Shown: piece by piece, positions 1-64,000 of the stretch
How positions within the stretch are numbered: position 1 is the stretch's first letter
How the letters are laid out: the number at the start of each line of letters is the position of its first letter
Source of the DNA: a virus
Lineage: Duplodnaviria > Caudoviricetes
Length of the DNA stretch: 64,000 bases
Reading direction: 5' to 3' (one strand)
Virus record (IMG/VR): IMGVR_UViG_2887198475_000005
Location: 4,425-68,424 of that record
The notes under the pieces: generated by a model
Databases searched by the model: none
Told to the model about the DNA's origin: nothing
The model's input: the letters and a program-made list of their open reading frames with translations, nothing else
Position numbers and translations under genes: made by a program

Positions 1-178
1 TCATCAACGGGACCACGGGCGTGCCGGGCGAGGGGCTCGATGACTTCCTGCGCTCCTACTTGATCGGGACCGACCGTGCCGACGAAGCGAAGCGACTGCG
101 CCAGGATCGCCACCGGATCGTGCAGCTGATCCAGCAGGAAGTGCTCGATTACACGCGCTGGGAGGATGTCGTGGCCGA

Positions 179-991
179 GTGCCTCGGACAGTAGGCGTAC
201 GACGCGGCCGGGCCGGGAGGCCACCCATGCCACCACTATCTGCGCGCGAGGTCGTCGCCCGGATTGCTCCACCGCCGGGCGGTGATAGCCCGACCGTCAA
301 GGAAATCCGATACCAACTCCGCCTGCGGAAATGGAGCTGGTTCGACCCAACACTGACTGCGGAACCAGGCATCCTCCAATTGCCGGATTGGCAGTTCTGC
401 GCCACCCGACGGGTGGACGACGACCCCACCCCGCGCTTCGAGTGGGACGGCAAGACCGAACACGCGTGCGCATGCGACTTCGTTTCCGTAAGAAATGCCC
501 TACAAGAATGCGACGCCCTACTCATCGAATCCCCGCACCGCTCAGAGTACGCGGATCGCGGGAGGGGCGAGGCCCTCGGACCACTACGCGACACGGAGGT
601 AAACCGAGTCGTTCTCAACCGCCTTCCCGGGCTGCTGGAGAAGGTCGCCCGGCATGTTCCGGACGGCGTAGCGGGTGGATTCAGGATCGCCGTCGTCAAC
701 GCGGTGCAATACCAAACGAGCTTGGCTGCGTGCACGGCCAAGCCAAGGTGCGCCATCAACAAGGCGGTGCGCGACCGGACGTGGCATGCTCTCTTTGACC
801 TACCAGAGATCCGCGACGACCTGGACCGCCGCCTGCGGAAGATGGCACCACGACTGATCCTCGTTGCGTCTACCTCTCGCACCCAGGACCGCTTGGTTGC
901 GTTCCTGCGGGAACGGAGTTTCCGGTTTCTCGCGCTGGATCGACACCCGTCCGGGTGGTGGCGGGCCGAGCCAAAGATCGTGCCCCTCTGA
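179..991 (+). CDS. Putative uracil-DNA glycosylase superfamily protein
   Basis: LLIESPH (motif A-like) and HPSGW (motif B-like) at UDG-like spacing. The start may be the ATG at 227. Confidence 0.45.
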   Translation: MPRTVGVRRGRAGRPPMPPLSAREVVARIAPPPGGDSPTVKEIRYQLRLRKWSWFDPTLTAEPGILQLPDWQFCATRRVDDDPTPRFEWDGKTEHACACDFVSVRNALQECDALLIESPHRSEYADRGRGEALGPLRDTEVNRVVLNRLPGLLEKVARHVPDGVAGGFRIAVVNAVQYQTSLAACTAKPRCAINKAVRDRTWHALFDLPEIRDDLDRRLRKMAPRLILVASTSRTQDRLVAFLRERSFRFLALDRHPSGWWRAEPKIVPL

Positions 992-1174
992 GGCTCCGAG
1001 GCATCTCCGTCCTTCCGGTCGGCGCCGCCGCATGGGCGCAGGCCGCCATTGTCAACACTGTCAACATTGGAGCCGGCGGCCATCATCCTGGTCGCCGGCT
1101 GCCGTTCCTGGACGTCTGCGTGTTGACGGCGAACCTTTGAATCACGGGCGCCCACGCTCCCGACGGAGGTCCGC

Positions 1175-2161
1175 ATGAACACCTCGACGCCCTCTGCCGC
1201 AACGCTCGCCACATACGCTGAGCGCGCGACCGCACTCGTCGCTCGCTGGAGACGTGAGGCGGGCCTTCCGGCCGACGCCGCCCCAGATCCGGTGAAGGTC
1301 GCCGAATGGCTCGTCGGCCTTCGGCCAACCATGTCCAAGGCCACGTGGCGCATCTACCGGCAGTCGGTCAGGTACGGGTTGCTGGCGCAGATGGATGATC
1401 CAGCGGTGCTGACGGCCGAGACGCTCCTCCGCGAGCCGTACGACCCGCGGATGCCGCGTCCGCCGCGGCAGGATTCCAGCCTGCGTGAGCGATCCATCCC
1501 GCCCCAGGACGCCGAGAAGCTTACCGTGTTCCTGATGCACTTCTCCCGGCATTCGCATGCCCATGCGACGGCCGACTGGCTCGCGGCTGGCATCGCGACC
1601 GGGCTGCGCCCCTGCGAATGGCCTTCCGCCTTCTTGGAAGGGAAAACCTTGCACGTTCTGAATGCCAAGCGGCGGGAAGGCGTCGGCAATGGCGACTGGC
1701 GGACCCTCGATCTCTCCCCGCTACCGGAGGAAGCGATGGGCGCCGTGCACCGCATGCTCGGCAACGCCAAGCGGTGGTCGGATTCCGGCACGTACGAGGA
1801 CCACCATCTCGCCTGCGCGGGAGCCCTGCGTGAGGCATGCCGCCGGATCTGGCAAGGCCGACGGCACTACACGCTGGTGTCCGCGCGCCACCAGACAGCG
1901 ACCGCAGCTCGGGCGGGCGGCGCTACGCGGACGGAAATCGCAGCGCTCCTGGGCCATGCCGCAACCCGGACGACCTCCCGCTATGGGCGCCGCATCAGGT
2001 TCTCGGGCGGCTGTGCCGTGCCGCGGCCCGCTGTCCACGAGGTGGCGAGCGTGCGCGACAACGCGCGCCTGAGGCACCCCGGGATGTCCAGGGCATGCGT
2101 TGCAGCCGAAAGCGCTGATGCTGTCAGTGAGTTTCCCGAGGGTGCCCATAGGATGATTTGA
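1175..2161 (+). CDS. Tyrosine recombinase/integrase family protein
   Basis: TGLRPCE (R), NAK (K), LVSARHQ (HxxR variant), LLGH and RYGRR (Tyr). GGAGG RBS upstream. Confidence 0.85.
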   Translation: MNTSTPSAATLATYAERATALVARWRREAGLPADAAPDPVKVAEWLVGLRPTMSKATWRIYRQSVRYGLLAQMDDPAVLTAETLLREPYDPRMPRPPRQDSSLRERSIPPQDAEKLTVFLMHFSRHSHAHATADWLAAGIATGLRPCEWPSAFLEGKTLHVLNAKRREGVGNGDWRTLDLSPLPEEAMGAVHRMLGNAKRWSDSGTYEDHHLACAGALREACRRIWQGRRHYTLVSARHQTATAARAGGATRTEIAALLGHAATRTTSRYGRRIRFSGGCAVPRPAVHEVASVRDNARLRHPGMSRACVAAESADAVSEFPEGAHRMI

Positions 2162-2163
2162 GG

Positions 2164-2347
2164 CGTGCAACACCTCTTCGCCGCCTGGTAACGCCAGTTC
2201 GACGCCGTGCAACACTTCTTCGAAGTCCGTGCAACACCTTTCCGCAGCCGTGCAACACAAAGGGTGTCGTTCGGGCGCACGGCGACAGCCCGGCACATGC
2301 ACGGCAAAATACCGTGCAGCACACGGTAAGCCACTGTAATTGCACGG
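2164..2347. repeat. Phased CGTGCAACAC direct repeats plus inverted half-sites (iteron- or recombination-site-like)
   Basis: Exact copies at 2164, 2206, 2228 and 2249; degenerate copy at 2185; TGCACGG-N7-CCGTGCA at 2298-2318; TTGCACGG at 2340-2347. Confidence 0.85.
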
Positions 2348-2408
2348 CGTCGGTTTTCGCGCCCCGGACCGCCGCCAGCACCGGGCGGCATGGACGTCGA
2401 AGCCGTCT

Positions 2409-2708
2409 TCAGGAGCCGCCGGCGGTCGCGCGGGCGAGGTTGGCGCGCAGGCGCTCGAGGGACGCCATGTGTTGCTGGCGCTCCCTCACGGCGCGCTCGA
2501 GGAGCGCGGGAAGGGCGTCGCCGATCCACGCGGGCACCGGCCTTTCCCCAGCCAGCCAGCGCCGCACGAGGCGGTCGTCGATCTGTGGGCGGGGGCCCGC
2601 CGGGTGAAGCGGACCGAGGTCGCGCGCGATGGCGCGCTGCCACTCGGCGCCGTGCAGCGCCTCGCCGACGATGGCGAGGCGCGCCAGCAGGGATGGCTCC
2701 CCTGTCAC
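2409..2708 (-). CDS. Small HTH (Cro/XRE-like) DNA-binding protein
   Basis: WQRAIARDL...DRLVRRWLAGERPVP pattern. Directly follows the 2710-3402 ORF. Confidence 0.6.
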   Translation of the reverse strand: MTGEPSLLARLAIVGEALHGAEWQRAIARDLGPLHPAGPRPQIDDRLVRRWLAGERPVPAWIGDALPALLERAVRERQQHMASLERLRANLARATAGGS

Positions 2709-2709
2709 G

Positions 2710-3402
2710 TCAGTAGTCCGACGCGCCGAACGCGCTCTGCATCGCGTCCTCGGACGACGGAAGGTAGCCGATCTCGGCGACGATTTCGCGGTCCGTCATC
2801 CCCCAGCGAGCGCCGATCCCGCTGTTGCGCCGCCGGCCGCCGCCGCCGGACGGCCCACCATTCAGAGCCTGCACGACGAGGACCTTGAGCTGCGGCACGA
2901 GCTCGCGGATGGCCGGGGAAGCGGATTCCGGGAACCGCCACTTGCGAGCGGCGGCGTCCCACTTCGCCCCGGCGCTCCGCAGCAGCTCTGGCGCCCCCTT
3001 TGCGTAGCACGGCATGCTCAGCGTCGTCGCGGAGACCTCAATCTTGACGCCCGCGGCGTCCGCCGCCGCGACCTTGGCGGCGAACCGCTTCTCCGCGGCA
3101 GCCTTTGCGCGGCTGGCCTTCTCGTCGGCCGCCGCGCGGCGAGCGTCAGCCTCAGCCCGTGCCGCCGCCAGGCGCGCGGGGCCGTTGATGATGTCGTCCT
3201 CCTTCTGCGCGATGTGCGCGCGCACGGCCGGCTCGACCTCTGGCGGGAAGACGTAGTGCGTGACGAGGTTGGCCGCATCACGGCGCGAGCCGACGCGCAT
3301 GACCTTCGTCAAGTCAATGACAGCTAGAAACGCGGGGTCCGCGAACGTGACTTGCAGGCGGTCCCGCTCCGCGCTCTGCGAGATACTGTAACCGAAGTCC
3401 AT
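2710..3402 (-). CDS. Hypothetical protein with DUF5710-like motif
   Basis: GAKWDAAARKWRF motif; GGGAGG RBS. Confidence 0.6.
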   Translation of the reverse strand: MDFGYSISQSAERDRLQVTFADPAFLAVIDLTKVMRVGSRRDAANLVTHYVFPPEVEPAVRAHIAQKEDDIINGPARLAAARAEADARRAAADEKASRAKAAAEKRFAAKVAAADAAGVKIEVSATTLSMPCYAKGAPELLRSAGAKWDAAARKWRFPESASPAIRELVPQLKVLVVQALNGGPSGGGGRRRNSGIGARWGMTDREIVAEIGYLPSSEDAMQSAFGASDY

Positions 3403-3430
3403 TGATGCCTCCCAGTGGGCTTGGTTGCCC

Positions 3431-3451
3431 TGTCCCTAATGATGAGGGACA
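3431..3451. promoter_or_regulatory. Operator-like inverted repeat
   Basis: TGTCCCT-N7-AGGGACA just upstream of the leftward 3402 start. Confidence 0.4.
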
Positions 3452-3557
3452 CGACGGAAGAAAGGCAAGCATTCCGACGCAGGAAAGTTGTTGACGACAC
3501 GTGGCGTGCGCCGACGTCCTTGAGCCCTAGGCTCACCTTGGCCCATGCTTTGCGTAG

Positions 3558-3977
3558 TTGCAGCCGGGAGGCCGAGAAATGTTGACAACGGTGGAAGCGA
3601 GTAAGGTCGCCTGGCGAGTCCATGGCCCCATCGCGCGCCTCTGCGGCCGTGCCCTGCACCGCCTGGGTGGCGTGCGCGACGGGCAGCATGCCGAGATCGT
3701 CGCGGCCGCCATAGCGCGCGCCGCACTGGCCGCCGTGAAAGACGGCTGCGCGCCGGAATGCGCTGCGGCCGGCGCACTCGTGCGGTGCCTCCCGAGCGCC
3801 GACGGCAAGCATGCGGAGATGGCCGCCTGCGCCGCTGCGGCGGCCGCGCACCTGATCCACGGGCATCCTTGGGCCACTGCGGCGTCGTTTGGGGAGGCGG
3901 CGTGCGGATGGTTCTCCGAGGCGGCTGCAGAATCTCGGATGCCCGAAGCCGACAAGGGCTTGCCGTCCGCCGCGTAG
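3558..3977 (+). CDS. Hypothetical Ala-rich protein (start probably 3579)
   Basis: ORF with GGGAGG upstream of the ATG at 3579; no recognisable motif. Confidence 0.45.
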   Translation: MQPGGREMLTTVEASKVAWRVHGPIARLCGRALHRLGGVRDGQHAEIVAAAIARAALAAVKDGCAPECAAAGALVRCLPSADGKHAEMAACAAAAAAHLIHGHPWATAASFGEAACGWFSEAAAESRMPEADKGLPSAA

Positions 3978-3979
3978 GG

Positions 3980-4036
3980 CTTGCCGTGGCACGGCAAGAA
4001 TCCGGGAAGGCGAAGTCGCCAGCTATAATGTTGACA
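3980..4036 (+). promoter_or_regulatory. Palindrome plus promoter-like boxes upstream of the replication gene
   Basis: CTTGCCGT-GGC-ACGGCAAG (3980-3998), TATAAT (4024-4029), TTGACA (4031-4036). Confidence 0.45.
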
Positions 4037-4145
4037 AGGCGACTTGCTTGAGTTTCGCGCTGCTGCGTGGGCAAAATGAAAGCGCCGGGGATCATAGGGG
4101 TTGCCGCCCCTCCTCCCGGCGCCTCATTTACCAACGGTGTCGATC

Positions 4146-7100
4146 ATGTCTTCGGAAAACGAGAAAGTCAATGATGCCGCTGTAGGCATCGAAGACAGCG
4201 CACGCGCGGAAAGCAGGCCGACCGGCCAGACCACCGAAATCCTATACCAGCAGGGCGAGAGCATCTTCGGGCTCCACGGCAGGGCGCTGGTCGCCCGTGG
4301 CTGGTCGGTGTTCCCGCAGGAAGTCGACGGCCGCCGGCCGGGCCGGGTGTTCCAGCAGACCATCAAGTGGGCCGAGGACCACCACCTCCGAGATTGCCTT
4401 CCGGCTCCCGACGTCCTTGACCTCTGGTGCGGTCACTGCGCCACGCTGAACGTCGCCTGCGTGTTCGGGCCCGCGAGCGGCAACGCGTTCGCGGTCGACA
4501 TCGACTGCATGGACGAGGTCCGTTCCAACGCCATCATGGAGCTTGCCGAGGAGCACCTCGGGCCGACCACGTTCATGCGCGAGGGCCGTGCACCCAAGCT
4601 GGCGCTGCTCTACCGCACGACTCCCGGCGACATGCCGCCCTCGTTCTCGCGCAACTTCGAGGCTAGGGACGGCTTCGGGCGGCCAGAGAAATCCGGCGAC
4701 GGCCTCGAAATCCTGTCGTCGGGCAAGCTGATCACCATCTACGGCCGCCACCACAAGACGGGCAGGTATTTCCAGTGGATGTCGCCGACGGCGCAGCCGC
4801 TGACGGCGGGCCCGGAGGCGCTGCCGCTGGTGACCTCCGAGCAGGTCGCCACTTTCCTGGAGGCGGTCGCCGATAAGTTCCCGTTCTGGCATGGCACCTC
4901 AGCCCCCGCCGCCTGGGTGCAGGGTGACGCCTCGGTGCACGGCGTGCGGGGCGCCCGCATGCGTGGCGGCAGCTATCCGCGCAACGAGGACGGCCTGGTG
5001 TTCGAAGGGCGCGACGGGTTCATGCGCGACCTGGTGCTGCGCATCGTCGCGGACGCCTCCAACTGGCCCGGCGAGCCTAAGGAGCATGGCGCCGACGCGG
5101 GGCTCTTCGCGGCGTTCTGCGAGGCAGTGGAATCGTCCTTCCGCGAGGGCGCGGTCATCGACGGCCGCTGGGCCCGCGAGCGCGACCTCAAGGCGACCAT
5201 TGCCGAGAAGGTCTCGCGGACCATGCGTAACGTCGCGAGCGGGCATCTGCGGACCTACTTCGCCGGCCCGGCGCTCCCGGCCGCCGTTCCTGGGCAGGCG
5301 CTGCCCGCGCAGATGAGCGCCGCCGAGGCGTCGGCCGCCCTGACCGCGCTGGTCCGCGAGCACGTCGCGGCCGCCGCCGCCTGGGTCGCCGCCAAGCGCG
5401 TCGGCGAGCCGCCCGCCCTCGCCATCAAGGGCATGGCCTCCCTCGGCAAGACCGTCGCCATCCTGCAAGCCCTGGCGACCCCCGAGTGCGAGGGGCTGCG
5501 GGTGCTCTACGCGGCCCCGACCCTCAAGCTGGCCGAAGACGTGGCCAAGGCCGCCCGCCAGCTCGGGATCGACGTCCGTGTGCTACGGGGCCGCTCACAG
5601 CCGCGCCCGGACGACCCGGACTCCAAGATGTGCGCCAAGGCGGACATCGCCGAGATGCTCGCGCAGCTCTCCGCCCCGGTGAAGACGACCCTGTGCCGCC
5701 AGCCCTGCAAGAAGGGCGACGAGCCCAAGGAGTGCCTCTTCGCGGCGACCTGCCCCTACCTGGCGCAGATCGAGGCGCTCAAGGACCGCAAGTCCGGGCC
5801 GACCCTCTGGGTCTGCGCCCACCAGTACCTGTCGACCCCGCTGGAGGGGCTCACCGAGAAAGCCTTCGACCTCCTGGTCGTCGACGAGTCCTTCTGGCGA
5901 GCCTTGACCCGGACGGTGTCCGTCGACCCGGCGGCCTTCCTGACCGTGCGCGAGCCGGGTGAGAAGCTGCATGCCCGCAAGGGGGAGGACCGCGGCGACT
6001 TCGAGCTGCGCCGCAACGGCATGACCGTCCGGCACGCCGGGCTTCTCGACAAGGTCCGCGCCATCCTGCTGGACAACCCCCGCAAGACCATCTCGCTCGC
6101 CGACTTCCGCGCCGCCGGCCTTGACGCCGAGGAGTGCGAGTGGGCGGCGGGCTTCGAGTACACTAGGCTCGGCTCGCCGGACATCACGCCAGACATGGAC
6201 GAGGCTGAGCAGCTGGCGATTGTCTCAAGGGCACGCCGCGAGGAGGCGTTCGGCTTCGCCCGCTTCTGGCGCGTGCTCGGCGCCGAGCTTGCCCTCGAGC
6301 GAGACCAGCTGGTCGGCATCGAGCGGGTCCACGGCCGCTGGAACGAAGAGACGGAGCAGCTCGAGAACGGGATCCTACTTCACTACTCGGCGGACCCGCG
6401 CCTGACCGAGCTGCCTGTGATCCTGATCGACGCCGACCTCGACCCGGAGATCGCCTGCCGCTTCTACCCGCGTGTGCAGGGCAACATCCACGTCATCGCG
6501 GCCGCGTGGTCCCCGCGCTGCCGGGTGCGGCAGGTCGGCGAGCGCCCGGTCAGCAAGTCCATGCTGCTGGGCCGCCCCGGCTCCAAGTCCGAGACCGACC
6601 GCGCCGAGGCCCGCCGCGAGGACCTCTGGAACATGATGCTCGACATGGCCGACCGGCACGGCCACCCGTCCGACATGTCCGGCGCGACGGCCAAGGCCCG
6701 CGCCCGGCGCCCGCTGCTGATCACCTTCCTCGGCGTGCGGCAGGCTTGGGCCAAGCGGGGTCGGCTCGGCACCCCGGAGCTCCCGCTGGCGACCCCGGAC
6801 TCCCTGCCGTTCGACGTGGCCCACTTCAACGCGAATCGCGGCCTGGACGGCTGGAAGGAGACCACGGGCATCGTGGTGGCGGGCCGCCTGCAGCCGTCCG
6901 TCGGCGCCATCGAGTCCCTTGCCCGCGGCATCTTCTTCCGCGACCCCCGGCCGCTGGCGCTGCTGCCGTTCGCGCGGGACGGCCGCGGCGACCGGACGGA
7001 CGAGAAGGACTGGCCGACCACGATCCGATACATCCAGCTCCGCGACGGTCGGCGGGTGCCCGTCTCCGTTCCTGCGCACACCGACCCGCGGTGCGACGCC

Positions 7101-8396
7101 GTCCTGCTGCAGGTCCGCGACGCCGAGATCACGCAGTCCCTGGCGCGCTGCCGCCCGATCCACCGCGCCGAGGACGCGCCCTGCGAAATCGTGCTCGCCA
7201 CGAGCGTCCCTGTCGACGGACTCATCGTCGACGAGCTGGTGACCTGGAACGACCTCGTGCCGAGCAAGCTCCGCATGATGGAGGTCGAGGGCCGGGTCAT
7301 TCCCGAGAACGCGACCGACATGGCGGCGGCCTATCCCGACCTTTGGAAGAGTCCGGATGCCGTGCGGGTAGCCCGTGCCACCGCGAGGGAGAAATCGTTG
7401 ACCGCCTCGACGGCAGAGGAAAGTCTGTTGACGATAAACGTAAGCGAGTCTCCTATTATATATAGAACCGACTGGCTTACGTTTATTGCCAACAAATTTG
7501 GCGAGGTTAACAGAATTGCCCGTTGGGTGGAGGTGACCTACGACCGGGTTACCCCCGGAGGCACCCGCCATCGCCGTTCCCGCGCCGCTGTCCGGGTTCG
7601 CTCTGGCGATACGTGCGCTGACGTGCTTGGCCGGGCAAGCAAGGCGTTGCCGTTCGCCTCCCGGCTGTCCCTCGCCGACGGCGCTGCCGATGTCATTGCT
7701 CTCGCCGCCACGCCCGCCCCGGCGGCTTCCGAGCCCCCGGCCGCCGCGCCGCTCCCAGCCGCCCAGGAAGACCCACAGGCGGCCGGGAGCGAGATCCGGC
7801 TGCCGGAGGGCGTCCCGGCGCCTGCAGCGCCGCAGGCGCCCGCGAGCGCGCCGCGCAAGGGCATCCGGCGGGCCGGGCGTCCTGGCGCTGGCTCGGCGAC
7901 CGCAGGAGCCCCGGCGGCTTCGACTGTGCAGGACCGCCACCGGGTGTCCGTCCTCGACCTCATCCGGTCTGCCGCCTCGCCCGAGGACGCTGACGCGTCC
8001 ACCTCAGCCGCCCCGGTGATCGTCTCCGCCGCCCCCATGCCGATGGCCGCCGGGCATCTCGAAGCCGTCGTGGCGCCCACCGCTGCCCCGCCGGCGGTCG
8101 TGCTGGCAGGGTTCCCGGCCGTCGCCGGGGACCAGGAGGACGGTGACGACGAGGAGGGGCTGGACTGGTCGCCAGACGCCGAGCCGTTGCTCGCGGACCG
8201 CCTCGAGTGGTGCAGGGCGACCCTGCAGGCGCTGGCCGTCGAAGCGTGGGGCGACCTCAGCTACGCGCACGCTTGGCTCTACAGCGCCCACCCGGATTTC
8301 GGATGGCAGGCGCCCCTGGACGCGTGCGTGTCCGTCCGGGCGCTCGAGCGATGCCGTGCAGCCCTCGAACGGGAAACCGCCGCCACGGTCCACTGA
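4146..8396 (+). CDS. Multidomain replication protein: N-terminal Prim-Pol, helicase-like P-loop region, C-terminal MbcA/ParS/Xre-like domain
   Basis: GWSVFP, AVDID and YGRHHKTGRYFQW (Prim-Pol); GMASLGKT Walker A; Cys cluster; LVVDES Walker B; NRGLD and QSLARCR helicase-type motifs; C-terminal AWGD..AHAWL..AHPDFGWQAPLD. ATG at 4146 preferred over TTG at 4101. Confidence 0.8.
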   Translation: MSSENEKVNDAAVGIEDSARAESRPTGQTTEILYQQGESIFGLHGRALVARGWSVFPQEVDGRRPGRVFQQTIKWAEDHHLRDCLPAPDVLDLWCGHCATLNVACVFGPASGNAFAVDIDCMDEVRSNAIMELAEEHLGPTTFMREGRAPKLALLYRTTPGDMPPSFSRNFEARDGFGRPEKSGDGLEILSSGKLITIYGRHHKTGRYFQWMSPTAQPLTAGPEALPLVTSEQVATFLEAVADKFPFWHGTSAPAAWVQGDASVHGVRGARMRGGSYPRNEDGLVFEGRDGFMRDLVLRIVADASNWPGEPKEHGADAGLFAAFCEAVESSFREGAVIDGRWARERDLKATIAEKVSRTMRNVASGHLRTYFAGPALPAAVPGQALPAQMSAAEASAALTALVREHVAAAAAWVAAKRVGEPPALAIKGMASLGKTVAILQALATPECEGLRVLYAAPTLKLAEDVAKAARQLGIDVRVLRGRSQPRPDDPDSKMCAKADIAEMLAQLSAPVKTTLCRQPCKKGDEPKECLFAATCPYLAQIEALKDRKSGPTLWVCAHQYLSTPLEGLTEKAFDLLVVDESFWRALTRTVSVDPAAFLTVREPGEKLHARKGEDRGDFELRRNGMTVRHAGLLDKVRAILLDNPRKTISLADFRAAGLDAEECEWAAGFEYTRLGSPDITPDMDEAEQLAIVSRARREEAFGFARFWRVLGAELALERDQLVGIERVHGRWNEETEQLENGILLHYSADPRLTELPVILIDADLDPEIACRFYPRVQGNIHVIAAAWSPRCRVRQVGERPVSKSMLLGRPGSKSETDRAEARREDLWNMMLDMADRHGHPSDMSGATAKARARRPLLITFLGVRQAWAKRGRLGTPELPLATPDSLPFDVAHFNANRGLDGWKETTGIVVAGRLQPSVGAIESLARGIFFRDPRPLALLPFARDGRGDRTDEKDWPTTIRYIQLRDGRRVPVSVPAHTDPRCDAVLLQVRDAEITQSLARCRPIHRAEDAPCEIVLATSVPVDGLIVDELVTWNDLVPSKLRMMEVEGRVIPENATDMAAAYPDLWKSPDAVRVARATAREKSLTASTAEESLLTINVSESPIIYRTDWLTFIANKFGEVNRIARWVEVTYDRVTPGGTRHRRSRAAVRVRSGDTCADVLGRASKALPFASRLSLADGAADVIALAATPAPAASEPPAAAPLPAAQEDPQAAGSEIRLPEGVPAPAAPQAPASAPRKGIRRAGRPGAGSATAGAPAASTVQDRHRVSVLDLIRSAASPEDADASTSAAPVIVSAAPMPMAAGHLEAVVAPTAAPPAVVLAGFPAVAGDQEDGDDEEGLDWSPDAEPLLADRLEWCRATLQALAVEAWGDLSYAHAWLYSAHPDFGWQAPLDACVSVRALERCRAALERETAATVH
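7426..7494. other. Candidate replication origin: 25-bp imperfect inverted repeat with AT-rich loop
   Basis: Arms 7426-7450 and 7470-7494 match at 22/25; loop TCCTATTATATATAGAACC; sharp AT-rich island inside the GC-rich rep gene. Confidence 0.65.
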
Positions 8397-8535
8397 GGGC
8401 GGCTGTGCGCGGCGGGGCGGCGGGAAGGCGAACCGCCGCCCTGCCCCTGAAAATCAGCCAGATATGCAACAACCGCGCTTACGATTCACGGAATAGCCGC
8501 CCCGGTAACCGGGGAATCCTTGGGGGAGGGGTGAG

Positions 8536-9243
8536 ATGGCCGCGAAGCGGAAGCGGGAGCCCAAGCAGCAGTCGACGTCCACGGGCAGGCGCGTCCCCTG
8601 GCACGTTCGCCACGATGACCGCCAACCCCTGAATGGCGGCGCGCCGTCGGATGTCGCGCCCATCGAGCGCTGGGACCACGGCGAGCGCGTGGTCGCCGAA
8701 CCAGCGCCCGGTTCCCGCATCCGTGTCGAACGCGCTGGATCCGGGATCGACGCCCTCCTCGCCAACGGGACGATCGACAACCGGCTCGCCAACGCGGCCT
8801 CGCTCTGGCAGCGCGACTACGAAGGCGCGCTGTGTGTCGGGCAGGGGGCCGCTCCGGCTTCGGACCGCGTGAGAGTTGACACGTCGGTGACGGCGACGGA
8901 CGGCGGCATCGTGCGGCGGCTGGACGCCGCGACGCGTTACCGCGAAGCGTGTGCGGCCATCGGACTGCTCGGTGATGCCCTGCTGCAGCTCACGGTCGCT
9001 GCCGGGCTGTCGCTGTCGCGCCTGGAGGCTGTCCTGACGCCTTCCACCGGCGCCGCCGGCGCACTGCCGCCCGAGCTGCAGGCGGTCGCCGCGCGCGTCC
9101 GGCGGCTGAACCGCGTGGCGCTCGTCGGCGCACTCGTGGCAACCCTTGATCGCCTCGCCGACCACTACGACGCCGTTGACCGGGAACATGCCGCGGCCGC
9201 GCGCACCCGTCGGGCGGCTGCGGGGCGGGGAGACGCGGCATGA
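8536..9243 (+). CDS. DUF6456-like putative transcriptional activator
   Basis: LLANGTID...QRDYE...YREACAAIG...GLSL...LDRLADHY pattern; lies right after the replication gene; GGGGAGG RBS. Confidence 0.55.
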   Translation: MAAKRKREPKQQSTSTGRRVPWHVRHDDRQPLNGGAPSDVAPIERWDHGERVVAEPAPGSRIRVERAGSGIDALLANGTIDNRLANAASLWQRDYEGALCVGQGAAPASDRVRVDTSVTATDGGIVRRLDAATRYREACAAIGLLGDALLQLTVAAGLSLSRLEAVLTPSTGAAGALPPELQAVAARVRRLNRVALVGALVATLDRLADHYDAVDREHAAAARTRRAAAGRGDAA

Positions 9244-9746
9244 ACACGCCCGGCGCCGTCCTCGCGCTCGACCTCGGCACCTCGACGGGCTGGGCCCTGC
9301 GCACGCCGGACGGCCTGATCACGTCGGGCACCCAGTCGCTGCGCGGCGGCCGCTTCGAGGGCGGCGGCATGCGGTATCTCCGGTTCCGCGCCTGGCTGTC
9401 GGAAGTCGAGGCGTTGTCGGGCGGCTTGCGGCAGGTCGCCTTCGAAGAAGTCCGCCGCCACATGTCAACAGATGCGGCCCACGTCTACGGAGGGCTTCTC
9501 GCCACGCTGACGGCCTGGTGCGAGGAGCGGGGCATCCCGTACGCCGGGGTTCCCGTGCAGACCATCAAGATTCACGCGGCCGGGTCGGGCAACGCGTCCA
9601 AGGATGCCGTCATCGCCGCTGTCCGGGCGGCTGGGCACGAGCCCGGCGACGACAACGAGGCTGACGCCTTGGCGCTCCTGCGGCTGACCGTCGGCGCGCC
9701 GGCGGCCGCGAGGGCGACGGCCGCGAGGGGGAGGAAGGCGGCATGA
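9240..9746 (+). CDS. RuvC-like Holliday junction resolvase
   Basis: LALDLGTSTGWA, FEEV, GSGNASK, DDNEADA; ATGA coupling with the upstream gene. Confidence 0.8.
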   Translation: MNTPGAVLALDLGTSTGWALRTPDGLITSGTQSLRGGRFEGGGMRYLRFRAWLSEVEALSGGLRQVAFEEVRRHMSTDAAHVYGGLLATLTAWCEERGIPYAGVPVQTIKIHAAGSGNASKDAVIAAVRAAGHEPGDDNEADALALLRLTVGAPAAARATAARGRKAA

Positions 9747-9967
9747 GAGCGCGCAAGAAGGCGGCTGCGCTGCCGGAGGACTACGAGCCGGACGAGAGGG
9801 CGCAAGGCTCCTTGGCGCGGGCCCTGGGCATGCCGCTGGCCGCCAATCCGTTTCTAACCGAAACGCGCGCCTGGATGGCCTGGTGCCAGGGCTGGCTCGA
9901 CAGCGACGTGCTGATGTCCGGCAGCCCGGGCACGACGTCCGCGAGGAACGGAGGAGTGCCGTGGTGA
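9743..9967 (+). CDS. Small Rmf/CrpP-like protein
   Basis: G..ARALG....NPF......W..GW pattern. Confidence 0.5.
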   Translation: MRARKKAAALPEDYEPDERAQGSLARALGMPLAANPFLTETRAWMAWCQGWLDSDVLMSGSPGTTSARNGGVPW

Positions 9968-10485
9968 AGCAGGCCCAGTTCGGCTGGAACCCGGACTACG
10001 CGGTGCCGCCTGGTGCGGTGATTGCCGAGCACCTGGAGGTGCGGGGCTGGAGTGAGGCCGATTTGGCGCGCCGTATCGGATGCCAGCCGCAGATGGTCAG
10101 CGAGATGATTTCCGGCGAGAGCCCTGTTGATCCGACGACGGCGTGCGCCCTTGAGCGCGTGCTCGGGGTGAAGGCCGAAATCTGGACGAACATGGGGGCG
10201 AACTGGCGGACCTTCCGGGCGCGGACACTCCCGAGGACGCCTACGTGCGCGAGGGCGCCGGCGATGAATGAGACGCCGCTTCCCGACGCGACCTGCCCCG
10301 CATGCGGCGCCCTTGGCGGCGTGGTCCGCTTCGAGCGCCGCGAGGGCGAGGTCGTACGGGGCGTTGTTCTCGAGGTCACCAAGACCCTGCGTCGGTGCGC
10401 CGCATGCGGGGAGGAGTTCGAGAATAGCCGCGACCCGGATTGGCGCGCGGGTGCTTACGCCCGGCTCCGGGCGGACAAGGACTGA
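9964..10485 (+). CDS. HigA-family HTH fused to an MqsA/YgiT-type zinc ribbon
   Basis: PPGAVIAEHL...SEADLARRIG...ALERVLG...WTN, then CPACG...CAACGEEF; GGAGGAG RBS before the GTG. Confidence 0.7.
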   Translation: MKQAQFGWNPDYAVPPGAVIAEHLEVRGWSEADLARRIGCQPQMVSEMISGESPVDPTTACALERVLGVKAEIWTNMGANWRTFRARTLPRTPTCARAPAMNETPLPDATCPACGALGGVVRFERREGEVVRGVVLEVTKTLRRCAACGEEFENSRDPDWRAGAYARLRADKD

Positions 10486-10512
10486 ACGACGGACGACGGG
10501 GGGAGGATAACG

Positions 10513-11250
10513 ATGCCAGCGAACAGCATTCCCTACGAACTGGCGGTGATCCCGGAGCGCTCGCCCGGGCCGCTGCTACGCGCCCTTGGTGCCCGCCGCT
10601 TCGACGGCAGGACCATCCGGTTCACCTGGGGCGAATGGACGCCCGGCTGGGGGCTGGTCCTCAGGCTCAGGAAATGGTCGGCAGTCTATGGCGGCGGTTG
10701 GTCGCTCTTCGTCCAGCCGGGATACGGGAAGCTCCGTGTCTCCCTCCCGCTCCCTCGACGCGAAGTGAAGGGCGAGGGTGCCTGGGGCTTCCAGGCCGAC
10801 CTGGGGGGAGGCAATGTGCACGTCCAGTGGGGCTACGGGCACCCGGGGAAGGTCTACGACCTCCCGTGGCGCGCCTGGCGCTGCGAGCGGCACGACGTAT
10901 TGGCCGTCGGCGGCTGGGTGCCATGCCCGGAAATCTTCGCGGGCCGGATGGATAACCCGCTGGCCGCGACCGAGACGCACCCCTATCGCTACGTGACGGA
11001 CAGCGGCGAGGTGCAGGAGGTGACCGCTACGATCGCCGTCGAGGAGCGCGAGTGGCGGCTGTCGTGGCTCCGGTGGCTGCCGTGGGTCCGGCGCGTAAGC
11101 CGGACGATCGAGGTGTCCTTCAGCGATGGGGTCGGCGAGCAGCGCGGCTCCTGGAAGGGCGGCACGGTCGGCTGCAGCTACGAGATGCAGCGGGGCGAGA
11201 CGCCAGCCGAATGCCTGCGCCGGATGCAGCGCGAGCGCCGCTTTCGGTAG
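10513..11250 (+). CDS. Hypothetical phage protein (Trp/Gly-rich)
   Basis: GGGAGG RBS; phage-like codon usage. Confidence 0.7.
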   Translation: MPANSIPYELAVIPERSPGPLLRALGARRFDGRTIRFTWGEWTPGWGLVLRLRKWSAVYGGGWSLFVQPGYGKLRVSLPLPRREVKGEGAWGFQADLGGGNVHVQWGYGHPGKVYDLPWRAWRCERHDVLAVGGWVPCPEIFAGRMDNPLAATETHPYRYVTDSGEVQEVTATIAVEEREWRLSWLRWLPWVRRVSRTIEVSFSDGVGEQRGSWKGGTVGCSYEMQRGETPAECLRRMQRERRFR

Positions 11251-11372
11251 GCACGCGCAGGGCGGCCGCATTCCCCGGCCGCCTCGGGAGCGCGGCGCCA
11301 TCCAGTTATGCAGGGTGGCGGACGATATTGATTTGAGGCGGCTGCACATCGTTCGGCTGCGGGGAGGGGGAA

Positions 11373-11747
11373 ATGGGATCCGACACCATCGCCGACTGGG
11401 CGGACATCGCAGCGTCGCGCATCATGACGGACCTGCTTGGCTTGCCTAGCTCGGCAGTCGGCGCGGCGCTGGTGGATTCGGGTGCTGAACGCATTGCCGG
11501 TCTCCGAGACAACATGGCCGCCGTCATCCGCAACGGTGCACCCAACAACTTGGGCGTTCAGGACTTGCCCGGGTTCACCGTCACACGTCGTGGGGAGGCT
11601 CTGCACATCCGGTTTGGTGCGCGCCGAGTCTGCACCGTGGACCATGATTCGGTTGGATGGGACGGCATGGATGCAGTTGAGGCCGTGGTGGAGCGGATCG
11701 CCAAATTGCTTGGAGTCTCGGTAACGGAGAGGACGTCCAGGGCATGA
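11373..11747 (+). CDS. Hypothetical protein
   Basis: RBS; ATGA overlap with the next ORF. Confidence 0.6.
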   Translation: MGSDTIADWADIAASRIMTDLLGLPSSAVGAALVDSGAERIAGLRDNMAAVIRNGAPNNLGVQDLPGFTVTRRGEALHIRFGARRVCTVDHDSVGWDGMDAVEAVVERIAKLLGVSVTERTSRA

Positions 11748-12223
11748 GCACCAAGTCCGTTACCTCGTGCCGTGCCGACCAAGCCGCGATGCGCGGCGCC
11801 ATCTCCGCCATGCGCAAGCTGGCCGAGCGCCCGGACGCCATCGGCCGTGCCATTCGGGACGCCGAAGGCAGCGTTCGCGAGGATGCACGACGGGATGTCG
11901 AGCGCGCCATCCTGAAGGGGTTCACGTCGCCCGCACCGGATGCAGACGACGTGGAACGGCGCACGCTGTTCTTTGCGGCTAGGGATACCTTGGCGGCACT
12001 CAATGCGGCGACGTCTGCCAGGTATGCGGCCTGGCACCGCAAAGTCGCGGTTGAGCGGGAGTGGAAGACTGGCGCCCTGCGGGACCCCCGCGCTGTCGCT
12101 GACGCCTGCAAGGCAGCCCGTTCCGCCGACCGGGCCGAGGCGCGCGCACTGGAAGCCTGGGCGGCGGCGGACGACGCGCTGACGGCGTTCCGGGCGAGGA
12201 CGGGCAGGAGGACCGCGCCATGA
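11744..12223 (+). CDS. Hypothetical protein
   Basis: ATGA-coupled at both ends. Confidence 0.65.
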   Translation: MSTKSVTSCRADQAAMRGAISAMRKLAERPDAIGRAIRDAEGSVREDARRDVERAILKGFTSPAPDADDVERRTLFFAARDTLAALNAATSARYAAWHRKVAVEREWKTGALRDPRAVADACKAARSADRAEARALEAWAAADDALTAFRARTGRRTAP

Positions 12224-12492
12224 TTGGCGGCAAGGTCATTGAGGTCCGCCGCGAGGGCGAGGTCGCCCGCGTCTGGTGCGTCGACGGCTGGGACGAGCTG
12301 GCCATCCACGTCGTCGCTGAGGCGGACCTTCCGGCGCCAAGCGATACCGTGTGGTGGCAGGGGCGGGCGGCCTACTGGACCGACGCGGCCCGCACGTTCG
12401 CGGACCGCCGGCTTGATCGCCGGGGCTACAGCTTCGACCCGAGGAACGCCCTGGGCGCGCATGACGCCCGGACGAACGGAGGTTCATCGTGA
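12220..12492 (+). CDS. Hypothetical protein
   Basis: Translationally coupled; AGGAGG RBS. Confidence 0.65.
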   Translation: MIGGKVIEVRREGEVARVWCVDGWDELAIHVVAEADLPAPSDTVWWQGRAAYWTDAARTFADRRLDRRGYSFDPRNALGAHDARTNGGSS

Positions 12493-12878
12493 GCCATGTC
12501 AACATTCACGACATCCGTGATGCCGTTGCAGCCCTCGTCGAAGGCAGCCGGGGGCAAATGAGCGGCCCCTACACCGCCTTCGTGTCGCCAGAGGTTCACG
12601 CGGCCGTCCTGGAGGCGTACCCGGATGGCGTCGTGCGGCTGACCGACGGCACGGCGGTCCAGGTTCGCGAAGTGGCTCCGTTTGCCGATGATGCCGAAGA
12701 GGCCGAGGACGGCGACTGGGCGGACGCGGCGGCGGCCGACATCCTCGACGAGCTGTCCACGCGGCGGGGCATCGGCGACGAACTCGGGCTTGTGGACGAC
12801 GACGTGCTCGAGGAGATCCGCGACAGCATCGCCACCATCATCCGCGACGCCGCCGAGGCTGCGAAGGCCGCCCCATGA
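12489..12878 (+). CDS. Hypothetical acidic protein
   Basis: GTGA-coupled; GGAGG RBS. Confidence 0.65.
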   Translation: MSHVNIHDIRDAVAALVEGSRGQMSGPYTAFVSPEVHAAVLEAYPDGVVRLTDGTAVQVREVAPFADDAEEAEDGDWADAAAADILDELSTRRGIGDELGLVDDDVLEEIRDSIATIIRDAAEAAKAAP

Positions 12879-13159
12879 CCGATGAGGACGCCCCCGCCAT
12901 CGTTGTCGTCCTCACGCCCCGGCCGGGCGCCGTCGGCCGGGCCCAGCGCCTGCTGTCCGGCCTGCACGACGGCGCGTCCGCGGAGGCCGTCGCCGCGGCG
13001 CTGGCGGAGGCGGTCCGGCAGTCGTGCAGGTGGCGCGTCCACCTGCTGGACGACGGGGAGGAAGAGGGCGGCAGCGGCGCGCCGGCGGCGTCGGATGCGG
13101 GGCCGCCGGCAGTGTTGGCAAGGCGTCCAAGGCTGTTCGGGTTGCCGCAACCGGCATAA
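12875..13159 (+). CDS. Hypothetical protein
   Basis: ATGA-coupled. Confidence 0.5.
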   Translation: MTDEDAPAIVVVLTPRPGAVGRAQRLLSGLHDGASAEAVAAALAEAVRQSCRWRVHLLDDGEEEGGSGAPAASDAGPPAVLARRPRLFGLPQPA

Positions 13160-13174
13160 TCGGGGGGCGGTGAG

Positions 13175-13543
13175 ATGCTGGAGGCAGACATGGCTGACGA
13201 TGAGGACCGTTGGGTGCGCGTGATGCCCGACCACTGCAGCTCGGGGCTGTGGTGGAAAGACGGCTGCATGATGGATCCGGAAGACCTGCCGATCAGCGGC
13301 GCCCTGCGGGAACGGCTGGCCACGTGGGCGGATGGATACAGCGCGTGCATCGACCACTTGCCGGACGGGTCGCCCGTGCCATTCGACGAGACCGCCTACG
13401 CCGCCGAGGGGCTGGCCATCGCGCAGGCCATCAAGGCCGAGCTGCCCGGGTGGACCGTCATTTACTTCGACATCAGCAAGCTCGACGACAGCCAGGAGGA
13501 CCAGCCCCGCGGCGAGTTCGAGTACGAGGTGACGCCGCCATGA
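13175..13543 (+). CDS. Hypothetical acidic protein
   Basis: Globular-looking sequence (WVRVMPDH...LPISGALRERLATW); coupled to the next ORF. Confidence 0.7.
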   Translation: MLEADMADDEDRWVRVMPDHCSSGLWWKDGCMMDPEDLPISGALRERLATWADGYSACIDHLPDGSPVPFDETAYAAEGLAIAQAIKAELPGWTVIYFDISKLDDSQEDQPRGEFEYEVTPP

Positions 13544-14004
13544 CCGCCCGTCATGCTGTTGCCGAGGTTCGCCGCCCGGACGCAGGGTTCGGCCGCCGGG
13601 TGGCCAGGGCGCTGGCCTTCTTTGCCGCGCTCGCGTCCGTGCCAGTGGCGGCTGTCCGCCGTATCGGTGGGGAGCGCGCGCCGTCGGCGGAGGTCCGGCG
13701 CGCCGGATCCGAGTTCCGCGACGTGGTGGCCGCTCTGGCTGGCTTGGCGGCGGCACCGGTCACCGGGAACGCCGAGCGTGGCTGGGATGTCGTTCGGGCC
13801 CACGACGGCTCTGCCGTTTGGGTGCTCACCGCCGGCCCGGAGGGTGAGCAGAGCCTGCTTGCATCCGTTCAGCGCATGCCGGGCGGCGAGGGTTGGAGCG
13901 CCGTTGTGGCGCGTCTGGGGCAGCTGTGCGTCGTGCTGGCGGCCTCGCGCGCGGATGCGCAGATGGCGGCCGAGATGCTTGTGGGCGGCGCGCACGTCGA
14001 GTGA
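13540..14004 (+). CDS. Hypothetical protein
   Basis: ATGA-coupled start inside track ORF 13210-14004. Confidence 0.55.
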   Translation: MTARHAVAEVRRPDAGFGRRVARALAFFAALASVPVAAVRRIGGERAPSAEVRRAGSEFRDVVAALAGLAAAPVTGNAERGWDVVRAHDGSAVWVLTAGPEGEQSLLASVQRMPGGEGWSAVVARLGQLCVVLAASRADAQMAAEMLVGGAHVE

Positions 14005-14035
14005 GGCGGCTCGAGAAGAAACGGAGGGAACGAGA

Positions 14036-14641
14036 ATGTATCAGTTCAACTTTGTGGACCCGCATGCCGCATTCCTCGGCGCGCTGACGCGCGCTCTCGA
14101 GGGCCGCGATGGCGTCTCCGCGACGGCTGGCCTCCTGCAGCCAACCGGCTGGGATGCCCTCATTGCTGCAGGGAATTCGTTCGGCATGATGGACGGCGGT
14201 GTCGACCTTGCCATCGCCAGGATGCTTCCCGGCGTCGAGGGGCGCGTGCGGGCGGCGATTGCATCCGAACACGGCGGCTTCCTGCCTGTCGGGGCGGCAG
14301 TGGCCGTGCCTGCGGATGGCGATCTGGTGACGGGCCGCTGGCTGCTCTACGCGCCGACCATGGAGTCCCCACGGGACATCCGCGGCTCGGTCAACGCCTA
14401 CCTTGCGATGCACGCGGCTATCGGTGCCGCGAGACGGATCCCGCTCCCGGCCGGGACGACCATCGCGTGCACGGGCCTGGGCACGGGGGTCGGACGGCTG
14501 CCGCCCGAGGTGGCCGCGCGGCAGATGGCGCTGGCCATTCGGCATGCGGAGGGCGCGCCTCCGGCCAGCTGGCGCGATGCGCTGGGGCGTCTCGTCGATG
14601 TCGAGTGCGCCCGCTGGGGGTTGACGAGGGCGGCTGCATGA
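14036..14641 (+). CDS. Macrodomain (ADP-ribose processing) protein
   Basis: DALIAAGNSFGMMDGGVDLAI, APTM and GLGTGVG macro signatures; GGAGG RBS. Confidence 0.9.
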   Translation: MYQFNFVDPHAAFLGALTRALEGRDGVSATAGLLQPTGWDALIAAGNSFGMMDGGVDLAIARMLPGVEGRVRAAIASEHGGFLPVGAAVAVPADGDLVTGRWLLYAPTMESPRDIRGSVNAYLAMHAAIGAARRIPLPAGTTIACTGLGTGVGRLPPEVAARQMALAIRHAEGAPPASWRDALGRLVDVECARWGLTRAAA

Positions 14642-15087
14642 AACAGCAGCTTTCGGATGGCATGCGGTTCCTCCTGGCGCTCCTGCGGGACCGCCCAGAC
14701 CCACTGATCTGGCAGCGCGGGGCTGGAGGGCTGCACTGCGCTTTCTTTGGCCGCATGCCAGCAATCCCGGGGGTTCCTGTCGCGACCGTAGTCGCTCTGC
14801 ATGCGCGCGGGCTGATAGCTCCCGCAGATGGCCAGGAGGGCCGTGACATCTGGCACATGACGCTGACGGCGACCGGGAGCAAGGAGGCGGCCAAGGAGCC
14901 GCTCGCGTACGACTACGCGGCGGAGTTCGCCGCGTGGCAGGAGCGCCAGGAGGAGCGCCGCCGTCCGCGAGACGCCTGCCTGGAGGCGCAGGACCGCCGC
15001 GAGGTGGAAGCCGCGCGAGGACCGCAGCGGCCCGAGCAGCGGCTTACGGCGCCGAGGTGCATGCGTGGCACCGGACAGGTGGGGTAA
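14638..15087 (+). CDS. Hypothetical protein
   Basis: ATGA-coupled to the macrodomain gene. Confidence 0.55.
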   Translation: MKQQLSDGMRFLLALLRDRPDPLIWQRGAGGLHCAFFGRMPAIPGVPVATVVALHARGLIAPADGQEGRDIWHMTLTATGSKEAAKEPLAYDYAAEFAAWQERQEERRRPRDACLEAQDRREVEAARGPQRPEQRLTAPRCMRGTGQVG

Positions 15088-15174
15088 GGCGGCAGCCGCT
15101 CTTGTGGCTTGCCGCCGGGGTGCCCGATTTCCTTGAGGGCCGCAAGGCAGCGAGACAGGGGGAAGGTGGCCGCG

Positions 15175-15507
15175 ATGTTCCACGACATCATTCGCGTGCT
15201 GGATGCCAGCGCCGTGCGGGCCTGCGCGCGTGCCGAGGGCGGCGTCACCGATCCGCAGGTGCCTCCGACCTGGGACCTCCTGCGGCTCGGCTCCGGGGAC
15301 GGCGGAGAGTGCGAGTGGCGGCTGGAGACGCCGGGCGGCACCGCCAAGGTGTTCGACGTCGGGGCGTGGTGGGGCTACTACGTCGTTCCCTGCCGTGCGC
15401 ACACGCGCGGGTCGCCGGACCTCTACGTGGACCGGGGCGCGGCAATGCGCGCCGCCGAGGAGGCGTTGGCCGCCGCCGTCGCCCAGGCAGCCCGCCGATG
15501 GGCCTGA
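15175..15507 (+). CDS. Hypothetical protein
   Basis: ATG downstream of GGAAGG, in frame with track ORF 15109-15507. Confidence 0.5.
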   Translation: MFHDIIRVLDASAVRACARAEGGVTDPQVPPTWDLLRLGSGDGGECEWRLETPGGTAKVFDVGAWWGYYVVPCRAHTRGSPDLYVDRGAAMRAAEEALAAAVAQAARRWA

Positions 15508-15593
15508 TCGGCATCCTGTGGGACCTCCGCCACCTTGCCGACACGGCGGCCGCTCGGTCCGGCGTGGCCGCTGGCGGGTGGATGTCGCACACA

Positions 15594-15669
15594 GCGCTAC
15601 GGACTGCGCTACGGATTGCCAGCAGAATGCGCTACGGATTAGAAGCCAACAAAATTTCGTAGCGTAGCG
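15594..15669. repeat. GCGCTACGGA direct repeats plus inverted CGTAGCG copies (operator-like)
   Basis: Direct copies at 15594, 15606 and 15629; inverted cores at 15658 and 15663; upstream of the 15725 ORF. Confidence 0.75.
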
Positions 15670-15724
15670 TGACTCTTCCGCCCCCGTCTCGGACGATGAC
15701 CCCGTTCAGCAATAGGAGGTCACC

Positions 15725-17170
15725 GTGACCATCGAGGACATCGTCGAAATGCTCCGTACCGACGCAGCCACCGCCGCCAGCAGCCCGCTCGGCCAACTCG
15801 TCCTTTCCGCCGCTCGCAGGCTCGAGCACGGCGGCGACATGCCGGTGGGCGCCAGGCGGAGACTCTCGTCCGAGCAGGCGTTCGCGGCCATGACCGTCTG
15901 CACCAGGATGGTGCGGACCCACGGTCTGCAGCCCTCGACCGTCTGCAAGGAGGCGGGGCTGGTGGAGGAAGCGAGCGGCACTTTTCGCTACATGCTCACG
16001 GCCAGGGAAATGACGCCAATCGGCGAACTGGTTCAGGGTGCCGCCGCCAGACGGGACATCTCGAAGAAGCTCCAGCGCTACGTCCAGATCGTCCGGACGG
16101 TCGCCCGGCTGGCGGGGAAGGAGGAGCTTCCGCTTCTGGAGGACCTCGGCGTGGCGGTGGCAGACTACCTCGCCCCGTTCAACGAAGAGACGTCCGCCCC
16201 CCATGACGAACTCGCGGCTGACCTCATCGCGCTGGGTACTTACTTCGGCAGGGCGCGGGAGGGGACAGGCGGCGAGCTGATCGACCTCAAGGAGTTCTTC
16301 GAGGCGAGCGGGCGAATGGGGGTGATCTACGACCCGGCGACCAACGGCATGGTCGCCTTGCCTGATGACCCTGTCGACCTCGGCCACGAACCCTCCGTGC
16401 GGCTTTTCATGCGCCGCGTCGCCTCGGGTCAGGGCGAGTGCTACCGCCACGAGCGGAACCCCTCCGGCTTCCCGGTCTATATCAGCCGGGAGATCGGGCG
16501 CGTTCGGTTTCAGGTCTACGAGGTGGTCTCGCTCGCCCTGGTGAGGAACAGGGACAAGATCCGCGCTGTCCTGGTCGCCGAGCCGTGGACAATGGTTCAG
16601 GACAGGCCGGGCGAGCCGCCCGCGCGCTTCTTCGACCGCTCGGCCCGGCGCTGGGAGCAGGGAGTGCCGTTCGGCGGAGGCATCCGCGTCGGAGAGGGCG
16701 AGGGCCAGTTCTCCTTGATGGCCGGCACGAATGTCGCGTTCGCCTGTCCCCTGTATGAGCAGTACATCAGGGAACTCGAAGGGGATGGCGAGAGCGAGTT
16801 TGGGAGCGGCTTGGTCGCCGAGGTGGTCTGCACGCCGCGTCGTATCGAGATCGACCCTGAGGTTCTCCGCGTCTACCTCGAGGACGTCGCCGCTTACGAA
16901 CCGCGTAAGGCATTGGAGTTCATGGAGGCGAGCGCGCCCTGGGCGCAGGGCTACGTCGTCCAGGCGACGCTGACGCATGCGGACGGCCGGGAGGCGAACA
17001 GCCTTCTCGAACGTCTGGAAGATGCCCTCTATGGCGACGGGAACGCCATCCTTGCGGCGCTGCTCGACCAGGTGACCAAGCGCGTCCGCGCGCTCGATGA
17101 CCTCATGGCTAAGACCCTGACGACGCGGCAGGCCCAGAAGACGCATTTCCGTCGCCTCATGCGCAGCTGA
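15725..17170 (+). CDS. Hypothetical 481-aa protein
   Basis: Long ORF with AGGAGGT RBS and normal amino-acid composition; no family recognised. Confidence 0.85.
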   Translation: MTIEDIVEMLRTDAATAASSPLGQLVLSAARRLEHGGDMPVGARRRLSSEQAFAAMTVCTRMVRTHGLQPSTVCKEAGLVEEASGTFRYMLTAREMTPIGELVQGAAARRDISKKLQRYVQIVRTVARLAGKEELPLLEDLGVAVADYLAPFNEETSAPHDELAADLIALGTYFGRAREGTGGELIDLKEFFEASGRMGVIYDPATNGMVALPDDPVDLGHEPSVRLFMRRVASGQGECYRHERNPSGFPVYISREIGRVRFQVYEVVSLALVRNRDKIRAVLVAEPWTMVQDRPGEPPARFFDRSARRWEQGVPFGGGIRVGEGEGQFSLMAGTNVAFACPLYEQYIRELEGDGESEFGSGLVAEVVCTPRRIEIDPEVLRVYLEDVAAYEPRKALEFMEASAPWAQGYVVQATLTHADGREANSLLERLEDALYGDGNAILAALLDQVTKRVRALDDLMAKTLTTRQAQKTHFRRLMRS

Positions 17171-17267
17171 GGAAGCGGGAGGGCGGCCTTATCCTGGGCC
17201 GCCCAAGACCGTGCCCGGGCTGCGGAAATGCGGGTTATCGGGGGTGATAGGCAGCGGAAAGCCGCGC

Positions 17268-18119
17268 CTATCTGGGAAGCAACGCCGCACGCAACCCGGC
17301 CGCGACGGCGCGCAATGCGGCCGCGCTGGTCGGCGCGCCCGCCCGGCCGAACAGCACGATTTCCGATGCCGGCAACGGCGGCAGTCCCAGCGTCGGCCCG
17401 GCATCCGGCGCATCGCCGGAAGCGGCACGTCCCATGGGCGCCACCCCCAGCCCCGCTCGCGCGCCAGCAAGCAGCGCCGCGCAACCTCCGCCGAGAAAAG
17501 CCTCCTGCCAGGCGATCCCCGCCCGTTCGAGGGCGCGCAGCGCCGCGGCCCGCACGCCGCAGGGAGGCGCGAGCGTCGCCAGCGGCACCGGCTCACCCGG
17601 GCAGAGCCTGAACCCGTCCGCCGCGCGCCAGCCAAGCGGGTCGGTTCCCAACACCTCGCCCTCGCTGCCGCCCGCCTCGCGGCGGATCACCACGGCGTCG
17701 ATCTCGCCGGCGTCGAAAGCGGCCCGCAACGGCTGCGACTGCCCGGTCCGCACCTCGACCGTGGCGCCGCAGGGCAGCGCCGCCCGCACCCGCCGCAGCA
17801 CGCTTTCCAGGCCGACGCCGATGGCGTGCTCACTCAGGCCGATCGCGAAACGCACGGCAGGGGTCGGCGTGAACCGCACTGCTGCGTCGTGGGCGGCGAG
17901 GAGCGCACGGGCGCGTTCGAGGAAGGCGGCTCCGTCCGGGGTGGGGCGCACGAAGCGCGGCGTGCGCTCCAACAGCCGCCGTCCGAGCGCCGCCTCCAAC
18001 GCCTTCAGGCGCTGGCTGACGACAGGCTGCACCGTGCCGGCCGCCTCGGCCGCGCGGGTGAGGTTGCCGAAATCGGTCGCGAGGACGAAGAGGCGGACGG
18101 ATTCAAGGTCGAGCATCAT
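17268..18119 (-). CDS. LysR-family transcriptional regulator
   Basis: GNLTRAAEAAGTVQPVVSQRLKALEAALGRRLLER HTH signature. Confidence 0.95.
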   Translation of the reverse strand: MMLDLESVRLFVLATDFGNLTRAAEAAGTVQPVVSQRLKALEAALGRRLLERTPRFVRPTPDGAAFLERARALLAAHDAAVRFTPTPAVRFAIGLSEHAIGVGLESVLRRVRAALPCGATVEVRTGQSQPLRAAFDAGEIDAVVIRREAGGSEGEVLGTDPLGWRAADGFRLCPGEPVPLATLAPPCGVRAAALRALERAGIAWQEAFLGGGCAALLAGARAGLGVAPMGRAASGDAPDAGPTLGLPPLPASEIVLFGRAGAPTSAAALRAVAAGLRAALLPR

Positions 18120-18214
18120 AATATTCTACTATGATGAGAAGCTATCTTCATAGCGTTCCGCGTTCCATCGGGGCGGGCCACGATGCGGCCGATCCCAATG
18201 AGGAGACGCATCCG

Positions 18215-18622
18215 ATGCCGATGATCCAGGTCCGCTACGTCACACCCGCGCCTCGACCCGAACTGCGCGGCGCGATCGCCGCCCTCGCCGCCCGGCTCGG
18301 GCGGGAATGCCTCAGCAAGGACCCGGGCGTGACGGCCGTCCTCGTCGAGCCAGCGGACCCGCAAGGCTGGTTCGTCGCCGGCCGCCGCCCGGCGGTGGAG
18401 GACGGCAAGGCCGCGTTCTGGCTCGACATCAAGATCACCGCCGGCACGAACACCAAGGGTGAGACGGCGGCCTTCGTGCGCGCGGCCTTCGATGGTATGG
18501 CGGCACTGCTCGGGCCACTGCACGAGGAAAGCTACGTCCTCGTGCACGCCGTGGACGGTGACGCCTACGGCTACGGCGGTCGCACGCAGAACGCCCGGTG
18601 GGCTGCGGCCAACCCGGGCTAG
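18215..18622 (+). CDS. 4-oxalocrotonate tautomerase family protein
   Basis: Pro-1 (MPMIQV), ITAGTNTKGE, SYVLVHAV..DAYGYGGRTQ; divergent from LysR. Confidence 0.9.
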   Translation: MPMIQVRYVTPAPRPELRGAIAALAARLGRECLSKDPGVTAVLVEPADPQGWFVAGRRPAVEDGKAAFWLDIKITAGTNTKGETAAFVRAAFDGMAALLGPLHEESYVLVHAVDGDAYGYGGRTQNARWAAANPG

Positions 18623-18796
18623 GGACGGTCTACACGGCCTCCCCGAAGGCATAGGCGTCGAGGCGCAGCACGTCGTGGCTGACGCTGCGGTGCAGGCAGC
18701 GTGGCACCGCCCCAGCACCCGCGCAGAGCGCCGCCCGCGCCACTGCAGGATCGGCGCGCAGTGTTGACATGTCCGTCCCGGGGCCGCGGCCGTCCC

Positions 18797-19006
18797 TCAG
18801 CCCTTGGGCCGCCGGCGCCGGAGCGGCCGACCGCCGATTGACTCAATGGCGAACTTCTCCAGGTCGAAGCTCCGGAAGAATGAGTTCTCCCTGGCAAGCT
18901 CGGCGGCCGTGACTTCGCCTGCCGCCAGCCTCTGCTGGTCGCGGTCCCGCGACGCCTGCTTCTCATCGGCGCGTCGTTTCTGGTCGAGGATGCCGTCGTT
19001 GGCCAT
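18797..19006 (-). CDS. Small hypothetical protein
   Basis: AGGAG RBS before MANDGIL; charged helical sequence. Confidence 0.6.
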   Translation of the reverse strand: MANDGILDQKRRADEKQASRDRDQQRLAAGEVTAAELARENSFFRSFDLEKFAIESIGGRPLRRRRPKG

Positions 19007-19152
19007 GGGGTCTCCTGTAGGCAGGAGGGTAGCAGAGGGCCGGGGTCCGCACAGCGGGCGAGTCTCTGGTCGGCGGTTTCGGCCAGCATGGCCTTGGCCT
19101 TGCTCGGGCTTTGACCGATTCCCTGAGGCTGTTCTGGGCTCGTGGGCACGGC

Positions 19153-19186
19153 GGAAGAGCCGCCCCTGGTCGGAGGCGGCCCTTCC
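19153..19186 (-). terminator. Hairpin/terminator (cassette family)
   Basis: GGGCCGCC...GGCGGCTC stem downstream of the 19209 stop. Confidence 0.6.
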
Positions 19187-19208
19187 CGGGTTCGGTGCCT
19201 GGGATGAC

Positions 19209-19517
19209 TCAGGCTGCGTCCTGTTTCGGCAGCGCGTCCGTGATGGTGCCGACGATGGCACGGGCGACGTCCTCCGGGTGCCCGCCGCGCACATGCAGGC
19301 GGCGGAGGTCGGACCGGAGATGTCCGCCGAAGGATTCGAGCCAGAGCGTTACCTGGACGCCGCGTGCCATCGGCTGGATGGCGTCGGGTGCCAGGGCGGC
19401 ATACGTGCCGCCGACGGCGACAGAGAGCATGTCGGTGTCACTGGCGACATAGCCGCCGAGCGGCGCCATTTCGGCAGCAAGCGCGGCGAGGAGGTCCGGC
19501 GAGTGGATGGACAGCAT
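19209..19517 (-). CDS. Hypothetical protein
   Basis: GGAG RBS before MLSIHSP; ends just before the hairpin. Confidence 0.6.
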   Translation of the reverse strand: MLSIHSPDLLAALAAEMAPLGGYVASDTDMLSVAVGGTYAALAPDAIQPMARGVQVTLWLESFGGHLRSDLRRLHVRGGHPEDVARAIVGTITDALPKQDAA

Positions 19518-19608
19518 GGTGGGATCTCCGCGAAGGATGAGGAACCGGGCAGCTTCAGCCGCCCGGGAAGCTGTGGCCCGCCTCCGGCAAGAGGCGGGCC
19601 TGCGGTGG

Positions 19609-20229
19609 TCAGGCGGCGGTGTTGTTGGGCATGCCGAGCAGCTGGAGGGCTTCCTCGGCCGCGCTGCGGAGGCCGTTGTGGACGCGGCCCGGGTGCTTGA
19701 TGTCTTCGCCGCGGGCGTTGCGCGCGCGGGCGACGTAGCCCCAGAGCGGCAGGGCCTGCACCCCTGCGAACCCGCCGTCGAACAGGTCGGCCCACACAGT
19801 GTCGTTATCGCCACGGCGCCAGTTCGCCCGCGGGCACGCCTCCGCCAGCGCGCGGGTGACTTCGGCGAGCACGCGGTCTGCGGCCGCGCCGCCGCGCGCC
19901 TGTGCCAGCGTGAGCTTGGGCAGCCCCTCGAGGTGCGACAGCAGGCAGCGGGCGACCGCGTCGGCGTCGGGGAACGCGGTGCCGTTGAGCGCGCCGAGGG
20001 TGCTCTTGCCTTCGCCGCCGAACGCGAAGGACGGCGCTGAGGCGGCGAGGATCTCTTCCCGGAGTTCGGCGGGCATGCTGCGCGGCGGGTTCGGCAGCCG
20101 CACGGACGCCCAGTTGCCGCGATAGGCGACGGTGACCTCGTGCGTGTCGGCCTCGATCTGGGCCTCGCCGATGCCGAGGCGTTCCAGGTGGGGGTACACG
20201 CACGCGGCGACGGCTTCGGTGGTGTGCAT
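19609..20229 (-). CDS. Hypothetical protein
   Basis: AAGGAG RBS before MHTTEAV. Confidence 0.7.
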   Translation of the reverse strand: MHTTEAVAACVYPHLERLGIGEAQIEADTHEVTVAYRGNWASVRLPNPPRSMPAELREEILAASAPSFAFGGEGKSTLGALNGTAFPDADAVARCLLSHLEGLPKLTLAQARGGAAADRVLAEVTRALAEACPRANWRRGDNDTVWADLFDGGFAGVQALPLWGYVARARNARGEDIKHPGRVHNGLRSAAEEALQLLGMPNNTAA

Positions 20230-20290
20230 GGAGATGGACTCCTTGGGTTGGGTTGGACACCGGGCGGCGCGCAGCGCGGCCGCCACGTTC

Positions 20291-20322
20291 AAAGAGAGCC
20301 CGCCCCTGACCCGGGGCGGGCT
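20291..20322 (-). terminator. Rho-independent terminator (cassette family)
   Basis: AGCCCGCCCC/GGGGCGGGCT stem followed by CTCTTT. Confidence 0.7.
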
Positions 20323-20330
20323 GGAATGCG

Positions 20331-20426
20331 TCAGGCGGCCTGAGGGCGGGCGCGTTCGGGGAGCGGCAGACTGGCGCGAAGACGCGCATGCAGCCCGGCT
20401 GCGGCCGTGTCGATGACGGTGGTCAT
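20331..20426 (-). CDS. Putative 31-aa peptide (MTTVIDTAAAGLHARLRASLPLPERARPQAA)
   Basis: Fills the gap between a promoter-like region (TTGACT at 20560-20555) and a terminator; not in the ORF track. Confidence 0.4.
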   Translation of the reverse strand: MTTVIDTAAAGLHARLRASLPLPERARPQAA

Positions 20427-20654
20427 TGGAGGGGAGGGTTCCTGATGTCGCGACAAAAGGCTGGTGCGACCGCTTGCGCGGTCAGGTCAGCGTATCGCGA
20501 TCAGGAAACCTGTGTGCAGCATGATCGCCAGAGTAGATCAAAGGTCTTCCGAAAAGTCAAGATGATGCCGTTATGAACGCTGCTTCCCACCTGCTGATGG
20601 GTGGCGCCATAGGCTTGTCGGTGACCTCGGGGCGTCACCGCCGGCCGGACATGG

Positions 20655-20684
20655 AAAAGCCGCCCGGCAGCGACCGGGCGGCTT
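20655..20684 (-). terminator. Rho-independent terminator (cassette family)
   Basis: AAGCCGCCCGG/CCGGGCGGCTT stem followed by TT. Confidence 0.7.
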
Positions 20685-20705
20685 GGTGAGGGGATGGGGC
20701 GACGG

Positions 20706-21077
20706 TCAGAACCGGATGGCGGCCTCGGCGGCCCTCTCGGCCTCCCTGGCGGCCCTTGCGGCATGCTCGGCCCTCTGCTGCTCACGTGGCGACAGGGCAT
20801 CCGCGATGGCGCCATCGACCATGCGCAGGAACCCCACGACGTCGCCAGCCTCGATCGGTCGGTCGGCCCGTTCGCCGAAGTCATCTCGGCGGTACCGGGT
20901 CGCGAGGCGCACGCCGACGCCGTTGACGCGCAGCCGCACGCTGGCGGTGTAGCCCAGGCGCACGTCGACCGTCTCCGTACGGCCGTCCTGCTGCCGCTCG
21001 ACGGTTGGCGACAGGCCCGCGGCGGTCGCGCGCGCGGCGACCCAGGCGCCGGTGTGCTGGAGGCTCACGTATTCCAT
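20706..21077 (-). CDS. Hypothetical protein
   Basis: GCCCACTGGGAG leader/RBS; followed by a terminator. Confidence 0.65.
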   Translation of the reverse strand: MEYVSLQHTGAWVAARATAAGLSPTVERQQDGRTETVDVRLGYTASVRLRVNGVGVRLATRYRRDDFGERADRPIEAGDVVGFLRMVDGAIADALSPREQQRAEHAARAAREAERAAEAAIRF

Positions 21078-21159
21078 TGCGGTGCTCCCAGTGGGCCTTG
21101 ATGGCCTTGTGTGAAAGGATGTGCGGCATTCGGGGGTGCGGAATTCAAGGGCCGCCCGG

Positions 21160-21193
21160 AAGAAAATCGCCCGCCTCCGGTTCGGAAGCGGGC
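21160..21193 (-). terminator. Rho-independent terminator (cassette family)
   Basis: GCCCGCTTCCGAACCGGAGGCGGGC followed by ATTTTCTT. Confidence 0.7.
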
Positions 21194-21221
21194 CTCTCGG
21201 TGATCAGGCGGCCGGGGGAAT

Positions 21222-21416
21222 TCAGGGCAGCCGCCGCGCCACCTCGGCGACGGTCATCGGCTCGGACACCTTGCCGGACAACGCCTCCGCGACCGCCTCG
21301 GCGTCGTCCTGTTCGCGGGCCATCGCGCGGGTCTTCTCCGCGGCCGCCTTCATGCGGGCGCGCCGCGTGGCCAGGGTCGCCTCATCTACCTCGGTGAACT
21401 CGACGGCTCGGGTCAT
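21222..21416 (-). CDS. Small hypothetical protein
   Basis: AAGGAG RBS; followed by a terminator. Confidence 0.6.
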   Translation of the reverse strand: MTRAVEFTEVDEATLATRRARMKAAAEKTRAMAREQDDAEAVAEALSGKVSEPMTVAEVARRLP

Positions 21417-21500
21417 CGTGGAGCTCCTTGCGGCGGCATTATCGTGATGCGAACGAAAAACTGAAAGCCTACTCCAGGCCGGAAGCGGTCCTCGTAGGGC

Positions 21501-21947
21501 TCACCCGCCGAACCGACGCCGGGGCTCCGGGCGGTGATTGTCGGCGAGCCCCTGTGAATCCCGGATGTCCTTCTTCACGGCCGCCGCGAAGTCCCCGGCG
21601 TAGGTCTCCACCCATTCCCGCCACGCGGTCTGTGCCGCCTCCCGCCAGTCGTCCTGCGACAGGCACGGCGATGCGTCGCCGGCGGCCTGCTTCTCAAACA
21701 GGATGTCGGCGGCCGCCAGCCTGACAACATCATCGGGCATGTCCACCCGCGTACTCCCCCAGACCTCTCCCTCGACCTGGGCGCCGCCCGTCAGCCGCTG
21801 GTCGCCTTGGAAGCGGTGCAGCTGCCAGCGCATGCCGTCCTTCCGCCATACGAGCAGCGCCCGCACGGACATGTCCTCCGACGGCGAGAGCTGCGGCTGG
21901 GATGCAAGCAAGGTTGCCTTGAGCGTGTCGGCTATGGTCCTGCGCAT
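21501..21947 (-). CDS. Hypothetical protein
   Basis: GGGAGGACATC RBS before MRRTIAD. Confidence 0.7.
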   Translation of the reverse strand: MRRTIADTLKATLLASQPQLSPSEDMSVRALLVWRKDGMRWQLHRFQGDQRLTGGAQVEGEVWGSTRVDMPDDVVRLAAADILFEKQAAGDASPCLSQDDWREAAQTAWREWVETYAGDFAAAVKKDIRDSQGLADNHRPEPRRRFGG

Positions 21948-22013
21948 TGCGATGTCCTCCCCCAGGCGTTCGTTGCGCCTCAAGGGAGGGTTTGGCCGCC
22001 GTTGGCGAGGCAC

Positions 22014-22048
22014 AAGAAAGCCCGCCTCGGGATTTCGGGGCGGGCTTT
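22014..22048 (-). terminator. Rho-independent terminator (cassette family)
   Basis: AAAGCCCGCCCCG...CGAGGCGGGCTTT followed by CTTG. Confidence 0.75.
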
Positions 22049-22073
22049 GGGAAAGAACGGCGGCGGCCGACGG

Positions 22074-22324
22074 TCAGGCGGCGATGAAGAACCGTCGGGC
22101 GGCCTCACTCGGCACGTAGGCTTCCCACTTGGCGTTGTCGTCGCCGGCGGTCCGCTCGAGGAAACCGAGATCAACGAGGGAGTCCCCGAGATCGCGCGCG
22201 AACCGGTCGTTGCCGACATCCCACGCGTAGACCGTCGTGCGTCCGTAGCGGAGACAGCGGCGTCGTAAAGCATGAACTTCTGGGCTGGCGTGAGCGGTGA
22301 TGGGGCGCCCCAGGTCGACGACAT
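22074..22324 (-). pseudogene. Small gene apparently split by a frameshift near 22255
   Basis: The RBS-ATG at 22324 opens MSSTWGAP...MLYDAA in one frame; the plausible C-terminus (YGRTTVYAWD...FFIAA) before the terminator is in another frame. Confidence 0.5.
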
Positions 22325-22378
22325 GATGTCCTCCCATGAGAGGCCCGCCTCGTGCACGGAGGCGGGCCCGGCTGTTGG

Positions 22379-22933
22379 TCAGGCGGCCCGGTTCTGCTGG
22401 GCGGCCTCCCCCGCGCGGGACAATGCAAACACCGCTTCCTTGCCCAGCGTCGAGCGCTCCAGTAGTCCGGCGGCCGACATCATGTTGAGGACGTCGGTGA
22501 GGTTGGCTTCGGCCAGCCCAGTGCGCTCGCCGATGGCGCTCTGGCTCGCCTGGCCGCCGCTCTCCGCAAGGAACTCGAGCACCCTGGCGACATGCAGGCG
22601 ACGGGTGATGTCGACCGACTCGTATGTGTCGGCGACGGCGATGGATTCAGCGACCAGCTCGTGGAGCGCGTCGATCCGCGACCCGAGCGCGTCCTGCCCG
22701 TGGCGCCGCATCAAGGTCGAGGCGGCCCCCAGGATGTCGTTCCAGTCCCTCAGCTCCGGATCCCGGCGGCGCTGGTCCAGCGCTTTCCACACCCAGGCAC
22801 GCAATGCCAAGTACGCGTCCCTGAGGAGGTCCGGCGTCGGCTCGCTGAAGATGAAACGCAAAACCTCCCCAGCCTGGGCAGGCGACGCATCGCCCCGCGC
22901 GATGTCGGCCAAACCCACTGCCTGAGTGATCAT
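22379..22933 (-). CDS. Transcriptional regulator with C-terminal winged HTH (MarR/ArsR-like)
   Basis: RVLEFL...SQSAIGERTGLAEANLTDVL..M...GLLER....K...FALS; AGGAG RBS before MITQAV. Confidence 0.75.
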   Translation of the reverse strand: MITQAVGLADIARGDASPAQAGEVLRFIFSEPTPDLLRDAYLALRAWVWKALDQRRRDPELRDWNDILGAASTLMRRHGQDALGSRIDALHELVAESIAVADTYESVDITRRLHVARVLEFLAESGGQASQSAIGERTGLAEANLTDVLNMMSAAGLLERSTLGKEAVFALSRAGEAAQQNRAA

Positions 22934-22975
22934 CTCTGTCTCCTGTCCGAGGCTACCTACGTTGTGCCGAGCCTG

Positions 22976-22999
22976 AAAAGTGGAGCATGCTCCACTTTT
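22976..22999. promoter_or_regulatory. Perfect 24-bp palindrome, probable operator
   Basis: AAAAGTGGAGCATGCTCCACTTTT is its own reverse complement; 42 bp upstream of the wHTH gene. Confidence 0.7.
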
Positions 23000-23129
23000 G
23001 ACGGCCGAGCGACACATTCCCCCGCTTCCCGCGTCCAGGTACAGCGCAGATGGTGCAACAGCCAAAGCGTTCGTAAATGCGAACACTTTGGCTGTGAGAA
23101 AGCTCGATAAGGTCTAGGCAGCCGCCCGG

Positions 23130-23163
23130 AAAAAGAAAGGCCCGCCTCCGGTTTGGGCGGGCC
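23130..23163 (-). terminator. Rho-independent terminator (cassette family)
   Basis: GGCCCGCCCAAACCGGAGGCGGGCC followed by TTTCTTTTT. Confidence 0.8.
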
Positions 23164-23190
23164 ATTTGTGATGCAAACGGAATTCGGTGG

Positions 23191-23523
23191 TCAGTCGGTC
23201 AGGAAGCCTTCCATGACGCGTGCGACCCCCTGGGAGTCATGGATGCCGAGATCCTCTTCGATGTCCTCGTCGTCGAAGGGCAGCGGGCCGTCCATGAACC
23301 AGGCGTGGAAGGTGATTTCGGGGTTCAGCTCGTAGAGGTGCCAGCGACCGTCTGACAGCTTGCCCTCGATGATGGCCGCGACAGCGGAGCCATCCACCCG
23401 CGCGACCAAGCCATCGGATCCGTACGCGATGACGTTCAGCTTCCAGGGCATGGCGGGATACAGGATGGTGTCTGCCAAACGGGATGCGGCATCCATACCC
23501 TTCGGAGCAACCCAACGTGCCAT
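23191..23523 (-). CDS. Hypothetical protein
   Basis: GGGAGGACATC RBS before MARWVAP. Confidence 0.7.
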   Translation of the reverse strand: MARWVAPKGMDAASRLADTILYPAMPWKLNVIAYGSDGLVARVDGSAVAAIIEGKLSDGRWHLYELNPEITFHAWFMDGPLPFDDEDIEEDLGIHDSQGVARVMEGFLTD

Positions 23524-23534
23524 GATGTCCTCCC

Positions 23535-24215
23535 TCACACAGTTGCCGTGTTGATGGCGCCGCCCCGCCACCACTGAATGACCTTGACGGGCGCGGGCGG
23601 CGGCCTGCGCTCCGGGCGGACGACGCCGCGCTTGGCCAGCGCGCGCTGCCCGACCTCGCCGGAATAGACGGACCAGAACGCCTTGTAATGCATGGGCGCC
23701 CCGCGGCCCGGTCGGCCGCCGCCCGTCTCCAGTGTTGACATCGCCCAGTTCTGGAAAGCCCTGGCCGAACGTTCGCACTCGCGCCTGAGGTAGTCCGTAG
23801 GCCATTCCGGGCCGCGCTTCGTTGCCGCCTGGACGGCCATGGCCTCCTCGTAGGTCAACCATGGTTCGGCCAAGTGCCAGGCTTCGTGGAACGCCGTCGA
23901 GATGGAGAACTCTGGCCGCCAGCACGACCGTACCAATCCAACTTGCGGCTGCCCGTATGCGACGCCGCCGACTTCCCCGATCTCTTCGTGCAGCGGCAGG
24001 TTCGGTGAGCACCACCACTCGGCCCACGGGGTCAGCCTAGTGGCAATCTCGGCGACCTTCCCAAGCGTAAAGTCGCGCCAGTTGTCGTCTTCGTTGCCCG
24101 GGAGCAGGCGATAACCGTTGCACGCAAGCCCGAGGTCGATCTCAAAGCCCTCGGCCGGGATGGTTACCTCCTCCACACGGCCGGCGACGATGTGCCAAGC
24201 GGTCGAGCTCCTCAT
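23535..24215 (-). CDS. HExxH (zincin-like) putative metallopeptidase
   Basis: AFHEAWH followed by E..ARAF; GGGAGG RBS with ATGA coupling. Confidence 0.6.
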   Translation of the reverse strand: MRSSTAWHIVAGRVEEVTIPAEGFEIDLGLACNGYRLLPGNEDDNWRDFTLGKVAEIATRLTPWAEWWCSPNLPLHEEIGEVGGVAYGQPQVGLVRSCWRPEFSISTAFHEAWHLAEPWLTYEEAMAVQAATKRGPEWPTDYLRRECERSARAFQNWAMSTLETGGGRPGRGAPMHYKAFWSVYSGEVGQRALAKRGVVRPERRPPPAPVKVIQWWRGGAINTATV

Positions 24216-24622
24216 GCCGCCCTCCCCTTTTCCGGCCAGATGGCCGCGTCCGGCACCGCGATGGCGTCGAACCTGTCTTTGCAACCGTCGTCGGTGCCCC
24301 GGAGCAGGCAGAGCATGCGGCGGATGTCCTCTGGTTCGTAGATCAGGTAGGAGCGGGTGTAGTCGTAATACCCCCAGTCGCCGACCCAGTCCGGGTGGAC
24401 AGCCGCGAACTCGCTCTCGCCAGGCGGCTGTGGAGCGTCGCCGAACGCTTCGCGCGCGAACACGGAAGCTCCGACTTGCTGGTAGTCAAAACTCGGATAT
24501 TGGCCGCCATGCGCCCGATGGCGAACGCTCAGTGGCCCGAGGCACGTGCTGCCAAGCGTGAGTTCCTGGAAGACCGTGCCATCCGGTAGGCTGCAGAATG
24601 TCTTGAAGTCGACGATCTTCAT
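24212..24622 (-). CDS. Hypothetical phage protein
   Basis: GGGAGGGCGGC-ATG before MKIVDFKTF. Confidence 0.7.
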   Translation of the reverse strand: MKIVDFKTFCSLPDGTVFQELTLGSTCLGPLSVRHRAHGGQYPSFDYQQVGASVFAREAFGDAPQPPGESEFAAVHPDWVGDWGYYDYTRSYLIYEPEDIRRMLCLLRGTDDGCKDRFDAIAVPDAAIWPEKGRAA

Positions 24623-24754
24623 GCCGCCCTCCCATCTCTTGAAGGGCACCGCGGCATTCGCCGTCTGCGTGCCCGTGCACATAATGTTGTGCAGTCGGCT
24701 CGGCTCGGTTCAAGGGCCGCAAGCCGGGAAAGTTTTTGACGTGGAGACAAGGAC

Positions 24755-24829
24755 TGGTCGGCGGGGCCGGATTCGAACCGGCGCATGGACAGTTATGAGC
24801 TGTCGGCTCTGCCGCTGAGCTACCCGCCG
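24755..24829 (-). tRNA. tRNA with CAT anticodon (elongator Met or Ile2), CCA encoded
   Basis: Full cloverleaf: acceptor CGGCGGG/CCCGCCG, D arm GCTC/GAGC, anticodon arm GACAG-CTCATAA-CTGTC, T arm GCCGG-TTCGAAT-CCGGC, ACCA end. Confidence 0.95.
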
Positions 24830-24842
24830 ATCTCTGCCGCCC

Positions 24843-25403
24843 TCAATTCGTTCCGGCTGCCCGTTCCTCCGCTCGCCGCCGGACGTCGGCCCACGTCCGC
24901 CAGAGCGACATGGCATCCTCGAGCGCGCGGTGATGTACGCGCTGTCGGCGTTCTTCCTCGACCTGCGCGGCGGCCACGAGTTGCCTGGCGGTCGCTACAA
25001 GGTCGTCGCCAGCGAGCACGGCGTGCAACGGGCGGCACGCGGCGGCGTACGCTTCGTAGACATCTCGCAAAGGGATGCGGGGAGCCGACGACGATGCGGC
25101 GAGCAGCTCGTCGAGCCACATCTGGTCGTGGCCTGGCACGTCGGAATAGACGCGGGCAGCCGGATCTCCGAGGACGGTGATGAGACGGTTCGCTACCCAG
25201 ACCGCCTCGTGGCCGTCGCGCTGCAGATGGGCGCGCGTGATACCGTGGATGCTCTGGGACGCGGGCGACCAATCACACCAGTCCGGCTCAGGGCGAATCA
25301 GGTAGCTCTCGCCCCTGCCGTCCTCGCCGACCCAGGCGACCTCGATCGGGTAGCTGTCGGTGGAGAGGGAGGACGCCTCGAAGTCGATGAAGAACACGCT
25401 CAT
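24843..25403 (-). CDS. DEDDh (DnaQ-like) 3'-5' exonuclease
   Basis: FIDFEAS (Exo I), IHGIT, HDQMWL (Exo II), HRALEDA (Exo III). Confidence 0.85.
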   Translation of the reverse strand: MSVFFIDFEASSLSTDSYPIEVAWVGEDGRGESYLIRPEPDWCDWSPASQSIHGITRAHLQRDGHEAVWVANRLITVLGDPAARVYSDVPGHDQMWLDELLAASSSAPRIPLRDVYEAYAAACRPLHAVLAGDDLVATARQLVAAAQVEEERRQRVHHRALEDAMSLWRTWADVRRRAEERAAGTN

Positions 25404-27376
25404 TGCAGAACTTCCTTCGGAACGCAGGCATTTCCCGCCGCCCCGGCGACGACCGCGCGCAGCTCGTCGCCCGTCAATACCTCACGGACCGCCAGTGCCT
25501 CGGCGACGGCCTCGACCTCCGCGCGCCGCCGCCGAACGACATCAATGGCGGCGGCATAGGCGTCGGCGAGCCGCGCCTCGACGCGCTCCGCGAGCGCGCG
25601 GTTTAGCCCGAGCAGCGAGCCGACATTCTCTGCGGTCGGGTCCGCAATCCACGTCAGCCGACCTCCGAGCCCCCAGGCCGCCTCTGCCGACGCGGCGATC
25701 ACTGTCGCTTGCGAGAGGTCCGAGCTAGCCGAGCCGCCTGCGCCGCCACCCGGTTCGCCGAGCAGGACTTCCTCGGCGGCGCGCCCGGCCATCAGGTCGA
25801 CGAGGACCGCGCGGACGTCGGCGGCGGTTGTGGCCATCCTGGGGGCGTCGCTTTCAATGGCCCCGGCCATCGTCCCAGTTGCTCGGATGCCCACGTGCCA
25901 CACACGGCGGCCGTGCTGCATCATGACGACGGCGTGCCCCGCCTCGTGGACAGCCGCCCGCCGCAGGATTTCCGGTGAACGCTTGCCGCCCTCGTTGTCG
26001 CGGATTTCCGCGATCAGGTCGGCCAGCACGAGGCGGCGCCCGGCGTGCCGGGCACGGCGGCGAGCGCCGCGGGACCACCGCTCGCAGTCAGCGCCGGAGC
26101 CGCCCAAGGCAAGGCGGGCGGCCTGGGAAAGATCGAGGCCGTCCGCATCGGCGCCGAGGTGCTCTTGCAGGATGCGCTCAAGCGCCGGGGCGTCCGGCAA
26201 GCCCAGGCGCAGCACGCGGTCGAGGCGGCCAGCGCGACGCAGGGCGGGGTCAACGCGCTCGGGGAAGTTGCTGGCCGCGAGCACGATGACGCCCTCGCGA
26301 GATGCAAGGCCGTCCATCTCCGCGAGGAGCGCGTTCGTCAGCGGGGCGAACCAGCTTTCGTTGTGGCCCGCCTGACCGCGGCCGATGAGCGAGTCGATTT
26401 CGTCGATGAAGAGAATGCAGGGCGCCTGCGAGCGCGCGAGCGCGAAGTCCTGGCGCATGCGGCCAATAATCTCGGTGTAGCTGCCCTTGCCGTCCTCGCC
26501 GCTTTTCCATTTGCTGTAGCTGGCGGGAATCAATGGCACGCCCGCACTTGCAGCGAGCGCGGCCGCGAACGTGGTCTTGCCGCAGCCGGGTGGCCCGCAC
26601 AGCAGCGCGCCGCGGTCCATGTCCTTCCACGCCAGCCGTCCGGCCTGGCAGTCGGCGATGTCGCGGCAGGTAGAATTGCCCCACGCAACCGCTTCATCGC
26701 AGCCATGCAGGCGGGCCAAGGTCCACTCGGAACGTGCGTGTTTGGGGCGCTCAACGAGTTCCCCGAGGCGGCGCACGTAGTCCGCGGACGCCATGCTTGG
26801 CCGCCATGCCAGCCGCATCACGACGGGTGTCAGGTGGCGCGCCACGTCGTCGGGCACGCCTGCAGCGTCTCCAGAGGTCATCTTGGCGACGACAGAGGCG
26901 ACGACGGCGCTCGTGATTTCGGAGCAGTCGAGCGTTGCCTGGGCGGCGCGCAGGAGCACGGAGGGGAAATCCGTGTCCAGGCGTGCCGACACGAGCACGA
27001 GCATGCCGTCCTTGTTGCCGAGACGCATGGCGTTATTGATGGCGTCAGTGTGTTCGGACGGGGATACCCGTGCCCGGTCACTTCCAAAGCGGTCAGGCCG
27101 CTTGAGGACTTTGCATACCCCGACGCTGGGGATGGCGCACGCCTTGGTCTCGACCACATCAGCGAGTGCTGACGTCCATTCGTCCGACGGTGAGCGTACG
27201 ACTACGATGGACGCGTTCGCCCAGTCGGGCGCGCGCTCGATTGCAGCGGCCGTTAGGGCGTCGACGAGCAGACGCGCCGGGTCGGGCGGCAGCCGGAGGT
27301 CCGCGGCAATCTGAGCTTCGATGGTGGCGATATCAACGTCTTCGACGTCGTCTTCGTCGGAAGGCATAGCAGGCAC
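25400..27376 (-). CDS. Soluble FtsH-like AAA+ ATPase / M41 metalloprotease
   Basis: GPPGCGKT, FIDEID, AASN, DPALRRAGRLD, HEAGH, MAGRAAEE, SDL; no transmembrane segments visible. Confidence 0.9.
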   Translation of the reverse strand: MPAMPSDEDDVEDVDIATIEAQIAADLRLPPDPARLLVDALTAAAIERAPDWANASIVVVRSPSDEWTSALADVVETKACAIPSVGVCKVLKRPDRFGSDRARVSPSEHTDAINNAMRLGNKDGMLVLVSARLDTDFPSVLLRAAQATLDCSEITSAVVASVVAKMTSGDAAGVPDDVARHLTPVVMRLAWRPSMASADYVRRLGELVERPKHARSEWTLARLHGCDEAVAWGNSTCRDIADCQAGRLAWKDMDRGALLCGPPGCGKTTFAAALAASAGVPLIPASYSKWKSGEDGKGSYTEIIGRMRQDFALARSQAPCILFIDEIDSLIGRGQAGHNESWFAPLTNALLAEMDGLASREGVIVLAASNFPERVDPALRRAGRLDRVLRLGLPDAPALERILQEHLGADADGLDLSQAARLALGGSGADCERWSRGARRRARHAGRRLVLADLIAEIRDNEGGKRSPEILRRAAVHEAGHAVVMMQHGRRVWHVGIRATGTMAGAIESDAPRMATTAADVRAVLVDLMAGRAAEEVLLGEPGGGAGGSASSDLSQATVIAASAEAAWGLGGRLTWIADPTAENVGSLLGLNRALAERVEARLADAYAAAIDVVRRRRAEVEAVAEALAVREVLTGDELRAVVAGAAGNACVPKEVLQ

Positions 27377-27573
27377 TCCGCAGGTGTGCGGGGCGGCGCG
27401 CCCCGTTGCGGGCGGCCGAGGCTTTTGGGCGGCTACAAGGCCGCGCGATTGCCTATGAGATGTGCCATGGCGACTTGATACATCGACTTTCCCGCTACGT
27501 CAACGAAACGGGCATCTGGTCTCTTGCAAGCCAGCGCTCAACGTTTGGAGAGCGCAGCATAAGGGAGGAAAGC

Positions 27574-28449
27574 ATGCGCGGAATCATTGCACGCGTGGCC
27601 GCGGCGGTCGCCGCCGCGTTCCGCACGGTCACCCGGGGCGTCACGCGCACCGTGTGGCGTGGTGGCAAGTGGATCGCAGAGCAGGCGTACGAGCACGTCT
27701 TGATGCCGGTTGGCCACGCCGCCGTCGATCTCGGTGAGGGCTTCGTTGATGGCGTGACAGAGGCACCTCGCGCGGCATGGAAGGCGGCACGGTTCGCCGT
27801 CGAGAGCCCCGTCGCGGCAGCCGCGTGGTGCTGCAGGCTGCCCGTCCGGGCCGCCAAGGGAGCCGCCGGCGCGGTCGTCGGGGCGGCTGGCCTCGTCGGG
27901 GCGGCAGTCACCGGGACCGCCGGCGCGGTTGGCAGGACCGCTGGCGCAGTGCTGGACGGCATGCGCGGCGGCGCGCCAGTTGCCCCCGTGCCGCAACCGG
28001 CTGCCCCAGCTCGGGACTCTGACACCGAGCGACGGGCATCGCGCATATCGCACGCGCACGCTGTCCGTAGTGTGGCGGCCGCATTGGCCGAGGGGATGGC
28101 ACCGGATCCGGCTGCCGTCAGCCGCATCGTGCCTGACGTGCAGGAGTGGCTCTCCGGTCTCTCCCGCCCATCCCTGGCACGCGTGGCGGCATGCACGGCC
28201 GGAAGGATCGCCGGGCATCTCGACGGCACCGCACTGCTGCCCGATGTGCCACCCGTCGGAAGCGCCGACGCCCCCTCCGCTCCGGCTGCTGAGCAGGCAC
28301 GGGCGCAGGCGCGCCGCATCCAGGAGATCCGCCAACTCGCTCAAGAGCGGCGCACCGGGCGCGGTCCCGTGGCTGATGCCAACGCCGCTGCCGAGGCCGA
28401 GTGGCGCCGAGGGTGGGAAGCCGCAGCCCGCATCGGGGAGACGACCTGA
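27574..28449 (+). CDS. Hypothetical Ala-rich protein
   Basis: GGGAGG RBS; divergent from the FtsH-like gene; followed by a terminator. Confidence 0.65.
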   Translation: MRGIIARVAAAVAAAFRTVTRGVTRTVWRGGKWIAEQAYEHVLMPVGHAAVDLGEGFVDGVTEAPRAAWKAARFAVESPVAAAAWCCRLPVRAAKGAAGAVVGAAGLVGAAVTGTAGAVGRTAGAVLDGMRGGAPVAPVPQPAAPARDSDTERRASRISHAHAVRSVAAALAEGMAPDPAAVSRIVPDVQEWLSGLSRPSLARVAACTAGRIAGHLDGTALLPDVPPVGSADAPSAPAAEQARAQARRIQEIRQLAQERRTGRGPVADANAAAEAEWRRGWEAAARIGETT

Positions 28450-28478
28450 CGCTCGCGGTCCACCGCAAGCGTAACCAC

Positions 28479-28511
28479 AGCCGCCCTGCCACTCGGGGCG
28501 GCTTTCTCTTT
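28479..28511 (+). terminator. Rho-independent terminator
   Basis: AGCCGCCC/GGGCGGCT stem followed by TTCTCTTT. Confidence 0.7.
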
Positions 28512-28513
28512 GG

Positions 28514-28768
28514 TCAGTCCCACCCGCGCGCAATCATGTCCGCGCGGTCGCACAGCGCGAGATACCAGTGCGCATTCGTGCGCCGCCGACTCTCTTCCGA
28601 CAGCCGCGCGCACTCGCGAGCGTGCCATGCCTCCCAGGCCGCCCGGTTCTCCGCCTCCGCGCGCCGCCGTTCGGCGACCGCCTGGATGCCCGCGAACAGC
28701 CCGGCCGCGACGAGGCCGACACCGGCACCCACAGCGAGATTCAGCCCACCCATTTCGTCGCGAGTCAT
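28514..28768 (-). CDS. Small membrane-anchored hypothetical protein
   Basis: N-terminal hydrophobic helix; AGGAGG RBS; own promoter-like region. Confidence 0.55.
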   Translation of the reverse strand: MTRDEMGGLNLAVGAGVGLVAAGLFAGIQAVAERRRAEAENRAAWEAWHARECARLSEESRRRTNAHWYLALCDRADMIARGWD

Positions 28769-28805
28769 CTTCCACCTCCTGCGGCCAAGGGCACGAACGG
28801 CCGCG

Positions 28806-28921
28806 TACCTTATATATGTGCGCGGTTGTGCCAGGAGTCAACAGATTTACAATATTCCTGGTAGGCGGCGCACGACAGTGCTTGACGGCTGCAACAGAAA
28901 TCGGGTAGTTTTTGCTATCAT
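28806..28921. promoter_or_regulatory. Divergent sigma70-like promoter region (rightward promoter may drive the late operon)
   Basis: AT-rich island; leftward TTGACT (28841-28836) with TATATA; rightward TTGACG (28882) with TAGTTT/TATCAT. Confidence 0.55.
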
Positions 28922-29196
28922 CTCATTCGTGCGTACGGACGCCCGCGGTCCTCCCAGGCCAGGCAGCCCGCAAACTCCAGGCGGCCAGCGCATGCGCGGC
29001 CGCCTTCCCCTTTTCCGCCGTGCCGACCGTGCGGCTCCCCCGCGGTCGCACCATTGAGCCGCCCCTGGGCCTGGGCGGCCAGGGGACCGGGCGGCGCCGC
29101 CGTGGGCCACGCTGTAGGGGCGACGAGCACGGAGCCCGGGGCACCGGCCCGGGAGAATTCAGGCGGCCCGCCACGCTCTCGGCCGCTGCATAGGGG

Positions 29197-29631
29197 ATGG
29201 ACATCATGCTGCCGCTCGACATCGCCGCATTTTCGTTCGCGAACGGAATCCCGGTCGCCGCTGGCTTCGCCGTCGGCGCAGCCGTCACCGCGACGACCCC
29301 GGCGCTGATCGCTGCCGTCCGGTGCGCCCGGTCGGCGCTGGCCGCGAAGGTGGCCGCAGCCAAAGCCGTCGCCGAAGAGCGCGCAGCCGCCGCGGAAGCT
29401 GGCATCGCCGCCGAGAAGGCCAAGGCGACCGCCGAGCTGCAGGCGCTCATCAACGGCGCCGTGGGCAGCGCCCTGGCCTCCGTGCGCGCCGAGCTGGGCG
29501 CCGCGCAGGCCGCCCTCGCGGCGTTGCAGGCGGCTGCGTCCGCTCCGGCGGCCGCCACGGTGTCCGCGCCGGCCGTCGTGGTCGAGGCGCCCCTGGTCGC
29601 TGTTTCGGCGACCGCAGCTCCGCAGGGCTGA
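29197..29631 (+). CDS. Ala-rich hypothetical protein with N-terminal hydrophobic segment
   Basis: ORF upstream of the terminase; coiled-coil-like. Confidence 0.55.
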   Translation: MDIMLPLDIAAFSFANGIPVAAGFAVGAAVTATTPALIAAVRCARSALAAKVAAAKAVAEERAAAAEAGIAAEKAKATAELQALINGAVGSALASVRAELGAAQAALAALQAAASAPAAATVSAPAVVVEAPLVAVSATAAPQG

Positions 29632-29777
29632 CACAACACCAACCAGCTTGCGCCGCCCACGCCACCGCGGTCCTCCCCCGCGCAGACACGGCGGGTAATA
29701 GCCGCCCTGAAGCGGCGGGCCGGCGCATCCCCCTACCCGCCGCCGGGCGGGCATACAGCCGCCCGGGAGCGTGACCG

Positions 29778-30320
29778 ATGGCGAAGAACATCAGCCGCCG
29801 CCGCGCGCCAAACGACCACAGGCGCGCCCTCTTCGTCGCCGAGTATCTCAAGGATCTCAACGCGGTTCAGGCGGCGATCCGCGCCGGATACGAGCCCAGC
29901 ACGGCCGAGCGGTGCGCCTGGCAAATCATGCGCTACCCGGACGTGAAAGCGGCCATCGAAGATGCGATGGCGGACCGCCTCACGCGCATGAAGGCAACCG
30001 CCGACGCCGCGGTGGCCGACCTATTCCGGCGCGCCCGCTACGACCCGCTGGACTACGCCGACATCACCTGCCCGGCCGACCTCGCCAAGCTCACCCCTGA
30101 GCAGCGGGTTCCCATCGAGGGGTGGAGCTACGACCGGGCGGGCAACTTCATCCTCAAGCTGTCCTCGAAGACGTCGAACGGCGAGACGCTGCTCCGTCAC
30201 CTCGGCCAGCTCAAGGACAAGGTCGACCTCGAACACAGCGGCCCTGGCGGCGGCGCCATCCCGACTTCGCTGGAGATCCGGTTCGTGAGGCCGCCTGATG
30301 GGAACGGCAGCAGCGATTGA
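29778..30320 (+). CDS. terS: Terminase small subunit
   Basis: LFVAEYLKDLNAVQAAIRAGY signature; EHSGPGGG C-terminus. Confidence 0.92.
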   Translation: MAKNISRRRAPNDHRRALFVAEYLKDLNAVQAAIRAGYEPSTAERCAWQIMRYPDVKAAIEDAMADRLTRMKATADAAVADLFRRARYDPLDYADITCPADLAKLTPEQRVPIEGWSYDRAGNFILKLSSKTSNGETLLRHLGQLKDKVDLEHSGPGGGAIPTSLEIRFVRPPDGNGSSD

Positions 30321-31551
30321 GTTCCCGGCGAAGCTGGATTTCCTGTTCGAGCCAGCCCCATTCAAGGTTCTGCACGGAGGGCGCGGCAGCTCAAAATCGT
30401 GGAGCGTGGCGCGCGCTCTGCTGATACTCGGCGCCCAGCGCCCTCTTCGAATCCTGTGCGCCCGCGAGTACCAGACGTCGATCAAGGAGTCCGTCCACAA
30501 GCTCCTGTCCGACCAAATCGAGATGCTCGGCCTGCGGCATCTCTACACGGTGCAGGAGAAGACGATTTTCGGCGCTAACGGCACCGAGTTCATCTTCGCC
30601 GGGATGCACCTGAACAGCAACAAGATACGGTCGACCGAAGGTGTCAACATAACCTGGGTCGAAGAGGCCCAGGTCGTATCGAAGGAATCCTGGGAGGCAC
30701 TCCTGCCGACCGTGATGCGGCGGGACGGCTCGGAGATATGGATCACCTTCAACCCGGACCTTGAGACCGACGAAACCTACAAGCAGTTCGTCCTGTCCCC
30801 GCCGCCCGGCGCCATCGTCCAGCAGGTCAACTACTACGACAACCCGTGGTTCCCCAAAAGGCTGCTCCCGCTGGTCGAGCACCTCAAAGCCACGGACCTC
30901 GACGCATATGCCAACGTCTACCTTGGGGAGTGCCGCAAGAACGTCGTCGGCGCGCTCTGGACGAAGGAGATGCTGGCCTACCTCCGGGAGCCAGCCGTCG
31001 AGGACATCGCCGCACGCGAGGCCATGCGCGCACGCATGGCGCGCATCGTGGTCGCCGTGGACCCCTCGGGCTGCTCCGGGCCAGACGACAAGCGCTCCGA
31101 CGAGATCGGGATCGTCGTGGTCGGCCTCGGCCGCGACGGGATCGCAGTCGTCCTCGAGGACCTGTCGGGGCGCTTCTCGCCGGACGGCTGGGCCAAGAGG
31201 GCGCTCGACGCCTTCGACGCCTGGCGCGCCGACCGCATTGTCGCGGAGAAGAACTTCGGCGGGGCGATGGTCGAAAGCACGATCCAGACGGCAAGGCGCA
31301 ACGCACCAGTCAAGCTGGTGACCGCATCCCACGGCAAGCTGCAGCGCGCCGAGCCGATAGCCGCCCTCTACGAGCAGAAGAAGGTGCACCATGCCGGGGC
31401 CTTTCCGGATCTGGAGCAGCAGCTCTGCCACTTCAGCACCGCCGGCTACCAGGGCAAGCGGTCCCCCGACCACGCGGACGCCTGCATTTGGGGGCTTACC
31501 GAACTGATGCTCGGCGATTCGACCTATGACACCAGCATGAACTGGGTTTGA
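30298..31551 (+). CDS. terL: Terminase large subunit (PBSX-like)
   Basis: HGGRGSSKS, WVEEA, TFNP, VAVDP, EKNFGG, PDHADA. Confidence 0.95.
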   Translation: MGTAAAIEFPAKLDFLFEPAPFKVLHGGRGSSKSWSVARALLILGAQRPLRILCAREYQTSIKESVHKLLSDQIEMLGLRHLYTVQEKTIFGANGTEFIFAGMHLNSNKIRSTEGVNITWVEEAQVVSKESWEALLPTVMRRDGSEIWITFNPDLETDETYKQFVLSPPPGAIVQQVNYYDNPWFPKRLLPLVEHLKATDLDAYANVYLGECRKNVVGALWTKEMLAYLREPAVEDIAAREAMRARMARIVVAVDPSGCSGPDDKRSDEIGIVVVGLGRDGIAVVLEDLSGRFSPDGWAKRALDAFDAWRADRIVAEKNFGGAMVESTIQTARRNAPVKLVTASHGKLQRAEPIAALYEQKKVHHAGAFPDLEQQLCHFSTAGYQGKRSPDHADACIWGLTELMLGDSTYDTSMNWV

Positions 31552-31558
31552 GGGCGCG

Positions 31559-33478
31559 ATGGCACACGCACTCTATGACGCCATCGACGCGACCGCCGCA
31601 GGCCGCCTGGCACACATCAGCCAAGGCAGTCTTGATCCAATCTCGGCGGACGCGGCTCTGTCCGACAGCCTGCGGAACCTGGTGTCCGGACTCGGCACGG
31701 AACGCGACAAGGCCACCCACGGGCGTTTCGCGAACGAGTGGCTCGACAAGTTCCAGCTGGACGCGATGTATCAGTCCGACTGGCTGGCCGGGAAAATCAT
31801 CGACGCCCCTGCCGACGACATGACGCGCGAATGGCGGACATGGAACGGTCCAGCGAGGGCCGTGGCTGCCGTCGATGACGCCGAGGAGGACTTGCGCGTC
31901 AGGGAGCGGGTCAACCACGTGCTCAAGCTGGCCCGCCTCTACGGCGGCGCCGGAATCTACATCGGCGTCGGCGAGGATGCCGATCCGGCCAAGGAGCTCG
32001 ATGTCGCCTCCATCCAGCGCGGAGACATCAGGTATCTGCATGTCCTGAGCCGCTACGAACTCTGGGCGGGCAACATCGACCGCGATCCGGTGTCCCCGTA
32101 CTTCGGCGAGCCTGAGTACTACATGATGTCGTCACCGACCGCAGGGGGCGTGCGGATACATCCCTCGAGGGTGGTTCGCTTCCTCGGTCAGGCCCGCCTT
32201 GAGCTGAGCAGGCAGGTCGACGGCTGGGGGCTTCCGGTCCTCCAGCGCCTCTACGACGCCATTCGCGACGCCGTGGCATCCAACCAGGGTCTCGCGGCCA
32301 TGGTGCAGGAGGCCAAGGTCGACGTCATCAAGGTCAAGGGACTGACGCAGAACGCGGTCGACGAGGGTTGGAGGCGCCGGACGCTGGCGCGGTTCTCCCT
32401 TGCGAACCAGGCCAAGAGCCTGGTCGGAGCGATGCTCCTCGATGCCGAGGAAGCATGGGAACAGAAGAAGCTGTCCCTGGCCGACATGCCCAAGGTCATC
32501 TCCACCTTCCTGGAGATCGCTTCTGGCGCGGCCGACATGCCGGTATCCCGCCTGCTCGGAACCGCTCCTGGCGGCCTGAACAGCACGGGCGAAGCCGACA
32601 TCCGCCACTACTACGATTCCATATCCGCGAGGCAGCGAACCGAGCTGTCGCCTGGCCTGCGCAGGCTGGACGAGGCCATCAAGCGGCACGCGGGGGTCGG
32701 CAAGCGGTCCGTCTCCTATACGTGGAATTCGCTGTGGCAGATGACCGACGCCGAGCGCGCGGACATCGGGCTCAAGAACGCGCAGCGCACGCAGGTCGTC
32801 CGGCAGACCGGCCTTGTCCCCGTTCGGGCACTGGCACAGGCCGAGCGCTCGCGCCTCGTGCAATCAGGGGAATTCCCCGCCCTCGAGGACGCGCTGCAGC
32901 AGTCCGAGGCTCGTCGCGATCCCGACTTCACGATGCCCTCTGCAAGCGCCCAGGCCCCCTCGGAACCGAGGCCGTCTCCAAGGCCGATCGAGGCCGGAGA
33001 CGCCGCAGGCCGCCCGAGGACGCTCTATGTCAGCCGCCCCGTGCTTAACGCCGCCGACATCATCGCATGGGCCCGGTCCCATGGGTTTGCCTCGACGCTT
33101 GAGGCCGACGACCTGCATGTAACGGTCGCATTCTCCCGCAAGCCACTGGATTGGGCGGCGGTCGGGAGCGACTGGGAGACCGTCTCCGTGGCACCGGGCG
33201 GCAAGCGCCAGGTGAAAGCGCTCGGAGACAAGGGGGCGGTCGTTCTTCGGTTCGACAGCGGCGCGCTGACGGAGCGCTGGCGGCAGATCATCGCCGCCGG
33301 GGCCTCGTGGGACCACGACGGCTTCCAGCCGCACGTGACCATCACCTACGCAGGCGGCGACGTCGATCCGGCCTCCGTGCAGCCATACGACGGCCCACTC
33401 GTCCTTGGGGCCGAGCGGTTCGCGGAGGTCAACGAGGACTGGCTGGCCAGAGTCCGCGAAGAGCCGGCTGGCTCGTAG
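31559..33478 (+). CDS. Portal protein (DUF1073-like) fused to an Acb1-like 2H phosphoesterase
   Basis: ARLYGGA, RIHPSR, SRLLGTAPGGLNSTGEADIRHYYD; C-terminal DDLHVTVAFS and FQPHVTITY. Confidence 0.88.
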   Translation: MAHALYDAIDATAAGRLAHISQGSLDPISADAALSDSLRNLVSGLGTERDKATHGRFANEWLDKFQLDAMYQSDWLAGKIIDAPADDMTREWRTWNGPARAVAAVDDAEEDLRVRERVNHVLKLARLYGGAGIYIGVGEDADPAKELDVASIQRGDIRYLHVLSRYELWAGNIDRDPVSPYFGEPEYYMMSSPTAGGVRIHPSRVVRFLGQARLELSRQVDGWGLPVLQRLYDAIRDAVASNQGLAAMVQEAKVDVIKVKGLTQNAVDEGWRRRTLARFSLANQAKSLVGAMLLDAEEAWEQKKLSLADMPKVISTFLEIASGAADMPVSRLLGTAPGGLNSTGEADIRHYYDSISARQRTELSPGLRRLDEAIKRHAGVGKRSVSYTWNSLWQMTDAERADIGLKNAQRTQVVRQTGLVPVRALAQAERSRLVQSGEFPALEDALQQSEARRDPDFTMPSASAQAPSEPRPSPRPIEAGDAAGRPRTLYVSRPVLNAADIIAWARSHGFASTLEADDLHVTVAFSRKPLDWAAVGSDWETVSVAPGGKRQVKALGDKGAVVLRFDSGALTERWRQIIAAGASWDHDGFQPHVTITYAGGDVDPASVQPYDGPLVLGAERFAEVNEDWLARVREEPAGS

Positions 33479-33489
33479 GAGTTCACCAC

Positions 33490-34677
33490 ATGGACTTTGT
33501 TGATAGCGTGGAACTCGCGGGAACCCGCGTGACCAGGGACGGCTACCTTGTCGCGGATGTCCGCGTCGCAAGGCGAGGCATCCAGGTTTACGCTGGCAGG
33601 GAGGTCGGGTGCCCCGAACTCGCCACGGTCCGCGTCCTCCGCCCGGCCGACGAGGTTTTCTCGGCTGACTCCATGGCGAGCGCGGCCTACCGCCCGGTGA
33701 CGGTCGAACATCCGCCAGGAATGGTCGACGCAAGGAACTGGAAGGCCGTCACTGTCGGCTTCACGGGTGGTGAGGTGGCGCGTGACGGCGATTTCCTTCG
33801 GGTGCCGTTGCTCGTCGCCGACGCGGACGCCATCGCCGATGTGCGCGACGGCAAGCGGGAGCTCTCCGCAGGCTACACGGCAAAGATCGTCTTCGAACCT
33901 GGCGAGACGCCTGAGGGCGAGGCGTTCGACGCCCGTCTCGCAGACATCGCGCTCAACCATGTCGCAATCGTCGACGCAGGCCGGGCGGGTCCGCAGTGCC
34001 GCATCGGCGACGCCTCGCCAACTGCGGTCCTTCAGCACCACAAAGAGGAACCCAAGATGGATCTGCTGACCATCCTGGTGGACGGCGCGTCCATCCAGAC
34101 CACTGCCGACGGCGCAAAGGCCGTCGAGGCGCTCACGGCGGCGCTCCGCGACGCCAAGACCAGGGCCGACAAGGCCGAGGGCGACATTGCCGCGCTCGCC
34201 GCAAGACACGGCTCCGCCATCGAAGCCAAGGATGGCGAAATGGCGGCGCTGGCCGCCGCGCACAAGGCGGCCATCGAAGCCAAGGACGGCGAGATCGCTG
34301 CCCTGGCGGCCCGCATCCCGGATGTCGCCGCGTTCGACGCGGCCATCGCAGCGCGCTCGGCACTCATCGACAGCGCCAGGAAGCTGCTCGGGAGCGACTA
34401 CGCCTTCGCGGGCAAGACCGAGGCCGACATCCGGCGGGCCGCTGTCGCGAAGCGCCTCGGCGACAAGGCGGTCGATGGGCGATCTGACGACTATGTGGTG
34501 GCCGCCTTCGACACGCTGGTTGCATCCGCCGCCGCCGCGCCCCCCGACCCGGTGCGCGATGCCATCCGCACACAGGCGCCTGTGACCGTGGGCGACTCCA
34601 TCCAGGGGCGCGCCGACGCGTACCGCGAGTACGTCGAGTACCTCAAGAGCGCCCACAAGGCCCAGGAGACGAACTAA
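33490..34677 (+). CDS. Prohead protease/scaffold (DUF2213-like)
   Basis: DGYL, PVTVEHP, RELSAGY, NHVAIVDAGRAGPQCRIGD; helical C-terminal half. Confidence 0.9.
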   Translation: MDFVDSVELAGTRVTRDGYLVADVRVARRGIQVYAGREVGCPELATVRVLRPADEVFSADSMASAAYRPVTVEHPPGMVDARNWKAVTVGFTGGEVARDGDFLRVPLLVADADAIADVRDGKRELSAGYTAKIVFEPGETPEGEAFDARLADIALNHVAIVDAGRAGPQCRIGDASPTAVLQHHKEEPKMDLLTILVDGASIQTTADGAKAVEALTAALRDAKTRADKAEGDIAALAARHGSAIEAKDGEMAALAAAHKAAIEAKDGEIAALAARIPDVAAFDAAIAARSALIDSARKLLGSDYAFAGKTEADIRRAAVAKRLGDKAVDGRSDDYVVAAFDTLVASAAAAPPDPVRDAIRTQAPVTVGDSIQGRADAYREYVEYLKSAHKAQETN

Positions 34678-35126
34678 TGCCTGCCGTCCAGACCGCCTAC
34701 CAGGGCCAGCACGCTGCGGCGTTCGCGGGCCTCGTTGCCGATTCCGGCAGCACCGTCGTCATCTCCCGCGTCGTCGAGAGCCCGAACGGAATGCAGTTCG
34801 GCGCTGTTGCGCTGCAGGGCGTCGCCGACAACGGCATCCTTGACGTCGGCGACGTGAACGCCGGGGCCTTCCGAGGCATCACCGTCGTCGACCCGCTTGT
34901 GCGCCCGGTGAACAACGACGCTTACGGGCTCGGCGACACGGCCGCCGTCCTCGTCAAGGGCGTCGTGTGGGTTACGGTCGCCGCGGCGGTCACCGCCGGG
35001 CAGCCCGTCTACTACTCGTCCACCGGCGCCCTCACCAACGTGGCGGCATCCGACACGGCCATCCCCAATGCCATCTTCGACAGCTCCGCCGCCGCCGGCG
35101 GCTTGGCGAAGGTCCGGCTGAACTAA
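34677..35126 (+). CDS. Head decoration/cement protein
   Basis: Position between scaffold and capsid genes; KGVVWV...AGQPVY motif. Confidence 0.75.
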   Translation: MPAVQTAYQGQHAAAFAGLVADSGSTVVISRVVESPNGMQFGAVALQGVADNGILDVGDVNAGAFRGITVVDPLVRPVNNDAYGLGDTAAVLVKGVVWVTVAAAVTAGQPVYYSSTGALTNVAASDTAIPNAIFDSSAAAGGLAKVRLN

Positions 35127-35140
35127 AGAGGTCCTCAGGC

Positions 35141-36136
35141 ATGAACCAGAACATCGCGGACCTCCAGGTCTCGCTGATGCAGGACAGCCAGCGCGCGCTG
35201 GCGTTCCTGATCCCGCAGCTCGCGACCATCGAGCGCGAGGTCTACCGGATCCGCTATCCGCACATCCGTTACCACGAGCTCATCCCCGTGGTCACGGAAG
35301 GCAACGAGTGGGCGCCGAGCGTCACCTACTTCAGCCTCGACGGCGTCGGCACCGCGCAGTGGATCAACGGGAAGGCGCGCGATATCCCGCACACCGACCT
35401 CAAGCGCGACATCTTCCAGGCTCCCGTCAACATGGCGGGCATCGGCTACAGGTACAACCTCGAGGAAATCGCTCAGGCCGCCGTGCTTGGAATCTCGCTC
35501 AACAGCGAGAAGGCGAGCGTGGCCCGCCGGATTTCCGAGGAGTTCATCGACCAGGCGGCGCTGTTCGGCGATGCCGAGAAGGGCTACACCGGGCTGCTCA
35601 ACTGCCCGCTGGTCACCGCCAGCCCGGCCTCTGCCGTCGGCACGCAGAACGGGGCGGTTGCGGGCAGCGCGGCGAGCATCCTGTGGGCGAACAAGACGCC
35701 CGACCAGATCATGGCGGACCTCCGCAATCTGTTCGTCGGCATCTTCCAGGGGACGCAGACCGTCGAGCTGCCGGATACCTGCCTGCTCCCGGTGCTGGCA
35801 TACCAGATGATCGCCGCGGTCCGTGTTTCGGAACTCGCCCAGATGACCATCCTGGAGTGGTTCCAGAAGCACAACCCTTACACCGCGGAGACCGGGCGCC
35901 CGCTGACCATCCGGCAGGTGCGCGGGCTGGACACGGCGGGCGCGGGCGGCACGGGGCGGATCGTCGCCTACCGGAAGGCCCCGGACGTGGTGAAGCTTCA
36001 CATGCCGATGCCGCACCGCTTCCTGCCCGTCTGGCAGGTGGGCCCCATGGAGTTCGAGATTCCGGGCGTCTTCCGCTTCGGCGGCACGGACGTTCGCCTG
36101 CCCAAGGCCATCGGGTATCTCGACGGCGTGTGCTGA
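35141..36136 (+). CDS. Major capsid protein (DUF2184-like)
   Basis: GIGYRYNLEEI, FGDAEKGYTGLLN, WANKTPDQIMAD, RFGG...RLPKAIGYLDG. Confidence 0.9.
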   Translation: MNQNIADLQVSLMQDSQRALAFLIPQLATIEREVYRIRYPHIRYHELIPVVTEGNEWAPSVTYFSLDGVGTAQWINGKARDIPHTDLKRDIFQAPVNMAGIGYRYNLEEIAQAAVLGISLNSEKASVARRISEEFIDQAALFGDAEKGYTGLLNCPLVTASPASAVGTQNGAVAGSAASILWANKTPDQIMADLRNLFVGIFQGTQTVELPDTCLLPVLAYQMIAAVRVSELAQMTILEWFQKHNPYTAETGRPLTIRQVRGLDTAGAGGTGRIVAYRKAPDVVKLHMPMPHRFLPVWQVGPMEFEIPGVFRFGGTDVRLPKAIGYLDGVC

Positions 36137-36138
36137 CC

Positions 36139-36513
36139 ATGGCCACGGTCAGCAACAAGGCGCGAGGGGCGCGCGTCTTCAACGTTGTCGGCGGCCAGTC
36201 CGTGGTCGTCGCACCGGGGGAGACGCGCACTTTCGTTCTCGCCGACCCGCAGCACCCGGTCTATGCGGCCTGGGTGAAGGCGGGCGACGTCGAGATCGAG
36301 TTCGACCCCGAGGTTCCGGCGGTCGCGCCTGCGGCTGCCCCAGCGCCTGGACAGGAACCTACCAAGCGTGGGCGTGCACGAGCGTCCGAACAGGCCGTCG
36401 CCGAGGCTATCGCCGCCACACCGGCGGTGGTAGCCGCCCCGCCACAGTCGGCGGCGACGGTCACGCAGGCCGCCTCTGCCGTTGCGGCAATCGCACCGCA
36501 AATCCAGGGGTGA
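36139..36513 (+). CDS. Hypothetical virion-associated protein
   Basis: ATG 2 bp after the capsid stop. Confidence 0.65.
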   Translation: MATVSNKARGARVFNVVGGQSVVVAPGETRTFVLADPQHPVYAAWVKAGDVEIEFDPEVPAVAPAAAPAPGQEPTKRGRARASEQAVAEAIAATPAVVAAPPQSAATVTQAASAVAAIAPQIQG

Positions 36514-36519
36514 CCCGAC

Positions 36520-36900
36520 ATGTCCGGTTCGACCACCGCCACAGGCGGCACGCCATTCACGCCCGCCGAGGTGGTGGCGATCCGGCGCTATTGCGGATAC
36601 GGGCCACCCAGGCAGGGCGTGACCGACACTGTGTCGGCGGCGCTCGCCAGCCTGACGGGCGATTACATCGACGTTGTGCGGTCTGTGTATCTTGCTGTCC
36701 TCCCTCAGCTGGAGGCGGACGTGCCCGCCATGCGCACCAAGGTTGGCACCAAGAAGGCCGCCGTTTGGGAACGAAACGAACGAGAGATGGAGGAGAGGCG
36801 CTTCCTTTATCGGGAGAAGCGCCTTCAGCTCTGCTGGACACTCGGGATCGAGAGTGGCCCGTTCCTGGAAGTTTACATCCCGGGGGCGTTTATCGTTTGA
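36520..36900 (+). CDS. Putative head-tail adaptor
   Basis: Position; IRRYCGY motif. Confidence 0.65.
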   Translation: MSGSTTATGGTPFTPAEVVAIRRYCGYGPPRQGVTDTVSAALASLTGDYIDVVRSVYLAVLPQLEADVPAMRTKVGTKKAAVWERNEREMEERRFLYREKRLQLCWTLGIESGPFLEVYIPGAFIV

Positions 36901-36902
36901 AG

Positions 36903-37118
36903 TTACGGCTGCCTCTTTTTTCTGAAAACGCCAGTCCATTCCTCATTCGGTCCCTCCGAGAGACCGCGCAATTCCCATTCGCTTTCGCCCAGACCATCAG
37001 TGACAATTTTGCGCAGCCGCTTCATTTCCTCGGTTTCGGTAGGGTTGTTAAAGATGAGGGGCGTCTCGGTGCCGTCTGCGTTTCGTGCCATTCCAAACCT
37101 ATTTGCTTTCTTGTGCAA
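36903..37118 (-). CDS. Small antisense moron-like ORF (start may be 37091)
   Basis: Lower-GC insert oriented against the late operon. Confidence 0.45.
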   Translation of the reverse strand: MHKKANRFGMARNADGTETPLIFNNPTETEEMKRLRKIVTDGLGESEWELRGLSEGPNEEWTGVFRKKRQP

Positions 37119-37167
37119 TCACCGCCGTTAGGTAGAGGCGTGTCTGCCAAGCTTCAAGGACCAAGCA

Positions 37168-37827
37168 ATGAGCGGCACCCTCTATGAAGAAATCCAGTCC
37201 GCCATTTGGCAGGGCCTGGGGGCGGCCGCCGATGTTCTGGGGGAGGGCTATTCCCTGTTCAGGCCCCATGGCGTGGCCAACCCGGTAGCGCCAGGGAGCC
37301 AGATCGACACGGTAAACGTGCGGTTTGATGCCAAGCCCGCCTATGCATTTTCAGCGCCGAATCTTTACGGGAAAGCCATCTGGTATTTGCTCGGCGACGC
37401 GTCGGGAATGGCGGTCGGAGACTACCTGGTTGGATCACAGGGTACGTTCTTTCTGGTAGCGAAGCAGCCCTTGGAAAGTCCGGTGGTAGTTGAGTGCAAC
37501 GCCGTGGTGTCGGTCGTCCGCCCCGCCAAGGAGCGCCGCCCAGGCTTGCAGTCCAACTACATGACGGATGCCAAGGCGGACGAGCAGCTGCTGATGACCT
37601 CTTGGCCATGCAGCCTGTTGCTCGGCTCGAAGGGGGAAAGGCCCGCCAGCGGGATCCAGGGGGAGACCCGCCAGCCCTGGTATGTGGTCCTGCTCCCCGC
37701 TCCCGATGGCGTCGACCTTGTCACCAACGATTTGCTCGTGGACGCCGCAGGCCGCAGGTTGACCATCTCCGCGGTCGAACTCACCGACCTGGGCTATCGC
37801 CTCACCGCAGAGCAATCCGCCGCCTGA
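37168..37827 (+). CDS. Putative head closure/neck protein
   Basis: Position; ISAVELTDLGYRL C-terminus. Confidence 0.65.
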   Translation: MSGTLYEEIQSAIWQGLGAAADVLGEGYSLFRPHGVANPVAPGSQIDTVNVRFDAKPAYAFSAPNLYGKAIWYLLGDASGMAVGDYLVGSQGTFFLVAKQPLESPVVVECNAVVSVVRPAKERRPGLQSNYMTDAKADEQLLMTSWPCSLLLGSKGERPASGIQGETRQPWYVVLLPAPDGVDLVTNDLLVDAAGRRLTISAVELTDLGYRLTAEQSAA

Positions 37828-37845
37828 AGGTGGCCGGGGGAAGCC

Positions 37846-38652
37846 ATGGCCGATCTGGTCGACGTCGAGATGGCGCTGGCGGCCATGATCACCGAAGCGG
37901 TCTACCCGAACGGCATGGACGCGCCGTCGGTGACCGGGAAGGACATCTACATCGGTCGCGGCTGGCCCGTTTCTCAGGAGGTCAACCCGGGGCTGCGGGA
38001 AGACAAGGCCGAGGTGACGGTTTATCCCCTGCCCGACATGGCATCGCTGACCACGCGCTTCGAGCGCGTGTGGAAGCCGGTGGCCAGGCAAGCGCCACCG
38101 CTCCATGCGGTCGTCGAGGGTTCAACGGCCAGCCTGTTGGGCTCTTCGACGCCGGGGCTGCTCGTCGGTGCCCGGGCGCGAGGTGCCGCCTACGTGGTCA
38201 AAGCCGCCGCCGGCGACACCCCTGCGTCCCTCGCTGCATCGCTGGCCGCACTGGCGCCGGGTGCCACGGCGACAGGGGCCACGATTGCATTCCAGTCGTC
38301 CGACGACCTGGCGGTGCGCGTCGGCATGCCGCAGGTCGCCACGCTCGAGAGGCGCAGGCAGCGGCAGGCGTTCCAGCTGTCCGTATGGGCTCCGTCGCCG
38401 GAAGCGCGCGACGCCATCGGGCGAGCCATCGATGGGCATCTCGACGACCAGGATTTCCTGCCGCTGCCGGGCGGCACGAGCGGGCGGCTGCTCTACGGCG
38501 GCACGTCGGCCGATGACAGGGCGATGAAGGCGTCGCTCTGGATCCGGCACTTCCGGCTGACGGTGGACTACCCCTCCGTGCAGACCAAGAGCTTCCAGCA
38601 GGCCCTCTTCCCCGAGGTCGCCGTCAACTCGGCTCCCCCGCTCATCCCGTAG
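37846..38652 (+). CDS. Putative tail completion/terminator protein
   Basis: Position before the sheath; IYIGRGWP and LTVDYP motifs. Confidence 0.65.
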   Translation: MADLVDVEMALAAMITEAVYPNGMDAPSVTGKDIYIGRGWPVSQEVNPGLREDKAEVTVYPLPDMASLTTRFERVWKPVARQAPPLHAVVEGSTASLLGSSTPGLLVGARARGAAYVVKAAAGDTPASLAASLAALAPGATATGATIAFQSSDDLAVRVGMPQVATLERRRQRQAFQLSVWAPSPEARDAIGRAIDGHLDDQDFLPLPGGTSGRLLYGGTSADDRAMKASLWIRHFRLTVDYPSVQTKSFQQALFPEVAVNSAPPLIP

Positions 38653-38720
38653 CGACCCCGAGCCGCATCCGCCACCGCCATCAGCATCATCCGCCCGCCC
38701 TGGGCGAGTGAGGAACCGAC

Positions 38721-40268
38721 ATGCCCCAGGTTGTCGACTACGGCACGCTGAACACGACCGCGCTCTACGTGGCCGACAGCTACGTGCAGGTCATCAAGCC
38801 CCAGAATGCCCCGGTCAACGGCGTGCCCACCGGGCGCCTCGGCATCGTGGGCACCGCGTCGTATGGCCCGGTTGGTGAACCAGTGGCGGTGTCCACCCTG
38901 TCCGATTTCGAGGCGGTCTTCGGGCGCCTTGTCGCCCGCAAGCACGACCTCGGAACCGTCGTTGCGACGGCCGCCCAGCAAGGCGCGAATGACATCGTAT
39001 GCACCCGCGTGACCGATGGCACCGACAAGGCGGCATCAGGCGTGCTTGGCGGCTTGACGCTGACGGCGGCGTACACCGGCACGACTGGCAACAAGACGGT
39101 CGCGACGCTGACCACGGGCTCCAGGGCTGGCACCTGGGCGATCGTCATCGGCCTGCCTGGCGTCGACACCGAGCGCTTCGACAACCTCAGCGGCACGGGG
39201 GCGGCTTTCTGGGCCGCCGCGGCGGCGGCCATCAACAACGGCACCGACCTGTCGCGTGGGCCGTCGCACCTGGTGACGGCCGTCGCGGGCCCGGGCACGG
39301 ATGCCCCTGCAGCGGCGAGCGTCACCCTGTCCGGCGGCACAGACGGCGCGGACGGTGTGACGTCGCAGACGCTGGTCGGCGAGGACGGCGAGACGCGGAC
39401 CGGCATGTATGCGCTGCGCGGGGTGGGCTGCGGCATCGCCACCCTGGCGGACGCCGACGACAGTACCCAGTGGCCGTCGCAGGTGGCCTTCGGGCAGTCC
39501 GAGCGGGTCTACATGGTCCTGGTGACTCCGGCGGGCGATACCGTCGCGAATGCCATCGCGGCCAAGGCGGCCATCGGCATCGACAGCGTGCACTCCAAGA
39601 TGCTGCTTGGCGACTACATTTGGTGGTCGGACAGCGTGAACAACACGGTCCGCCTGGTCAGCCCGCAAGGATTCGCGGCCGGGCGCCTGGCCAACCTGGC
39701 CCCGAACCGCTCGTCCCTGAACCAGCCGCTGGCCGCTGTCATTGGCTCCCAGCGGTCCGGGACCGCCAACTCGGCCCGCAGGGCAACCTACAGCTACGCC
39801 GAGATCCAGAAGCTGGTCCAGGCTGGCATCGATGTCATCTGCAACCCGGTCCCGGGCGGCAGCTACTGGGCCTGCCGGACAGGCCACAACACGTCGTCAA
39901 CGGCCGCGATCAACGGCGACAACTACACGCGGATGACCAACTACCTGGCGCTGACCCTGGCGGCGGCGGCGGGCGCGTATGTCGGCGAACCCGCCACGCC
40001 GGACCTCTTCCGCAACTGGGCTTCCACCACGTTGTCGTTCCTGGAAGCGCTGCTGCAGCAGGGCATCCTGTCCCTCCGCTCGGACGGCTCCCGTCCGTTC
40101 GCCGTGGTCTGTGACGCCAGCAACAACCCGGAGGACCGCGTCGGGCTTGGCTACGTCCAGCAGGACGTCTCGGCCAGGTACACGGCCATCGCCGAGAAGT
40201 TCATCACGAACCTCGAGGGCGGCCAGACGGTCTCGGTCGCCAAGCTCCCGAACCGGTTCGGTGTCTGA
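38721..40268 (+). CDS. Contractile tail sheath protein
   Basis: GIVGTASYGPVGEP, RVTDG, LSGGTDG, VVCDASNNP. Confidence 0.92.
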   Translation: MPQVVDYGTLNTTALYVADSYVQVIKPQNAPVNGVPTGRLGIVGTASYGPVGEPVAVSTLSDFEAVFGRLVARKHDLGTVVATAAQQGANDIVCTRVTDGTDKAASGVLGGLTLTAAYTGTTGNKTVATLTTGSRAGTWAIVIGLPGVDTERFDNLSGTGAAFWAAAAAAINNGTDLSRGPSHLVTAVAGPGTDAPAAASVTLSGGTDGADGVTSQTLVGEDGETRTGMYALRGVGCGIATLADADDSTQWPSQVAFGQSERVYMVLVTPAGDTVANAIAAKAAIGIDSVHSKMLLGDYIWWSDSVNNTVRLVSPQGFAAGRLANLAPNRSSLNQPLAAVIGSQRSGTANSARRATYSYAEIQKLVQAGIDVICNPVPGGSYWACRTGHNTSSTAAINGDNYTRMTNYLALTLAAAAGAYVGEPATPDLFRNWASTTLSFLEALLQQGILSLRSDGSRPFAVVCDASNNPEDRVGLGYVQQDVSARYTAIAEKFITNLEGGQTVSVAKLPNRFGV

Positions 40269-40319
40269 CGCAACGGACGGCGGCCGCGACAGGCCGCCGC
40301 CATTCATCACGAGGATGAC

Positions 40320-40760
40320 ATGGCCGATTACAACGACAGCTTCGACCTCGGCCACCAAAGCCGGGTGGTGATCCGCGGGGATTGGGGCGACCTCACGGTC
40401 CCGAACGTGACCGACTTCACGGCGGACCCCGTGATCGACAAGCCGCGCGTCAAGCGGCTTGAGGGATCCCCCATCGAGAAGCACGTGCCCATGGGTTTCG
40501 AGGGCACCATCACGTATTCCCGCCGGGGGTCCGCGTCCGACGACTGGTGGGCATTCATCACCTCTGGCTGGTGGGCCAACGGTGTGCTGCGCAACCGGGC
40601 ATCCATCTTCCAGTACGTGACCGAGGAGGACGGGAAGGAGTCCGTCTTCCAGTTCCCGAATGCCGCGATCTCCCTGGGCAAGTCCGGTAGCTGGAAGCCG
40701 TCCAGCGAGGTCGAGCAACGCATTGACTTCTTCGCCGGCGACAAGATCAAGGTCCGCTGA
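40320..40760 (+). CDS. Tail tube protein
   Basis: 146 aa, beta-rich, directly after the sheath. Confidence 0.8.
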   Translation: MADYNDSFDLGHQSRVVIRGDWGDLTVPNVTDFTADPVIDKPRVKRLEGSPIEKHVPMGFEGTITYSRRGSASDDWWAFITSGWWANGVLRNRASIFQYVTEEDGKESVFQFPNAAISLGKSGSWKPSSEVEQRIDFFAGDKIKVR

Positions 40761-40765
40761 GGAGC

Positions 40766-41119
40766 ATGGCCATGGCCGAAGTCATCACGGATGCCAAGGG
40801 GCGCAAGCTGACCCTGCGGCCGATCAACGCCCTTGCCCAGCTCCGCCTGTTCAAGGCCATGGGGCCGGAAGGCAGTGACAACCCCAAGTACTGTCTGATG
40901 GCCGAATGCGCCGCGATGGTCGCCGACATCGATGGTGTGCCCAACCCGCTCCCGCGCACCGAGGGCGAGCTTGAGCGCGCGATCGATGCCCTCGACACGC
41001 CGGGTGTCGCGGCCGTGATGGTCTACCGCGCGCAGAAAATCCTGGAAACGCGGGAGGCTGCCGAGCAGGCGGTTCAGGAGACCAAAGAAGGCCCTTTGGC
41101 CATATCAGGCGCATCGTAG
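40766..41119 (+). CDS. Tail assembly chaperone (gpG-like)
   Basis: Follows the tube gene; slippery site C CCT TTG near the 3' end. Confidence 0.75.
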   Translation: MAMAEVITDAKGRKLTLRPINALAQLRLFKAMGPEGSDNPKYCLMAECAAMVADIDGVPNPLPRTEGELERAIDALDTPGVAAVMVYRAQKILETREAAEQAVQETKEGPLAISGAS

Positions 41120-41316
41120 AAGACCCCGTCATCTACCGCGCGCTGTGGCTCATCAAGAACGGATTCGGTCCCCATCAGGCATTCGGCGTCCCAAGGTCCG
41201 AGTTCGAAGATTACGCGTTCGATGAGGACGAGCGAACAGCCTTCGCCATCGGCTTCGGAATCATTGACGGGAATGAGTTTGACTGGAAGCGTGGCCGCTG
41301 GAAGGAGAAGAAGTAA
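41092..41316 (+). CDS. Minus-1 frameshift extension of the tail chaperone (gpGT-like)
   Basis: X XXY YYZ heptamer CCCTTTG at 41092-41098; the -1 frame reads ...RIVEDPVIYRALWLIKNG...FDWKRGRWKEKK to TAA 41316 and has no ATG. Confidence 0.75.
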   Translation, partial: PFGHIRRIVEDPVIYRALWLIKNGFGPHQAFGVPRSEFEDYAFDEDERTAFAIGFGIIDGNEFDWKRGRWKEKK

Positions 41317-41774
41317 TGCGAACCTTCCGCGACATGGATTCCTTCGTCAAGCAGTTCTCCAGCGTGCCCAGGCGGGTGACGACAGCTCAGGCCAGGGCGT
41401 TGGATCGTTGCGCCCGCTTGCTCGAAAAAGACATCAAGGGCCAGTTCGGGCACTACCAGCCATCAATTGGCGAACTCCTGGCATGGAAGCCGCTGGCTGA
41501 GGCGACGATGGAAGAACGGAAGGCTCGCGGGTATGCACCCAACGAGCCCCTCCTGGCCGGGGGCGAATTGCGCGACAGCGTGTCGCATCAATCTGACGCA
41601 AGCCGTGCCATTGTGGGCAGCACTCTCGAGTATGCGAGATGGATTGAAAACGGGACGTTTCGCACCCCGCCAAGGCCGACATTCGGCCGCACCGCCATCG
41701 GCAAGGCGAAGGATGTTGCGAAAATAATCGGTGACGCCACGACCAAGGAAATTGGCGGGGACAGGCAGTTATGA
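41316..41774 (+). CDS. Virion morphogenesis protein (HK97 gp10 / Mu gpG-like)
   Basis: WKPLAEAT, GELRDSV, VGSTLEYARWIENGT..TPPRP. Confidence 0.75.
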   Translation: MRTFRDMDSFVKQFSSVPRRVTTAQARALDRCARLLEKDIKGQFGHYQPSIGELLAWKPLAEATMEERKARGYAPNEPLLAGGELRDSVSHQSDASRAIVGSTLEYARWIENGTFRTPPRPTFGRTAIGKAKDVAKIIGDATTKEIGGDRQL

Positions 41775-43864
41775 TTGATGTCTCCTCCTACAAAATCGCC
41801 GTCGACATCGCGATAAACAACAATGTGCAGGCGAACCTAAGCCAGATCATCAACAGGTTCCAAACCGTCAACATGCACATCAAGGGTGCCAATGCATCCT
41901 TGGGCCAGACAACCTCGCAGGTGACGCGCCTGCGCTCGTCGGTCGACTCGCTTGCCAGCGCCTTCCGGGGCGTGCATTCGGCCATCAGGGCAACGGGCGA
42001 CGGCCTTGCCGCCCTGGGCGGTCTGGCGGCCGCGCAGAGTGCTGCCGCCGAGGTCATGCACGCCGCCGGCGAGCAGCGGCGCGCCATGATTGGCCTGTCG
42101 CTCGGCAGCCTGTCGAAGCCAGAGATTGAAGACGTGCGCCAGCTCGCGCGCGACATCGTCCGCAACGGCCGGGGCGACAGCACCGTTGCCGGTACCATGG
42201 AGACGGTGTCGGCTGCCTTCGGCGCGACGCGCGACCTGACGGCCGCCCGCGCGCTGGCGCCCGGCCTGCTTGACCTGACCACGACGGCCCAGGTGTCCGG
42301 TGTCCGCACGAGCCCCGAATACAGCCTCAACGCCATGCGCTGGGTCGACAAGACCGGGCGCCTGTTCAATCCCGACCACACGGTCAATCTGCACGGGGCG
42401 CTCGAGGAGCTGCAGGGCATCCAGATCGCCACGGCCCTCTCGCACGGGCAGGTCAACGCGACCACCCTGAACATGGGCGGTGCCATCCTTGGTGCAGCGA
42501 CGCTCAAGGACATGAATTGGGAAGCCCGCTACGGGTGGATGCCCGAGTTCCTGAACGCCATGAGCGCGGGGGGGCAGGGCAGTCGCGGCGCCACGTCGTT
42601 GCAGGCAATCGTGCGGCAGCTCGGCAGCGGCCGTGGCATCTCGCAGGTGTCCATGCGCGAGATGATTCGCAACGGCTGGATCAACACGGACGCGCACGGC
42701 AACGCGGTAGGCGTGACGCGCAACAAGGGCGGCGGCTTCGACGTCGACCCGGCAAAGGCGTTCAAGGACTACGCGGCGTTCCGGCAGAACGAGTTCAAAT
42801 GGCTGGACGAGCACCTTCGGAGCGCCTCCGGTCGGCGCGGCATCTCGGCGACTGATGTCGCCCAGCGCACCTTCGGCACGTCGACCGGGCAGCGCGGCGC
42901 CGCGGAAATCGTCGTCATCTTCGAAGCCATGCGCCGCTTCGCGGAATCCGCGATGCGGGAGAAAGCCACCCACACTCCATCCGACCGGGCGGCCGAGGTC
43001 AGGCAGGGGGACTGGCAGAACAACGTCACGCAGCTCCTGAACGCGCTGACGGACCTCAAAGCCAACCTCGGCGATGCAATGATGGACGATGCCATCAGGC
43101 ACATGCGCGCCCTCACGGAGAGCGTCCGCGGGTTCGCCGATTACGTGACGAAAAACAAGGACGATGTCCGGGCGATCACCGAGAACCTCCTTGGCGCCGC
43201 CGGGCTGGCCGCGATCATCGGGCTGACGAGCAGGCTCGGGCTGCTGGCCAGAGCCTTCTGGCCCTTCGCGGTGGGCGAGGCGGCCATGAAGGCACTGGAG
43301 TACCTGACCGGAGAGAAGGGCTTCAAGGCCATCGAGGTGGCAATCCAGCGGCTTGCCGACGTCTGGAAGAGGCTGCCCGAGATGCCGGGCTGGATGCGGT
43401 CCAGCTACACGGCTTCCGAACTGGAGGATGCCAACAGGCAGTTCCGCTCCGATGTCGATGGCAGGACGCCCGCCGTTCCTGACAGTGCTGCCGAATACCA
43501 GCGCGAGGCCGACAGGCTCTTGCGGGAGCGCCGGAAGCGCTGGGGTGGCACAAGTCGACCGGGTGGCGCGCCGGACCGTCCGCCGTCTCTCGATGAAATG
43601 CTCAAGGGCATGGGGCTGACGTTGCCCCAGAACTCGACCCCGGTCCCCGGGGGTGGCGGCGCAGTCATCCCGCAGAGCTACGTGCCGCCCGCATCCCGGC
43701 AGGATGTCGTCGTCCAGAACATCACCTACCTGGACGGCGACGTGGTTTACCGCTCGGTCACGCGACGGCTCGACAAGGCCGCCCGGCGGCCGAGCGCGGG
43801 CTACAGCGGGCCTGACACGCGCATGGTTCCCGTGCAGCCAGGCGCGATGCCCATGAGCGTCTGA
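41771..43864 (+). CDS. Tape measure protein
   Basis: 697 aa, Ala/Gly-rich and helical, hydrophobic segment, canonical position. Confidence 0.8.
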   Translation: MIDVSSYKIAVDIAINNNVQANLSQIINRFQTVNMHIKGANASLGQTTSQVTRLRSSVDSLASAFRGVHSAIRATGDGLAALGGLAAAQSAAAEVMHAAGEQRRAMIGLSLGSLSKPEIEDVRQLARDIVRNGRGDSTVAGTMETVSAAFGATRDLTAARALAPGLLDLTTTAQVSGVRTSPEYSLNAMRWVDKTGRLFNPDHTVNLHGALEELQGIQIATALSHGQVNATTLNMGGAILGAATLKDMNWEARYGWMPEFLNAMSAGGQGSRGATSLQAIVRQLGSGRGISQVSMREMIRNGWINTDAHGNAVGVTRNKGGGFDVDPAKAFKDYAAFRQNEFKWLDEHLRSASGRRGISATDVAQRTFGTSTGQRGAAEIVVIFEAMRRFAESAMREKATHTPSDRAAEVRQGDWQNNVTQLLNALTDLKANLGDAMMDDAIRHMRALTESVRGFADYVTKNKDDVRAITENLLGAAGLAAIIGLTSRLGLLARAFWPFAVGEAAMKALEYLTGEKGFKAIEVAIQRLADVWKRLPEMPGWMRSSYTASELEDANRQFRSDVDGRTPAVPDSAAEYQREADRLLRERRKRWGGTSRPGGAPDRPPSLDEMLKGMGLTLPQNSTPVPGGGGAVIPQSYVPPASRQDVVVQNITYLDGDVVYRSVTRRLDKAARRPSAGYSGPDTRMVPVQPGAMPMSV

Positions 43865-43877
43865 CCGCGAGGAGGCT

Positions 43878-44714
43878 GTGATGGCTGGCATGATTGGTGG
43901 CCTGGCCATTGGCCTCGGCGTCACCGGGCTCCTGCAGACCGCCGTTGGCGGCGCCGACCTGACGATCGGCGGCGTCGGCCTGGGGCAGTTCGAGAGCCCG
44001 GAGTCCGTCGGGTTCGGCGGTGAGCAAAAGCTGGCGGTCCACGAGTTCGCCAACGGGGCGCGCGTGGTCGATGCCATGGGGGCGTCCGACAGGCCGATCG
44101 AGTTCTCCGGCACTCTCGAGAATGGCGGCGGATTGGTTGGCGGCGGCGCATCCGCGAAGGCCCGCCGCCTGGATGCCATGCGCATCGCCGGGAAAAGGGT
44201 TCCCCTCGTATGGGGCGACTACTACCGGGAGGTGGTCGTCCAGCGAGCCGAGTTCGACTACACGCTCGGCGGAGCCCTGATACCCTACCGGATCTCCTGC
44301 GTCGTCGTGCCAACGACCGCGCCAGAGACCCGTCCCAGCCTGCTGCAGCAGCTTGGCCGCGACCTCACCGACGCCCTGGGCATCACGGACACAATCGGCC
44401 CGGCGCTGGCCACCGCCCAGGGGCTGCTCACCACGGCCCAGGACCTCATGCCGGTTGTCGGCGTGATCACGGCGGGCAGCCCGACCTTTGGTGCCATCTC
44501 GTCAGCGGTCGGTCTCGCCAACGGAGCGGTCGGCGCTGGCCTGTCGCTGACCGACGCCACCTTTTCGGCAGCCGCCTCCACCGGGGAGGGGCTTCCTGCC
44601 GGGGCGTCCGGCCTGTCCACCCTGGCCAACATGGGCAAGAGCCTGGCGGGCTTCGCCGGGCTCTCCGGGCTCACCGGGCGCGCGGCGGCCAACGTCGCGA
44701 ATGCGGGGGCGTAA
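43878..44714 (+). CDS. Tail tube initiator / baseplate protein
   Basis: PESVGFGGEQKLAVH...G.RVVDAMG; position after the tape measure gene. Confidence 0.65.
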   Translation: MMAGMIGGLAIGLGVTGLLQTAVGGADLTIGGVGLGQFESPESVGFGGEQKLAVHEFANGARVVDAMGASDRPIEFSGTLENGGGLVGGGASAKARRLDAMRIAGKRVPLVWGDYYREVVVQRAEFDYTLGGALIPYRISCVVVPTTAPETRPSLLQQLGRDLTDALGITDTIGPALATAQGLLTTAQDLMPVVGVITAGSPTFGAISSAVGLANGAVGAGLSLTDATFSAAASTGEGLPAGASGLSTLANMGKSLAGFAGLSGLTGRAAANVANAGA

Positions 44715-44716
44715 CC

Positions 44717-44908
44717 ATGCCCAAGGTCATCACGGTCGCCGGGAAGACCCTGTGGGAGATCGCCGCCGACGAACTCGGCGACGCCACCCAGGCGATCCGG
44801 CTCGCAATACAGAACGGGATCTCCGACCCGTGGGATGAAAGTCTCAGGACGCTGACCATCCCCGATCCGGATCCCTCTTACAGCGGCGGCGGCCTGCCGC
44901 CCCAGTAG
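44717..44908 (+). CDS. Small LysM / tail-X-like baseplate protein
   Basis: TLWEIAADELGDA...IQNGISDP...LTIP. Confidence 0.75.
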   Translation: MPKVITVAGKTLWEIAADELGDATQAIRLAIQNGISDPWDESLRTLTIPDPDPSYSGGGLPPQ

Positions 44909-44923
44909 CCTTGGAGGCATGCC

Positions 44924-46369
44924 ATGTCCGACGGCAGCAGCGGCGTGTCGCCAATCAACAACCCGGCGCCGTCATCCGAGGTCCGCTACCCGCGCATTCG
45001 TATCGTGGCCGACGGCAAGCCCGTCATGGGCATCCTTGAGGCCCGGGTGACCACGAACAACTACCTGGGCGCCGATACATGGTCGGCGCGCCTTGTGTCC
45101 GGGCCCGCCCCCGAGCGCGACGCGCGCTGGTGGGCGGACCAGGCGGACATCCCGCTCGAGGTCCAGCTCGGGTTCGCTTCGGATGCGACCTACGCATCCC
45201 CGGTCTCGTGGACCACGATGATTGTCGGGCGGACAGATGGCGTTTCCATCAACTGGCTGACGGGCGAAATCGATGTCCACGGGCGCGACCTGACCTCCCG
45301 CCTGATCGACGCCCGCGTGCAGGAAAGCAACCCCAACCTCACCTACAGCCAGCTTGCCGAGAAGTACGCGGCGGAGGCTGGGCTGACGGCCGAGGTGACG
45401 GCGACCACGACGCTCGTCGGGCAACGCTACGACCACCAGGGCACTGGGACCGCGTTGTCCGAGTTCAGCCGCTCGACCACCAAGTGGGATGCCCTGGTCT
45501 ACCTGGCCCAGAAGGAGGGCCATGACATCTGGGTCAGCGGCTACACGTTCCACTCGCGGCCGCACCAGGAGCCGGACAGGCAGCACCCATTCCTGGTCCG
45601 CTTCATCCCGGGCATTCTGACGGCGGGGGCGCCGGGGAGCGCCAGCCGCACGGCTCCGGTCTTCACCGCCCTGACGCTGGACACCGATCGGCACCACGGG
45701 CTGGCCAAGGATGTCGAGGTGCTCGTGCAGTCGCACGACCCCCGCACTGGCCGGACATACCGGGCCGTGCGGAGGGGCAGCGCCGGGTCGGCGAGCGGCG
45801 GGCGCAGCGGTCGGCGCCGCGGCAGCACGCTCGACCCGAACGACCCGCTGTCCATCATCCCCCGTGCCGCCGATTCCGGCGAGGAGGATCCCCTGGCGAT
45901 CATCCCGGGATACCAGACGGGTGCCCGCCGAGGCCGCCAGAGCGCCACGACGGCACCGCCGGCGGCGCGCGCTGGGGTATCGCGCTACACCTACATGGTG
46001 CCCGGGCTGCGTTCGGACGACGAAGCAATCCGCTTCGCCGAAGCCAAGCTCAAGGAGCTGACCGAGCACGAGCGCCTTATCTCGTGCCGGATGCCAGGCG
46101 ACCTCGTGCTGGCCCCCCGCCACATGATCCAGCTCGAGGGGACAGGGTCGTCCTTCGACCAGCAGTACTACGTCGACAAGATTGAGCGGTCCGTTTCGCC
46201 GGAAGGCGGCTTCACGCAGACAGTCAGCGCCAAGAACACGAGTCCGCGCGAGACGGTGGACCTCAGCTCCGACCCGTCGGAGTCCAGCGGATCCGCGGTG
46301 CCGTTGACGAGCGGTGGCACGGCCGAAAGCCCGGGCGACGGCTCATCCGACAGCGATTCCGCGGAGTAG
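44924..46369 (+). CDS. Baseplate hub protein (late control D-like)
   Basis: GRDLTSRLID, WDALVYLAQKEG, YYVDKIERS; position. Confidence 0.75.
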   Translation: MSDGSSGVSPINNPAPSSEVRYPRIRIVADGKPVMGILEARVTTNNYLGADTWSARLVSGPAPERDARWWADQADIPLEVQLGFASDATYASPVSWTTMIVGRTDGVSINWLTGEIDVHGRDLTSRLIDARVQESNPNLTYSQLAEKYAAEAGLTAEVTATTTLVGQRYDHQGTGTALSEFSRSTTKWDALVYLAQKEGHDIWVSGYTFHSRPHQEPDRQHPFLVRFIPGILTAGAPGSASRTAPVFTALTLDTDRHHGLAKDVEVLVQSHDPRTGRTYRAVRRGSAGSASGGRSGRRRGSTLDPNDPLSIIPRAADSGEEDPLAIIPGYQTGARRGRQSATTAPPAARAGVSRYTYMVPGLRSDDEAIRFAEAKLKELTEHERLISCRMPGDLVLAPRHMIQLEGTGSSFDQQYYVDKIERSVSPEGGFTQTVSAKNTSPRETVDLSSDPSESSGSAVPLTSGGTAESPGDGSSDSDSAE

Positions 46370-46396
46370 GCAGACTTCCATTCCGGGAGGACTGAC

Positions 46397-47002
46397 ATGG
46401 AGACGTGGCAGCACGCCATGCTCATGCGCGCGGCCGTCATGGACGGATCCGCCGGGCAAGCCCGATGGGGCATTGTCGATACCGTGAACGCGGACCGGCC
46501 TTCGGCCCGAGTGCGCATCAAGCCCGAGGATGTCCTGTCGGGAGACCTCCCCATACCGTCGCTGATGGCCGGCAACGGCGTCGGCATCGTCGCCCTGCCG
46601 TCGCCCGGCGACCAAGTGCTCCTCCTGCCCCTGGAGGGCAGCGGGCAGCACTACGCCGTGTTGCCTGGCACGTGGACGACCGGCTTCCCGGTCCCGACGT
46701 CGCCAGCCACCGGAAAGCCCGTCCAGCCAGGAGAGATTGGTCTCGTCACGTCGGGGGCTGTCATCCACGTCGAGAACGGCAATGTCCACATCAGTGCCTC
46801 GCATCTCCGCGTGAAGGCGGATGAGACGGTCATCGACAGCGAAGTGCGCATTACGAAGAACCTCGTCGTTGAGCAGGACATCTCCGACCGGAACGGGGCC
46901 CACGGCACGTTCGGCCGCCTGCGCGACACCTACAACATCCACGACCATCCCGGCGTCCGCGCGGGTGGCGAGCGCACGGCGCAGCCGGAACAGCAGGTGT
47001 AG
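46397..47002 (+). CDS. Baseplate spike (gpV-like)
   Basis: OB-fold-type N-terminus (PSPGDQV) and terminal HDH metal-binding tip. Confidence 0.85.
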   Translation: METWQHAMLMRAAVMDGSAGQARWGIVDTVNADRPSARVRIKPEDVLSGDLPIPSLMAGNGVGIVALPSPGDQVLLLPLEGSGQHYAVLPGTWTTGFPVPTSPATGKPVQPGEIGLVTSGAVIHVENGNVHISASHLRVKADETVIDSEVRITKNLVVEQDISDRNGAHGTFGRLRDTYNIHDHPGVRAGGERTAQPEQQV

Positions 47003-47004
47003 CC

Positions 47005-47382
47005 ATGCCGGACCTCTCGCTGGAATGGGGCGCCGACCTCACGGTTGGCCCCACAGGGGACCTCGCTCTCGTGGACGGCGCCAACGCCGTCCGCCAGCGC
47101 ATCGTACGGCGGCTACACACCGCGGCGGGAGATTACCTGGACCAGGTGACCTATGGCGCGGGCCTCGGCCAGCGCATTGGATCGCCGACCACGGAGCGGA
47201 CCATCGCCGCCCTGGTGCGCGCACAAATGGCAGCGGAAGCCGCCGTCGCCGCATCTCCCGAGCCATCCGTTTCCGTGGCGCAGTCCGAGGCGGACCCGAC
47301 CGCCTTCATCATCACGATCACTTACTGGCTCTCGGACGACCCGTCGGCGCCACAGACAGCGGTCGTGCGTGTGGGGGACTGA
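47005..47382 (+). CDS. Baseplate wedge protein (gp25/GP46-like)
   Basis: GDLALVDG...QRIVRRL.T..GDY....YGAGL. Confidence 0.8.
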   Translation: MPDLSLEWGADLTVGPTGDLALVDGANAVRQRIVRRLHTAAGDYLDQVTYGAGLGQRIGSPTTERTIAALVRAQMAAEAAVAASPEPSVSVAQSEADPTAFIITITYWLSDDPSAPQTAVVRVGD

Positions 47383-47385
47383 CCC

Positions 47386-48543
47386 ATGGCGCTTCCCACC
47401 GTCGGCTTCTCGGACCTCGTCCGGCGCCAGGCTGCCGCCGCCCAGGGGGCTGCGCGCAACCTTCTCGATTTCTCGGTTGGCAGCGCGCTCCGCGCGCTGG
47501 TCGAGGCCAGCGCGAAGGTGGCCCTCTGGCTCCAGTGGCAGGCTCTCGACATCCTTGCCGCCACCCGCCTTGGGTCTTCCAAGGGGAGCGACGTCGATAG
47601 CTTTGTCGCCGATTTCGGCATGCCGCGCATTGCGGCCGTCCCGGCGTCCGGTCCGGTGACGCTGGCGCGCGCCACCCCGACGACCGCAGCCGTGGTGCTG
47701 GTCGGCGGAATCCTCCGCACCGAGGACGCCTCGCAGGCATTCGTCATCACGGCCGACACGGCCCACCCGAACTACAGCGCCGCCCTGGGGACGCCGGACG
47801 CCACGACCGGGCTTCCGCCTGGCGGCTATCTCGCTCCGGTCGGCACGGCGTCCATCTCGGTGCCAGTGGCCGCGCAATATGCCGGGGTGACCGGAAATGT
47901 CAGCGCTGGCACCATCACACGCATCGGCAGTGGCATCTCCGGGTTCGACACGGCATCGAACGCCGTTGCCTTCACCACTGGCATCAATGCCGAGTCCGAC
48001 GATGCAGTGAAGGCGCGGTTCCCGCTCTACATCGGCAGCTTGTCCAAAGCCACCGCGACCGCCATCGCCAGCGCCGTGGCTGGGGTCCAGCAAGGGCTGA
48101 CGTGGTCGATTACCGAGAACGTGGACGAGGCGGGCGCCAGCTCACCGGGGCGCATCATCGTCACCATCGACGACGGGACAGGCTCGCCGCCGGACAGCCT
48201 GCTGGCATCTGTCTACGCCGCCGTTGACCAGGTGCGCGCGTTCGGTGTCGGCCCTTTGGCCGTCCACCGTCCGACGACGACCTACGTGGACATCGCGTTG
48301 GCCGTCACAGCGCCGGCGGCCGTGAAGGCAACGCTCGCTGCCCAGGTTGAAAGGGCGATCGCGACGCATGTGGCATCCCTGGGTATCGGGCAGCCGCTGC
48401 GCCACAGCCGCATCATCGCCATCGCCTACGGCGTGTCCTCCCAGGTCTCCAACGTGTCGGCGGTCTCCATCGCAGGCGGCACGGCCGACATCGTGCCTGG
48501 CGCCATCGGCATCGTGCGGGCTTCCTCCATCACAGTGAGCTGA
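47386..48543 (+). CDS. Baseplate J-like protein
   Basis: GSALRALVEA, GVTGNV, GINAESD..VKARF. Confidence 0.9.
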   Translation: MALPTVGFSDLVRRQAAAAQGAARNLLDFSVGSALRALVEASAKVALWLQWQALDILAATRLGSSKGSDVDSFVADFGMPRIAAVPASGPVTLARATPTTAAVVLVGGILRTEDASQAFVITADTAHPNYSAALGTPDATTGLPPGGYLAPVGTASISVPVAAQYAGVTGNVSAGTITRIGSGISGFDTASNAVAFTTGINAESDDAVKARFPLYIGSLSKATATAIASAVAGVQQGLTWSITENVDEAGASSPGRIIVTIDDGTGSPPDSLLASVYAAVDQVRAFGVGPLAVHRPTTTYVDIALAVTAPAAVKATLAAQVERAIATHVASLGIGQPLRHSRIIAIAYGVSSQVSNVSAVSIAGGTADIVPGAIGIVRASSITVS

Positions 48544-48547
48544 CGCC

Positions 48548-49300
48548 ATGGCCACGGGCGACCGGGACGACATGCTCGCCCGTATCAGGCGGGTGTTGCC
48601 CAAGCGCTGGTTCGCGGATGACACGCCCATCCTCGACGGACTGTTGTCTGCGTTCGCGGAGGCATGGGCCTCCGTGTATTCACTCCAGGACTACGTCCGA
48701 AGGCAGGCCCGTATCGCGACAGCCACCAGCGAGTGGGCCATCTTTGACCAGCTGCAGTTCATCTCAACAGACTTTCTCGGAGACAGGCTTCTGCGCAAGG
48801 ACGGCGAAAGCGACGGCCGCTTCCGTGAACGCATCAAGCGCGAGATCCTGCGTGCCCGGGCGACCCGCCCGGCGATGTCCGGCGCCCTGTTCGACCTGAC
48901 GGGCTACGAGCCGCGCATCGTCGAGCCATGGCGCCCTCAGGATTGCGGCGGCTGGCGCATGCCGTCTGCCGTCGGATACGGACGGGCCGGAGCGTGGGGC
49001 TCGCGGGCCCTGCACCACCAAGCCTTCGTCACGGCCTACCGGCCGCCCTCGCCCGTAGGCGGCGCCCGACGCATCGCCGGCTGGCGCGCGAACAGTGCCA
49101 GCTGGCGTGGCGGCTGGTGGGGCTGGACGGACAGGGCGACCGTGAAAGCCGAGGTCTCCGACGCGGACATCAGGGCGGCGGTCGCCGCGACAAAGGCCGC
49201 TGGCACGCTCGTTTGGCTCCGCATCGACAACAAGCCACCAGGGACTGGCGGCTCGCGCCTCGACCAAGATTTCATCCTAGACGTGAGCAGGCTGACATGA
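48548..49300 (+). CDS. Baseplate wedge protein (gpI-like)
   Basis: RIATAT, GESDGRFRERI; follows the J-like gene. Confidence 0.75.
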   Translation: MATGDRDDMLARIRRVLPKRWFADDTPILDGLLSAFAEAWASVYSLQDYVRRQARIATATSEWAIFDQLQFISTDFLGDRLLRKDGESDGRFRERIKREILRARATRPAMSGALFDLTGYEPRIVEPWRPQDCGGWRMPSAVGYGRAGAWGSRALHHQAFVTAYRPPSPVGGARRIAGWRANSASWRGGWWGWTDRATVKAEVSDADIRAAVAATKAAGTLVWLRIDNKPPGTGGSRLDQDFILDVSRLT

Positions 49301-50523
49301 AGATCTGGGCGCCAAAGGAAATCTTGAAAGCCGCCGACCTTAACGGCAACTTCGCGGAACTCAAGAACTGGATGGCAAGCCTCGTCGCCTCGAAGGCCGA
49401 CAACACGGCGCTTGCGAAGAAGGCTGACCTGGACGCGACGGGCAAGGTTCCCCTCGCGCAACTCCCGGACACCCTCGCGACCGATTCAGAGGTCTCCGCT
49501 GCAATTGCGGCGGCGACATCCGGGCTTGCGACGGGCGGCGACCTGACGGCCGGACTTGCCACCAAAGCGGACGTGCAAGCCGTCAACACCGGCCTTGCGT
49601 CCAAGGCAGACGCGGCCACGACGACGGCCGTGCTCGCGAAGAAGGCCGACCTCAACACGAACGGCGTCGTGCCCGACAGCGAGCTTCCCTCGAACATCGT
49701 CCGGGCGACCGACCTCGCGACCGCGCTCGCGAACATCGACCTCTCCAAGAAGGCCGACCTGAACGCCTCGGGTATCGTGCCATACTCTGAGTTGCCGCCC
49801 GACCTCGTGAAGCAAGCCGACATGGAGACGGCCCTGGCGCACATCGCCTCCGGCCCGGCAACGAGCCCGCGACCGCCCCTGTCCGCGTTCACGCAGAGCG
49901 GGTGGCGCGCTGGCTCCGTCCTGGCTGACGGCGTTCCGGGCGTCGGGCCTCTGCGCCTCATCAATCCCTCGCCGTCATCGGGCGGCTTTTTCGCAGGGCT
50001 CCTGAAAGTCTCTCGGGACTTCGGCGGATCGGCCTTCTACTGGAAGCCGGGTGGCGACTTCTACCTCGTCGCATCCGTGCGTGCGCGTATCCCTGCCAAC
50101 TGTGGGAGTATTGGCATCTGCCTTTTCGGGCCAAGCGGGAATTTTTCGGGCTGCGGCGCAAACAGCAACGGCATTATCCACGTTCTGGGGGGCAATTCGG
50201 AGACGAGCGGAAGTATTGGCAATGATTCGGACAATGGAAAGCTGCCGAATTCTGCTGCTTGGGTTGGCGGTGTGTACTGGCTCCGCATTAGCTACCACGT
50301 TTCTACGAACACGTGGGCTAACGACTACTCATATGACGGAGTTCATTGGGCGCAGATGTGGGCATCCGATGCAAGCTACGTCCTCGGCCCCAACACCTAT
50401 CCGGTCGGCTACGGGCTCTGCTTGCTGAACGGGCGTGGCGGCACGTGGGCGGACGCTGACGTGTTCACGTTCGATCCAATCCCAGACCCGACTGGCGTCT
50501 ACAACCGCAACATAGCGAGCTAG
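49297..50523 (+). CDS. Tail fibre / receptor-binding protein
   Basis: Repeated KADL..G.VP..QLP shaft motifs; beta-rich C-terminal domain with lower GC. Confidence 0.7.
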   Translation: MKIWAPKEILKAADLNGNFAELKNWMASLVASKADNTALAKKADLDATGKVPLAQLPDTLATDSEVSAAIAAATSGLATGGDLTAGLATKADVQAVNTGLASKADAATTTAVLAKKADLNTNGVVPDSELPSNIVRATDLATALANIDLSKKADLNASGIVPYSELPPDLVKQADMETALAHIASGPATSPRPPLSAFTQSGWRAGSVLADGVPGVGPLRLINPSPSSGGFFAGLLKVSRDFGGSAFYWKPGGDFYLVASVRARIPANCGSIGICLFGPSGNFSGCGANSNGIIHVLGGNSETSGSIGNDSDNGKLPNSAAWVGGVYWLRISYHVSTNTWANDYSYDGVHWAQMWASDASYVLGPNTYPVGYGLCLLNGRGGTWADADVFTFDPIPDPTGVYNRNIAS

Positions 50524-50527
50524 GCAA

Positions 50528-50968
50528 ATGGGCGACCTTTTCTTTCTGGCCGTCCGTGGCGGCCGCGTCGTGGGCGAGTGGGAAACCGCCGGCTACCAAC
50601 CGCCTTCCGTCCAGCCGGGAGACGAAATCATACGGGTCTCCTACGCGACCAGGCTCGCGCTCGACCCGCGCCGCGGCGAAGACGGCCTTCTCCCCGACCC
50701 GCGCACGGTCGGCCTGACGGCCATCATCCGGCTTGCCCCGCTTGACTTCTTCAGCCTGTTCACCGCGCAGGAGTTCGCCAAGGCCACCGAGGAGGCGATG
50801 GCGGATCCCGTGCTGTTCGGCTGGCTGCTCCGGGCAAGCGGGGCGCAGTATATCGACCTCAACGACCCGCTGACGGAAGAGGGACTCGACGCGCTCGTCG
50901 CGGGCGGCGTCCTGACGGCTGCGCGTAAGGCCAGAATCCTTTCGGGCGAGAAGCCGGAGGCGCCCTGA
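50528..50968 (+). CDS. Putative tail fibre assembly protein
   Basis: FFSLFTAQE...IDLNDP...GLDAL...G.LTAARKARIL pattern after the fibre gene. Confidence 0.6.
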   Translation: MGDLFFLAVRGGRVVGEWETAGYQPPSVQPGDEIIRVSYATRLALDPRRGEDGLLPDPRTVGLTAIIRLAPLDFFSLFTAQEFAKATEEAMADPVLFGWLLRASGAQYIDLNDPLTEEGLDALVAGGVLTAARKARILSGEKPEAP

Positions 50969-51252
50969 TGTCCTGCCGTGCGTGCGCCTTCATCCGCAAG
51001 GGCGCCTTGAACTTGGCGCTCGCCCTCGACCGCTTCGCGAATGCGCTGCTGATGGGCAGCGCAAACGAGACCCTCTCGCAGCGCACCGCGCGCGCCCGGG
51101 CAGCAGGGCACCGATGGGCCTCCGTCGCGTGCGCCGTCCTGACGTGGGCGGCGAACCGGCTCGGCACTCCGGGCGACCATTGCGCCAACTCGCTCGACGG
51201 CGACGGCACATACGGCGTCGAGCTTTGGCATTGGTCGCCTCCCTCCGACTGA
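50968..51252 (+). CDS. Hypothetical protein
   Basis: LDRFANALLMGSANETLSQR...DHC motif, typical of small genes in fibre/lysis regions. Confidence 0.65.
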   Translation: MSCRACAFIRKGALNLALALDRFANALLMGSANETLSQRTARARAAGHRWASVACAVLTWAANRLGTPGDHCANSLDGDGTYGVELWHWSPPSD

Positions 51253-51333
51253 CATCCTGACGGCCTCGCGGCCGACCTACCAACCTCCCCGGCCGCCGCG
51301 AGGCGCGTCGGCGCCTCCGCATGAGGGCATCGC

Positions 51334-52677
51334 ATGAGCACGACCACAGAGCGCCCGATCGTTTGGCCTGGGGAGATCCCGGACGACCGCGACATCCTCG
51401 CCGGGTGGGTTTCCGGCATGATCTCGGATGGCCTACTCGCGCAAGCCGTCCTCGGCTCCGACACCGTGGCAGACGGCTTCGCGTGCGCGCCGACCGCTCC
51501 GGCTTCGCTGTCCTTGACCGTCGCGCCCGGCGTCCTCTGGCAGCTTGCCGCCGTGGACAACACGGCATACGGCTCCATGCCGGCCGACACCGCGCACGCT
51601 GTTTCCAAGAGTTTCTGGCTCGCCGACGCGGCAACGCTGGCCTTCACGCCGCCGACCACGCCCGGCTATACGCAGAACTTCCTTATCCAAGCTGGCGGCG
51701 CGGAATCGGACACCGAGGCGACCGTCCTCCCTTACTACAACGCCGACAACCCCGATTCGCCCTTCTCTGGCCCGGGCGGCTCGGGCGAGGCGCAGCCGAC
51801 GCGCCGCCGCCGCACGGTCTCCCTGCAAGTGCTCGCGGGTGCGGCCGCGCCCTCCGGCTCGCAGATGACACCCGCGCCGACCTCGGGCTTCGCTCCCTTG
51901 TGGATCGTCTCCGTCGCGAACGGGGCGACCGCGCTCACGTCCGCGAACGTCGCGATGCACCCGAGCGCTCCCTTCGTCGGCCCCAAGCTGCGCGCGCGCG
52001 CGCCGCTCGAAAGCCCGGCGCTGACGGGAACCCCGACCGCGCCGACGCCTCCGGCCGCGGACAGCAGCACCCGCCTTGCAACGACCGCCTTCGTGCACGA
52101 CACGCTCGGCTCGGCGACCTCGGGCGGCTTCTCCGTCCCGATTGGCGGCATCATCATGTGGAGCGGCACGTCCGTTCCGGCCTACTACCACCTCTGCGAC
52201 GGCAGCGGCGGCACGCCCGACCTCCGCGACCGCTTCATCGTCGGCTCGGGCGGCAGCTACGGCGTCGGGACGACCGGGGGCTCCATCGCCCAGGGCGGCA
52301 CGACCGACGCGCAGGGCGGCCACGCGCACGGAGGCGCCACCAAGGGGCACGCGCTGACCGAGGCCGAGATGCCGTCCCACTCGCACTCGGCGAGCGCTGA
52401 CACGCAGGGCGACCACACCCACCCTGTCGGCACATGGCCCGTCAACGGCAGCGGCAGCCTCGTCGGCGGCTCCAACAACGCCGACCAAAGCGGCCACGGT
52501 ATGGGGCATACGGAAACCGCGGGCGCCCACGGCCACAACGTCTCGGTCGGCTGGACAGGCGGCAACCAGACGCACGGACACGACCTCTGGCCGGACGGCA
52601 CGCACGCGCACAACGTCAGCATCCCTGACGCACGCCCTCCGTTCTATGCCCTCGCCTTCATCATGCGGGTTTCCTGA
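51334..52677 (+). CDS. Tail fibre protein with collar domain
   Basis: SPALTGTPTAPT, PIGGIIMWSG...LCDG...TPDLRDRFIVG, multiple HxH repeats, PPFYALAFIMR. Confidence 0.88.
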   Translation: MSTTTERPIVWPGEIPDDRDILAGWVSGMISDGLLAQAVLGSDTVADGFACAPTAPASLSLTVAPGVLWQLAAVDNTAYGSMPADTAHAVSKSFWLADAATLAFTPPTTPGYTQNFLIQAGGAESDTEATVLPYYNADNPDSPFSGPGGSGEAQPTRRRRTVSLQVLAGAAAPSGSQMTPAPTSGFAPLWIVSVANGATALTSANVAMHPSAPFVGPKLRARAPLESPALTGTPTAPTPPAADSSTRLATTAFVHDTLGSATSGGFSVPIGGIIMWSGTSVPAYYHLCDGSGGTPDLRDRFIVGSGGSYGVGTTGGSIAQGGTTDAQGGHAHGGATKGHALTEAEMPSHSHSASADTQGDHTHPVGTWPVNGSGSLVGGSNNADQSGHGMGHTETAGAHGHNVSVGWTGGNQTHGHDLWPDGTHAHNVSIPDARPPFYALAFIMRVS

Positions 52678-52809
52678 GGCGGGCGTGTCGCCCCAGCCTT
52701 CGGCCACGCACGCATAACGGTTCACGTCTGGCCTCCGGCATAAGAACCGCCGCCGGATTTAACGAGCGGTTCATCCACGATGAGGACGGCGGAACGGCCG
52801 CGATACCCA

Positions 52810-53094
52810 ATGGATTCTTCAGGATTCAACTTCAGCGTGGTGCACTACGCGGTCGCCACGCTCGTCGCCATCGGCGGCGTGTTCGTACATGCCGTCCGTC
52901 TGGCCGCCAGGGCGGCTGGGCTGCAGCGAGACGTCGAAACGCTGACGGACCGCTTCGAGAAACTCGAAGAGCGCGTCGAAAAGCACGAGGACCAAATCTC
53001 GCGGACGCTGTCCGACCTCGGCACGCGGCTGACGGCCATTGAGGCCGACATCAAGTGGCTCGTCCGCCAGCAGAACGGCGGGCGCACGCCATAA
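52810..53094 (+). CDS. Small membrane/coiled-coil protein (holin- or XhlA-like)
   Basis: One transmembrane segment followed by a coiled coil; upstream of the lysis genes. Confidence 0.55.
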   Translation: MDSSGFNFSVVHYAVATLVAIGGVFVHAVRLAARAAGLQRDVETLTDRFEKLEERVEKHEDQISRTLSDLGTRLTAIEADIKWLVRQQNGGRTP

Positions 53095-53198
53095 AATGTT
53101 GACAGGCTGAATTTTTCTGCCTTGCCGCCCTTGATTTTCGGACTTCGCAACGTCCACCTTGATTGCAAGTCCAATACATAACGCTGGGGGGAAGGGCG

Positions 53199-54953
53199 AT
53201 GTCGTCGCTCGCACAATCAGCGTCGCCCGCGAGCGCCGGGGCCTCCGTTTTCGGCAAAGCGCTCTCCGTTCGCAAGGAGGCCGCACAACGCGGCATGTCG
53301 AAGTCCGCTGTCTCCCGGGAGCGCGCTGCCGCGAAGGCGCGCGCCATGGCGGAGGAGCTGGCCGCCCTGCGCGGGCAACTGGCGGCGTCCCAGTCGCGGG
53401 CGGCTGCAGCTCCCGTGGCGGCTTCCGTCGCGACGGCGGCCGAGAAGCCGCGCGTCCGCGTCAAGGCGGGATCGGCGCCGATCGCCGCCGAGGCGCCCGC
53501 GCCCAAGGTGGGGAAGCCGATCGCCGGCGGCACCCTCGTTCCACCAGAGGCCCGCGAGCGCCGGGCGCGGGGGCGGCGGTTCGTGCTGGTGGGCGCGCAG
53601 AACAACACCTGGGCGCACCGGGACTTCATTGAGAGCCTGCGCGTCTACTGTGACCTCAACGGCTCGCGGCTGATGGTGAGCGGGCTTCCCTACAACAGGG
53701 ACGGATGGGAGCAGCCCCACAGGCTGACGAAGGAGGACGACAGCCTCTGGTACGACCCGCTGGTCGAGCCCTTCATGTCCGACGAGACCTTGTGGCTCGC
53801 GGATAGCCTGCTCTGGTGCGGCAAGGTCGCCACGCCCATCACCGCCGCCGACCCGCTGAGCGGCATGGAATCCTTCACCCGCGACGCGAGCGGCATCTTC
53901 CCGCACACCAAGGTCGCCATGAAGTCGCTCGCGGGCATGAAGTCCCATGGCGCCCGCTTCATCTACACGACAGGGTGCTGCACCCAGAGGAACTACATCC
54001 AGCGAAAGGTCGGCCAGAAGGCAGAGTTCCACCACGTCTTCGGCGCTCTGGCGGTTGAGGTGGCGAGCGACGGCGCGTGGTTCGCCCGGCAGCTCATCGC
54101 TGACGAAGGCGGGCGCTTCCAGGACCTCGAAACCGTCTACACGCCGCATGGTGCCCGAAGGGCCAACGTCGCCGGGATTGTCTGGGGCGACATCCACCGC
54201 AAGCACCTCGAAGGCGGTATGTTCAGGGCGTGCTGGGGCGACGGCGGCATTCTCGACACCCTACACCCGCGATGGCAGGTCGCGCACGACGTGCTCCATT
54301 TCACCGGACCGTCGCACCACTCGCTGAAAGACCCCTTCCTGCAGGCCCAGTACTACCGCGACGGCTCGAACTCGGTCGAGCACGAGTTGGATGGGGACGC
54401 CGACTTCTTCCTCGGCATCGAACGCCCCTGGTGCGAAACCATCGTGCCCGACGCGAACCATCACTGCCACCTGCGCCGCTGGCTTACCGAGGCGGACTTC
54501 CGCAAGGATCCCGCGAACGCCAGGATCGGGCACTACCTCGCCTGGCGCATTCACGAGGCCATCGAGCGGGGCGAGAACATCAACATCTATGAGGTCGCCG
54601 TCCGCGAGGCGGCGGAGCGCAAGCGCAAGGGCGCCCTCAAACGGACGCGATGGCTTCTGCCTGACGAATCCTTCGAAGTTGCGGGCGTCGAATGTGGCCT
54701 GCACGGCGACCTCGGGCCGAACGGCGCCAGGGGTTCGCCGAAGTCATTCCGGCAGCTCGGTCGGCGCGCCGTCACCGGTCACACGCACTCTGCCGGGATT
54801 GTTGACGGCGTGTGGACTGTCGGGGTCACCGGCTCGCTCGACCAGGGCTACAACAAGGGACCGAGCAGCTGGTCGCACACGCACTGCGTCATCTTCGAGA
54901 ACGGCAAGCGACAGCTCATCACTATGCAGGGCGACCGCTGGCGCGCGGACTGA
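53199..54953 (+). CDS. Calcineurin-like metallophosphoesterase (possibly T5 A1-like)
   Basis: GDIH, HDV, ANHH, LHGD and GHTHS motifs; charged N-terminal extension. Confidence 0.75.
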   Translation: MSSLAQSASPASAGASVFGKALSVRKEAAQRGMSKSAVSRERAAAKARAMAEELAALRGQLAASQSRAAAAPVAASVATAAEKPRVRVKAGSAPIAAEAPAPKVGKPIAGGTLVPPEARERRARGRRFVLVGAQNNTWAHRDFIESLRVYCDLNGSRLMVSGLPYNRDGWEQPHRLTKEDDSLWYDPLVEPFMSDETLWLADSLLWCGKVATPITAADPLSGMESFTRDASGIFPHTKVAMKSLAGMKSHGARFIYTTGCCTQRNYIQRKVGQKAEFHHVFGALAVEVASDGAWFARQLIADEGGRFQDLETVYTPHGARRANVAGIVWGDIHRKHLEGGMFRACWGDGGILDTLHPRWQVAHDVLHFTGPSHHSLKDPFLQAQYYRDGSNSVEHELDGDADFFLGIERPWCETIVPDANHHCHLRRWLTEADFRKDPANARIGHYLAWRIHEAIERGENINIYEVAVREAAERKRKGALKRTRWLLPDESFEVAGVECGLHGDLGPNGARGSPKSFRQLGRRAVTGHTHSAGIVDGVWTVGVTGSLDQGYNKGPSSWSHTHCVIFENGKRQLITMQGDRWRAD

Positions 54954-55052
54954 AGGGCTGCCCTGCCGCCGCCTGACCTGAACCAGCCGCCCTTCCCTCT
55001 CCCTGTCGCCCGCCCACCAGCCGCCGCCCGGTCCCACCGAGGCGGCGGTTCC

Positions 55053-55286
55053 ATGTCCGGGGTGCCGCACATGCCGCCATTCCGCTTCCCGCTCGAGGAC
55101 GCCATCGACGAGGCCGCCCGCGAGTGCATCGCCGCCGGACCGGTTGCGGTCCTCGTCGCCTGGGAGACGTCTGAGGGAGCCGTGGACTACCGCACGCTGC
55201 CCGCCAGCGCGGCGCTGTTCCGCGGCCTCGTCGAGATCCTGGCCGACCAGCTCGCCGCCGGCGGCGCGGATTCCGAGGACGCCTGA
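55053..55286 (+). CDS. Small hypothetical protein
   Basis: Short ORF with phage-like codon usage before the endolysin. Confidence 0.5.
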   Translation: MSGVPHMPPFRFPLEDAIDEAARECIAAGPVAVLVAWETSEGAVDYRTLPASAALFRGLVEILADQLAAGGADSEDA

Positions 55287-55321
55287 CCCCTTCCCGAAAC
55301 CCCTGGCCATTGGGGGAATCC

Positions 55322-56053
55322 ATGACAACTGCCGACGACCTCAACGCGCGCGAGCTCGCGCGCGTGTCGGGCACCGCTGCTCCTGCAGCCGCCCCGCCTA
55401 CCACGGCCGCCGATCCGGCGCAGCCGCCTGGGGGCCCGGCGCCCAGCGAGCGCGCCATCCAGGCCATCATCGGGTTCGAGGTGACGAGCCCGGCCTACTA
55501 TCAGGCGCATTACCAGCATCCCAAGTGTCCCGGCGGCGCGTCGGGCGTCACGGTCGGGATCGGTTACGACCTGGGGACCGTGTTTCCCGCGCAGTTCCGG
55601 GCCGACTGGTCCGACGTGCTGCCCACCGCGACGGTCGACCTGCTGGCCAAGGTCGTCGGCAAGAGCGGCGCGGCCGCGCAGGCGGCGCTGCCGTCCGTGG
55701 CGGCGGCCGTTGTGCCGCTGGATGCTGCCATGGCCGTGTTCCGCAAGCGCACGGTGCCGGAGTTCACGCGCCAGACGCTGGCGGCCTTCCCGGGCTGCGG
55801 CGCCCTACCTGCGGACTGCTTCGGGGTGCTCGTCAGCCTCGTCTATAACCGGGGAACCAGCATGACGGGTGATCGCCGCTCGGAGATGCGCGCCATTCGG
55901 TCCGCAATCGCCGCCGGGCGCCCCCAGGACGTCCCCGCTCAGGTGCGGGCGATGAAGCGACTGTGGCCAGGGGCGAACGAGCGCGGCCTGCGCGACCGCC
56001 GCGAGGCCGAGGCCCAGCTGTTCGAGGACGGTCTCCGCGCTGCAGGCGCCTGA
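55322..56053 (+). CDS. Endolysin (lysozyme fold, GH24/pesticin-like)
   Basis: IGFE, SGVTVGIGYDLG, LVSLVYNRG, GLRDRREAEA. Confidence 0.88.
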   Translation: MTTADDLNARELARVSGTAAPAAAPPTTAADPAQPPGGPAPSERAIQAIIGFEVTSPAYYQAHYQHPKCPGGASGVTVGIGYDLGTVFPAQFRADWSDVLPTATVDLLAKVVGKSGAAAQAALPSVAAAVVPLDAAMAVFRKRTVPEFTRQTLAAFPGCGALPADCFGVLVSLVYNRGTSMTGDRRSEMRAIRSAIAAGRPQDVPAQVRAMKRLWPGANERGLRDRREAEAQLFEDGLRAAGA

Positions 56054-56188
56054 CCGCGCTTCCGGGCGCCGCTCTCACTTGCTTGGCGGCACAGCACGAT
56101 CGGCGGCTGAAAAGCCGCCCGGCGGCCGGAATTGACCGGGCGCCCTTCATTCAAATTCCCGCACAACGCCTGGACGGGAGGCATTCCC

Positions 56189-56413
56189 ATGCGCCCCACT
56201 ATCCGCGAAATCGTGCTCGGGCAGCTGGCGCAGAAGAGCACCGTAATCGCATTGCTCAATGCCGTCGCGCTGCTCGCCGGATTCCAGATCGCCCCGGATA
56301 AGCTCGACGCGCTTGGCCTCCTGCTGAGCGTGGTCGACTCAATCGTGCTTGCCGTCATCCAGGAGCGCGGCAGGCCGGACCGCCCGTGCCCCGGTCCGGG
56401 AGGCCAGTCATGA
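56189..56413 (+). CDS. Putative holin
   Basis: 74 aa, two hydrophobic helices, GGGAGG RBS; lies between endolysin and spanins. Confidence 0.65.
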   Translation: MRPTIREIVLGQLAQKSTVIALLNAVALLAGFQIAPDKLDALGLLLSVVDSIVLAVIQERGRPDRPCPGPGGQS

Positions 56414-56814
56414 TCACCGCCATCCTTGCGGCCTGGAGCGGCGCCCGGTCGCTGCTGGGCGGCATCTCGCTCAAGGGCATCGCCATCGCCACCGCCGTGG
56501 CGGCCGCGCTCGGGCTGGGCTTCCTGGGTGTCCGGTTCGCCGCCCAGGCGCGCGCCGACGCGGCTGCCGTGGCGCGGTTGACCGCCGAGCGCGACGAGGC
56601 CGTGAAAACGGCGAACGCGAACGCGGCCGCGCTCAAGGCCGCCGAGGAACAGCACGAGGCGGCCGCCCGTGCCGCCGCCGCGTCCGCCATCGCCCAGCGC
56701 GACCGCGAGGCCACGCTCGCCGCCGACCTGGAGTCCCTCCGCAATGCGCCCTCGACTGGCTGCAATCCCTCTCCTGCTGCCGATACTCTGCTTGGCCGCC
56801 TGCGCGCCCAGTGA
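56410..56814 (+). CDS. Inner-membrane spanin (Rz-like)
   Basis: N-terminal transmembrane segment, Ala-rich coiled coil, C-terminal Cys. Confidence 0.75.
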   Translation: MITAILAAWSGARSLLGGISLKGIAIATAVAAALGLGFLGVRFAAQARADAAAVARLTAERDEAVKTANANAAALKAAEEQHEAAARAAAASAIAQRDREATLAADLESLRNAPSTGCNPSPAADTLLGRLRAQ

Positions 56815-57043
56815 GCCGCCGGCGGTGATCACCGCCGCCCAGGGACCGCAGGCCGCCCTGACACCGTCAGAGGCCGAGCTGTTCCGTTGCCCGCCGCCGC
56901 CCGTGCTGCCCGAGGGCGCCGTCGGGTATGAGGATGTCCTGGCGGTCGCGCTGCGGCTGCGCGCGGCGCTGGACACCTGCAGGGATATGGACAGCAGGCT
57001 GATCGAGCTGGCGACGCGGCCAGCGACGGCCTCTGCGCACTGA
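56744..57043 (+). CDS. Outer-membrane spanin lipoprotein (Rz1-like)
   Basis: Signal peptide with LAAC lipobox; Pro-rich; overlaps the 3' end of the i-spanin. Confidence 0.8.
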   Translation: MRPRLAAIPLLLPILCLAACAPSEPPAVITAAQGPQAALTPSEAELFRCPPPPVLPEGAVGYEDVLAVALRLRAALDTCRDMDSRLIELATRPATASAH

Positions 57044-57093
57044 GGAGCCTGCTTTCACGGGTGGCAGGAACGGTCATAGGGTGCCCGCCGACA

Positions 57094-57879
57094 TCACCTT
57101 CCCCGTTCCAGGCCCAATCCGTTTGCGTCCATCCATGCCAGGAGATCCTCTGCGTTCAGGTTCGCTTTCTGCATGGCCTGGCGAGCGAAAGTTCTGGCGC
57201 TGGCGTTGCTGCCTGCGGTTCCTCCCTCGGTGGCGAGGCCGAGGATCTGACGGCAGCCCCGCCGGAGCATGTTCCAGGAGAAATGCCCCTTGGTTCGAAT
57301 CTCCTGTACGGCGAGTGCCACCGGGTCGCCCTCGTCTCCACCCGACAATCCGGTGGCCGAAGTCTGCTTCTCGATAAGCCGGTGACCCTGCTTGCTGAGG
57401 GGAATCGGCGGCCGCCCGTCGCGGACCGGGTGATGCAGTTCCATGTCATCCGTGAGCCGCTCGCCAGTGACAAGGCAGGTTTCGCTCATCTCGCGGCAGA
57501 GCGGCCGTGCCGTACCGCCCAGCAAGTAGCGGTCGGTAGCGTTCTGCTGCGCAGCAAGCCATTGCTTGAGGCCGTTGAGGAGGAGGCAGAACGCCCTGAA
57601 GTCATCGGGTAGCAGGTGGCTCATCATGCCAGGCGGCTTGTTCTGTGCCAGGAACTCCCGAACTTCCTCATTTTGCTCGGCAAGGGACTTTGCCTCCTCA
57701 ATCAGCAACGTCCCGATCCTGTCCATGGTGCCCATCAGGGCGGACCTCGGCACTTTCCTGTTCAACGCCTCCGGGTCTTGCCGGGCCAACTCTCGGCAAT
57801 AGGTATAGTATTCCTTGAGCATCTGCCTTTTGGCGTCAGGCGCAAGTGGAGCTGGGTTTTTCGGAAACTCGTAGGCCAT
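57094..57879 (-). CDS. Hypothetical protein with HNH-like motif
   Basis: CLVTG...ELHHP...PLSKQGH; lower GC; convergent with the lysis cassette. Confidence 0.6.
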   Translation of the reverse strand: MAYEFPKNPAPLAPDAKRQMLKEYYTYCRELARQDPEALNRKVPRSALMGTMDRIGTLLIEEAKSLAEQNEEVREFLAQNKPPGMMSHLLPDDFRAFCLLLNGLKQWLAAQQNATDRYLLGGTARPLCREMSETCLVTGERLTDDMELHHPVRDGRPPIPLSKQGHRLIEKQTSATGLSGGDEGDPVALAVQEIRTKGHFSWNMLRRGCRQILGLATEGGTAGSNASARTFARQAMQKANLNAEDLLAWMDANGLGLERGR

Positions 57880-57914
57880 ATCCACGTCTTCTCGCGTACA
57901 GGAATCAGAGGTTG

Positions 57915-57958
57915 TCAAAAAAGGCCGCCCTCGGGAAACTGAGAGCGGCCTTTTTTGA
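57915..57958. terminator. Bidirectional Rho-independent terminator
   Basis: TCAAAAAAGGCCGC...GCGGCCTTTTTTGA. Confidence 0.85.
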
Positions 57959-58071
57959 TTCGGACGCCTTACATACCATCGCGCAGGCGCAAGGAAAGGG
58001 GATGTCGTGCAGCTGCCCGCCGGGGCGAGGTCCGCGTGCTTCTGGACGACGAATACCGGGCGGTGCGCCCC

Positions 58072-58524
58072 TCAGACGTCGCAAACTGATGACTTGGTGT
58101 CATCGCCTCCCGCCCCTCGGCGGTTCCAGGCTGGCCGCCATGCCCGGATAATGCCTTCTTCTAGCCCCGCCACGCTGTCGAAGGGCAAGTTGCCGTTCAG
58201 GTTCATTGGCGGAGGAACTATCGTGAAGACCTCTACCTCGCGGCCAGCAGCCAGGAGCGCGAGAATTTCCTGCCTTATCCGGTGGGCAGTCCGAAGCGTC
58301 TTGGCAATCTCGTAGTGTCTCAGCCGCTGCCGCAGGCCGCGTTGGGCTGACCCAACGTAATGGACGATGCCGTCGACTGCGTAGGCATACACACCGGGTT
58401 CTCGTGGCAGCGGCTTGGCGCCTTCAAAGCGAATCGAGCCGGATGCCTCATCGTGCTTCCATACTCCAGCCCGGATAAAGCCCCCGGCAACGAGGTGGCT
58501 GGTATTCCCCGGCGCGCTGCTCAC
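58072..58524 (-). CDS. GIY-YIG nuclease family protein
   Basis: PGVYAY....HYVGSA...LRQRL..Y, LEEGII, PAWN. Confidence 0.85.
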   Translation of the reverse strand: MSSAPGNTSHLVAGGFIRAGVWKHDEASGSIRFEGAKPLPREPGVYAYAVDGIVHYVGSAQRGLRQRLRHYEIAKTLRTAHRIRQEILALLAAGREVEVFTIVPPPMNLNGNLPFDSVAGLEEGIIRAWRPAWNRRGAGGDDTKSSVCDV

Positions 58525-58763
58525 GCTGTCGCCTCGTCAATCAGGTCGCCAGGCTTCTCGTTGCCTTCCGGCGGGCGAACACGGTACTCGACCTTGCCCA
58601 TGATTCCCTTGTTCCGCCGCAATACCACAAGCCCTCTCTCGCGAGCATCATGTTTCAGCCTCTGGGAAACATACTTCGGCTGATTGAGCGTCCTCATGAG
58701 GGTCAGTCGAAGTGTCCAATCGTGTGGGAGGTTATCCGCTCCAGGTGCCGCCATTTCTTGCAT
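58521..58763 (-). CDS. Small hypothetical protein coupled to the GIY-YIG gene
   Basis: GTGA overlap; lower GC. Confidence 0.45.
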   Translation of the reverse strand: MQEMAAPGADNLPHDWTLRLTLMRTLNQPKYVSQRLKHDARERGLVVLRRNKGIMGKVEYRVRPPEGNEKPGDLIDEATA

Positions 58764-58956
58764 CTTGCTCAGCCAGCGTTTGGGTCAACGAACCACATCA
58801 TTCAGCACGGCAGGGAAATCCCATCGGGTCTGATGATAAGGCGAATTCCGTTTCATCCTAGCACAGGACGGCTGGAAGGGTAGGACGCGCCACGGCTACC
58901 GCGCACCCTTCGTTCCCCCGGCGTTCCCTCCCCGTCCAGCGTTTACGTCACGGAAT

Positions 58957-61956
58957 TCACGCCGCCCTCTGTCCCCGCGCCGCCGCCCGCTCCCGTGCCA
59001 GGGCGGCCAGGGCCGCTGTGATGATGTCGCCCGTCGTGCCGCCCATCTCCGCCTGCAGTTCCCTGATCTGCTCGAGGACCGCAACGGGCAGTGCCGCCGT
59101 CCCCATTGCCCGGCCTTCCCGCCAGGCGCGTGCGCGTTCGGCGTCCGACATGGCCTTGTCGCCTTTGGGCGGGCGCCCACGGCGGCGTGGCGCGGCCGGG
59201 GCGGCATCGGTAGGCGCGAGGGCGGCAGCGAGCGGCGCGGCATCGGCGGGCTCGCAGGATTCCCCACCCTCCGGGTTGCCCGGCTGATCCCCGGCATCCG
59301 TCGCCGGCGGGGCTGCCAGGAACGGCATGGGAACCGGAATCTCAGGGGCATCGTCGGCCATCCGGGCGGCGTCGCTTGCCGGAGCTGCGCCCTCCCCTCC
59401 CGCGGACGGCTCGGGTAGGGCAACGGCCTCTGCCTCGACCTCGGCGGCCTCCTCGGTCGCGGGCAGCGGCATGCCGGGGGATGCCTCGATGGGCGGCTTG
59501 CCCGGTTCGGCGGTCACCGCCGCGGCGGGAGCGGACGCATCCGGGCCGACGCCCTGCGGCCGCTCGACGGCGGCTTCGGCCGGACCGACATCCTCGGGCT
59601 CGCTCGTCGCCTCCGGCGCCGGGGCGGCTTCGACCTCGACGGCGGCCGTGGTCTCGACGGGCGGCTCGGCCTTGGCGATGCGCGACGTTGCGGGGGCAAC
59701 TGCCTCGCCCAAGGCGACGGCGAGCAGGTCGGCGGGCAGCTGGCGGCGGTAGCGGCGGACCAGCTTCTGACCGAGAGCCGCCTGCCTGGCCGTGAGCACG
59801 TCGAGCATGGCCAGCTTCCGGCCGATCACGGTGTCCAGCCTGTTGAACCCGACGCCGTTGATTTCCCGCGCGCCGTCGCGGTCGAGGCCCGCGAGGATCC
59901 GCAGGCCCGCGTGGATGGCAGCGACGGCCTCTGGCGAAAGGGCAGCCGCCACAGCCGCGACGTCCTCGGGAGTGCTGTCGGCCGTGGCCGCGCGGGCCGC
60001 CCCTGCATCGTCGGTATCCGTGTCGGAGGCCGCCCCGGCCTGCACGGCGGCTTCGATGCGAGCCTGCTCCTCCGCGATGCGGCGCGCCCGCTCCTCGGGG
60101 TCTTGGATCTTGTCGAGGGCGGCGTCGATGACGCGCTGCTTGCCCGTCACCGTGGCCGCCATGGTCGCATCCAGGCTGCCCTCGAGCACGATGTGCTGCA
60201 CGAGCACCGCGTTCCGCTGCCCGAGGCGCCACGCGCGGTCCTCGGCCTGCGACAGGTTGCCAGGCACCCAGTCAAGCTCGGCGAACACCACATGCGCCGA
60301 CGCGGTGAGCGTGATGCCGACCCCGGCCGCCTGGATGTTGCCGATGAACACCCGGATATCGTCGCAGTTTTGGAAGGCGTCCACGGCGTCCTGGCGCTTC
60401 GCCGGGGGCGTGTCGCCCGTGAGCACGACGACACCGAGGTCGGCCAGGGCGCTCTTCAGCAGGTCCACCACGTCCTTGTGGTGGGCGAACACGATGACCT
60501 TGCCGCCCGCCTCGACCGCCTCGCGCACGTGGTCGGCGACCAGTGGCGCCTTGGCGACCGCCGTCTCGTGGCGGACGCGCGACATGTCGGGCAGCGGGAC
60601 CGACTGGCCCGCCTGCAGCGCGGCGACAGCGCGCTCGTAGTCGCGCGGGTCCTCGCTGGCCTTGGCCAGCTCCACCTTGGCCCGCAACTCGGCGAGCTGC
60701 TCCTTGATGCGCGCCTCCTCCTCGGTCGCCTTCCTCTCGGCGGTCAGCGCGGCCTTGAGGGCGGGTGCGTCGGCCGGGAGTTCGATGATCTGGCGGCGCT
60801 TGGGAGGGAGTTCGGTCAGCACGTCCTTCTTGAGGCGGCGAACCATCACCGTCTGCCTGAGCAAGTCCTGCAGTTCGTCCAGGTGCGAGGCTCCGTTGAA
60901 GTTCCATCCGTAGCCGTCGTTGCGGGCGTCGCAGTAGCGCCGCGCGAACGACCAGAAATCACCGAACGTCGCGGGCGCCAAGCTGTGCACCAGCGGCCAG
61001 AGCTCGACGGGCCTGTTGGTCAGCGGCGTGCCCGTCAGGTAGAGCCGGCGGCGCGCGCGGATGCCCTCGACGGCCTGATCGGCGCCTTTCTTCTTCCCGC
61101 CCAGGATGCCCACCGTGCGCGCGGCGTCCTTGCTCTTGAGGTAGTGCGCCTCGTCGAGAATGAGGGCGTCCCACTCCACCGCGCGCAGGGCCTCGGCGGT
61201 GGCCGTCTTGCGGCTGAAGGCGTCATAGGTGGCCACCACGACGTCAGCCGCCGGAACCGTCTTCATGTCGGCGATGCCGACGCTCAACGTGCGGCTGCCG
61301 AACATCCCGAACTCGCGGACCCAGTTGCGGGTCAGCGAGGCCGGGCAGATGACCAGGATCCTCTTGAGGCTTTCGTCGGCGTTCACGACGCCGATTGCCT
61401 GCGCGGTCTTGCCCAGCCCCATGTCGTCGCCGAACAGCGTGTTCTGGCGCGCGAGGGCGAACGCGATACCCGCGCGCTGGTAAGGGAGATACGACCTGCC
61501 CTCGGCGATCGGCAGCTCGATGTCGGCCGACTGTGCGCGGCTCGCCTCGATGGCGTGCCGGACCTGGGCCGTCTCCGCATCGAGGCGGGCCTGCGTGGCC
61601 TCGTCGGCGTAGGCGCGCAGCTTGTTGGCGACGGACGCATCGTCGGTGAACCAGAGCTTCCGCTCGCGGTCCCAGTGCAGCCCTGCCTCCCGCGCGGCGT
61701 CACCGCAGCCGTACTTGGTCCGGGCCTCCCAGCGGTTGCGGGCTTCGGAGAACACCAGGACGACCGGGCGGCTCTCGGCGACCGGATCCGCAGCACCGTC
61801 GCGGAGCGCCTTGGCGGCCTCGGCATCACGGGTCCACCAGACCTTGTACGTCCGGTCCCAGGCCATCCCGGCCGACCGCGCGGCGTCGCCCTCGGACGTT
61901 CCGTACTTGGTCGTCGCCTCCCAGCGCGCGCGGTGCTCGTTGTAACCAACCTGCAT
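58957..61956 (-). CDS. SNF2-family (SMARCAL1/HARP-like) helicase
   Basis: DDMGLGKT, DEAH, LTGTP, GVGITLT, QAEDRAWRLGQ; two N-terminal G..WDR..K.W repeats; C-terminal RRRGRPPK and SDAERARAWR. Confidence 0.92.
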   Translation of the reverse strand: MQVGYNEHRARWEATTKYGTSEGDAARSAGMAWDRTYKVWWTRDAEAAKALRDGAADPVAESRPVVLVFSEARNRWEARTKYGCGDAAREAGLHWDRERKLWFTDDASVANKLRAYADEATQARLDAETAQVRHAIEASRAQSADIELPIAEGRSYLPYQRAGIAFALARQNTLFGDDMGLGKTAQAIGVVNADESLKRILVICPASLTRNWVREFGMFGSRTLSVGIADMKTVPAADVVVATYDAFSRKTATAEALRAVEWDALILDEAHYLKSKDAARTVGILGGKKKGADQAVEGIRARRRLYLTGTPLTNRPVELWPLVHSLAPATFGDFWSFARRYCDARNDGYGWNFNGASHLDELQDLLRQTVMVRRLKKDVLTELPPKRRQIIELPADAPALKAALTAERKATEEEARIKEQLAELRAKVELAKASEDPRDYERAVAALQAGQSVPLPDMSRVRHETAVAKAPLVADHVREAVEAGGKVIVFAHHKDVVDLLKSALADLGVVVLTGDTPPAKRQDAVDAFQNCDDIRVFIGNIQAAGVGITLTASAHVVFAELDWVPGNLSQAEDRAWRLGQRNAVLVQHIVLEGSLDATMAATVTGKQRVIDAALDKIQDPEERARRIAEEQARIEAAVQAGAASDTDTDDAGAARAATADSTPEDVAAVAAALSPEAVAAIHAGLRILAGLDRDGAREINGVGFNRLDTVIGRKLAMLDVLTARQAALGQKLVRRYRRQLPADLLAVALGEAVAPATSRIAKAEPPVETTAAVEVEAAPAPEATSEPEDVGPAEAAVERPQGVGPDASAPAAAVTAEPGKPPIEASPGMPLPATEEAAEVEAEAVALPEPSAGGEGAAPASDAARMADDAPEIPVPMPFLAAPPATDAGDQPGNPEGGESCEPADAAPLAAALAPTDAAPAAPRRRGRPPKGDKAMSDAERARAWREGRAMGTAALPVAVLEQIRELQAEMGGTTGDIITAALAALARERAAARGQRAA

Positions 61957-62153
61957 CGTAGCCTCCCAGGCGGCTATTCGGCTCTATGGAAGAGAAATCG
62001 GTACCTGCGATTTCGCGGAACAAGAGGATTTCCGTTTGCGAACGGAATTCTTCTGTGGATATGGAGATGCCGTTACGAGATTTGTTGACAACCTCCGACG
62101 CGCCTACTCAACAGCGCGCAGGGTTCGCCATCCGCTTCTGTCACCACACACGA

Positions 62154-62182
62154 GAAGGCCGCCCCGATCTTGAGGGCGGCCC
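62154..62182 (-). terminator. Hairpin/terminator
   Basis: GGCCGCCC/GGGCGGCC stem followed by TTCTC, after the 62198 stop. Confidence 0.6.
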
Positions 62183-62197
62183 TGCTCTTTGCGAAGG

Positions 62198-63649
62198 TTA
62201 CGCCTGCCCGGAATGCTCCAGCAGGCCGGGCTCGCGCGCCGCCGCCAACGCCAGCCGCGCCCCGAGCTTGGTGAGCGCCCGGTGGTAGTCCTCGCTCAGG
62301 TGGTCGGGAGCCCACTCATGGCCGAGCTCGTGCAGCAGGAAATCCAGCACGCGCTCCGAGGCACCCTCCTCGAAGAACCTCCTGCCGAGCGCTGCCCGGT
62401 TGGCAATCAGGCGCCGCTTGCCGTAGCACCCATCGAAGCGCCAGCCGGGGTCGTCCGCGATTTTGACCGCGATGTCCGCGTCGATGGTTGCCAGGGCGAC
62501 CCTGCGGGCGAGGGCGGCAAAGGAGTGCTCGCCGGCGCTCCACACGTGTTCCTGCACCAGAACGAGCGGGCTCCCGCCGGGGGAGAAGGGCTTGGGGCTG
62601 GGTGTCACCTGGCCAGCGGGAAGCAGCGCGCCCGCAGCCCGGACATTCTTCCACTCGTCGCCCGACAGCTGCCCTCCGTGCACGACCGTGTAGCCCTTGA
62701 CGATGGCGAGCTTGTTGGCTTCGAGGTCGGACGGGTCATGCACGACCGCCTTCCGGCCGAAGCGGTGGCGAATGACCGAGCGGACCGCGTCGGCGCTGAT
62801 GCCCGACGTGCCCAGCGCCTCGCGCACCCACACGGACGTCGCCTGCTTCTTGGGTAGCTGCTCGTGGACAGCGTTCAGCACGAGTGCGCGCAGAGTCCGC
62901 AGATATCCGGGCGGCACGTGCTCGCGTTCGAAGCCAAGCGGCACCTTCTGCTGCACGTCGACGTGGTAGCCGTCGCCCGTCTCCACGACGGGAATGCCCA
63001 TCTCGTACAGCGTGCCGGTCTCGCCCGGGGCCGGGCGGTGGACGCGAACGACCGTCTTGCGGGTGGCCGGGCGCAGGTTGCCCTCGGTGTCCGAGACCTC
63101 CGTGCGCAGCGACGCCTCGAACGTCGCTACCGGCTCACGAGGCCGGAGCGCCGTGCCGTTGAACGTCGTCTCCACGCCCGCCGGTGCGAGCAGGCGCCCC
63201 ATTGCCCGGCAGCATGCGTCGGACTCGGCGTTGGTCAGCCGCAGGCGCCCCTCGAAGACGGAGCCGCGCTCGCGGCAACGCCGCAGATGGTGGCGCCCGT
63301 CCGCGTCAAAGCGGACACCCCCTTTGGTGGAGACGATCTCGGCCTCCTCGCACAGCGCGAGCACGAGCTTCTCGCCGAGATTGAAGCGCCCGCGCTTCTC
63401 AGCGTTGCCCTTCTTGCCGCTCTCCGCGAACAGCGTCCACGCGTGCCGCAGGTCGGCGAAGCCGTCCGGGTCGTCATCCTCGACCCGCAGGACCGCCACG
63501 CGTGCCCCGGGTTCCTTGGTCAGCCGGACGTCGACCCGGGCGACCTGCTGGTCCCAGGCGTTCTGGACGAGTTCGTAGAGGACGAACTCCTTGCCCTTGC
63601 GCTCGAGAATCTTGGCCAGCCCATTGCGGTCAACTTCGAACCACTGCAT
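62198..63649 (-). CDS. GHKL (HATPase_c) ATPase with C-terminal HExxH motif
   Basis: ELVQNAWD, VEDDDPDG, GRFNLGEK; LLHELGH near the C-terminus. Confidence 0.8.
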   Translation of the reverse strand: MQWFEVDRNGLAKILERKGKEFVLYELVQNAWDQQVARVDVRLTKEPGARVAVLRVEDDDPDGFADLRHAWTLFAESGKKGNAEKRGRFNLGEKLVLALCEEAEIVSTKGGVRFDADGRHHLRRCRERGSVFEGRLRLTNAESDACCRAMGRLLAPAGVETTFNGTALRPREPVATFEASLRTEVSDTEGNLRPATRKTVVRVHRPAPGETGTLYEMGIPVVETGDGYHVDVQQKVPLGFEREHVPPGYLRTLRALVLNAVHEQLPKKQATSVWVREALGTSGISADAVRSVIRHRFGRKAVVHDPSDLEANKLAIVKGYTVVHGGQLSGDEWKNVRAAGALLPAGQVTPSPKPFSPGGSPLVLVQEHVWSAGEHSFAALARRVALATIDADIAVKIADDPGWRFDGCYGKRRLIANRAALGRRFFEEGASERVLDFLLHELGHEWAPDHLSEDYHRALTKLGARLALAAAREPGLLEHSGQA

Positions 63650-64000
63650 GTAAGCGACCTTCCGCAAGGCGCCGCTCCCGTTCCGCGGGGGGCGCTGCCG
63701 TCGATGAGTTCCCGCGATGTGACGCGGGAGCCGATACCTGGAGCGGACCGCCGGTGGCGGTCAGGCGCCAGCTATTCGGGCCGCACGCAGGACGACGGTG
63801 CGGGCCGACATGGCGGTCAGTTCGACGGGAAGGATGGTCTGCAAGGCTGTCTCGCTGGTCATGGGCGTTCGTGCGCCCCGGTATCCATAACCACCGGCCA
63901 TTTCGCGGCGGCCGGATGGCCGCCTCGGGAATCAGGGTATGGAATGATGGATGGACAGCATCAGGGCTATATACCGGATTTCGGTGCGGATGTCGATCGA

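Follow-up and report, generated by a model that had tools for sequence, protein, structure and literature searches.

The temperate phage analyzed here probably acts against CBASS at two steps, through a homolog of Acb3 encoded early and an Acb1 domain carried on the portal protein, an arrangement that would place the nuclease with the reported trigger of CBASS, the head protease. In the mechanism that we propose, the Acb3 homolog from the early gene string would inhibit CD-NTases, and the Acb1 2H-phosphodiesterase, which makes up the C-terminal 150 or so residues of the portal, would cleave cyclic oligonucleotide signals.

The window is a 64,000-nucleotide stretch with a GC content of approximately 0.62 to 0.73. 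It covers bases 4425-68424 of one record, 68,424 bases long, that IMG/VR classes as a provirus (CheckV completeness, approximately 83%). The region described is an early/accessory block together with a head-gene block of a temperate phage. Approximately 60 proteins and fragments were scanned against profiles, and the E values of the modules lie well past chance at that number. All features are on the plus strand except where noted.

The portal gene ends in a predicted Acb1 domain

An open reading frame at 31559-33478 encodes a 639-amino-acid protein that joins a portal (Phage_portal_3) to Acb1 (PF23474). The portal domain, of the PF06381/HI1409 family, spans 31754..32794 (residues 66 to 412; E = 4.3e-101) and is also matched by TIGR01555 (250 bits) and phrog_146, a portal profile that itself covers the Acb1 part. 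A linker of approximately 74 residues follows (32795..33016), which is rich in Pro, Ser, and Ala toward its end and whose in-frame ATG at 32933 has no ribosome-binding-like sequence upstream. The Acb1 2H-phosphoesterase domain occupies 33017..33445 (residues 487 to 629; E = 1.6e-39); both H-x-T motifs are retained (33116-33124 and 33332-33340), and H36/T38 and H108/T110 are identical in 8 of 8 aligned sequences. Among solved proteins, the domain matches the Pam3 portal (8hds; E = 2.8e-30) and Acb1 (7t26; E = 3.5e-9). The portal-Acb1 fusion is a strong call from sequence, and an earlier sequence-only reading of this DNA, which had placed an Acb1-like module on the portal, was right on this point. 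The Acb1 family is described as cleaving cyclic oligonucleotide signals.

Acb1 and head-maturation genes among relatives

The terminase small and large subunits (29778..31551; Terminase_2, E = 5.3e-20; Terminase_3 and Terminase_6C) lie before the portal gene, and a DUF2213 protein whose C-terminal half is a coiled coil (33490..34677; PF09979, E = 1.6e-51; phrog_530, E = 2.8e-98) begins 12 bases past the portal stop. This protein is a head maturation protease by PHROG and GenBank annotation alone; its Pam3 homolog is annotated as a scaffold.

We surveyed Acb1 architectures in the best 80 of 477 relatives on IMG/VR viral contigs, ranked by their likeness to an alignment of mostly portal-fused sequences. 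A PF06381-type portal and Acb1 share a single open reading frame in 62 of these 80, a figure biased by the mostly portal-fused ranking alignment. Acb1 is joined to a PF04860 portal and Mu_F in three and to a head-maturation protease of one of two families in six (DUF2213 in four, Peptidase_S78 in two); the partner architecture was not assigned in nine. Among the same best 80 loci, a DUF2213 N-domain lies in or downstream of the Acb1 open reading frame at 64, and within 400 nucleotides at 29 of the 76 with at least 700 nucleotides of room. One locus, L018, has the order portal, MuF-like gene, Acb1-DUF2213 fusion, and scaffold. In phage phiPSA1, the gene after that of the 600-amino-acid portal with Acb1 bears the annotation "head maturation protease," and portal-Acb1 was present in all six GTDB loci (Pseudomonas, Stenotrophomonas, Rhizobium [two], Pararhizobium, and Allorhizobium). 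In T4-like phages, many Acb1 genes stand alone, elsewhere in the genome. A CD-NTase (SMODS) was present in just one of five genomes with portal-Acb1 prophages, a small sample without a control. As judged from these gene arrangements, the portal-Acb1 fusion is lineage-wide and not peculiar to the window phage, and the Acb1 subfamily sits between portal and predicted head-maturation protease, with the portal (alone or together with MuF) or the protease as its fusion partner.

Head assembly as the proposed setting for Acb1

One preprint reports that the prohead protease gp21 is sufficient for CBASS activation, by cleavage of a CD-NTase loop, late in infection; in another, the mutations that let phages escape CBASS fall in scaffolding prohead proteases. 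Both concern E. coli phages and protease families other than that of the window. Because prohead proteases are reported to activate CBASS late, we infer that an Acb1 made in the head module would appear when and where the trigger does. The portal fusion would not be a reply to portal sensing; Acb1 would belong to the head-morphogenesis module and might become incorporated in the procapsid as well.

The sequence-only reading had proposed a trigger-plus-antidote design, in which the host senses both portal and replicase and each protein carries a matching antidote. Both fusions are real, and portals and terminases are cited as triggers, although of Avs and not of CBASS; the Avs effectors described are nucleases that act independently of cyclic nucleotides, and portal-sensing Avs is not described as using the molecules that Acb1 degrades. 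The word "portal" occurs zero times in the main text of either CBASS-trigger preprint. The PF09722-like tail of the replicase (see below) is missing from 28 of 28 replicase relatives and is therefore no general solution to replicase sensing; a literature search not aimed at that point found no link between replicases and RES-Xre triggering. In its portal/replicase form, the design is very unlikely. A modified form, in which Acb1 is tied to the head-maturation protease by adjacency or direct fusion, gains support from the predicted architectures above.

Acb1 could also be delivered by the virion, being loaded in the head, cut free by the maturation protease, and sent with the DNA into the next cell ahead of any phage gene expression, although a folded 17-kDa domain would have to unfold for passage through the channel and 12 copies per virion would be a low dose. 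All identified Acb1 partners (portal, MuF, and prohead protease) are located within the procapsid or at its inner face, the linker before the domain is flexible, and a protease-family gene directly follows the portal gene, all of which suit such delivery. T4 IPs and Alt are head-internal proteins that are injected, and the MuF-toxin hypothesis points the same way. CBASS is reported to fire late, and early delivery of Acb1 is therefore not obviously required; we regard this course as doubtful. The modest quantity in which portal protein is produced would fit a packaged enzyme as well as a cytoplasmic one.

The early gene string encodes an Acb3 homolog

The first of the two proposed steps falls to an Acb3 homolog at 10513-11250 (PF25187; E = 7.8e-69; 232.6 bits against a cutoff of 27), whose match spans profile positions 7 to 245 of 245. 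Relatives occur in 53 phage records, and the sequence-based call is strong. Acb3 proteins are described as CD-NTase inhibitors (a CBASS/cGAS inhibitor from a structure-guided screen). It is a fifth module, which the sequence-only reading did not list.

Acb3 closes a string that runs in the order replicase, RuvC, small open reading frame, HTH-zinc ribbon, and Acb3. The PrimPol-helicase replicase (4146..8396) comprises 1,416 amino acids from ATG 4146, as does its database copy (P0007), or 1,431 from TTG 4101, which opens the frame. Prim-Pol (PF09250) covers residues 62 to 239 (E = 1.8e-9), alongside a weak DEAD/P-loop match, and the 28 relatives found measure 865 to 1,469 amino acids. An Ala/Pro-rich low-complexity linker (7551..8135; 195 residues, with 53 A and 25 P) precedes a C-terminal, putatively toxin-binding domain of the MbcA/ParS/Xre type (PF09722-like; 8235..8372). 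The last 85 amino acids score 22.4 bits (E = 1.2e-4) against PF09722 (Xre_MbcA_ParS_C), below the gathering score of 24.5, and the tail and the PF09722-positive protein P0011 match reciprocally by phmmer (34% identity over 67 amino acids). The tail model has a pLDDT of 84.3, and each of the 13 PDB entries that head its Foldseek list is a RES-family antitoxin (TMq of 0.41 to 0.66; E of at least 0.06). The MbcA/ParS-like domain noted earlier on the replicase is thus kept as a borderline Pfam match, backed by the reciprocal match and by the predicted fold. In the relatives, another conserved C-terminal motif occupies its position, and the tail lacks the H-G-hydrophobic end of two operon-encoded antitoxins (n = 2).

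A RuvC-like resolvase (9240..9746; phrog_159, E = 8.5e-27) lies in the same overlapping string, followed by a 74-amino-acid open reading frame (9743..9967) that overlaps each neighbor by 4 bases; its sole matches, weak, below cutoff, and related to RMF and CrpP, do not make it recognizable as a toxin. The next gene (9964..10485) encodes an N-terminal HigA-type HTH (HTH_3, E = 2e-8) and a C-terminal zinc ribbon, in which CPACG and CAACG form a CxxCG..CxxCG motif. Its matches include solved HigA (4mcx; E = 1.5e-5), TIGR02607 (39.2 bits; cutoff, 47.7), the MqsA model TIGR03830 (22.2 bits; cutoff, 61.8), phrog_1381 ("plasmid antitoxin with HTH domain"; E = 3.1e-10), and PHROGs of phage transcriptional regulators; a search of 5.8 billion proteins returned its own cluster alone. 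A HigA-type HTH joined to a zinc ribbon is predicted with moderate confidence, in keeping with the HigA-MqsA orphan described before. Five family searches of the 68-kb record gave 0 matches to RES, HigB, MqsR, DarT, or ParE/RelE, which does not prove absence because the record is just approximately 83% complete.

Macrodomain, tRNA, and the breadth of counter-defense

A stand-alone macrodomain of the Macro/Macro_2 type is encoded at 14036..14641 (201 amino acids; PF01661, 28.2 bits against a cutoff of 22); a 362-amino-acid frame from 13553 was rejected as its gene. The model adopts a macro fold (pLDDT, 93.6) nearest, among solved folds, to the yeast Appr-1''-pase Ymx7, the protein contains zero lysines, and relatives in 44 phage records are commonly annotated as Appr-1-p processing protein. 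The macrodomain is present as claimed; with moderate confidence, it is a lysine-free type nearest Ymx7 and not the DarG-type antidote that had been envisaged. Directly upstream, a 122-amino-acid protein (13175..13543) without a Pfam or PHROG match, whose Atlas model resembles a cpYpsA cluster (TM of 0.69 by query), is a lead only.

The encoded tRNA was also confirmed (24755..24829, minus strand; ARAGORN; Rfam, 60.5 bits); its anticodon is CAU, and the gene includes the CCA end. It is of the elongator type (C1 pairs with G72, and the anticodon stem does not contain three G-C pairs) and weakly matches three phage records annotated tRNA-Met; nothing ties it to a nuclease, contrary to its supposed role as an answer to tRNA cleavage. 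From the layered arsenal first proposed, the anti-CBASS layer is supported by homology, now with both Acb1 and Acb3, while the DarG-type antidote and the tRNA defense are not supported. Counter-defense roles for the PF09722-like tail, the HTH-zinc ribbon, the macrodomain, and the tRNA are inference only; the first three could plausibly be surrogate antitoxins or ADP-ribose-processing enzymes.

These genes might instead serve mostly other ends. The 2H domain would then play a structural part or act on another substrate (e.g., RNA 2',3'-cyclic phosphate ends), the HTH-zinc ribbon would be an ordinary early regulator, the macrodomain an Appr-1''-p phosphatase in nucleotide/RNA metabolism, the tail an interaction module, and the tRNA an aid to translation. 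Weak LigT and 2',5'-RNA-ligase matches do overlap Acb1, and PHROG names the family "RNA ligase," but the Acb1 model scores 135 to 139 bits over the domain against 18 to 21 for those models. Structurally, the macrodomain is matched best by an ADP-ribose-1''-monophosphatase, the HTH protein matches regulator PHROGs, and the different C-terminal motif in replicase relatives suggests a swappable interaction module. Against these points stand the independent anti-CBASS gene Acb3 in the same genome and the description of orphan antitoxin-like enzymes as established phage counter-defense (PMC11825919; AdfM), and we consider this account unlikely.

Comparison with known systems

The Acb1 proteins of phage T4 (gene 57B) and Erwinia phage FBB1 (7t26/7t27) share the Pfam family of the window domain, and both H-x-T/S motifs align; they are stand-alone proteins of approximately 150 amino acids, annotated 57B or RNA ligase and encoded away from head genes, whereas the window Acb1 is the C terminus of a portal. 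The portal gp3 of cyanophage Pam3 (8hds) belongs to the same portal family and has the same C-terminal Acb1 domain, as do those of phiPSA1, Rhizobium phages RHEph/RHph, Synechococcus phage Ssp-JY39, and Aminobacter phage Erebus. Protein identity between the window portal and Pam3-type portals is approximately 40%, and the head genes show distant DNA similarity to the Pam3 group. The Acb1 domain is neither named nor discussed in the portions of the literature on Pam3-type portals that we consulted.

The window Acb3 is a full-length match to the family from the structure-guided screen, and its relatives in the phage collection, mostly from Vibrio siphophages, are approximately 30% identical to it. 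In its sequence pattern, and in a predicted fold of three to four helices, the replicase tail resembles the Xre-RES, ParST, MbcTA, NatRT, and VPA0769/0770 antitoxins, which are its best PDB matches among those listed; it differs in its subthreshold Pfam score, its lack of an Xre HTH and of a RES gene in the record, its tether to a 1,300-residue PrimPol-helicase, and its extreme C terminus. The HTH-zinc ribbon protein shares a HigA-like HTH and the CxxCG..CxxCG ribbon of the MqsA model, but its domain order is reversed relative to MqsA, it falls below both curated cutoffs, and no HigB or MqsR gene was found in the record. AdfM of chimalliviruses and the NADAR-type anti-DarT1 enzymes of T4-like phages are described as the antitoxin half without a toxin, the same concept as that considered here. 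The window macrodomain is not of the AdfM/DarG2 type, having no lysine at all, whereas the T. aquaticus DarG2 active site is reported to include K80, and in PhiPA3 it matches the feature labeled 271, not AdfM gp108.

Organization of the provirus

The 68,424-base single record, of which the window covers positions 4425 to 68424, is classed by IMG/VR as a provirus (CheckV completeness, 83%), and its GC fraction ranges from 0.62 to 0.73 along the window. Because raw ORF lists are noisy at 69% GC, genes were called with a third-position GC (GC3) filter. Cultivated relatives are distant: 70 phage records, including Rhizobium phages and cyanophage Pam3, share 60 to 80% DNA identity, and the best of them covers 16% of the head-gene query.

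An early string of plus-strand genes begins with a PrimPol-helicase (4146-8396) and continues with a phrog_16492 protein, a RuvC-like resolvase (9240-9746), a 74-aa ORF (9743-9967), an HTH-zinc ribbon protein (9964-10485), Acb3 (10513-11250), several small ORFs without assignment, a macrodomain protein (14036-14641) and, last, a 481-aa protein (15725-17170) for which the Atlas gave no usable match. Next come a LysR gene and a minus-strand block encoding a MarR-like HTH protein, a tRNA, an exonuclease and an FtsH-like AAA+/M41 protein. The head module starts at 29778 on the plus strand and comprises the small and large terminase subunits, a portal-Acb1 fusion, a DUF2213 protein, a decoration protein and the capsid.

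Several other features of the record deserve mention. At 17268-18622, in mid-phage, the minus-strand gene of the LysR-family regulator and a 163-aa gene without assigned function are transcribed divergently, and the arrangement looks like an accessory insertion. The FtsH-like protein (658 aa; 25400-27376, minus strand) matches AAA (E = 7.5e-29) and Peptidase_M41 (E = 4.8e-17), has a 250-residue N terminus without domain assignment, and also resembles the IetA/IteA and TRIP13 ATPases (NCBIfam, PADLOC). At the right end of the record (58957-63667, minus strand), a 999-aa SNF2-family helicase adjoins a 489-aa protein that matches HATPase_c_3 weakly; the two may form a defence-like pair, either carried by the prophage or flanking it. 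A possible further anti-restriction element lies immediately outside the window (positions 1260-2786, plus strand, of L009 [G000:C1]): a 508-aa N6/N4 DNA methyltransferase (E = 2.5e-25), near which no restriction partner was seen.

The portal protein carries a C-terminal Acb1 domain

The 639-aa product of 31559-33478 (plus strand) consists of a Phage_portal_3 domain (residues 66 to 412; E = 4.3e-101) and an Acb1 domain (residues 487 to 629; E = 1.6e-39). The Acb1 model PF23474 scores 135.3 bits with the whole protein and 139 bits with the C-terminal piece, well above the curated cutoff of 27. Two solved structures match the C-terminal piece: the Pam3 portal, at its C terminus (8hds; E = 2.8e-30), and FBB1 phage Acb1 (7t26; E = 3.5e-9). 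The two catalytic H-x-T motifs of the 2H superfamily are present, as HVT and HVT, and align to HTT and HIT of FBB1 Acb1; the four residues H36, T38, H108 and T110 are invariant in all eight aligned Acb1-domain sequences, an alignment that omits locus L005. Cleavage of 3'3'-cGAMP and related cyclic oligonucleotides by the portal domain is a family-level prediction. No ribosome-binding-like sequence precedes the only in-frame ATG of the linker ahead of Acb1, so the domain is most likely translated as part of the portal.

Acb1 and Acb3 would act at two steps of CBASS

The 245-aa product of 10513-11250 (plus strand) matches the Acb3 family PF25187 over its full length (232.6 bits against a curated score of 27; profile positions 7 to 245 of 245), and relatives occur in 53 phage records. 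In papers that cite the original work, Acb3 is said to inhibit cGAS as well as the CD-NTases of CBASS Types I and III; CD-NTase inhibition by this protein is predicted from its family. With Acb3 in the early string and Acb1 in the late head module, the phage has one anti-CBASS gene in each, pairing a predicted synthase inhibitor with a predicted signal nuclease against a single defence. PADLOC matched neither of the two anti-CBASS modules, Acb1 and Acb3, nor the macrodomain, nor the tail of the replicase.

The sequence-only reading had proposed a layered set of anti-defence modules here. The modules are in the sequence as described, and Acb3 makes the set richer than stated; as an interpretation, counter-defence is solid for CBASS, through Acb1 and Acb3, and only plausible for the rest.

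Acb1 domains are joined to several classes of head gene

Relatives of the Acb1 domain were found in 220 records of the phage collection. Among the 60 matches listed, at least six lie under portal-annotated genes, and many from T4-like phages are small stand-alone genes. The portal of phiPSA1 (600 aa) is followed by a gene annotated as "head maturation protease." All six GTDB genome loci that match the whole protein have the portal-Acb1 fusion, at approximately 40% identity; a single open frame of 620 to 646 residues was confirmed in five of these and in phiPSA1, the sixth (L005) being a single tblastn segment only. The phrog_146 portal profile itself covers the Acb1 part.

Scanning IMG/VR with the Acb1-domain alignment gave 477 relatives, the best 80 of which were assigned to architectures using local tblastn searches and a single Pfam scan. 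Since these 80 loci are ranked by likeness to portal-fused sequences, the counts that follow carry that bias. A PF06381-type portal and Acb1 share one ORF at 62 loci; at three (L013, L017, L038), Acb1 shares an ORF with a PF04860-type portal and Mu_F. Four loci (L018, L030, L035, L080) encode Acb1 and DUF2213 in one ORF, and two (L010, L016) encode Acb1 together with a Peptidase_S78 prohead protease. The architecture of the other nine (L011, L019, L029, L031, L040, L049, L073, L087, L089) was left unresolved. At L018 the gene order is portal, MuF-like gene, Acb1-DUF2213 fusion, scaffold and the next head gene. A DUF2213 N-domain is found in or after the Acb1 ORF at 64 of the 80 loci. Among the 76 loci that offer 700 bases or more of room, 29 have it within 400 bases. 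In a quick tree of the Acb1 domain, the two S78 fusions pair with each other, as do two of the three portal-MuF fusions, and both pairs are starred; the backbone of the tree is unresolved, and it supports no count or order of fusion events.

Two loci, L019 (340-6459) and L040 (1-6441), contain open frames of 2,040 and more than 2,147 aa in which a central Acb1 is the sole Pfam match; they could encode large virion proteins of many domains, or the long open frames could be artefactual. One apparent Acb1-protease fusion was rejected: gp129 of Roseobacter phage DSS3P8 (L001, 2989-3441), annotated "prohead protease, HK97 family," carries both H-x-T motifs of Acb1 and is a misannotated 150-aa stand-alone Acb1 homologue.

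Related prophage loci have in common the portal-Acb1 gene and a protease/scaffold gene; no Acb3, macrodomain, HTH-zinc ribbon or replicase is shared within 10 kb. In a small sample of genomes with portal-Acb1 prophages, examined without controls, SMODS was present in one of five and RES in three of five.

Acb1 placement is consistent with coupling to the head-maturation protease

The gene following the portal (33490-34677, plus strand) begins 12 bases past the portal stop codon. It matches DUF2213 (E = 1.6e-51) and phrog_530, "head maturation protease" (E = 2.8e-98), a "protease" label that is annotation only; the C-terminal half of the protein is coiled-coil, and a PDB sequence search returned only coiled-coil noise.

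Hobbs and Kranzusch (bioRxiv 10.64898/2026.03.04.709575) report that, late in infection, phage prohead proteases cut an activation loop of CD-NTases and thereby switch these enzymes on. According to a second preprint (10.1101/2023.05.21.541620), Type I CBASS escape mutations map to scaffolding prohead proteases, and a scaffold domain alone can elicit CBASS-dependent toxicity. The word "portal" is absent from the main texts of both preprints, and "fused" from that of the former. Given a protease trigger, Acb1 is placed where an antidote linked to that trigger would be expected, next to the protease or fused to it. The sequence-only reading had suggested a trigger-plus-antidote design in which the portal and the replication protein belong to the classes that defence sensors detect; as written, that design finds no support. 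The trigger we infer to be linked to Acb1 is the protease, not the portal.

In a more speculative reading, one Acb1 subfamily would have been joined repeatedly to head-assembly machinery: to portals of two unrelated families, to MuF and to head-maturation proteases, again of two unrelated families. The proposed reason is that the head-maturation protease is what CBASS senses, so that the phage would couple its signal-destroying nuclease to its own trigger, both physically and in time. Acb1-protease fusions would then be trigger-plus-antidote polypeptides in a literal sense. The main rival holds that Acb1 is a packaged enzyme, co-injected with the genome, an idea with which these fusion partners are just as compatible. 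In a bolder extension of protease coupling, the Acb1 domain would travel inside the capsid and enter the cell together with the DNA. A further, separate possibility is that the tail of the replicase is a decoy antitoxin domain directed against a host toxin of the RES type, which degrades NAD, and neutralises it. Taken jointly, protease coupling, capsid delivery and the replicase decoy make up a tentative reading that we regard as rather improbable as a whole.

The protease-linked version of the Acb1 role is the most interesting outcome. Prohead proteases have only just been reported as a CBASS trigger, so the architecture of Acb1 genes would lend that model independent support from genomics, and the natural Acb1-protease fusions are ready constructs for testing it.

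The replicase ends in a PF09722-like domain

The C-terminal 85 residues of the PrimPol-helicase (4146-8396, plus strand) score 20.9 to 22.4 bits with PF09722 (toxin-binding domain of Xre/MbcA/ParS antitoxins; E = 1.2e-4 to 3.6e-4), below the curated score of 24.5, and 14.2 bits against 90 for NCBIfam NF049845. A library of 1.84 billion proteins yielded one credible non-self match (E = 3.2e-5; 34% identity over 67 aa by BLASTP), the 161-aa database protein P0011, which itself scores 38 bits with PF09722. The library gave five matches in all, of which one more was the replicase itself and three were repeat proteins with four to eight matched stretches, judged spurious. A single-sequence PDB search gave no match.

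A structural model built from two sequences (pLDDT, 84.3) has the fold of the solved PF09722 antitoxin domains. Among the matches listed, the first 13 Foldseek PDB hits are all RES-family antitoxins (VPA0769, P. putida Xre, NatR, ParS, MbcA); the best six align with TMq of 0.57 to 0.66 and rmsd of 1.5 to 2.3 Å, every E value being at least 0.06. Compared with two antitoxins from real RES operons, the tail keeps the central A..W..P pattern and lacks their H-G-hydrophobic end. On this evidence the tail is very probably homologous to the antitoxin domain; that it neutralises a host RES toxin is doubtful, if conceivable.

A 195-residue Ala/Pro-rich stretch precedes the tail. All 28 replicase relatives lack the tail, and no other protein in the searches made joins a PF09722-like tail to a PrimPol-helicase. 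Many relatives of approximately 1,420 to 1,470 aa (P0012-P0024) instead carry another conserved C-terminal motif, A..W..K.G..DDRLMP, at this position, which suggests that the replicase C terminus is a swappable module.

HTH-zinc ribbon, macrodomain and tRNA

Models for RES, HigB-like, MqsR, DarT and ParE/RelE toxins gave no match at E <= 1 in the 68-kb record (approximately 83% complete); the replicase tail thus has no RES toxin beside it, and the HTH-zinc ribbon protein (9964-10485, plus strand) neither a HigB-like nor an MqsR partner. The N-terminal half of this protein is HigA-like (solved HigA 4mcx, E = 1.5e-5), and the HigA equivalog TIGR02607 scores 39.2 bits, short of 47.7. The two motifs that give the MqsA model its name lie in the C-terminal half, as CPACG and CAACG, with TIGR03830 at 22.2 bits against 61.8; in MqsA, however, the CxxCG..CxxCG zinc domain is N-terminal and the HTH follows, the reverse of the order here. 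The gene overlaps its upstream neighbour by 4 bases inside the early string, and a large protein search returned only its own cluster among 418 candidates. On these features the protein may be either an antitoxin mimic or a plain regulator. The upstream 74-aa ORF (9743-9967, plus strand) is translationally coupled on both sides and has a weak, subthreshold likeness to ribosome modulation factor and CrpP-related proteins.

The macrodomain protein (201 aa; 14036-14641, plus strand) scores 28.2 bits with PF01661, reaching the family score of 22, and its model (pLDDT, 93.6) has the macro fold. Its best PDB match is yeast Ymx7, an ADP-ribose-1''-monophosphatase (1njr; E = 6e-10, TMq 0.71); DarG macrodomains rank second (E = 4.7e-5). 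K80 is reported as an active-site residue of T. aquaticus DarG2, and the phage protein contains zero lysines. Its match in PhiPA3 is to feature 271; the AdfM protein characterised from that phage is gp108, a different one. With no lysine, Ymx7 closest and a PhiPA3 match other than AdfM, a DarG-like mechanism appears unlikely from sequence and fold comparison. A role as a DarG-type antidote is unsupported; the record has no DarT match, and PADLOC gave none for the macrodomain. The protein may carry out other ADP-ribose chemistry. A longer, 362-aa macro frame starting at 13553 was discarded, since its first 161 residues seem to be read in the wrong frame and the protein has 201 aa in the database. 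Directly upstream, a 122-aa protein (13175-13543, plus strand) has an Atlas model resembling the cpYpsA (PF12694) cluster (TM 0.69 by query), a lead only that it may bind nucleotides.

The tRNA has a CAU anticodon and an encoded CCA end. It has a C1-G72 pair and fewer than three G-C pairs in the anticodon stem, and so is not of the initiator type; it is a Met or Ile2 elongator-type tRNA. Nothing ties it to an anticodon nuclease, which leaves its suggested role as an answer to tRNA cleavage unsupported.

Relation to known counter-defence systems

Acb1, Acb3 and, as an idea, phage-borne orphan antitoxins were already known. If the replicase tail works as proposed, surrogate-antitoxin counter-defence would extend to RES-type toxins. 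We found no discussion of a large Acb1 clade built into portals and head-maturation proteases in the searchable literature, outside which lie many subscription journals and supplements; "portal" and "fused" are absent from the main text of Hobbs 2022. The characterised Acb1 proteins of T4 and FBB1 are small and stand alone, whereas here Acb1 is the C-terminal domain of a 639-aa portal, a difference in architecture that leaves domain membership unaffected.

Follow-up and report, generated by a model that had tools for sequence, protein, structure and literature searches.

The domain considered in this report has its closest described counterparts in the antitoxins of the RES-Xre type II systems, known as Xre, MbcA, ParS and NatR (PF09722; structures 6GW6, 6FKG, 6D0H, 8QNL and 8GUG). 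ParS and MbcA are described as plugging the toxin's active site with their own C-terminus (PMC7758455), and toxin binding is the only role of the DUF2384 family documented in those parts of PMC7758455 and PMC3482391 that deal with it. The latter source also reports RES domains among the polymorphic toxins that T2SS, T5SS and T6SS deliver. In the relevant portions of two further sources (bioRxiv 10.64898/2026.01.28.702374; PMC13728456), RES-domain proteins termed aRES are described as defending against phages by NAD+ phosphorolysis; the phage counters described there comprise a Macro-domain phosphatase as well as the NARP2 pathway and a small protein, aRad1, which enters the RES active site and which the preprint calls a protein without predicted annotation. 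Orphan antitoxin-like phage proteins directed against DarTG are cited in PMC13728456 as well, and an editorial reports that aRES senses or docks on the T7 DNA polymerase.

We analysed a stretch of 64,000 nucleotides (the window, to which all coordinates refer) from a 68,424-base provirus record of IMG/VR, estimated by CheckV to be 83% complete. The provirus carries terminase, portal and capsid genes. Its replicase gene occupies 4146..8396 on the plus strand, stop codon included, and encodes 1416 aa if translation starts, as in the gene-caller model, with the ATG at 4146, or 1431 aa with an alternative TTG start at 4101 (4101..8396, +); GC3 over this frame is 0.89. The C-terminal end of the frame reads ...ALAVEAWGDLSYAHAWLYSAHPDFGWQAPLDACVSVRALERCRAALERETAATVH, and the peptide quoted in a first-pass annotation of this DNA is indeed found there. 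That annotation called the protein a Prim-Pol/helicase. The Prim-Pol (bifunctional primase/polymerase) half of the label is well founded: PF09250 matches residues 47-224 (4284..4817, +) above threshold (E 1.8e-9; 38.7 bits, with the cut-off at 22.8), and the protein also matches the DNA primase family phrog_1156 of PHROGs (E 5.9e-14). The helicase half is weakly supported, by a P-loop/helicase-like stretch at residues 427-480 (5424..5585, +) that PF00270 (DEAD) matches at E 4.4e-4 and 20.5 bits, short of the 26 bits required.

Homology to related replicases stops at residue ~1076 (nt ~7373). Just beyond this point lies an AT-rich island with a 30-nt inverted repeat (7421..7499, no strand assigned), with 44-47% GC inside a gene of ~70% GC; it could conceivably be an origin or a recombination junction. 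Farther downstream, the composition of residues 1186-1344 (7701..8177, +) defines a linker of 159 aa with 27% Ala and 15% Pro, in agreement with the long Pro/Ala linker noted at first pass. Since GC3 in the replicase frame stays between 0.78 and 0.90 across the linker, this region is coding in that frame. The extreme C-terminus, ~70 aa encoded at 8178..8393 (+), is a DUF2384-like (Xre_MbcA_ParS_C-like) helical domain, hereafter the tail, whose GC3 of 0.82-0.95 is at the level of the remaining gene. The idea of a separate gene for the tail was rejected: there is no intervening stop codon, and the internal ATGs at 8037 and 8043 have no Shine-Dalgarno-like sequence visible by eye in the 20 nt before them.

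The resemblance of this end to Xre_MbcA_ParS_C had been proposed at first pass, together with a HMMER/HHpred comparison. Neither the 98-aa tail alone nor the whole replicase protein reaches the curated gathering cut-off of PF09722 (24.5 bits). The tail alone scores 22.0 bits (E 1.6e-4; profile positions 2-47 of 51, matching residues 1364-1409, 8235..8372, +), the whole protein scores 15.5 bits (E 0.017), and the tail scores 22.4 bits in a six-frame search. NCBIfam NF049845 matches at E 0.016 and 15.3 bits, far under its cut-off of 90. A custom HMM was built from 29 alphaproteobacterial genomic DUF2384 C-domains, with the tail and its nearest relative left out; it gives the tail 27.6 bits, whereas 2000 residue shuffles, of which 1953 received any score, reach 12.3 bits at best. 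Searched against the 862 six-frame open frames of at least 40 aa in the window, the same HMM returns the tail as its sole hit (E 5.8e-6; the next frame stands at E 0.18). Alignment of the tail with nine genomic DUF2384 domains by hhalign yields a probability of 92% and an E of 6.6e-7 over 58 columns. An exhaustive phmmer search of 1.84 billion proteins produced four non-self hits, namely three repeat proteins and P0034 (E 3.1e-5; 34% identity over 67 aa). P0034 is itself matched by PF09722 at 38 bits, and the reciprocal best real hit of the tail is a member of that family. PHROGs contains no family for the tail, a phmmer search of the PDB gave no match, and a profile of the tail plus P0034 reached an antitoxin chain in the PDB only at E 0.42. 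Judged by its significant, reciprocal similarity to bona fide PF09722 members, the tail belongs to the DUF2384 (Xre/MbcA/ParS C-terminal) family as a true though diverged member that remains sub-threshold in Pfam. The proposed resemblance stands as sequence-level homology.

The A..W, P..hG..P and L motif columns of the DUF2384 family all align with the tail. The tail retains the near-invariant Trp and Leu, and likewise the Pro, the first Gly and the second Pro, while the Gly-Gly of the family has become Gly-Trp and its terminal Gly has become Ala. By alignment, the domain is complete from helix 1 through the family-typical C-terminal end, and the tail stops in the same column as 5 of 10 natural antitoxin C-termini. 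An AF2 model computed with the family alignment (pLDDT 88.9) places helices at tail residues 9-32, 35-43, 54-57 and 61-79. In a PDB fold search with this model, antitoxins take ranks 1-10, 12 and 14 (TMq 0.44-0.70, E at least 0.036), with 8GUG, 9R35 and 6GW6 at TMq 0.61-0.70 and E 0.036-0.28; this match is not independent, because the family alignment went into building the model. When modelled from its own sequence alone, the tail gives a generic two-helix hairpin (pLDDT 74.6), and no antitoxin is among the PDB matches listed for that model.

Like the RES-Xre antitoxins, the replicase ends in a C-terminal helical domain of ~50-70 aa with the A..W / P..hG..P / L pattern. Unlike them, it joins this domain to a 1340-aa replicase plus linker rather than to a ~70-aa HTH, scores below the family cut-off, is phage-encoded and not autoregulatory, and is not followed by a RES gene. 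The nearest relatives of the tail are the C-terminal domains of a 652-aa CoiA_N-containing protein, P0041 (fragments P0034 and P0036; locus L076). This protein resembles the replicase in that it is large, is not of the Xre type and terminates in a DUF2384 domain, the one 34% identical to the tail; it differs in its unrelated N-terminal part and in having two DUF2384-like repeats where the replicase has one. CoiA-like relatives in three genomes are without the DUF2384 domain. Apart from P0034 and P0036, the profile of the tail plus P0034 recovers only three proteins, which have the unrelated N-terminus of P0034 in common with it. A metagenome scan with this profile found one short contig, that of L076, with no downstream gene on it, and a scan with P0041 found no match.

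The fusion is rare. The first-pass annotation knew of no description of it, and none was found in the literature that we searched. In the survey of homologous replicases that the annotation had suggested, the PF09722 domain is absent from 28 of 28 relatives, so that the fusion is confined to 1 of 29 family members (25 of the 29 have the PF09250 Prim-Pol domain above threshold). No match to the tail was obtained by tblastn at E <= 0.01 among 50,697 phage records. The tail is also absent from five related IMG/VR records, and the tail region of the replicase, compared with proteins of 787-2505 aa, finds only itself. Single-protein scans of genome contigs and viral contigs turned up no relative. 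Among the BFVD matches listed there is no long fusion, only small (73-136 aa) phage proteins with the names Xre-antitoxin or DUF2384-like at E 0.09-0.65. The one protein cluster in which the fusion is known consists of the same sequence in two start variants; given this single occurrence, nothing shows selection for the fusion. The relatives, Prim-Pol/helicase replicases of alphaproteobacterial prophages and islands, have in common a conserved core that extends to residue ~1076; in the replicase of Thalassospira xianhensis (P0007), the N-terminal Prim-Pol part is 45% identical over 367 aa. Eleven long relatives end in another conserved module (motif W..K.G..DDRLMP) that has no similarity to the tail (hhalign probability 0.1%); the idea that this module is a diverged DUF2384 domain was rejected at an hhalign probability of 0.4%. 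Frames of more than 300 aa account for 5 of 100 PF09722 matches, but three of the five are short genes that follow stop-free, low-GC3 non-coding sequence. The two that seem to be authentic long proteins (717 and 484 aa) both have weak scores, and the long frames were thus rejected as a sign that such fusions are common.

No RES toxin had been seen in the window at first pass, and this observation extends to the whole 68,424-base provirus, in which RES (PF08808) has 0 matches. Among 301 sampled alphaproteobacterial genomes, a RES match lies within 2 kb of 81 of the 100 PF09722 matches, leaving 19 without one; in four genomes that have replicase relatives, the figure is 8 of 9. RES genes occur in 73 of the 301 genomes, and 35 of 114 RES matches have no PF09722 match within 2 kb. 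The position held by the RES toxin in a canonical xre-res operon is occupied here by a gene at 8536..9243 (+) without any Pfam hit, which falls into phrog_16492, a family of unknown function. Its atlas look-alikes carry DUF6456, which we take as a lead only, and in 4 of 26 related loci its homologues adjoin replicases that lack the tail. On both grounds, the gene was rejected as a hidden toxin partner.

Elsewhere in the window, the phage encodes a homologue of the CBASS inhibitor Acb3 (10513..11250, +; PF25187, E 7.8e-69) and a Macro-domain protein (13553..14641, +; PF01661, E 7.9e-6, 26.3 bits against a cut-off of 22). The latter has no relative in the PDB by phmmer, and a role in NAD+/ADP-ribose counter-defence is possible. 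The portal gene (31559..33478, +) encodes a portal protein (PF06381, residues 66-412, E 4.3e-101) fused to an Acb1 anti-CBASS domain (PF23474, residues 487-629, E 1.6e-39), and is a second case in the same phage of a core-protein C-terminus with an anti-defence domain.

The tail sits at a free C-terminus on a long low-complexity linker, is phage-encoded and antitoxin-homologous, and has no cognate toxin in the provirus, as expected of an orphan antitoxin. In our opinion, it is a serious possibility, although somewhat short of probable, that the tail is an orphan, antitoxin-like domain serving counter-defence, with a RES-type NADase of the host as its target. On capture, the DUF2384 domain would have left behind both the HTH that forms the N-terminus of a canonical antitoxin and the cognate RES toxin. 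Expressed early, along with the replicase, it would then bind a host NAD+-consuming effector of RES type (ART fold), candidates being the toxin component of an abortive-infection module of RES-Xre type and an aRES-like protein that stands alone, and block the NAD+ pocket in the manner of the ParS and MbcA C-termini, so that NAD+ would not be depleted during replication. A counter-defence role is plausible because the same phage has other anti-defence genes, one of them fused to a core protein, and because RES-domain phage defence and phage inhibitors that plug the active site have been described in the 2026 literature. In this predicted role, the tail is comparable to the DarG-like orphans acting on DarTG, to TifA and to aRad1 acting on aRES, all of which are presented in the relevant parts of the sources as phage-borne binders of toxins or effectors without a cognate toxin. 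The likeness of aRad1 is one of description, and these proteins are small and free-standing, whereas the tail is tethered to an essential replication enzyme. A more specific version is clearly unlikely: a host RES defence would sense or dock on the replicase itself, and the DUF2384 domain, tethered by its flexible linker of ~160 residues, would move into the RES active site and stop NAD+ breakdown in cis. The protein that triggers the defence would in this way have evolved to carry within itself an inhibitor of the sensor that detects it.

Other explanations of the tail have to be weighed against a counter-defence role. That the DUF2384 similarity is due to chance, the tail being an unrelated small helical domain, is very improbable: no shuffle exceeds 12.3 bits where the tail scores 27.6, the best real hit, a reciprocal one, belongs to the family, the hhalign probability is 92% and all motif columns align. 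Chance would be compatible with the sub-threshold scores in both Pfam and NCBIfam, with the lack of a direct PDB sequence hit and with the generic hairpin obtained from the single sequence. Rather unlikely, in our estimate, is the re-use of the domain as a regulatory module or general protein-protein adaptor that recruits a replication factor of host or phage, or oligomerises, and has no toxin target. The different module conserved at the equivalent C-terminal position of the eleven long relatives suggests that this replicase family uses its C-terminus for a partner function, and an adaptor would also agree with the location of the nearest relatives at the C-terminus of the 652-aa CoiA_N protein, with the 19 of 100 PF09722 matches that have no RES neighbour and with the missing RES gene in the provirus. 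The tail, however, is unlike the module of the relatives (0.1% by hhalign), 81% of the sampled family members adjoin RES, and binding to a toxin is the one role that the cited parts of the family literature document.

Illegitimate recombination might also have joined an antitoxin-like 3' end to the replicase gene, leaving the tail as a recent functionless passenger. A mosaic junction fits the end of homology at ~1076 beside the AT-rich island and inverted repeat, and a passenger would be expected to occur as the fusion does, once, as one sequence with two start variants and in 0 of 28 relatives. We nevertheless consider this improbable, as the domain is complete, in frame and free of stop codons, its GC3 (0.82-0.95) is the same as elsewhere in the gene, and the same phage has a second core/anti-defence fusion in portal-Acb1. 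Finally, the tail might act as an addiction or immunity link against a RES toxin located elsewhere in the host or coming from competitors, and thereby stabilise the prophage or protect the lysogen. The RES domains of polymorphic toxins delivered by T2SS, T5SS and T6SS (as described in PMC3482391) are in line with such a link. So are the RES genes of 73 of 301 Alphaproteobacteria and the 35 of 114 RES matches without PF09722 within 2 kb. A lytic replicase, however, is expected to be repressed in a lysogen, and the antitoxin would therefore be absent when needed; moreover, inspection of the 20 nt ahead of the internal ATGs at 8037 and 8043 shows no Shine-Dalgarno-like sequence, and the 68-kb record holds no toxin. 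With no toxin linked to the gene and the replicase expected to be silent in the lysogen, an addiction role looks weak, and we hold it to be quite improbable.

RES-domain NAD+ phosphorylases have been recognised as anti-phage effectors only recently. If the tail does neutralise a RES effector, antitoxin capture would be a further phage route against RES, beside the Macro-domain phosphatase, NARP2 and aRad1, and the host's own RES-antitoxin domain on a replicase would be a clear case of an antitoxin captured for counter-defence. A domain of ~80 residues that may inhibit RES toxins across systems would then be a simple reagent. Anti-defence domains concealed in the terminal parts of large core phage proteins escape gene-by-gene annotation, and confirmation of the proposed role would be a reason to look for them systematically. 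Should the tail, beyond this, shield its own replicase, this fusion and portal-Acb1 together would suggest that the attachment of anti-defence domains to indispensable phage proteins is a more widespread habit. If the tail binds a replication partner instead, the roles of DUF2384 would extend beyond toxin neutralisation.

The window covers bases 4425-68424 of a 68,424-base IMG/VR provirus record and has ~69% GC. The replicase ORF, on its plus strand at 4101/4146..8396, encodes 1431 or 1416 residues, the 1416-residue form (P0003) being the one on record. The first-pass reading of the protein as a Prim-Pol/helicase holds for its N-terminal Prim-Pol domain (Pfam 38.7 bits, cut-off 22.8; DNA primase in PHROGs) and less well for the helicase, the P-loop/DEAD stretch scoring a weak 20.5 bits in Pfam, below the cut-off. 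Similarity to related replicases stops at residue ~1076. At this point the ~70% GC gene contains an AT-rich island (7400-7550, GC 44-47%) with a 30-nt inverted repeat (7421-7450 and 7470-7499, 83% complementary, 19-nt spacer), which could mark a recombination junction or serve as a replication origin internal to the gene. The island is followed by an Ala/Pro linker, as long as had been noted (residues 1186-1344; 159 residues, 27% Ala, 15% Pro), and then by a tail of ~70 residues. The frame runs unbroken through linker and tail with no stop codons and a GC3 of 0.78-0.95, and the two internal ATGs (8037 and 8043) show nothing resembling a Shine-Dalgarno sequence within the 20 nt ahead of them; the tail thus belongs to the replicase gene.

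Homology of the tail to DUF2384 (PF09722, Xre_MbcA_ParS_C), the C-terminal domain of antitoxins paired with RES toxins, is counted as established at the level of sequence. The Pfam profile aligns to residues 1364-1409 (profile positions 2-47 of 51), scoring 22.0 bits (E 1.6e-4) on the tail alone and 15.5 bits on the whole protein, both lower than the 24.5-bit cut-off; NCBIfam NF049845 scores only 15.3 bits, where the cut-off is 90. A custom HMM of 29 DUF2384 C-domains from alphaproteobacterial genomes, built with the tail and its nearest relative left out, assigns the tail 27.6 bits, compared with 12.3 bits for the best of 2000 shuffles; in a scan of the window's 862 open frames it picks out the tail alone (E 5.8e-6; runner-up E 0.18). 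Comparison by hhalign with nine genomic DUF2384 domains yields a probability of 92% (E 6.6e-7, 58 columns). An exhaustive phmmer search of 1.84 billion representative proteins with the 80-residue tail returned five proteins: the replicase itself, three repeat proteins aligned in numerous short segments (one a Big_6 adhesin, the others of low complexity), and P0034 (E 3.1e-5; 34% identity over 67 residues), which itself scores 38 bits for PF09722. No PDB relatives were found for the tail alone, and a two-sequence profile reached an antitoxin chain at no better than E 0.42. The tail retains a free C-terminus, its last residue sharing an alignment column with 5 of 10 natural antitoxin C-termini.

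An AlphaFold2 model of the tail, which leans on a 31-row family alignment, is confident (pLDDT 88.9), and DUF2384 antitoxins (VPA0769, P. putida Xre, ParS, NatR and MbcA) occupy ranks 1-10, 12 and 14 of its PDB matches; the matches to 8GUG, 9R35 and 6GW6 have a TMq of 0.61-0.70 and an rmsd of 1.1-2.0 Å, with E-values of only 0.036-0.28. The single sequence folds into a generic two-helix hairpin (pLDDT 74.6), with no antitoxin among the PDB matches listed. The predicted structure is therefore consistent with DUF2384 homology but is not independent evidence for it.

Among the sequences searched, this replicase alone showed the fusion. None of 28 homologous replicases surveyed carries PF09722, nor do any of five related IMG/VR records; tblastn of the tail against 50,697 phage records gave no match at E ≤ 0.01, and a search with the tail region, limited to proteins 787-2505 residues long, recovered nothing but the replicase itself, whose 90% cluster is one sequence in two start variants. 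Eleven long relatives share an alternative C-terminal module, absent from the window's replicase, with the motif ...W..K.G..DDRLMP...Y..LG...D.D in the last ~110 residues; kinship of this module with the tail (hhalign 0.1%) or with DUF2384 (0.4%) was rejected. In 301 sampled alphaproteobacterial genomes, PF09722 has 100 matches in 72 genomes (one match being from the unpublished genome G245), 95 of them in open frames of at most 259 residues. Of the five longer frames, three are short genes extended upstream by sequence lacking stops, and two, both with weak scores, look like real long proteins: a 484-residue protein and a 717-residue membrane protein (locus L070, 2156-4306, minus strand). The latter frame has high GC3 nearly throughout and hydrophobic membrane-like stretches; the DUF2384-like match at its end is weak (23.5-27.7 bits), and no RES match is found within 2 kb of it. 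P0034 is a fragment of the 652-residue P0041, which has a CoiA_N zinc ribbon at its N-terminus and a pair of DUF2384-like repeats at its C-terminus; this family of ~650-residue proteins, the closest relative of the tail, has another member at locus L076 (126-1796, plus strand). Three genomes encode CoiA-like relatives without the DUF2384 part. Fusion of DUF2384 to large proteins exists but is rare. Full-text literature searches turned up no account of such a fusion to a replicase, in line with the first-pass annotation.

A RES toxin, which the first-pass annotation did not see in the window, is absent from the entire provirus record. The gene in the toxin position (8536-9243, plus strand) is DUF6456-like, a lead only, and in 4 of 26 related loci its homologues adjoin replicases that lack the tail. 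In the 301-genome sample, a RES match lies no more than 2 kb from 81 of the 100 PF09722 matches, and conversely 79 of the 114 RES matches have PF09722 that close, the 35 unpaired ones being an upper bound because at most 21 PF09722 candidates were scored per genome. In four genomes with replicase relatives, RES follows 8 of 9 PF09722 matches. In a family where the overwhelming majority of members are partners of RES, the tail is therefore an orphan.

According to a review (PMC7758455), the C-terminal carboxylate of ParS is inserted into the ParT active site, and MbcT is blocked by the C-terminus of MbcA. Another account places RES in the ART superfamily and RES-HTH toxin-antitoxin pairs in some phages (PMC9503650). 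Standalone RES proteins (aRES) are described, in a preprint, as defending against phages by converting NAD+ to ADPR-1P, and as countered by phages with a Macro-domain phosphatase and with aRad1, a small protein entering the RES active site (bioRxiv 10.64898/2026.01.28.702374); section 8.2 of an editorial (PMC13728456) has aRES sensing T7 DNA polymerase.

The phage encodes several anti-defence genes. A full-length homologue of the Acb3 CBASS inhibitor (10513-11250, plus strand; PF25187, E 7.8e-69) lies 2 kb downstream of the replicase. The 362-residue protein at 13553-14641 (plus strand) contains a Macro domain (residues 206-325) after an N-terminal half with no assignment; the protein matches phrog_2613 (E 1.7e-36), has no PDB relative by phmmer and, by analogy with the ADPR-1P phosphatase that counters aRES, may be a second anti-NADase arm. 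Four nearby ORFs (12103-12492, 12465-12878, 13160-13543 and 15725-17170) have no Pfam match and so give no hint of NARP1 genes. The portal protein (31559-33478, plus strand; Phage_portal_3, residues 66-412) ends in an Acb1 anti-CBASS phosphodiesterase domain (residues 487-629, E 1.6e-39), a fusion of which a limited literature check found no mention; in at least this one case, then, the phage has a core protein that terminates in an anti-defence domain.

Several further features of the window should be recorded. An HTH_3 and DUF7340 protein (9883-10485, plus strand) matches phrog_1381, "plasmid antitoxin with HTH domain". On the minus strand, the stretch that separates the early region from the structural genes (terminase 30298-31551, capsid 34967-36136) holds a LysR-type regulator (17268-18125), a tRNA-Met (24755-24829) and an FtsH-like AAA+/M41 protease (25400-27376); it may be host-like cargo of a provirus, or mark two adjoining elements. 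At the right end, a 999-residue SNF2-family helicase (58957-61956, minus strand) adjoins a protein with a weak HATPase_c_3 match (62198-63667, minus strand), a pair that may form a defence-like or epigenetic module of host or element.

The observation of the first-pass annotation is confirmed, and its interpretation is supported in part. We tentatively favor, at somewhat short of even probability, an orphan antitoxin-like domain that would plug a RES-type NADase of the host during replication. The boldest version, in which the tail would act in cis on a RES protein docked on the replicase, is in our opinion improbable. An adaptor for a replication partner is a lesser possibility than plugging. 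A recent capture without function, which would fit a single occurrence, is about as improbable as action in cis; against it stand the intact frame and the family-typical C-terminal end. A role in trans-addiction or immunity seems less probable again: in its favor, RES also occurs among polymorphic toxins (PMC3482391); against it, the record holds no RES gene. Least probable of all is chance similarity to DUF2384, given the profile scores and the P0034 match. On the favored reading, the tail would represent antitoxin capture for counter-defence, a kind already known, here tethered to a replicase.
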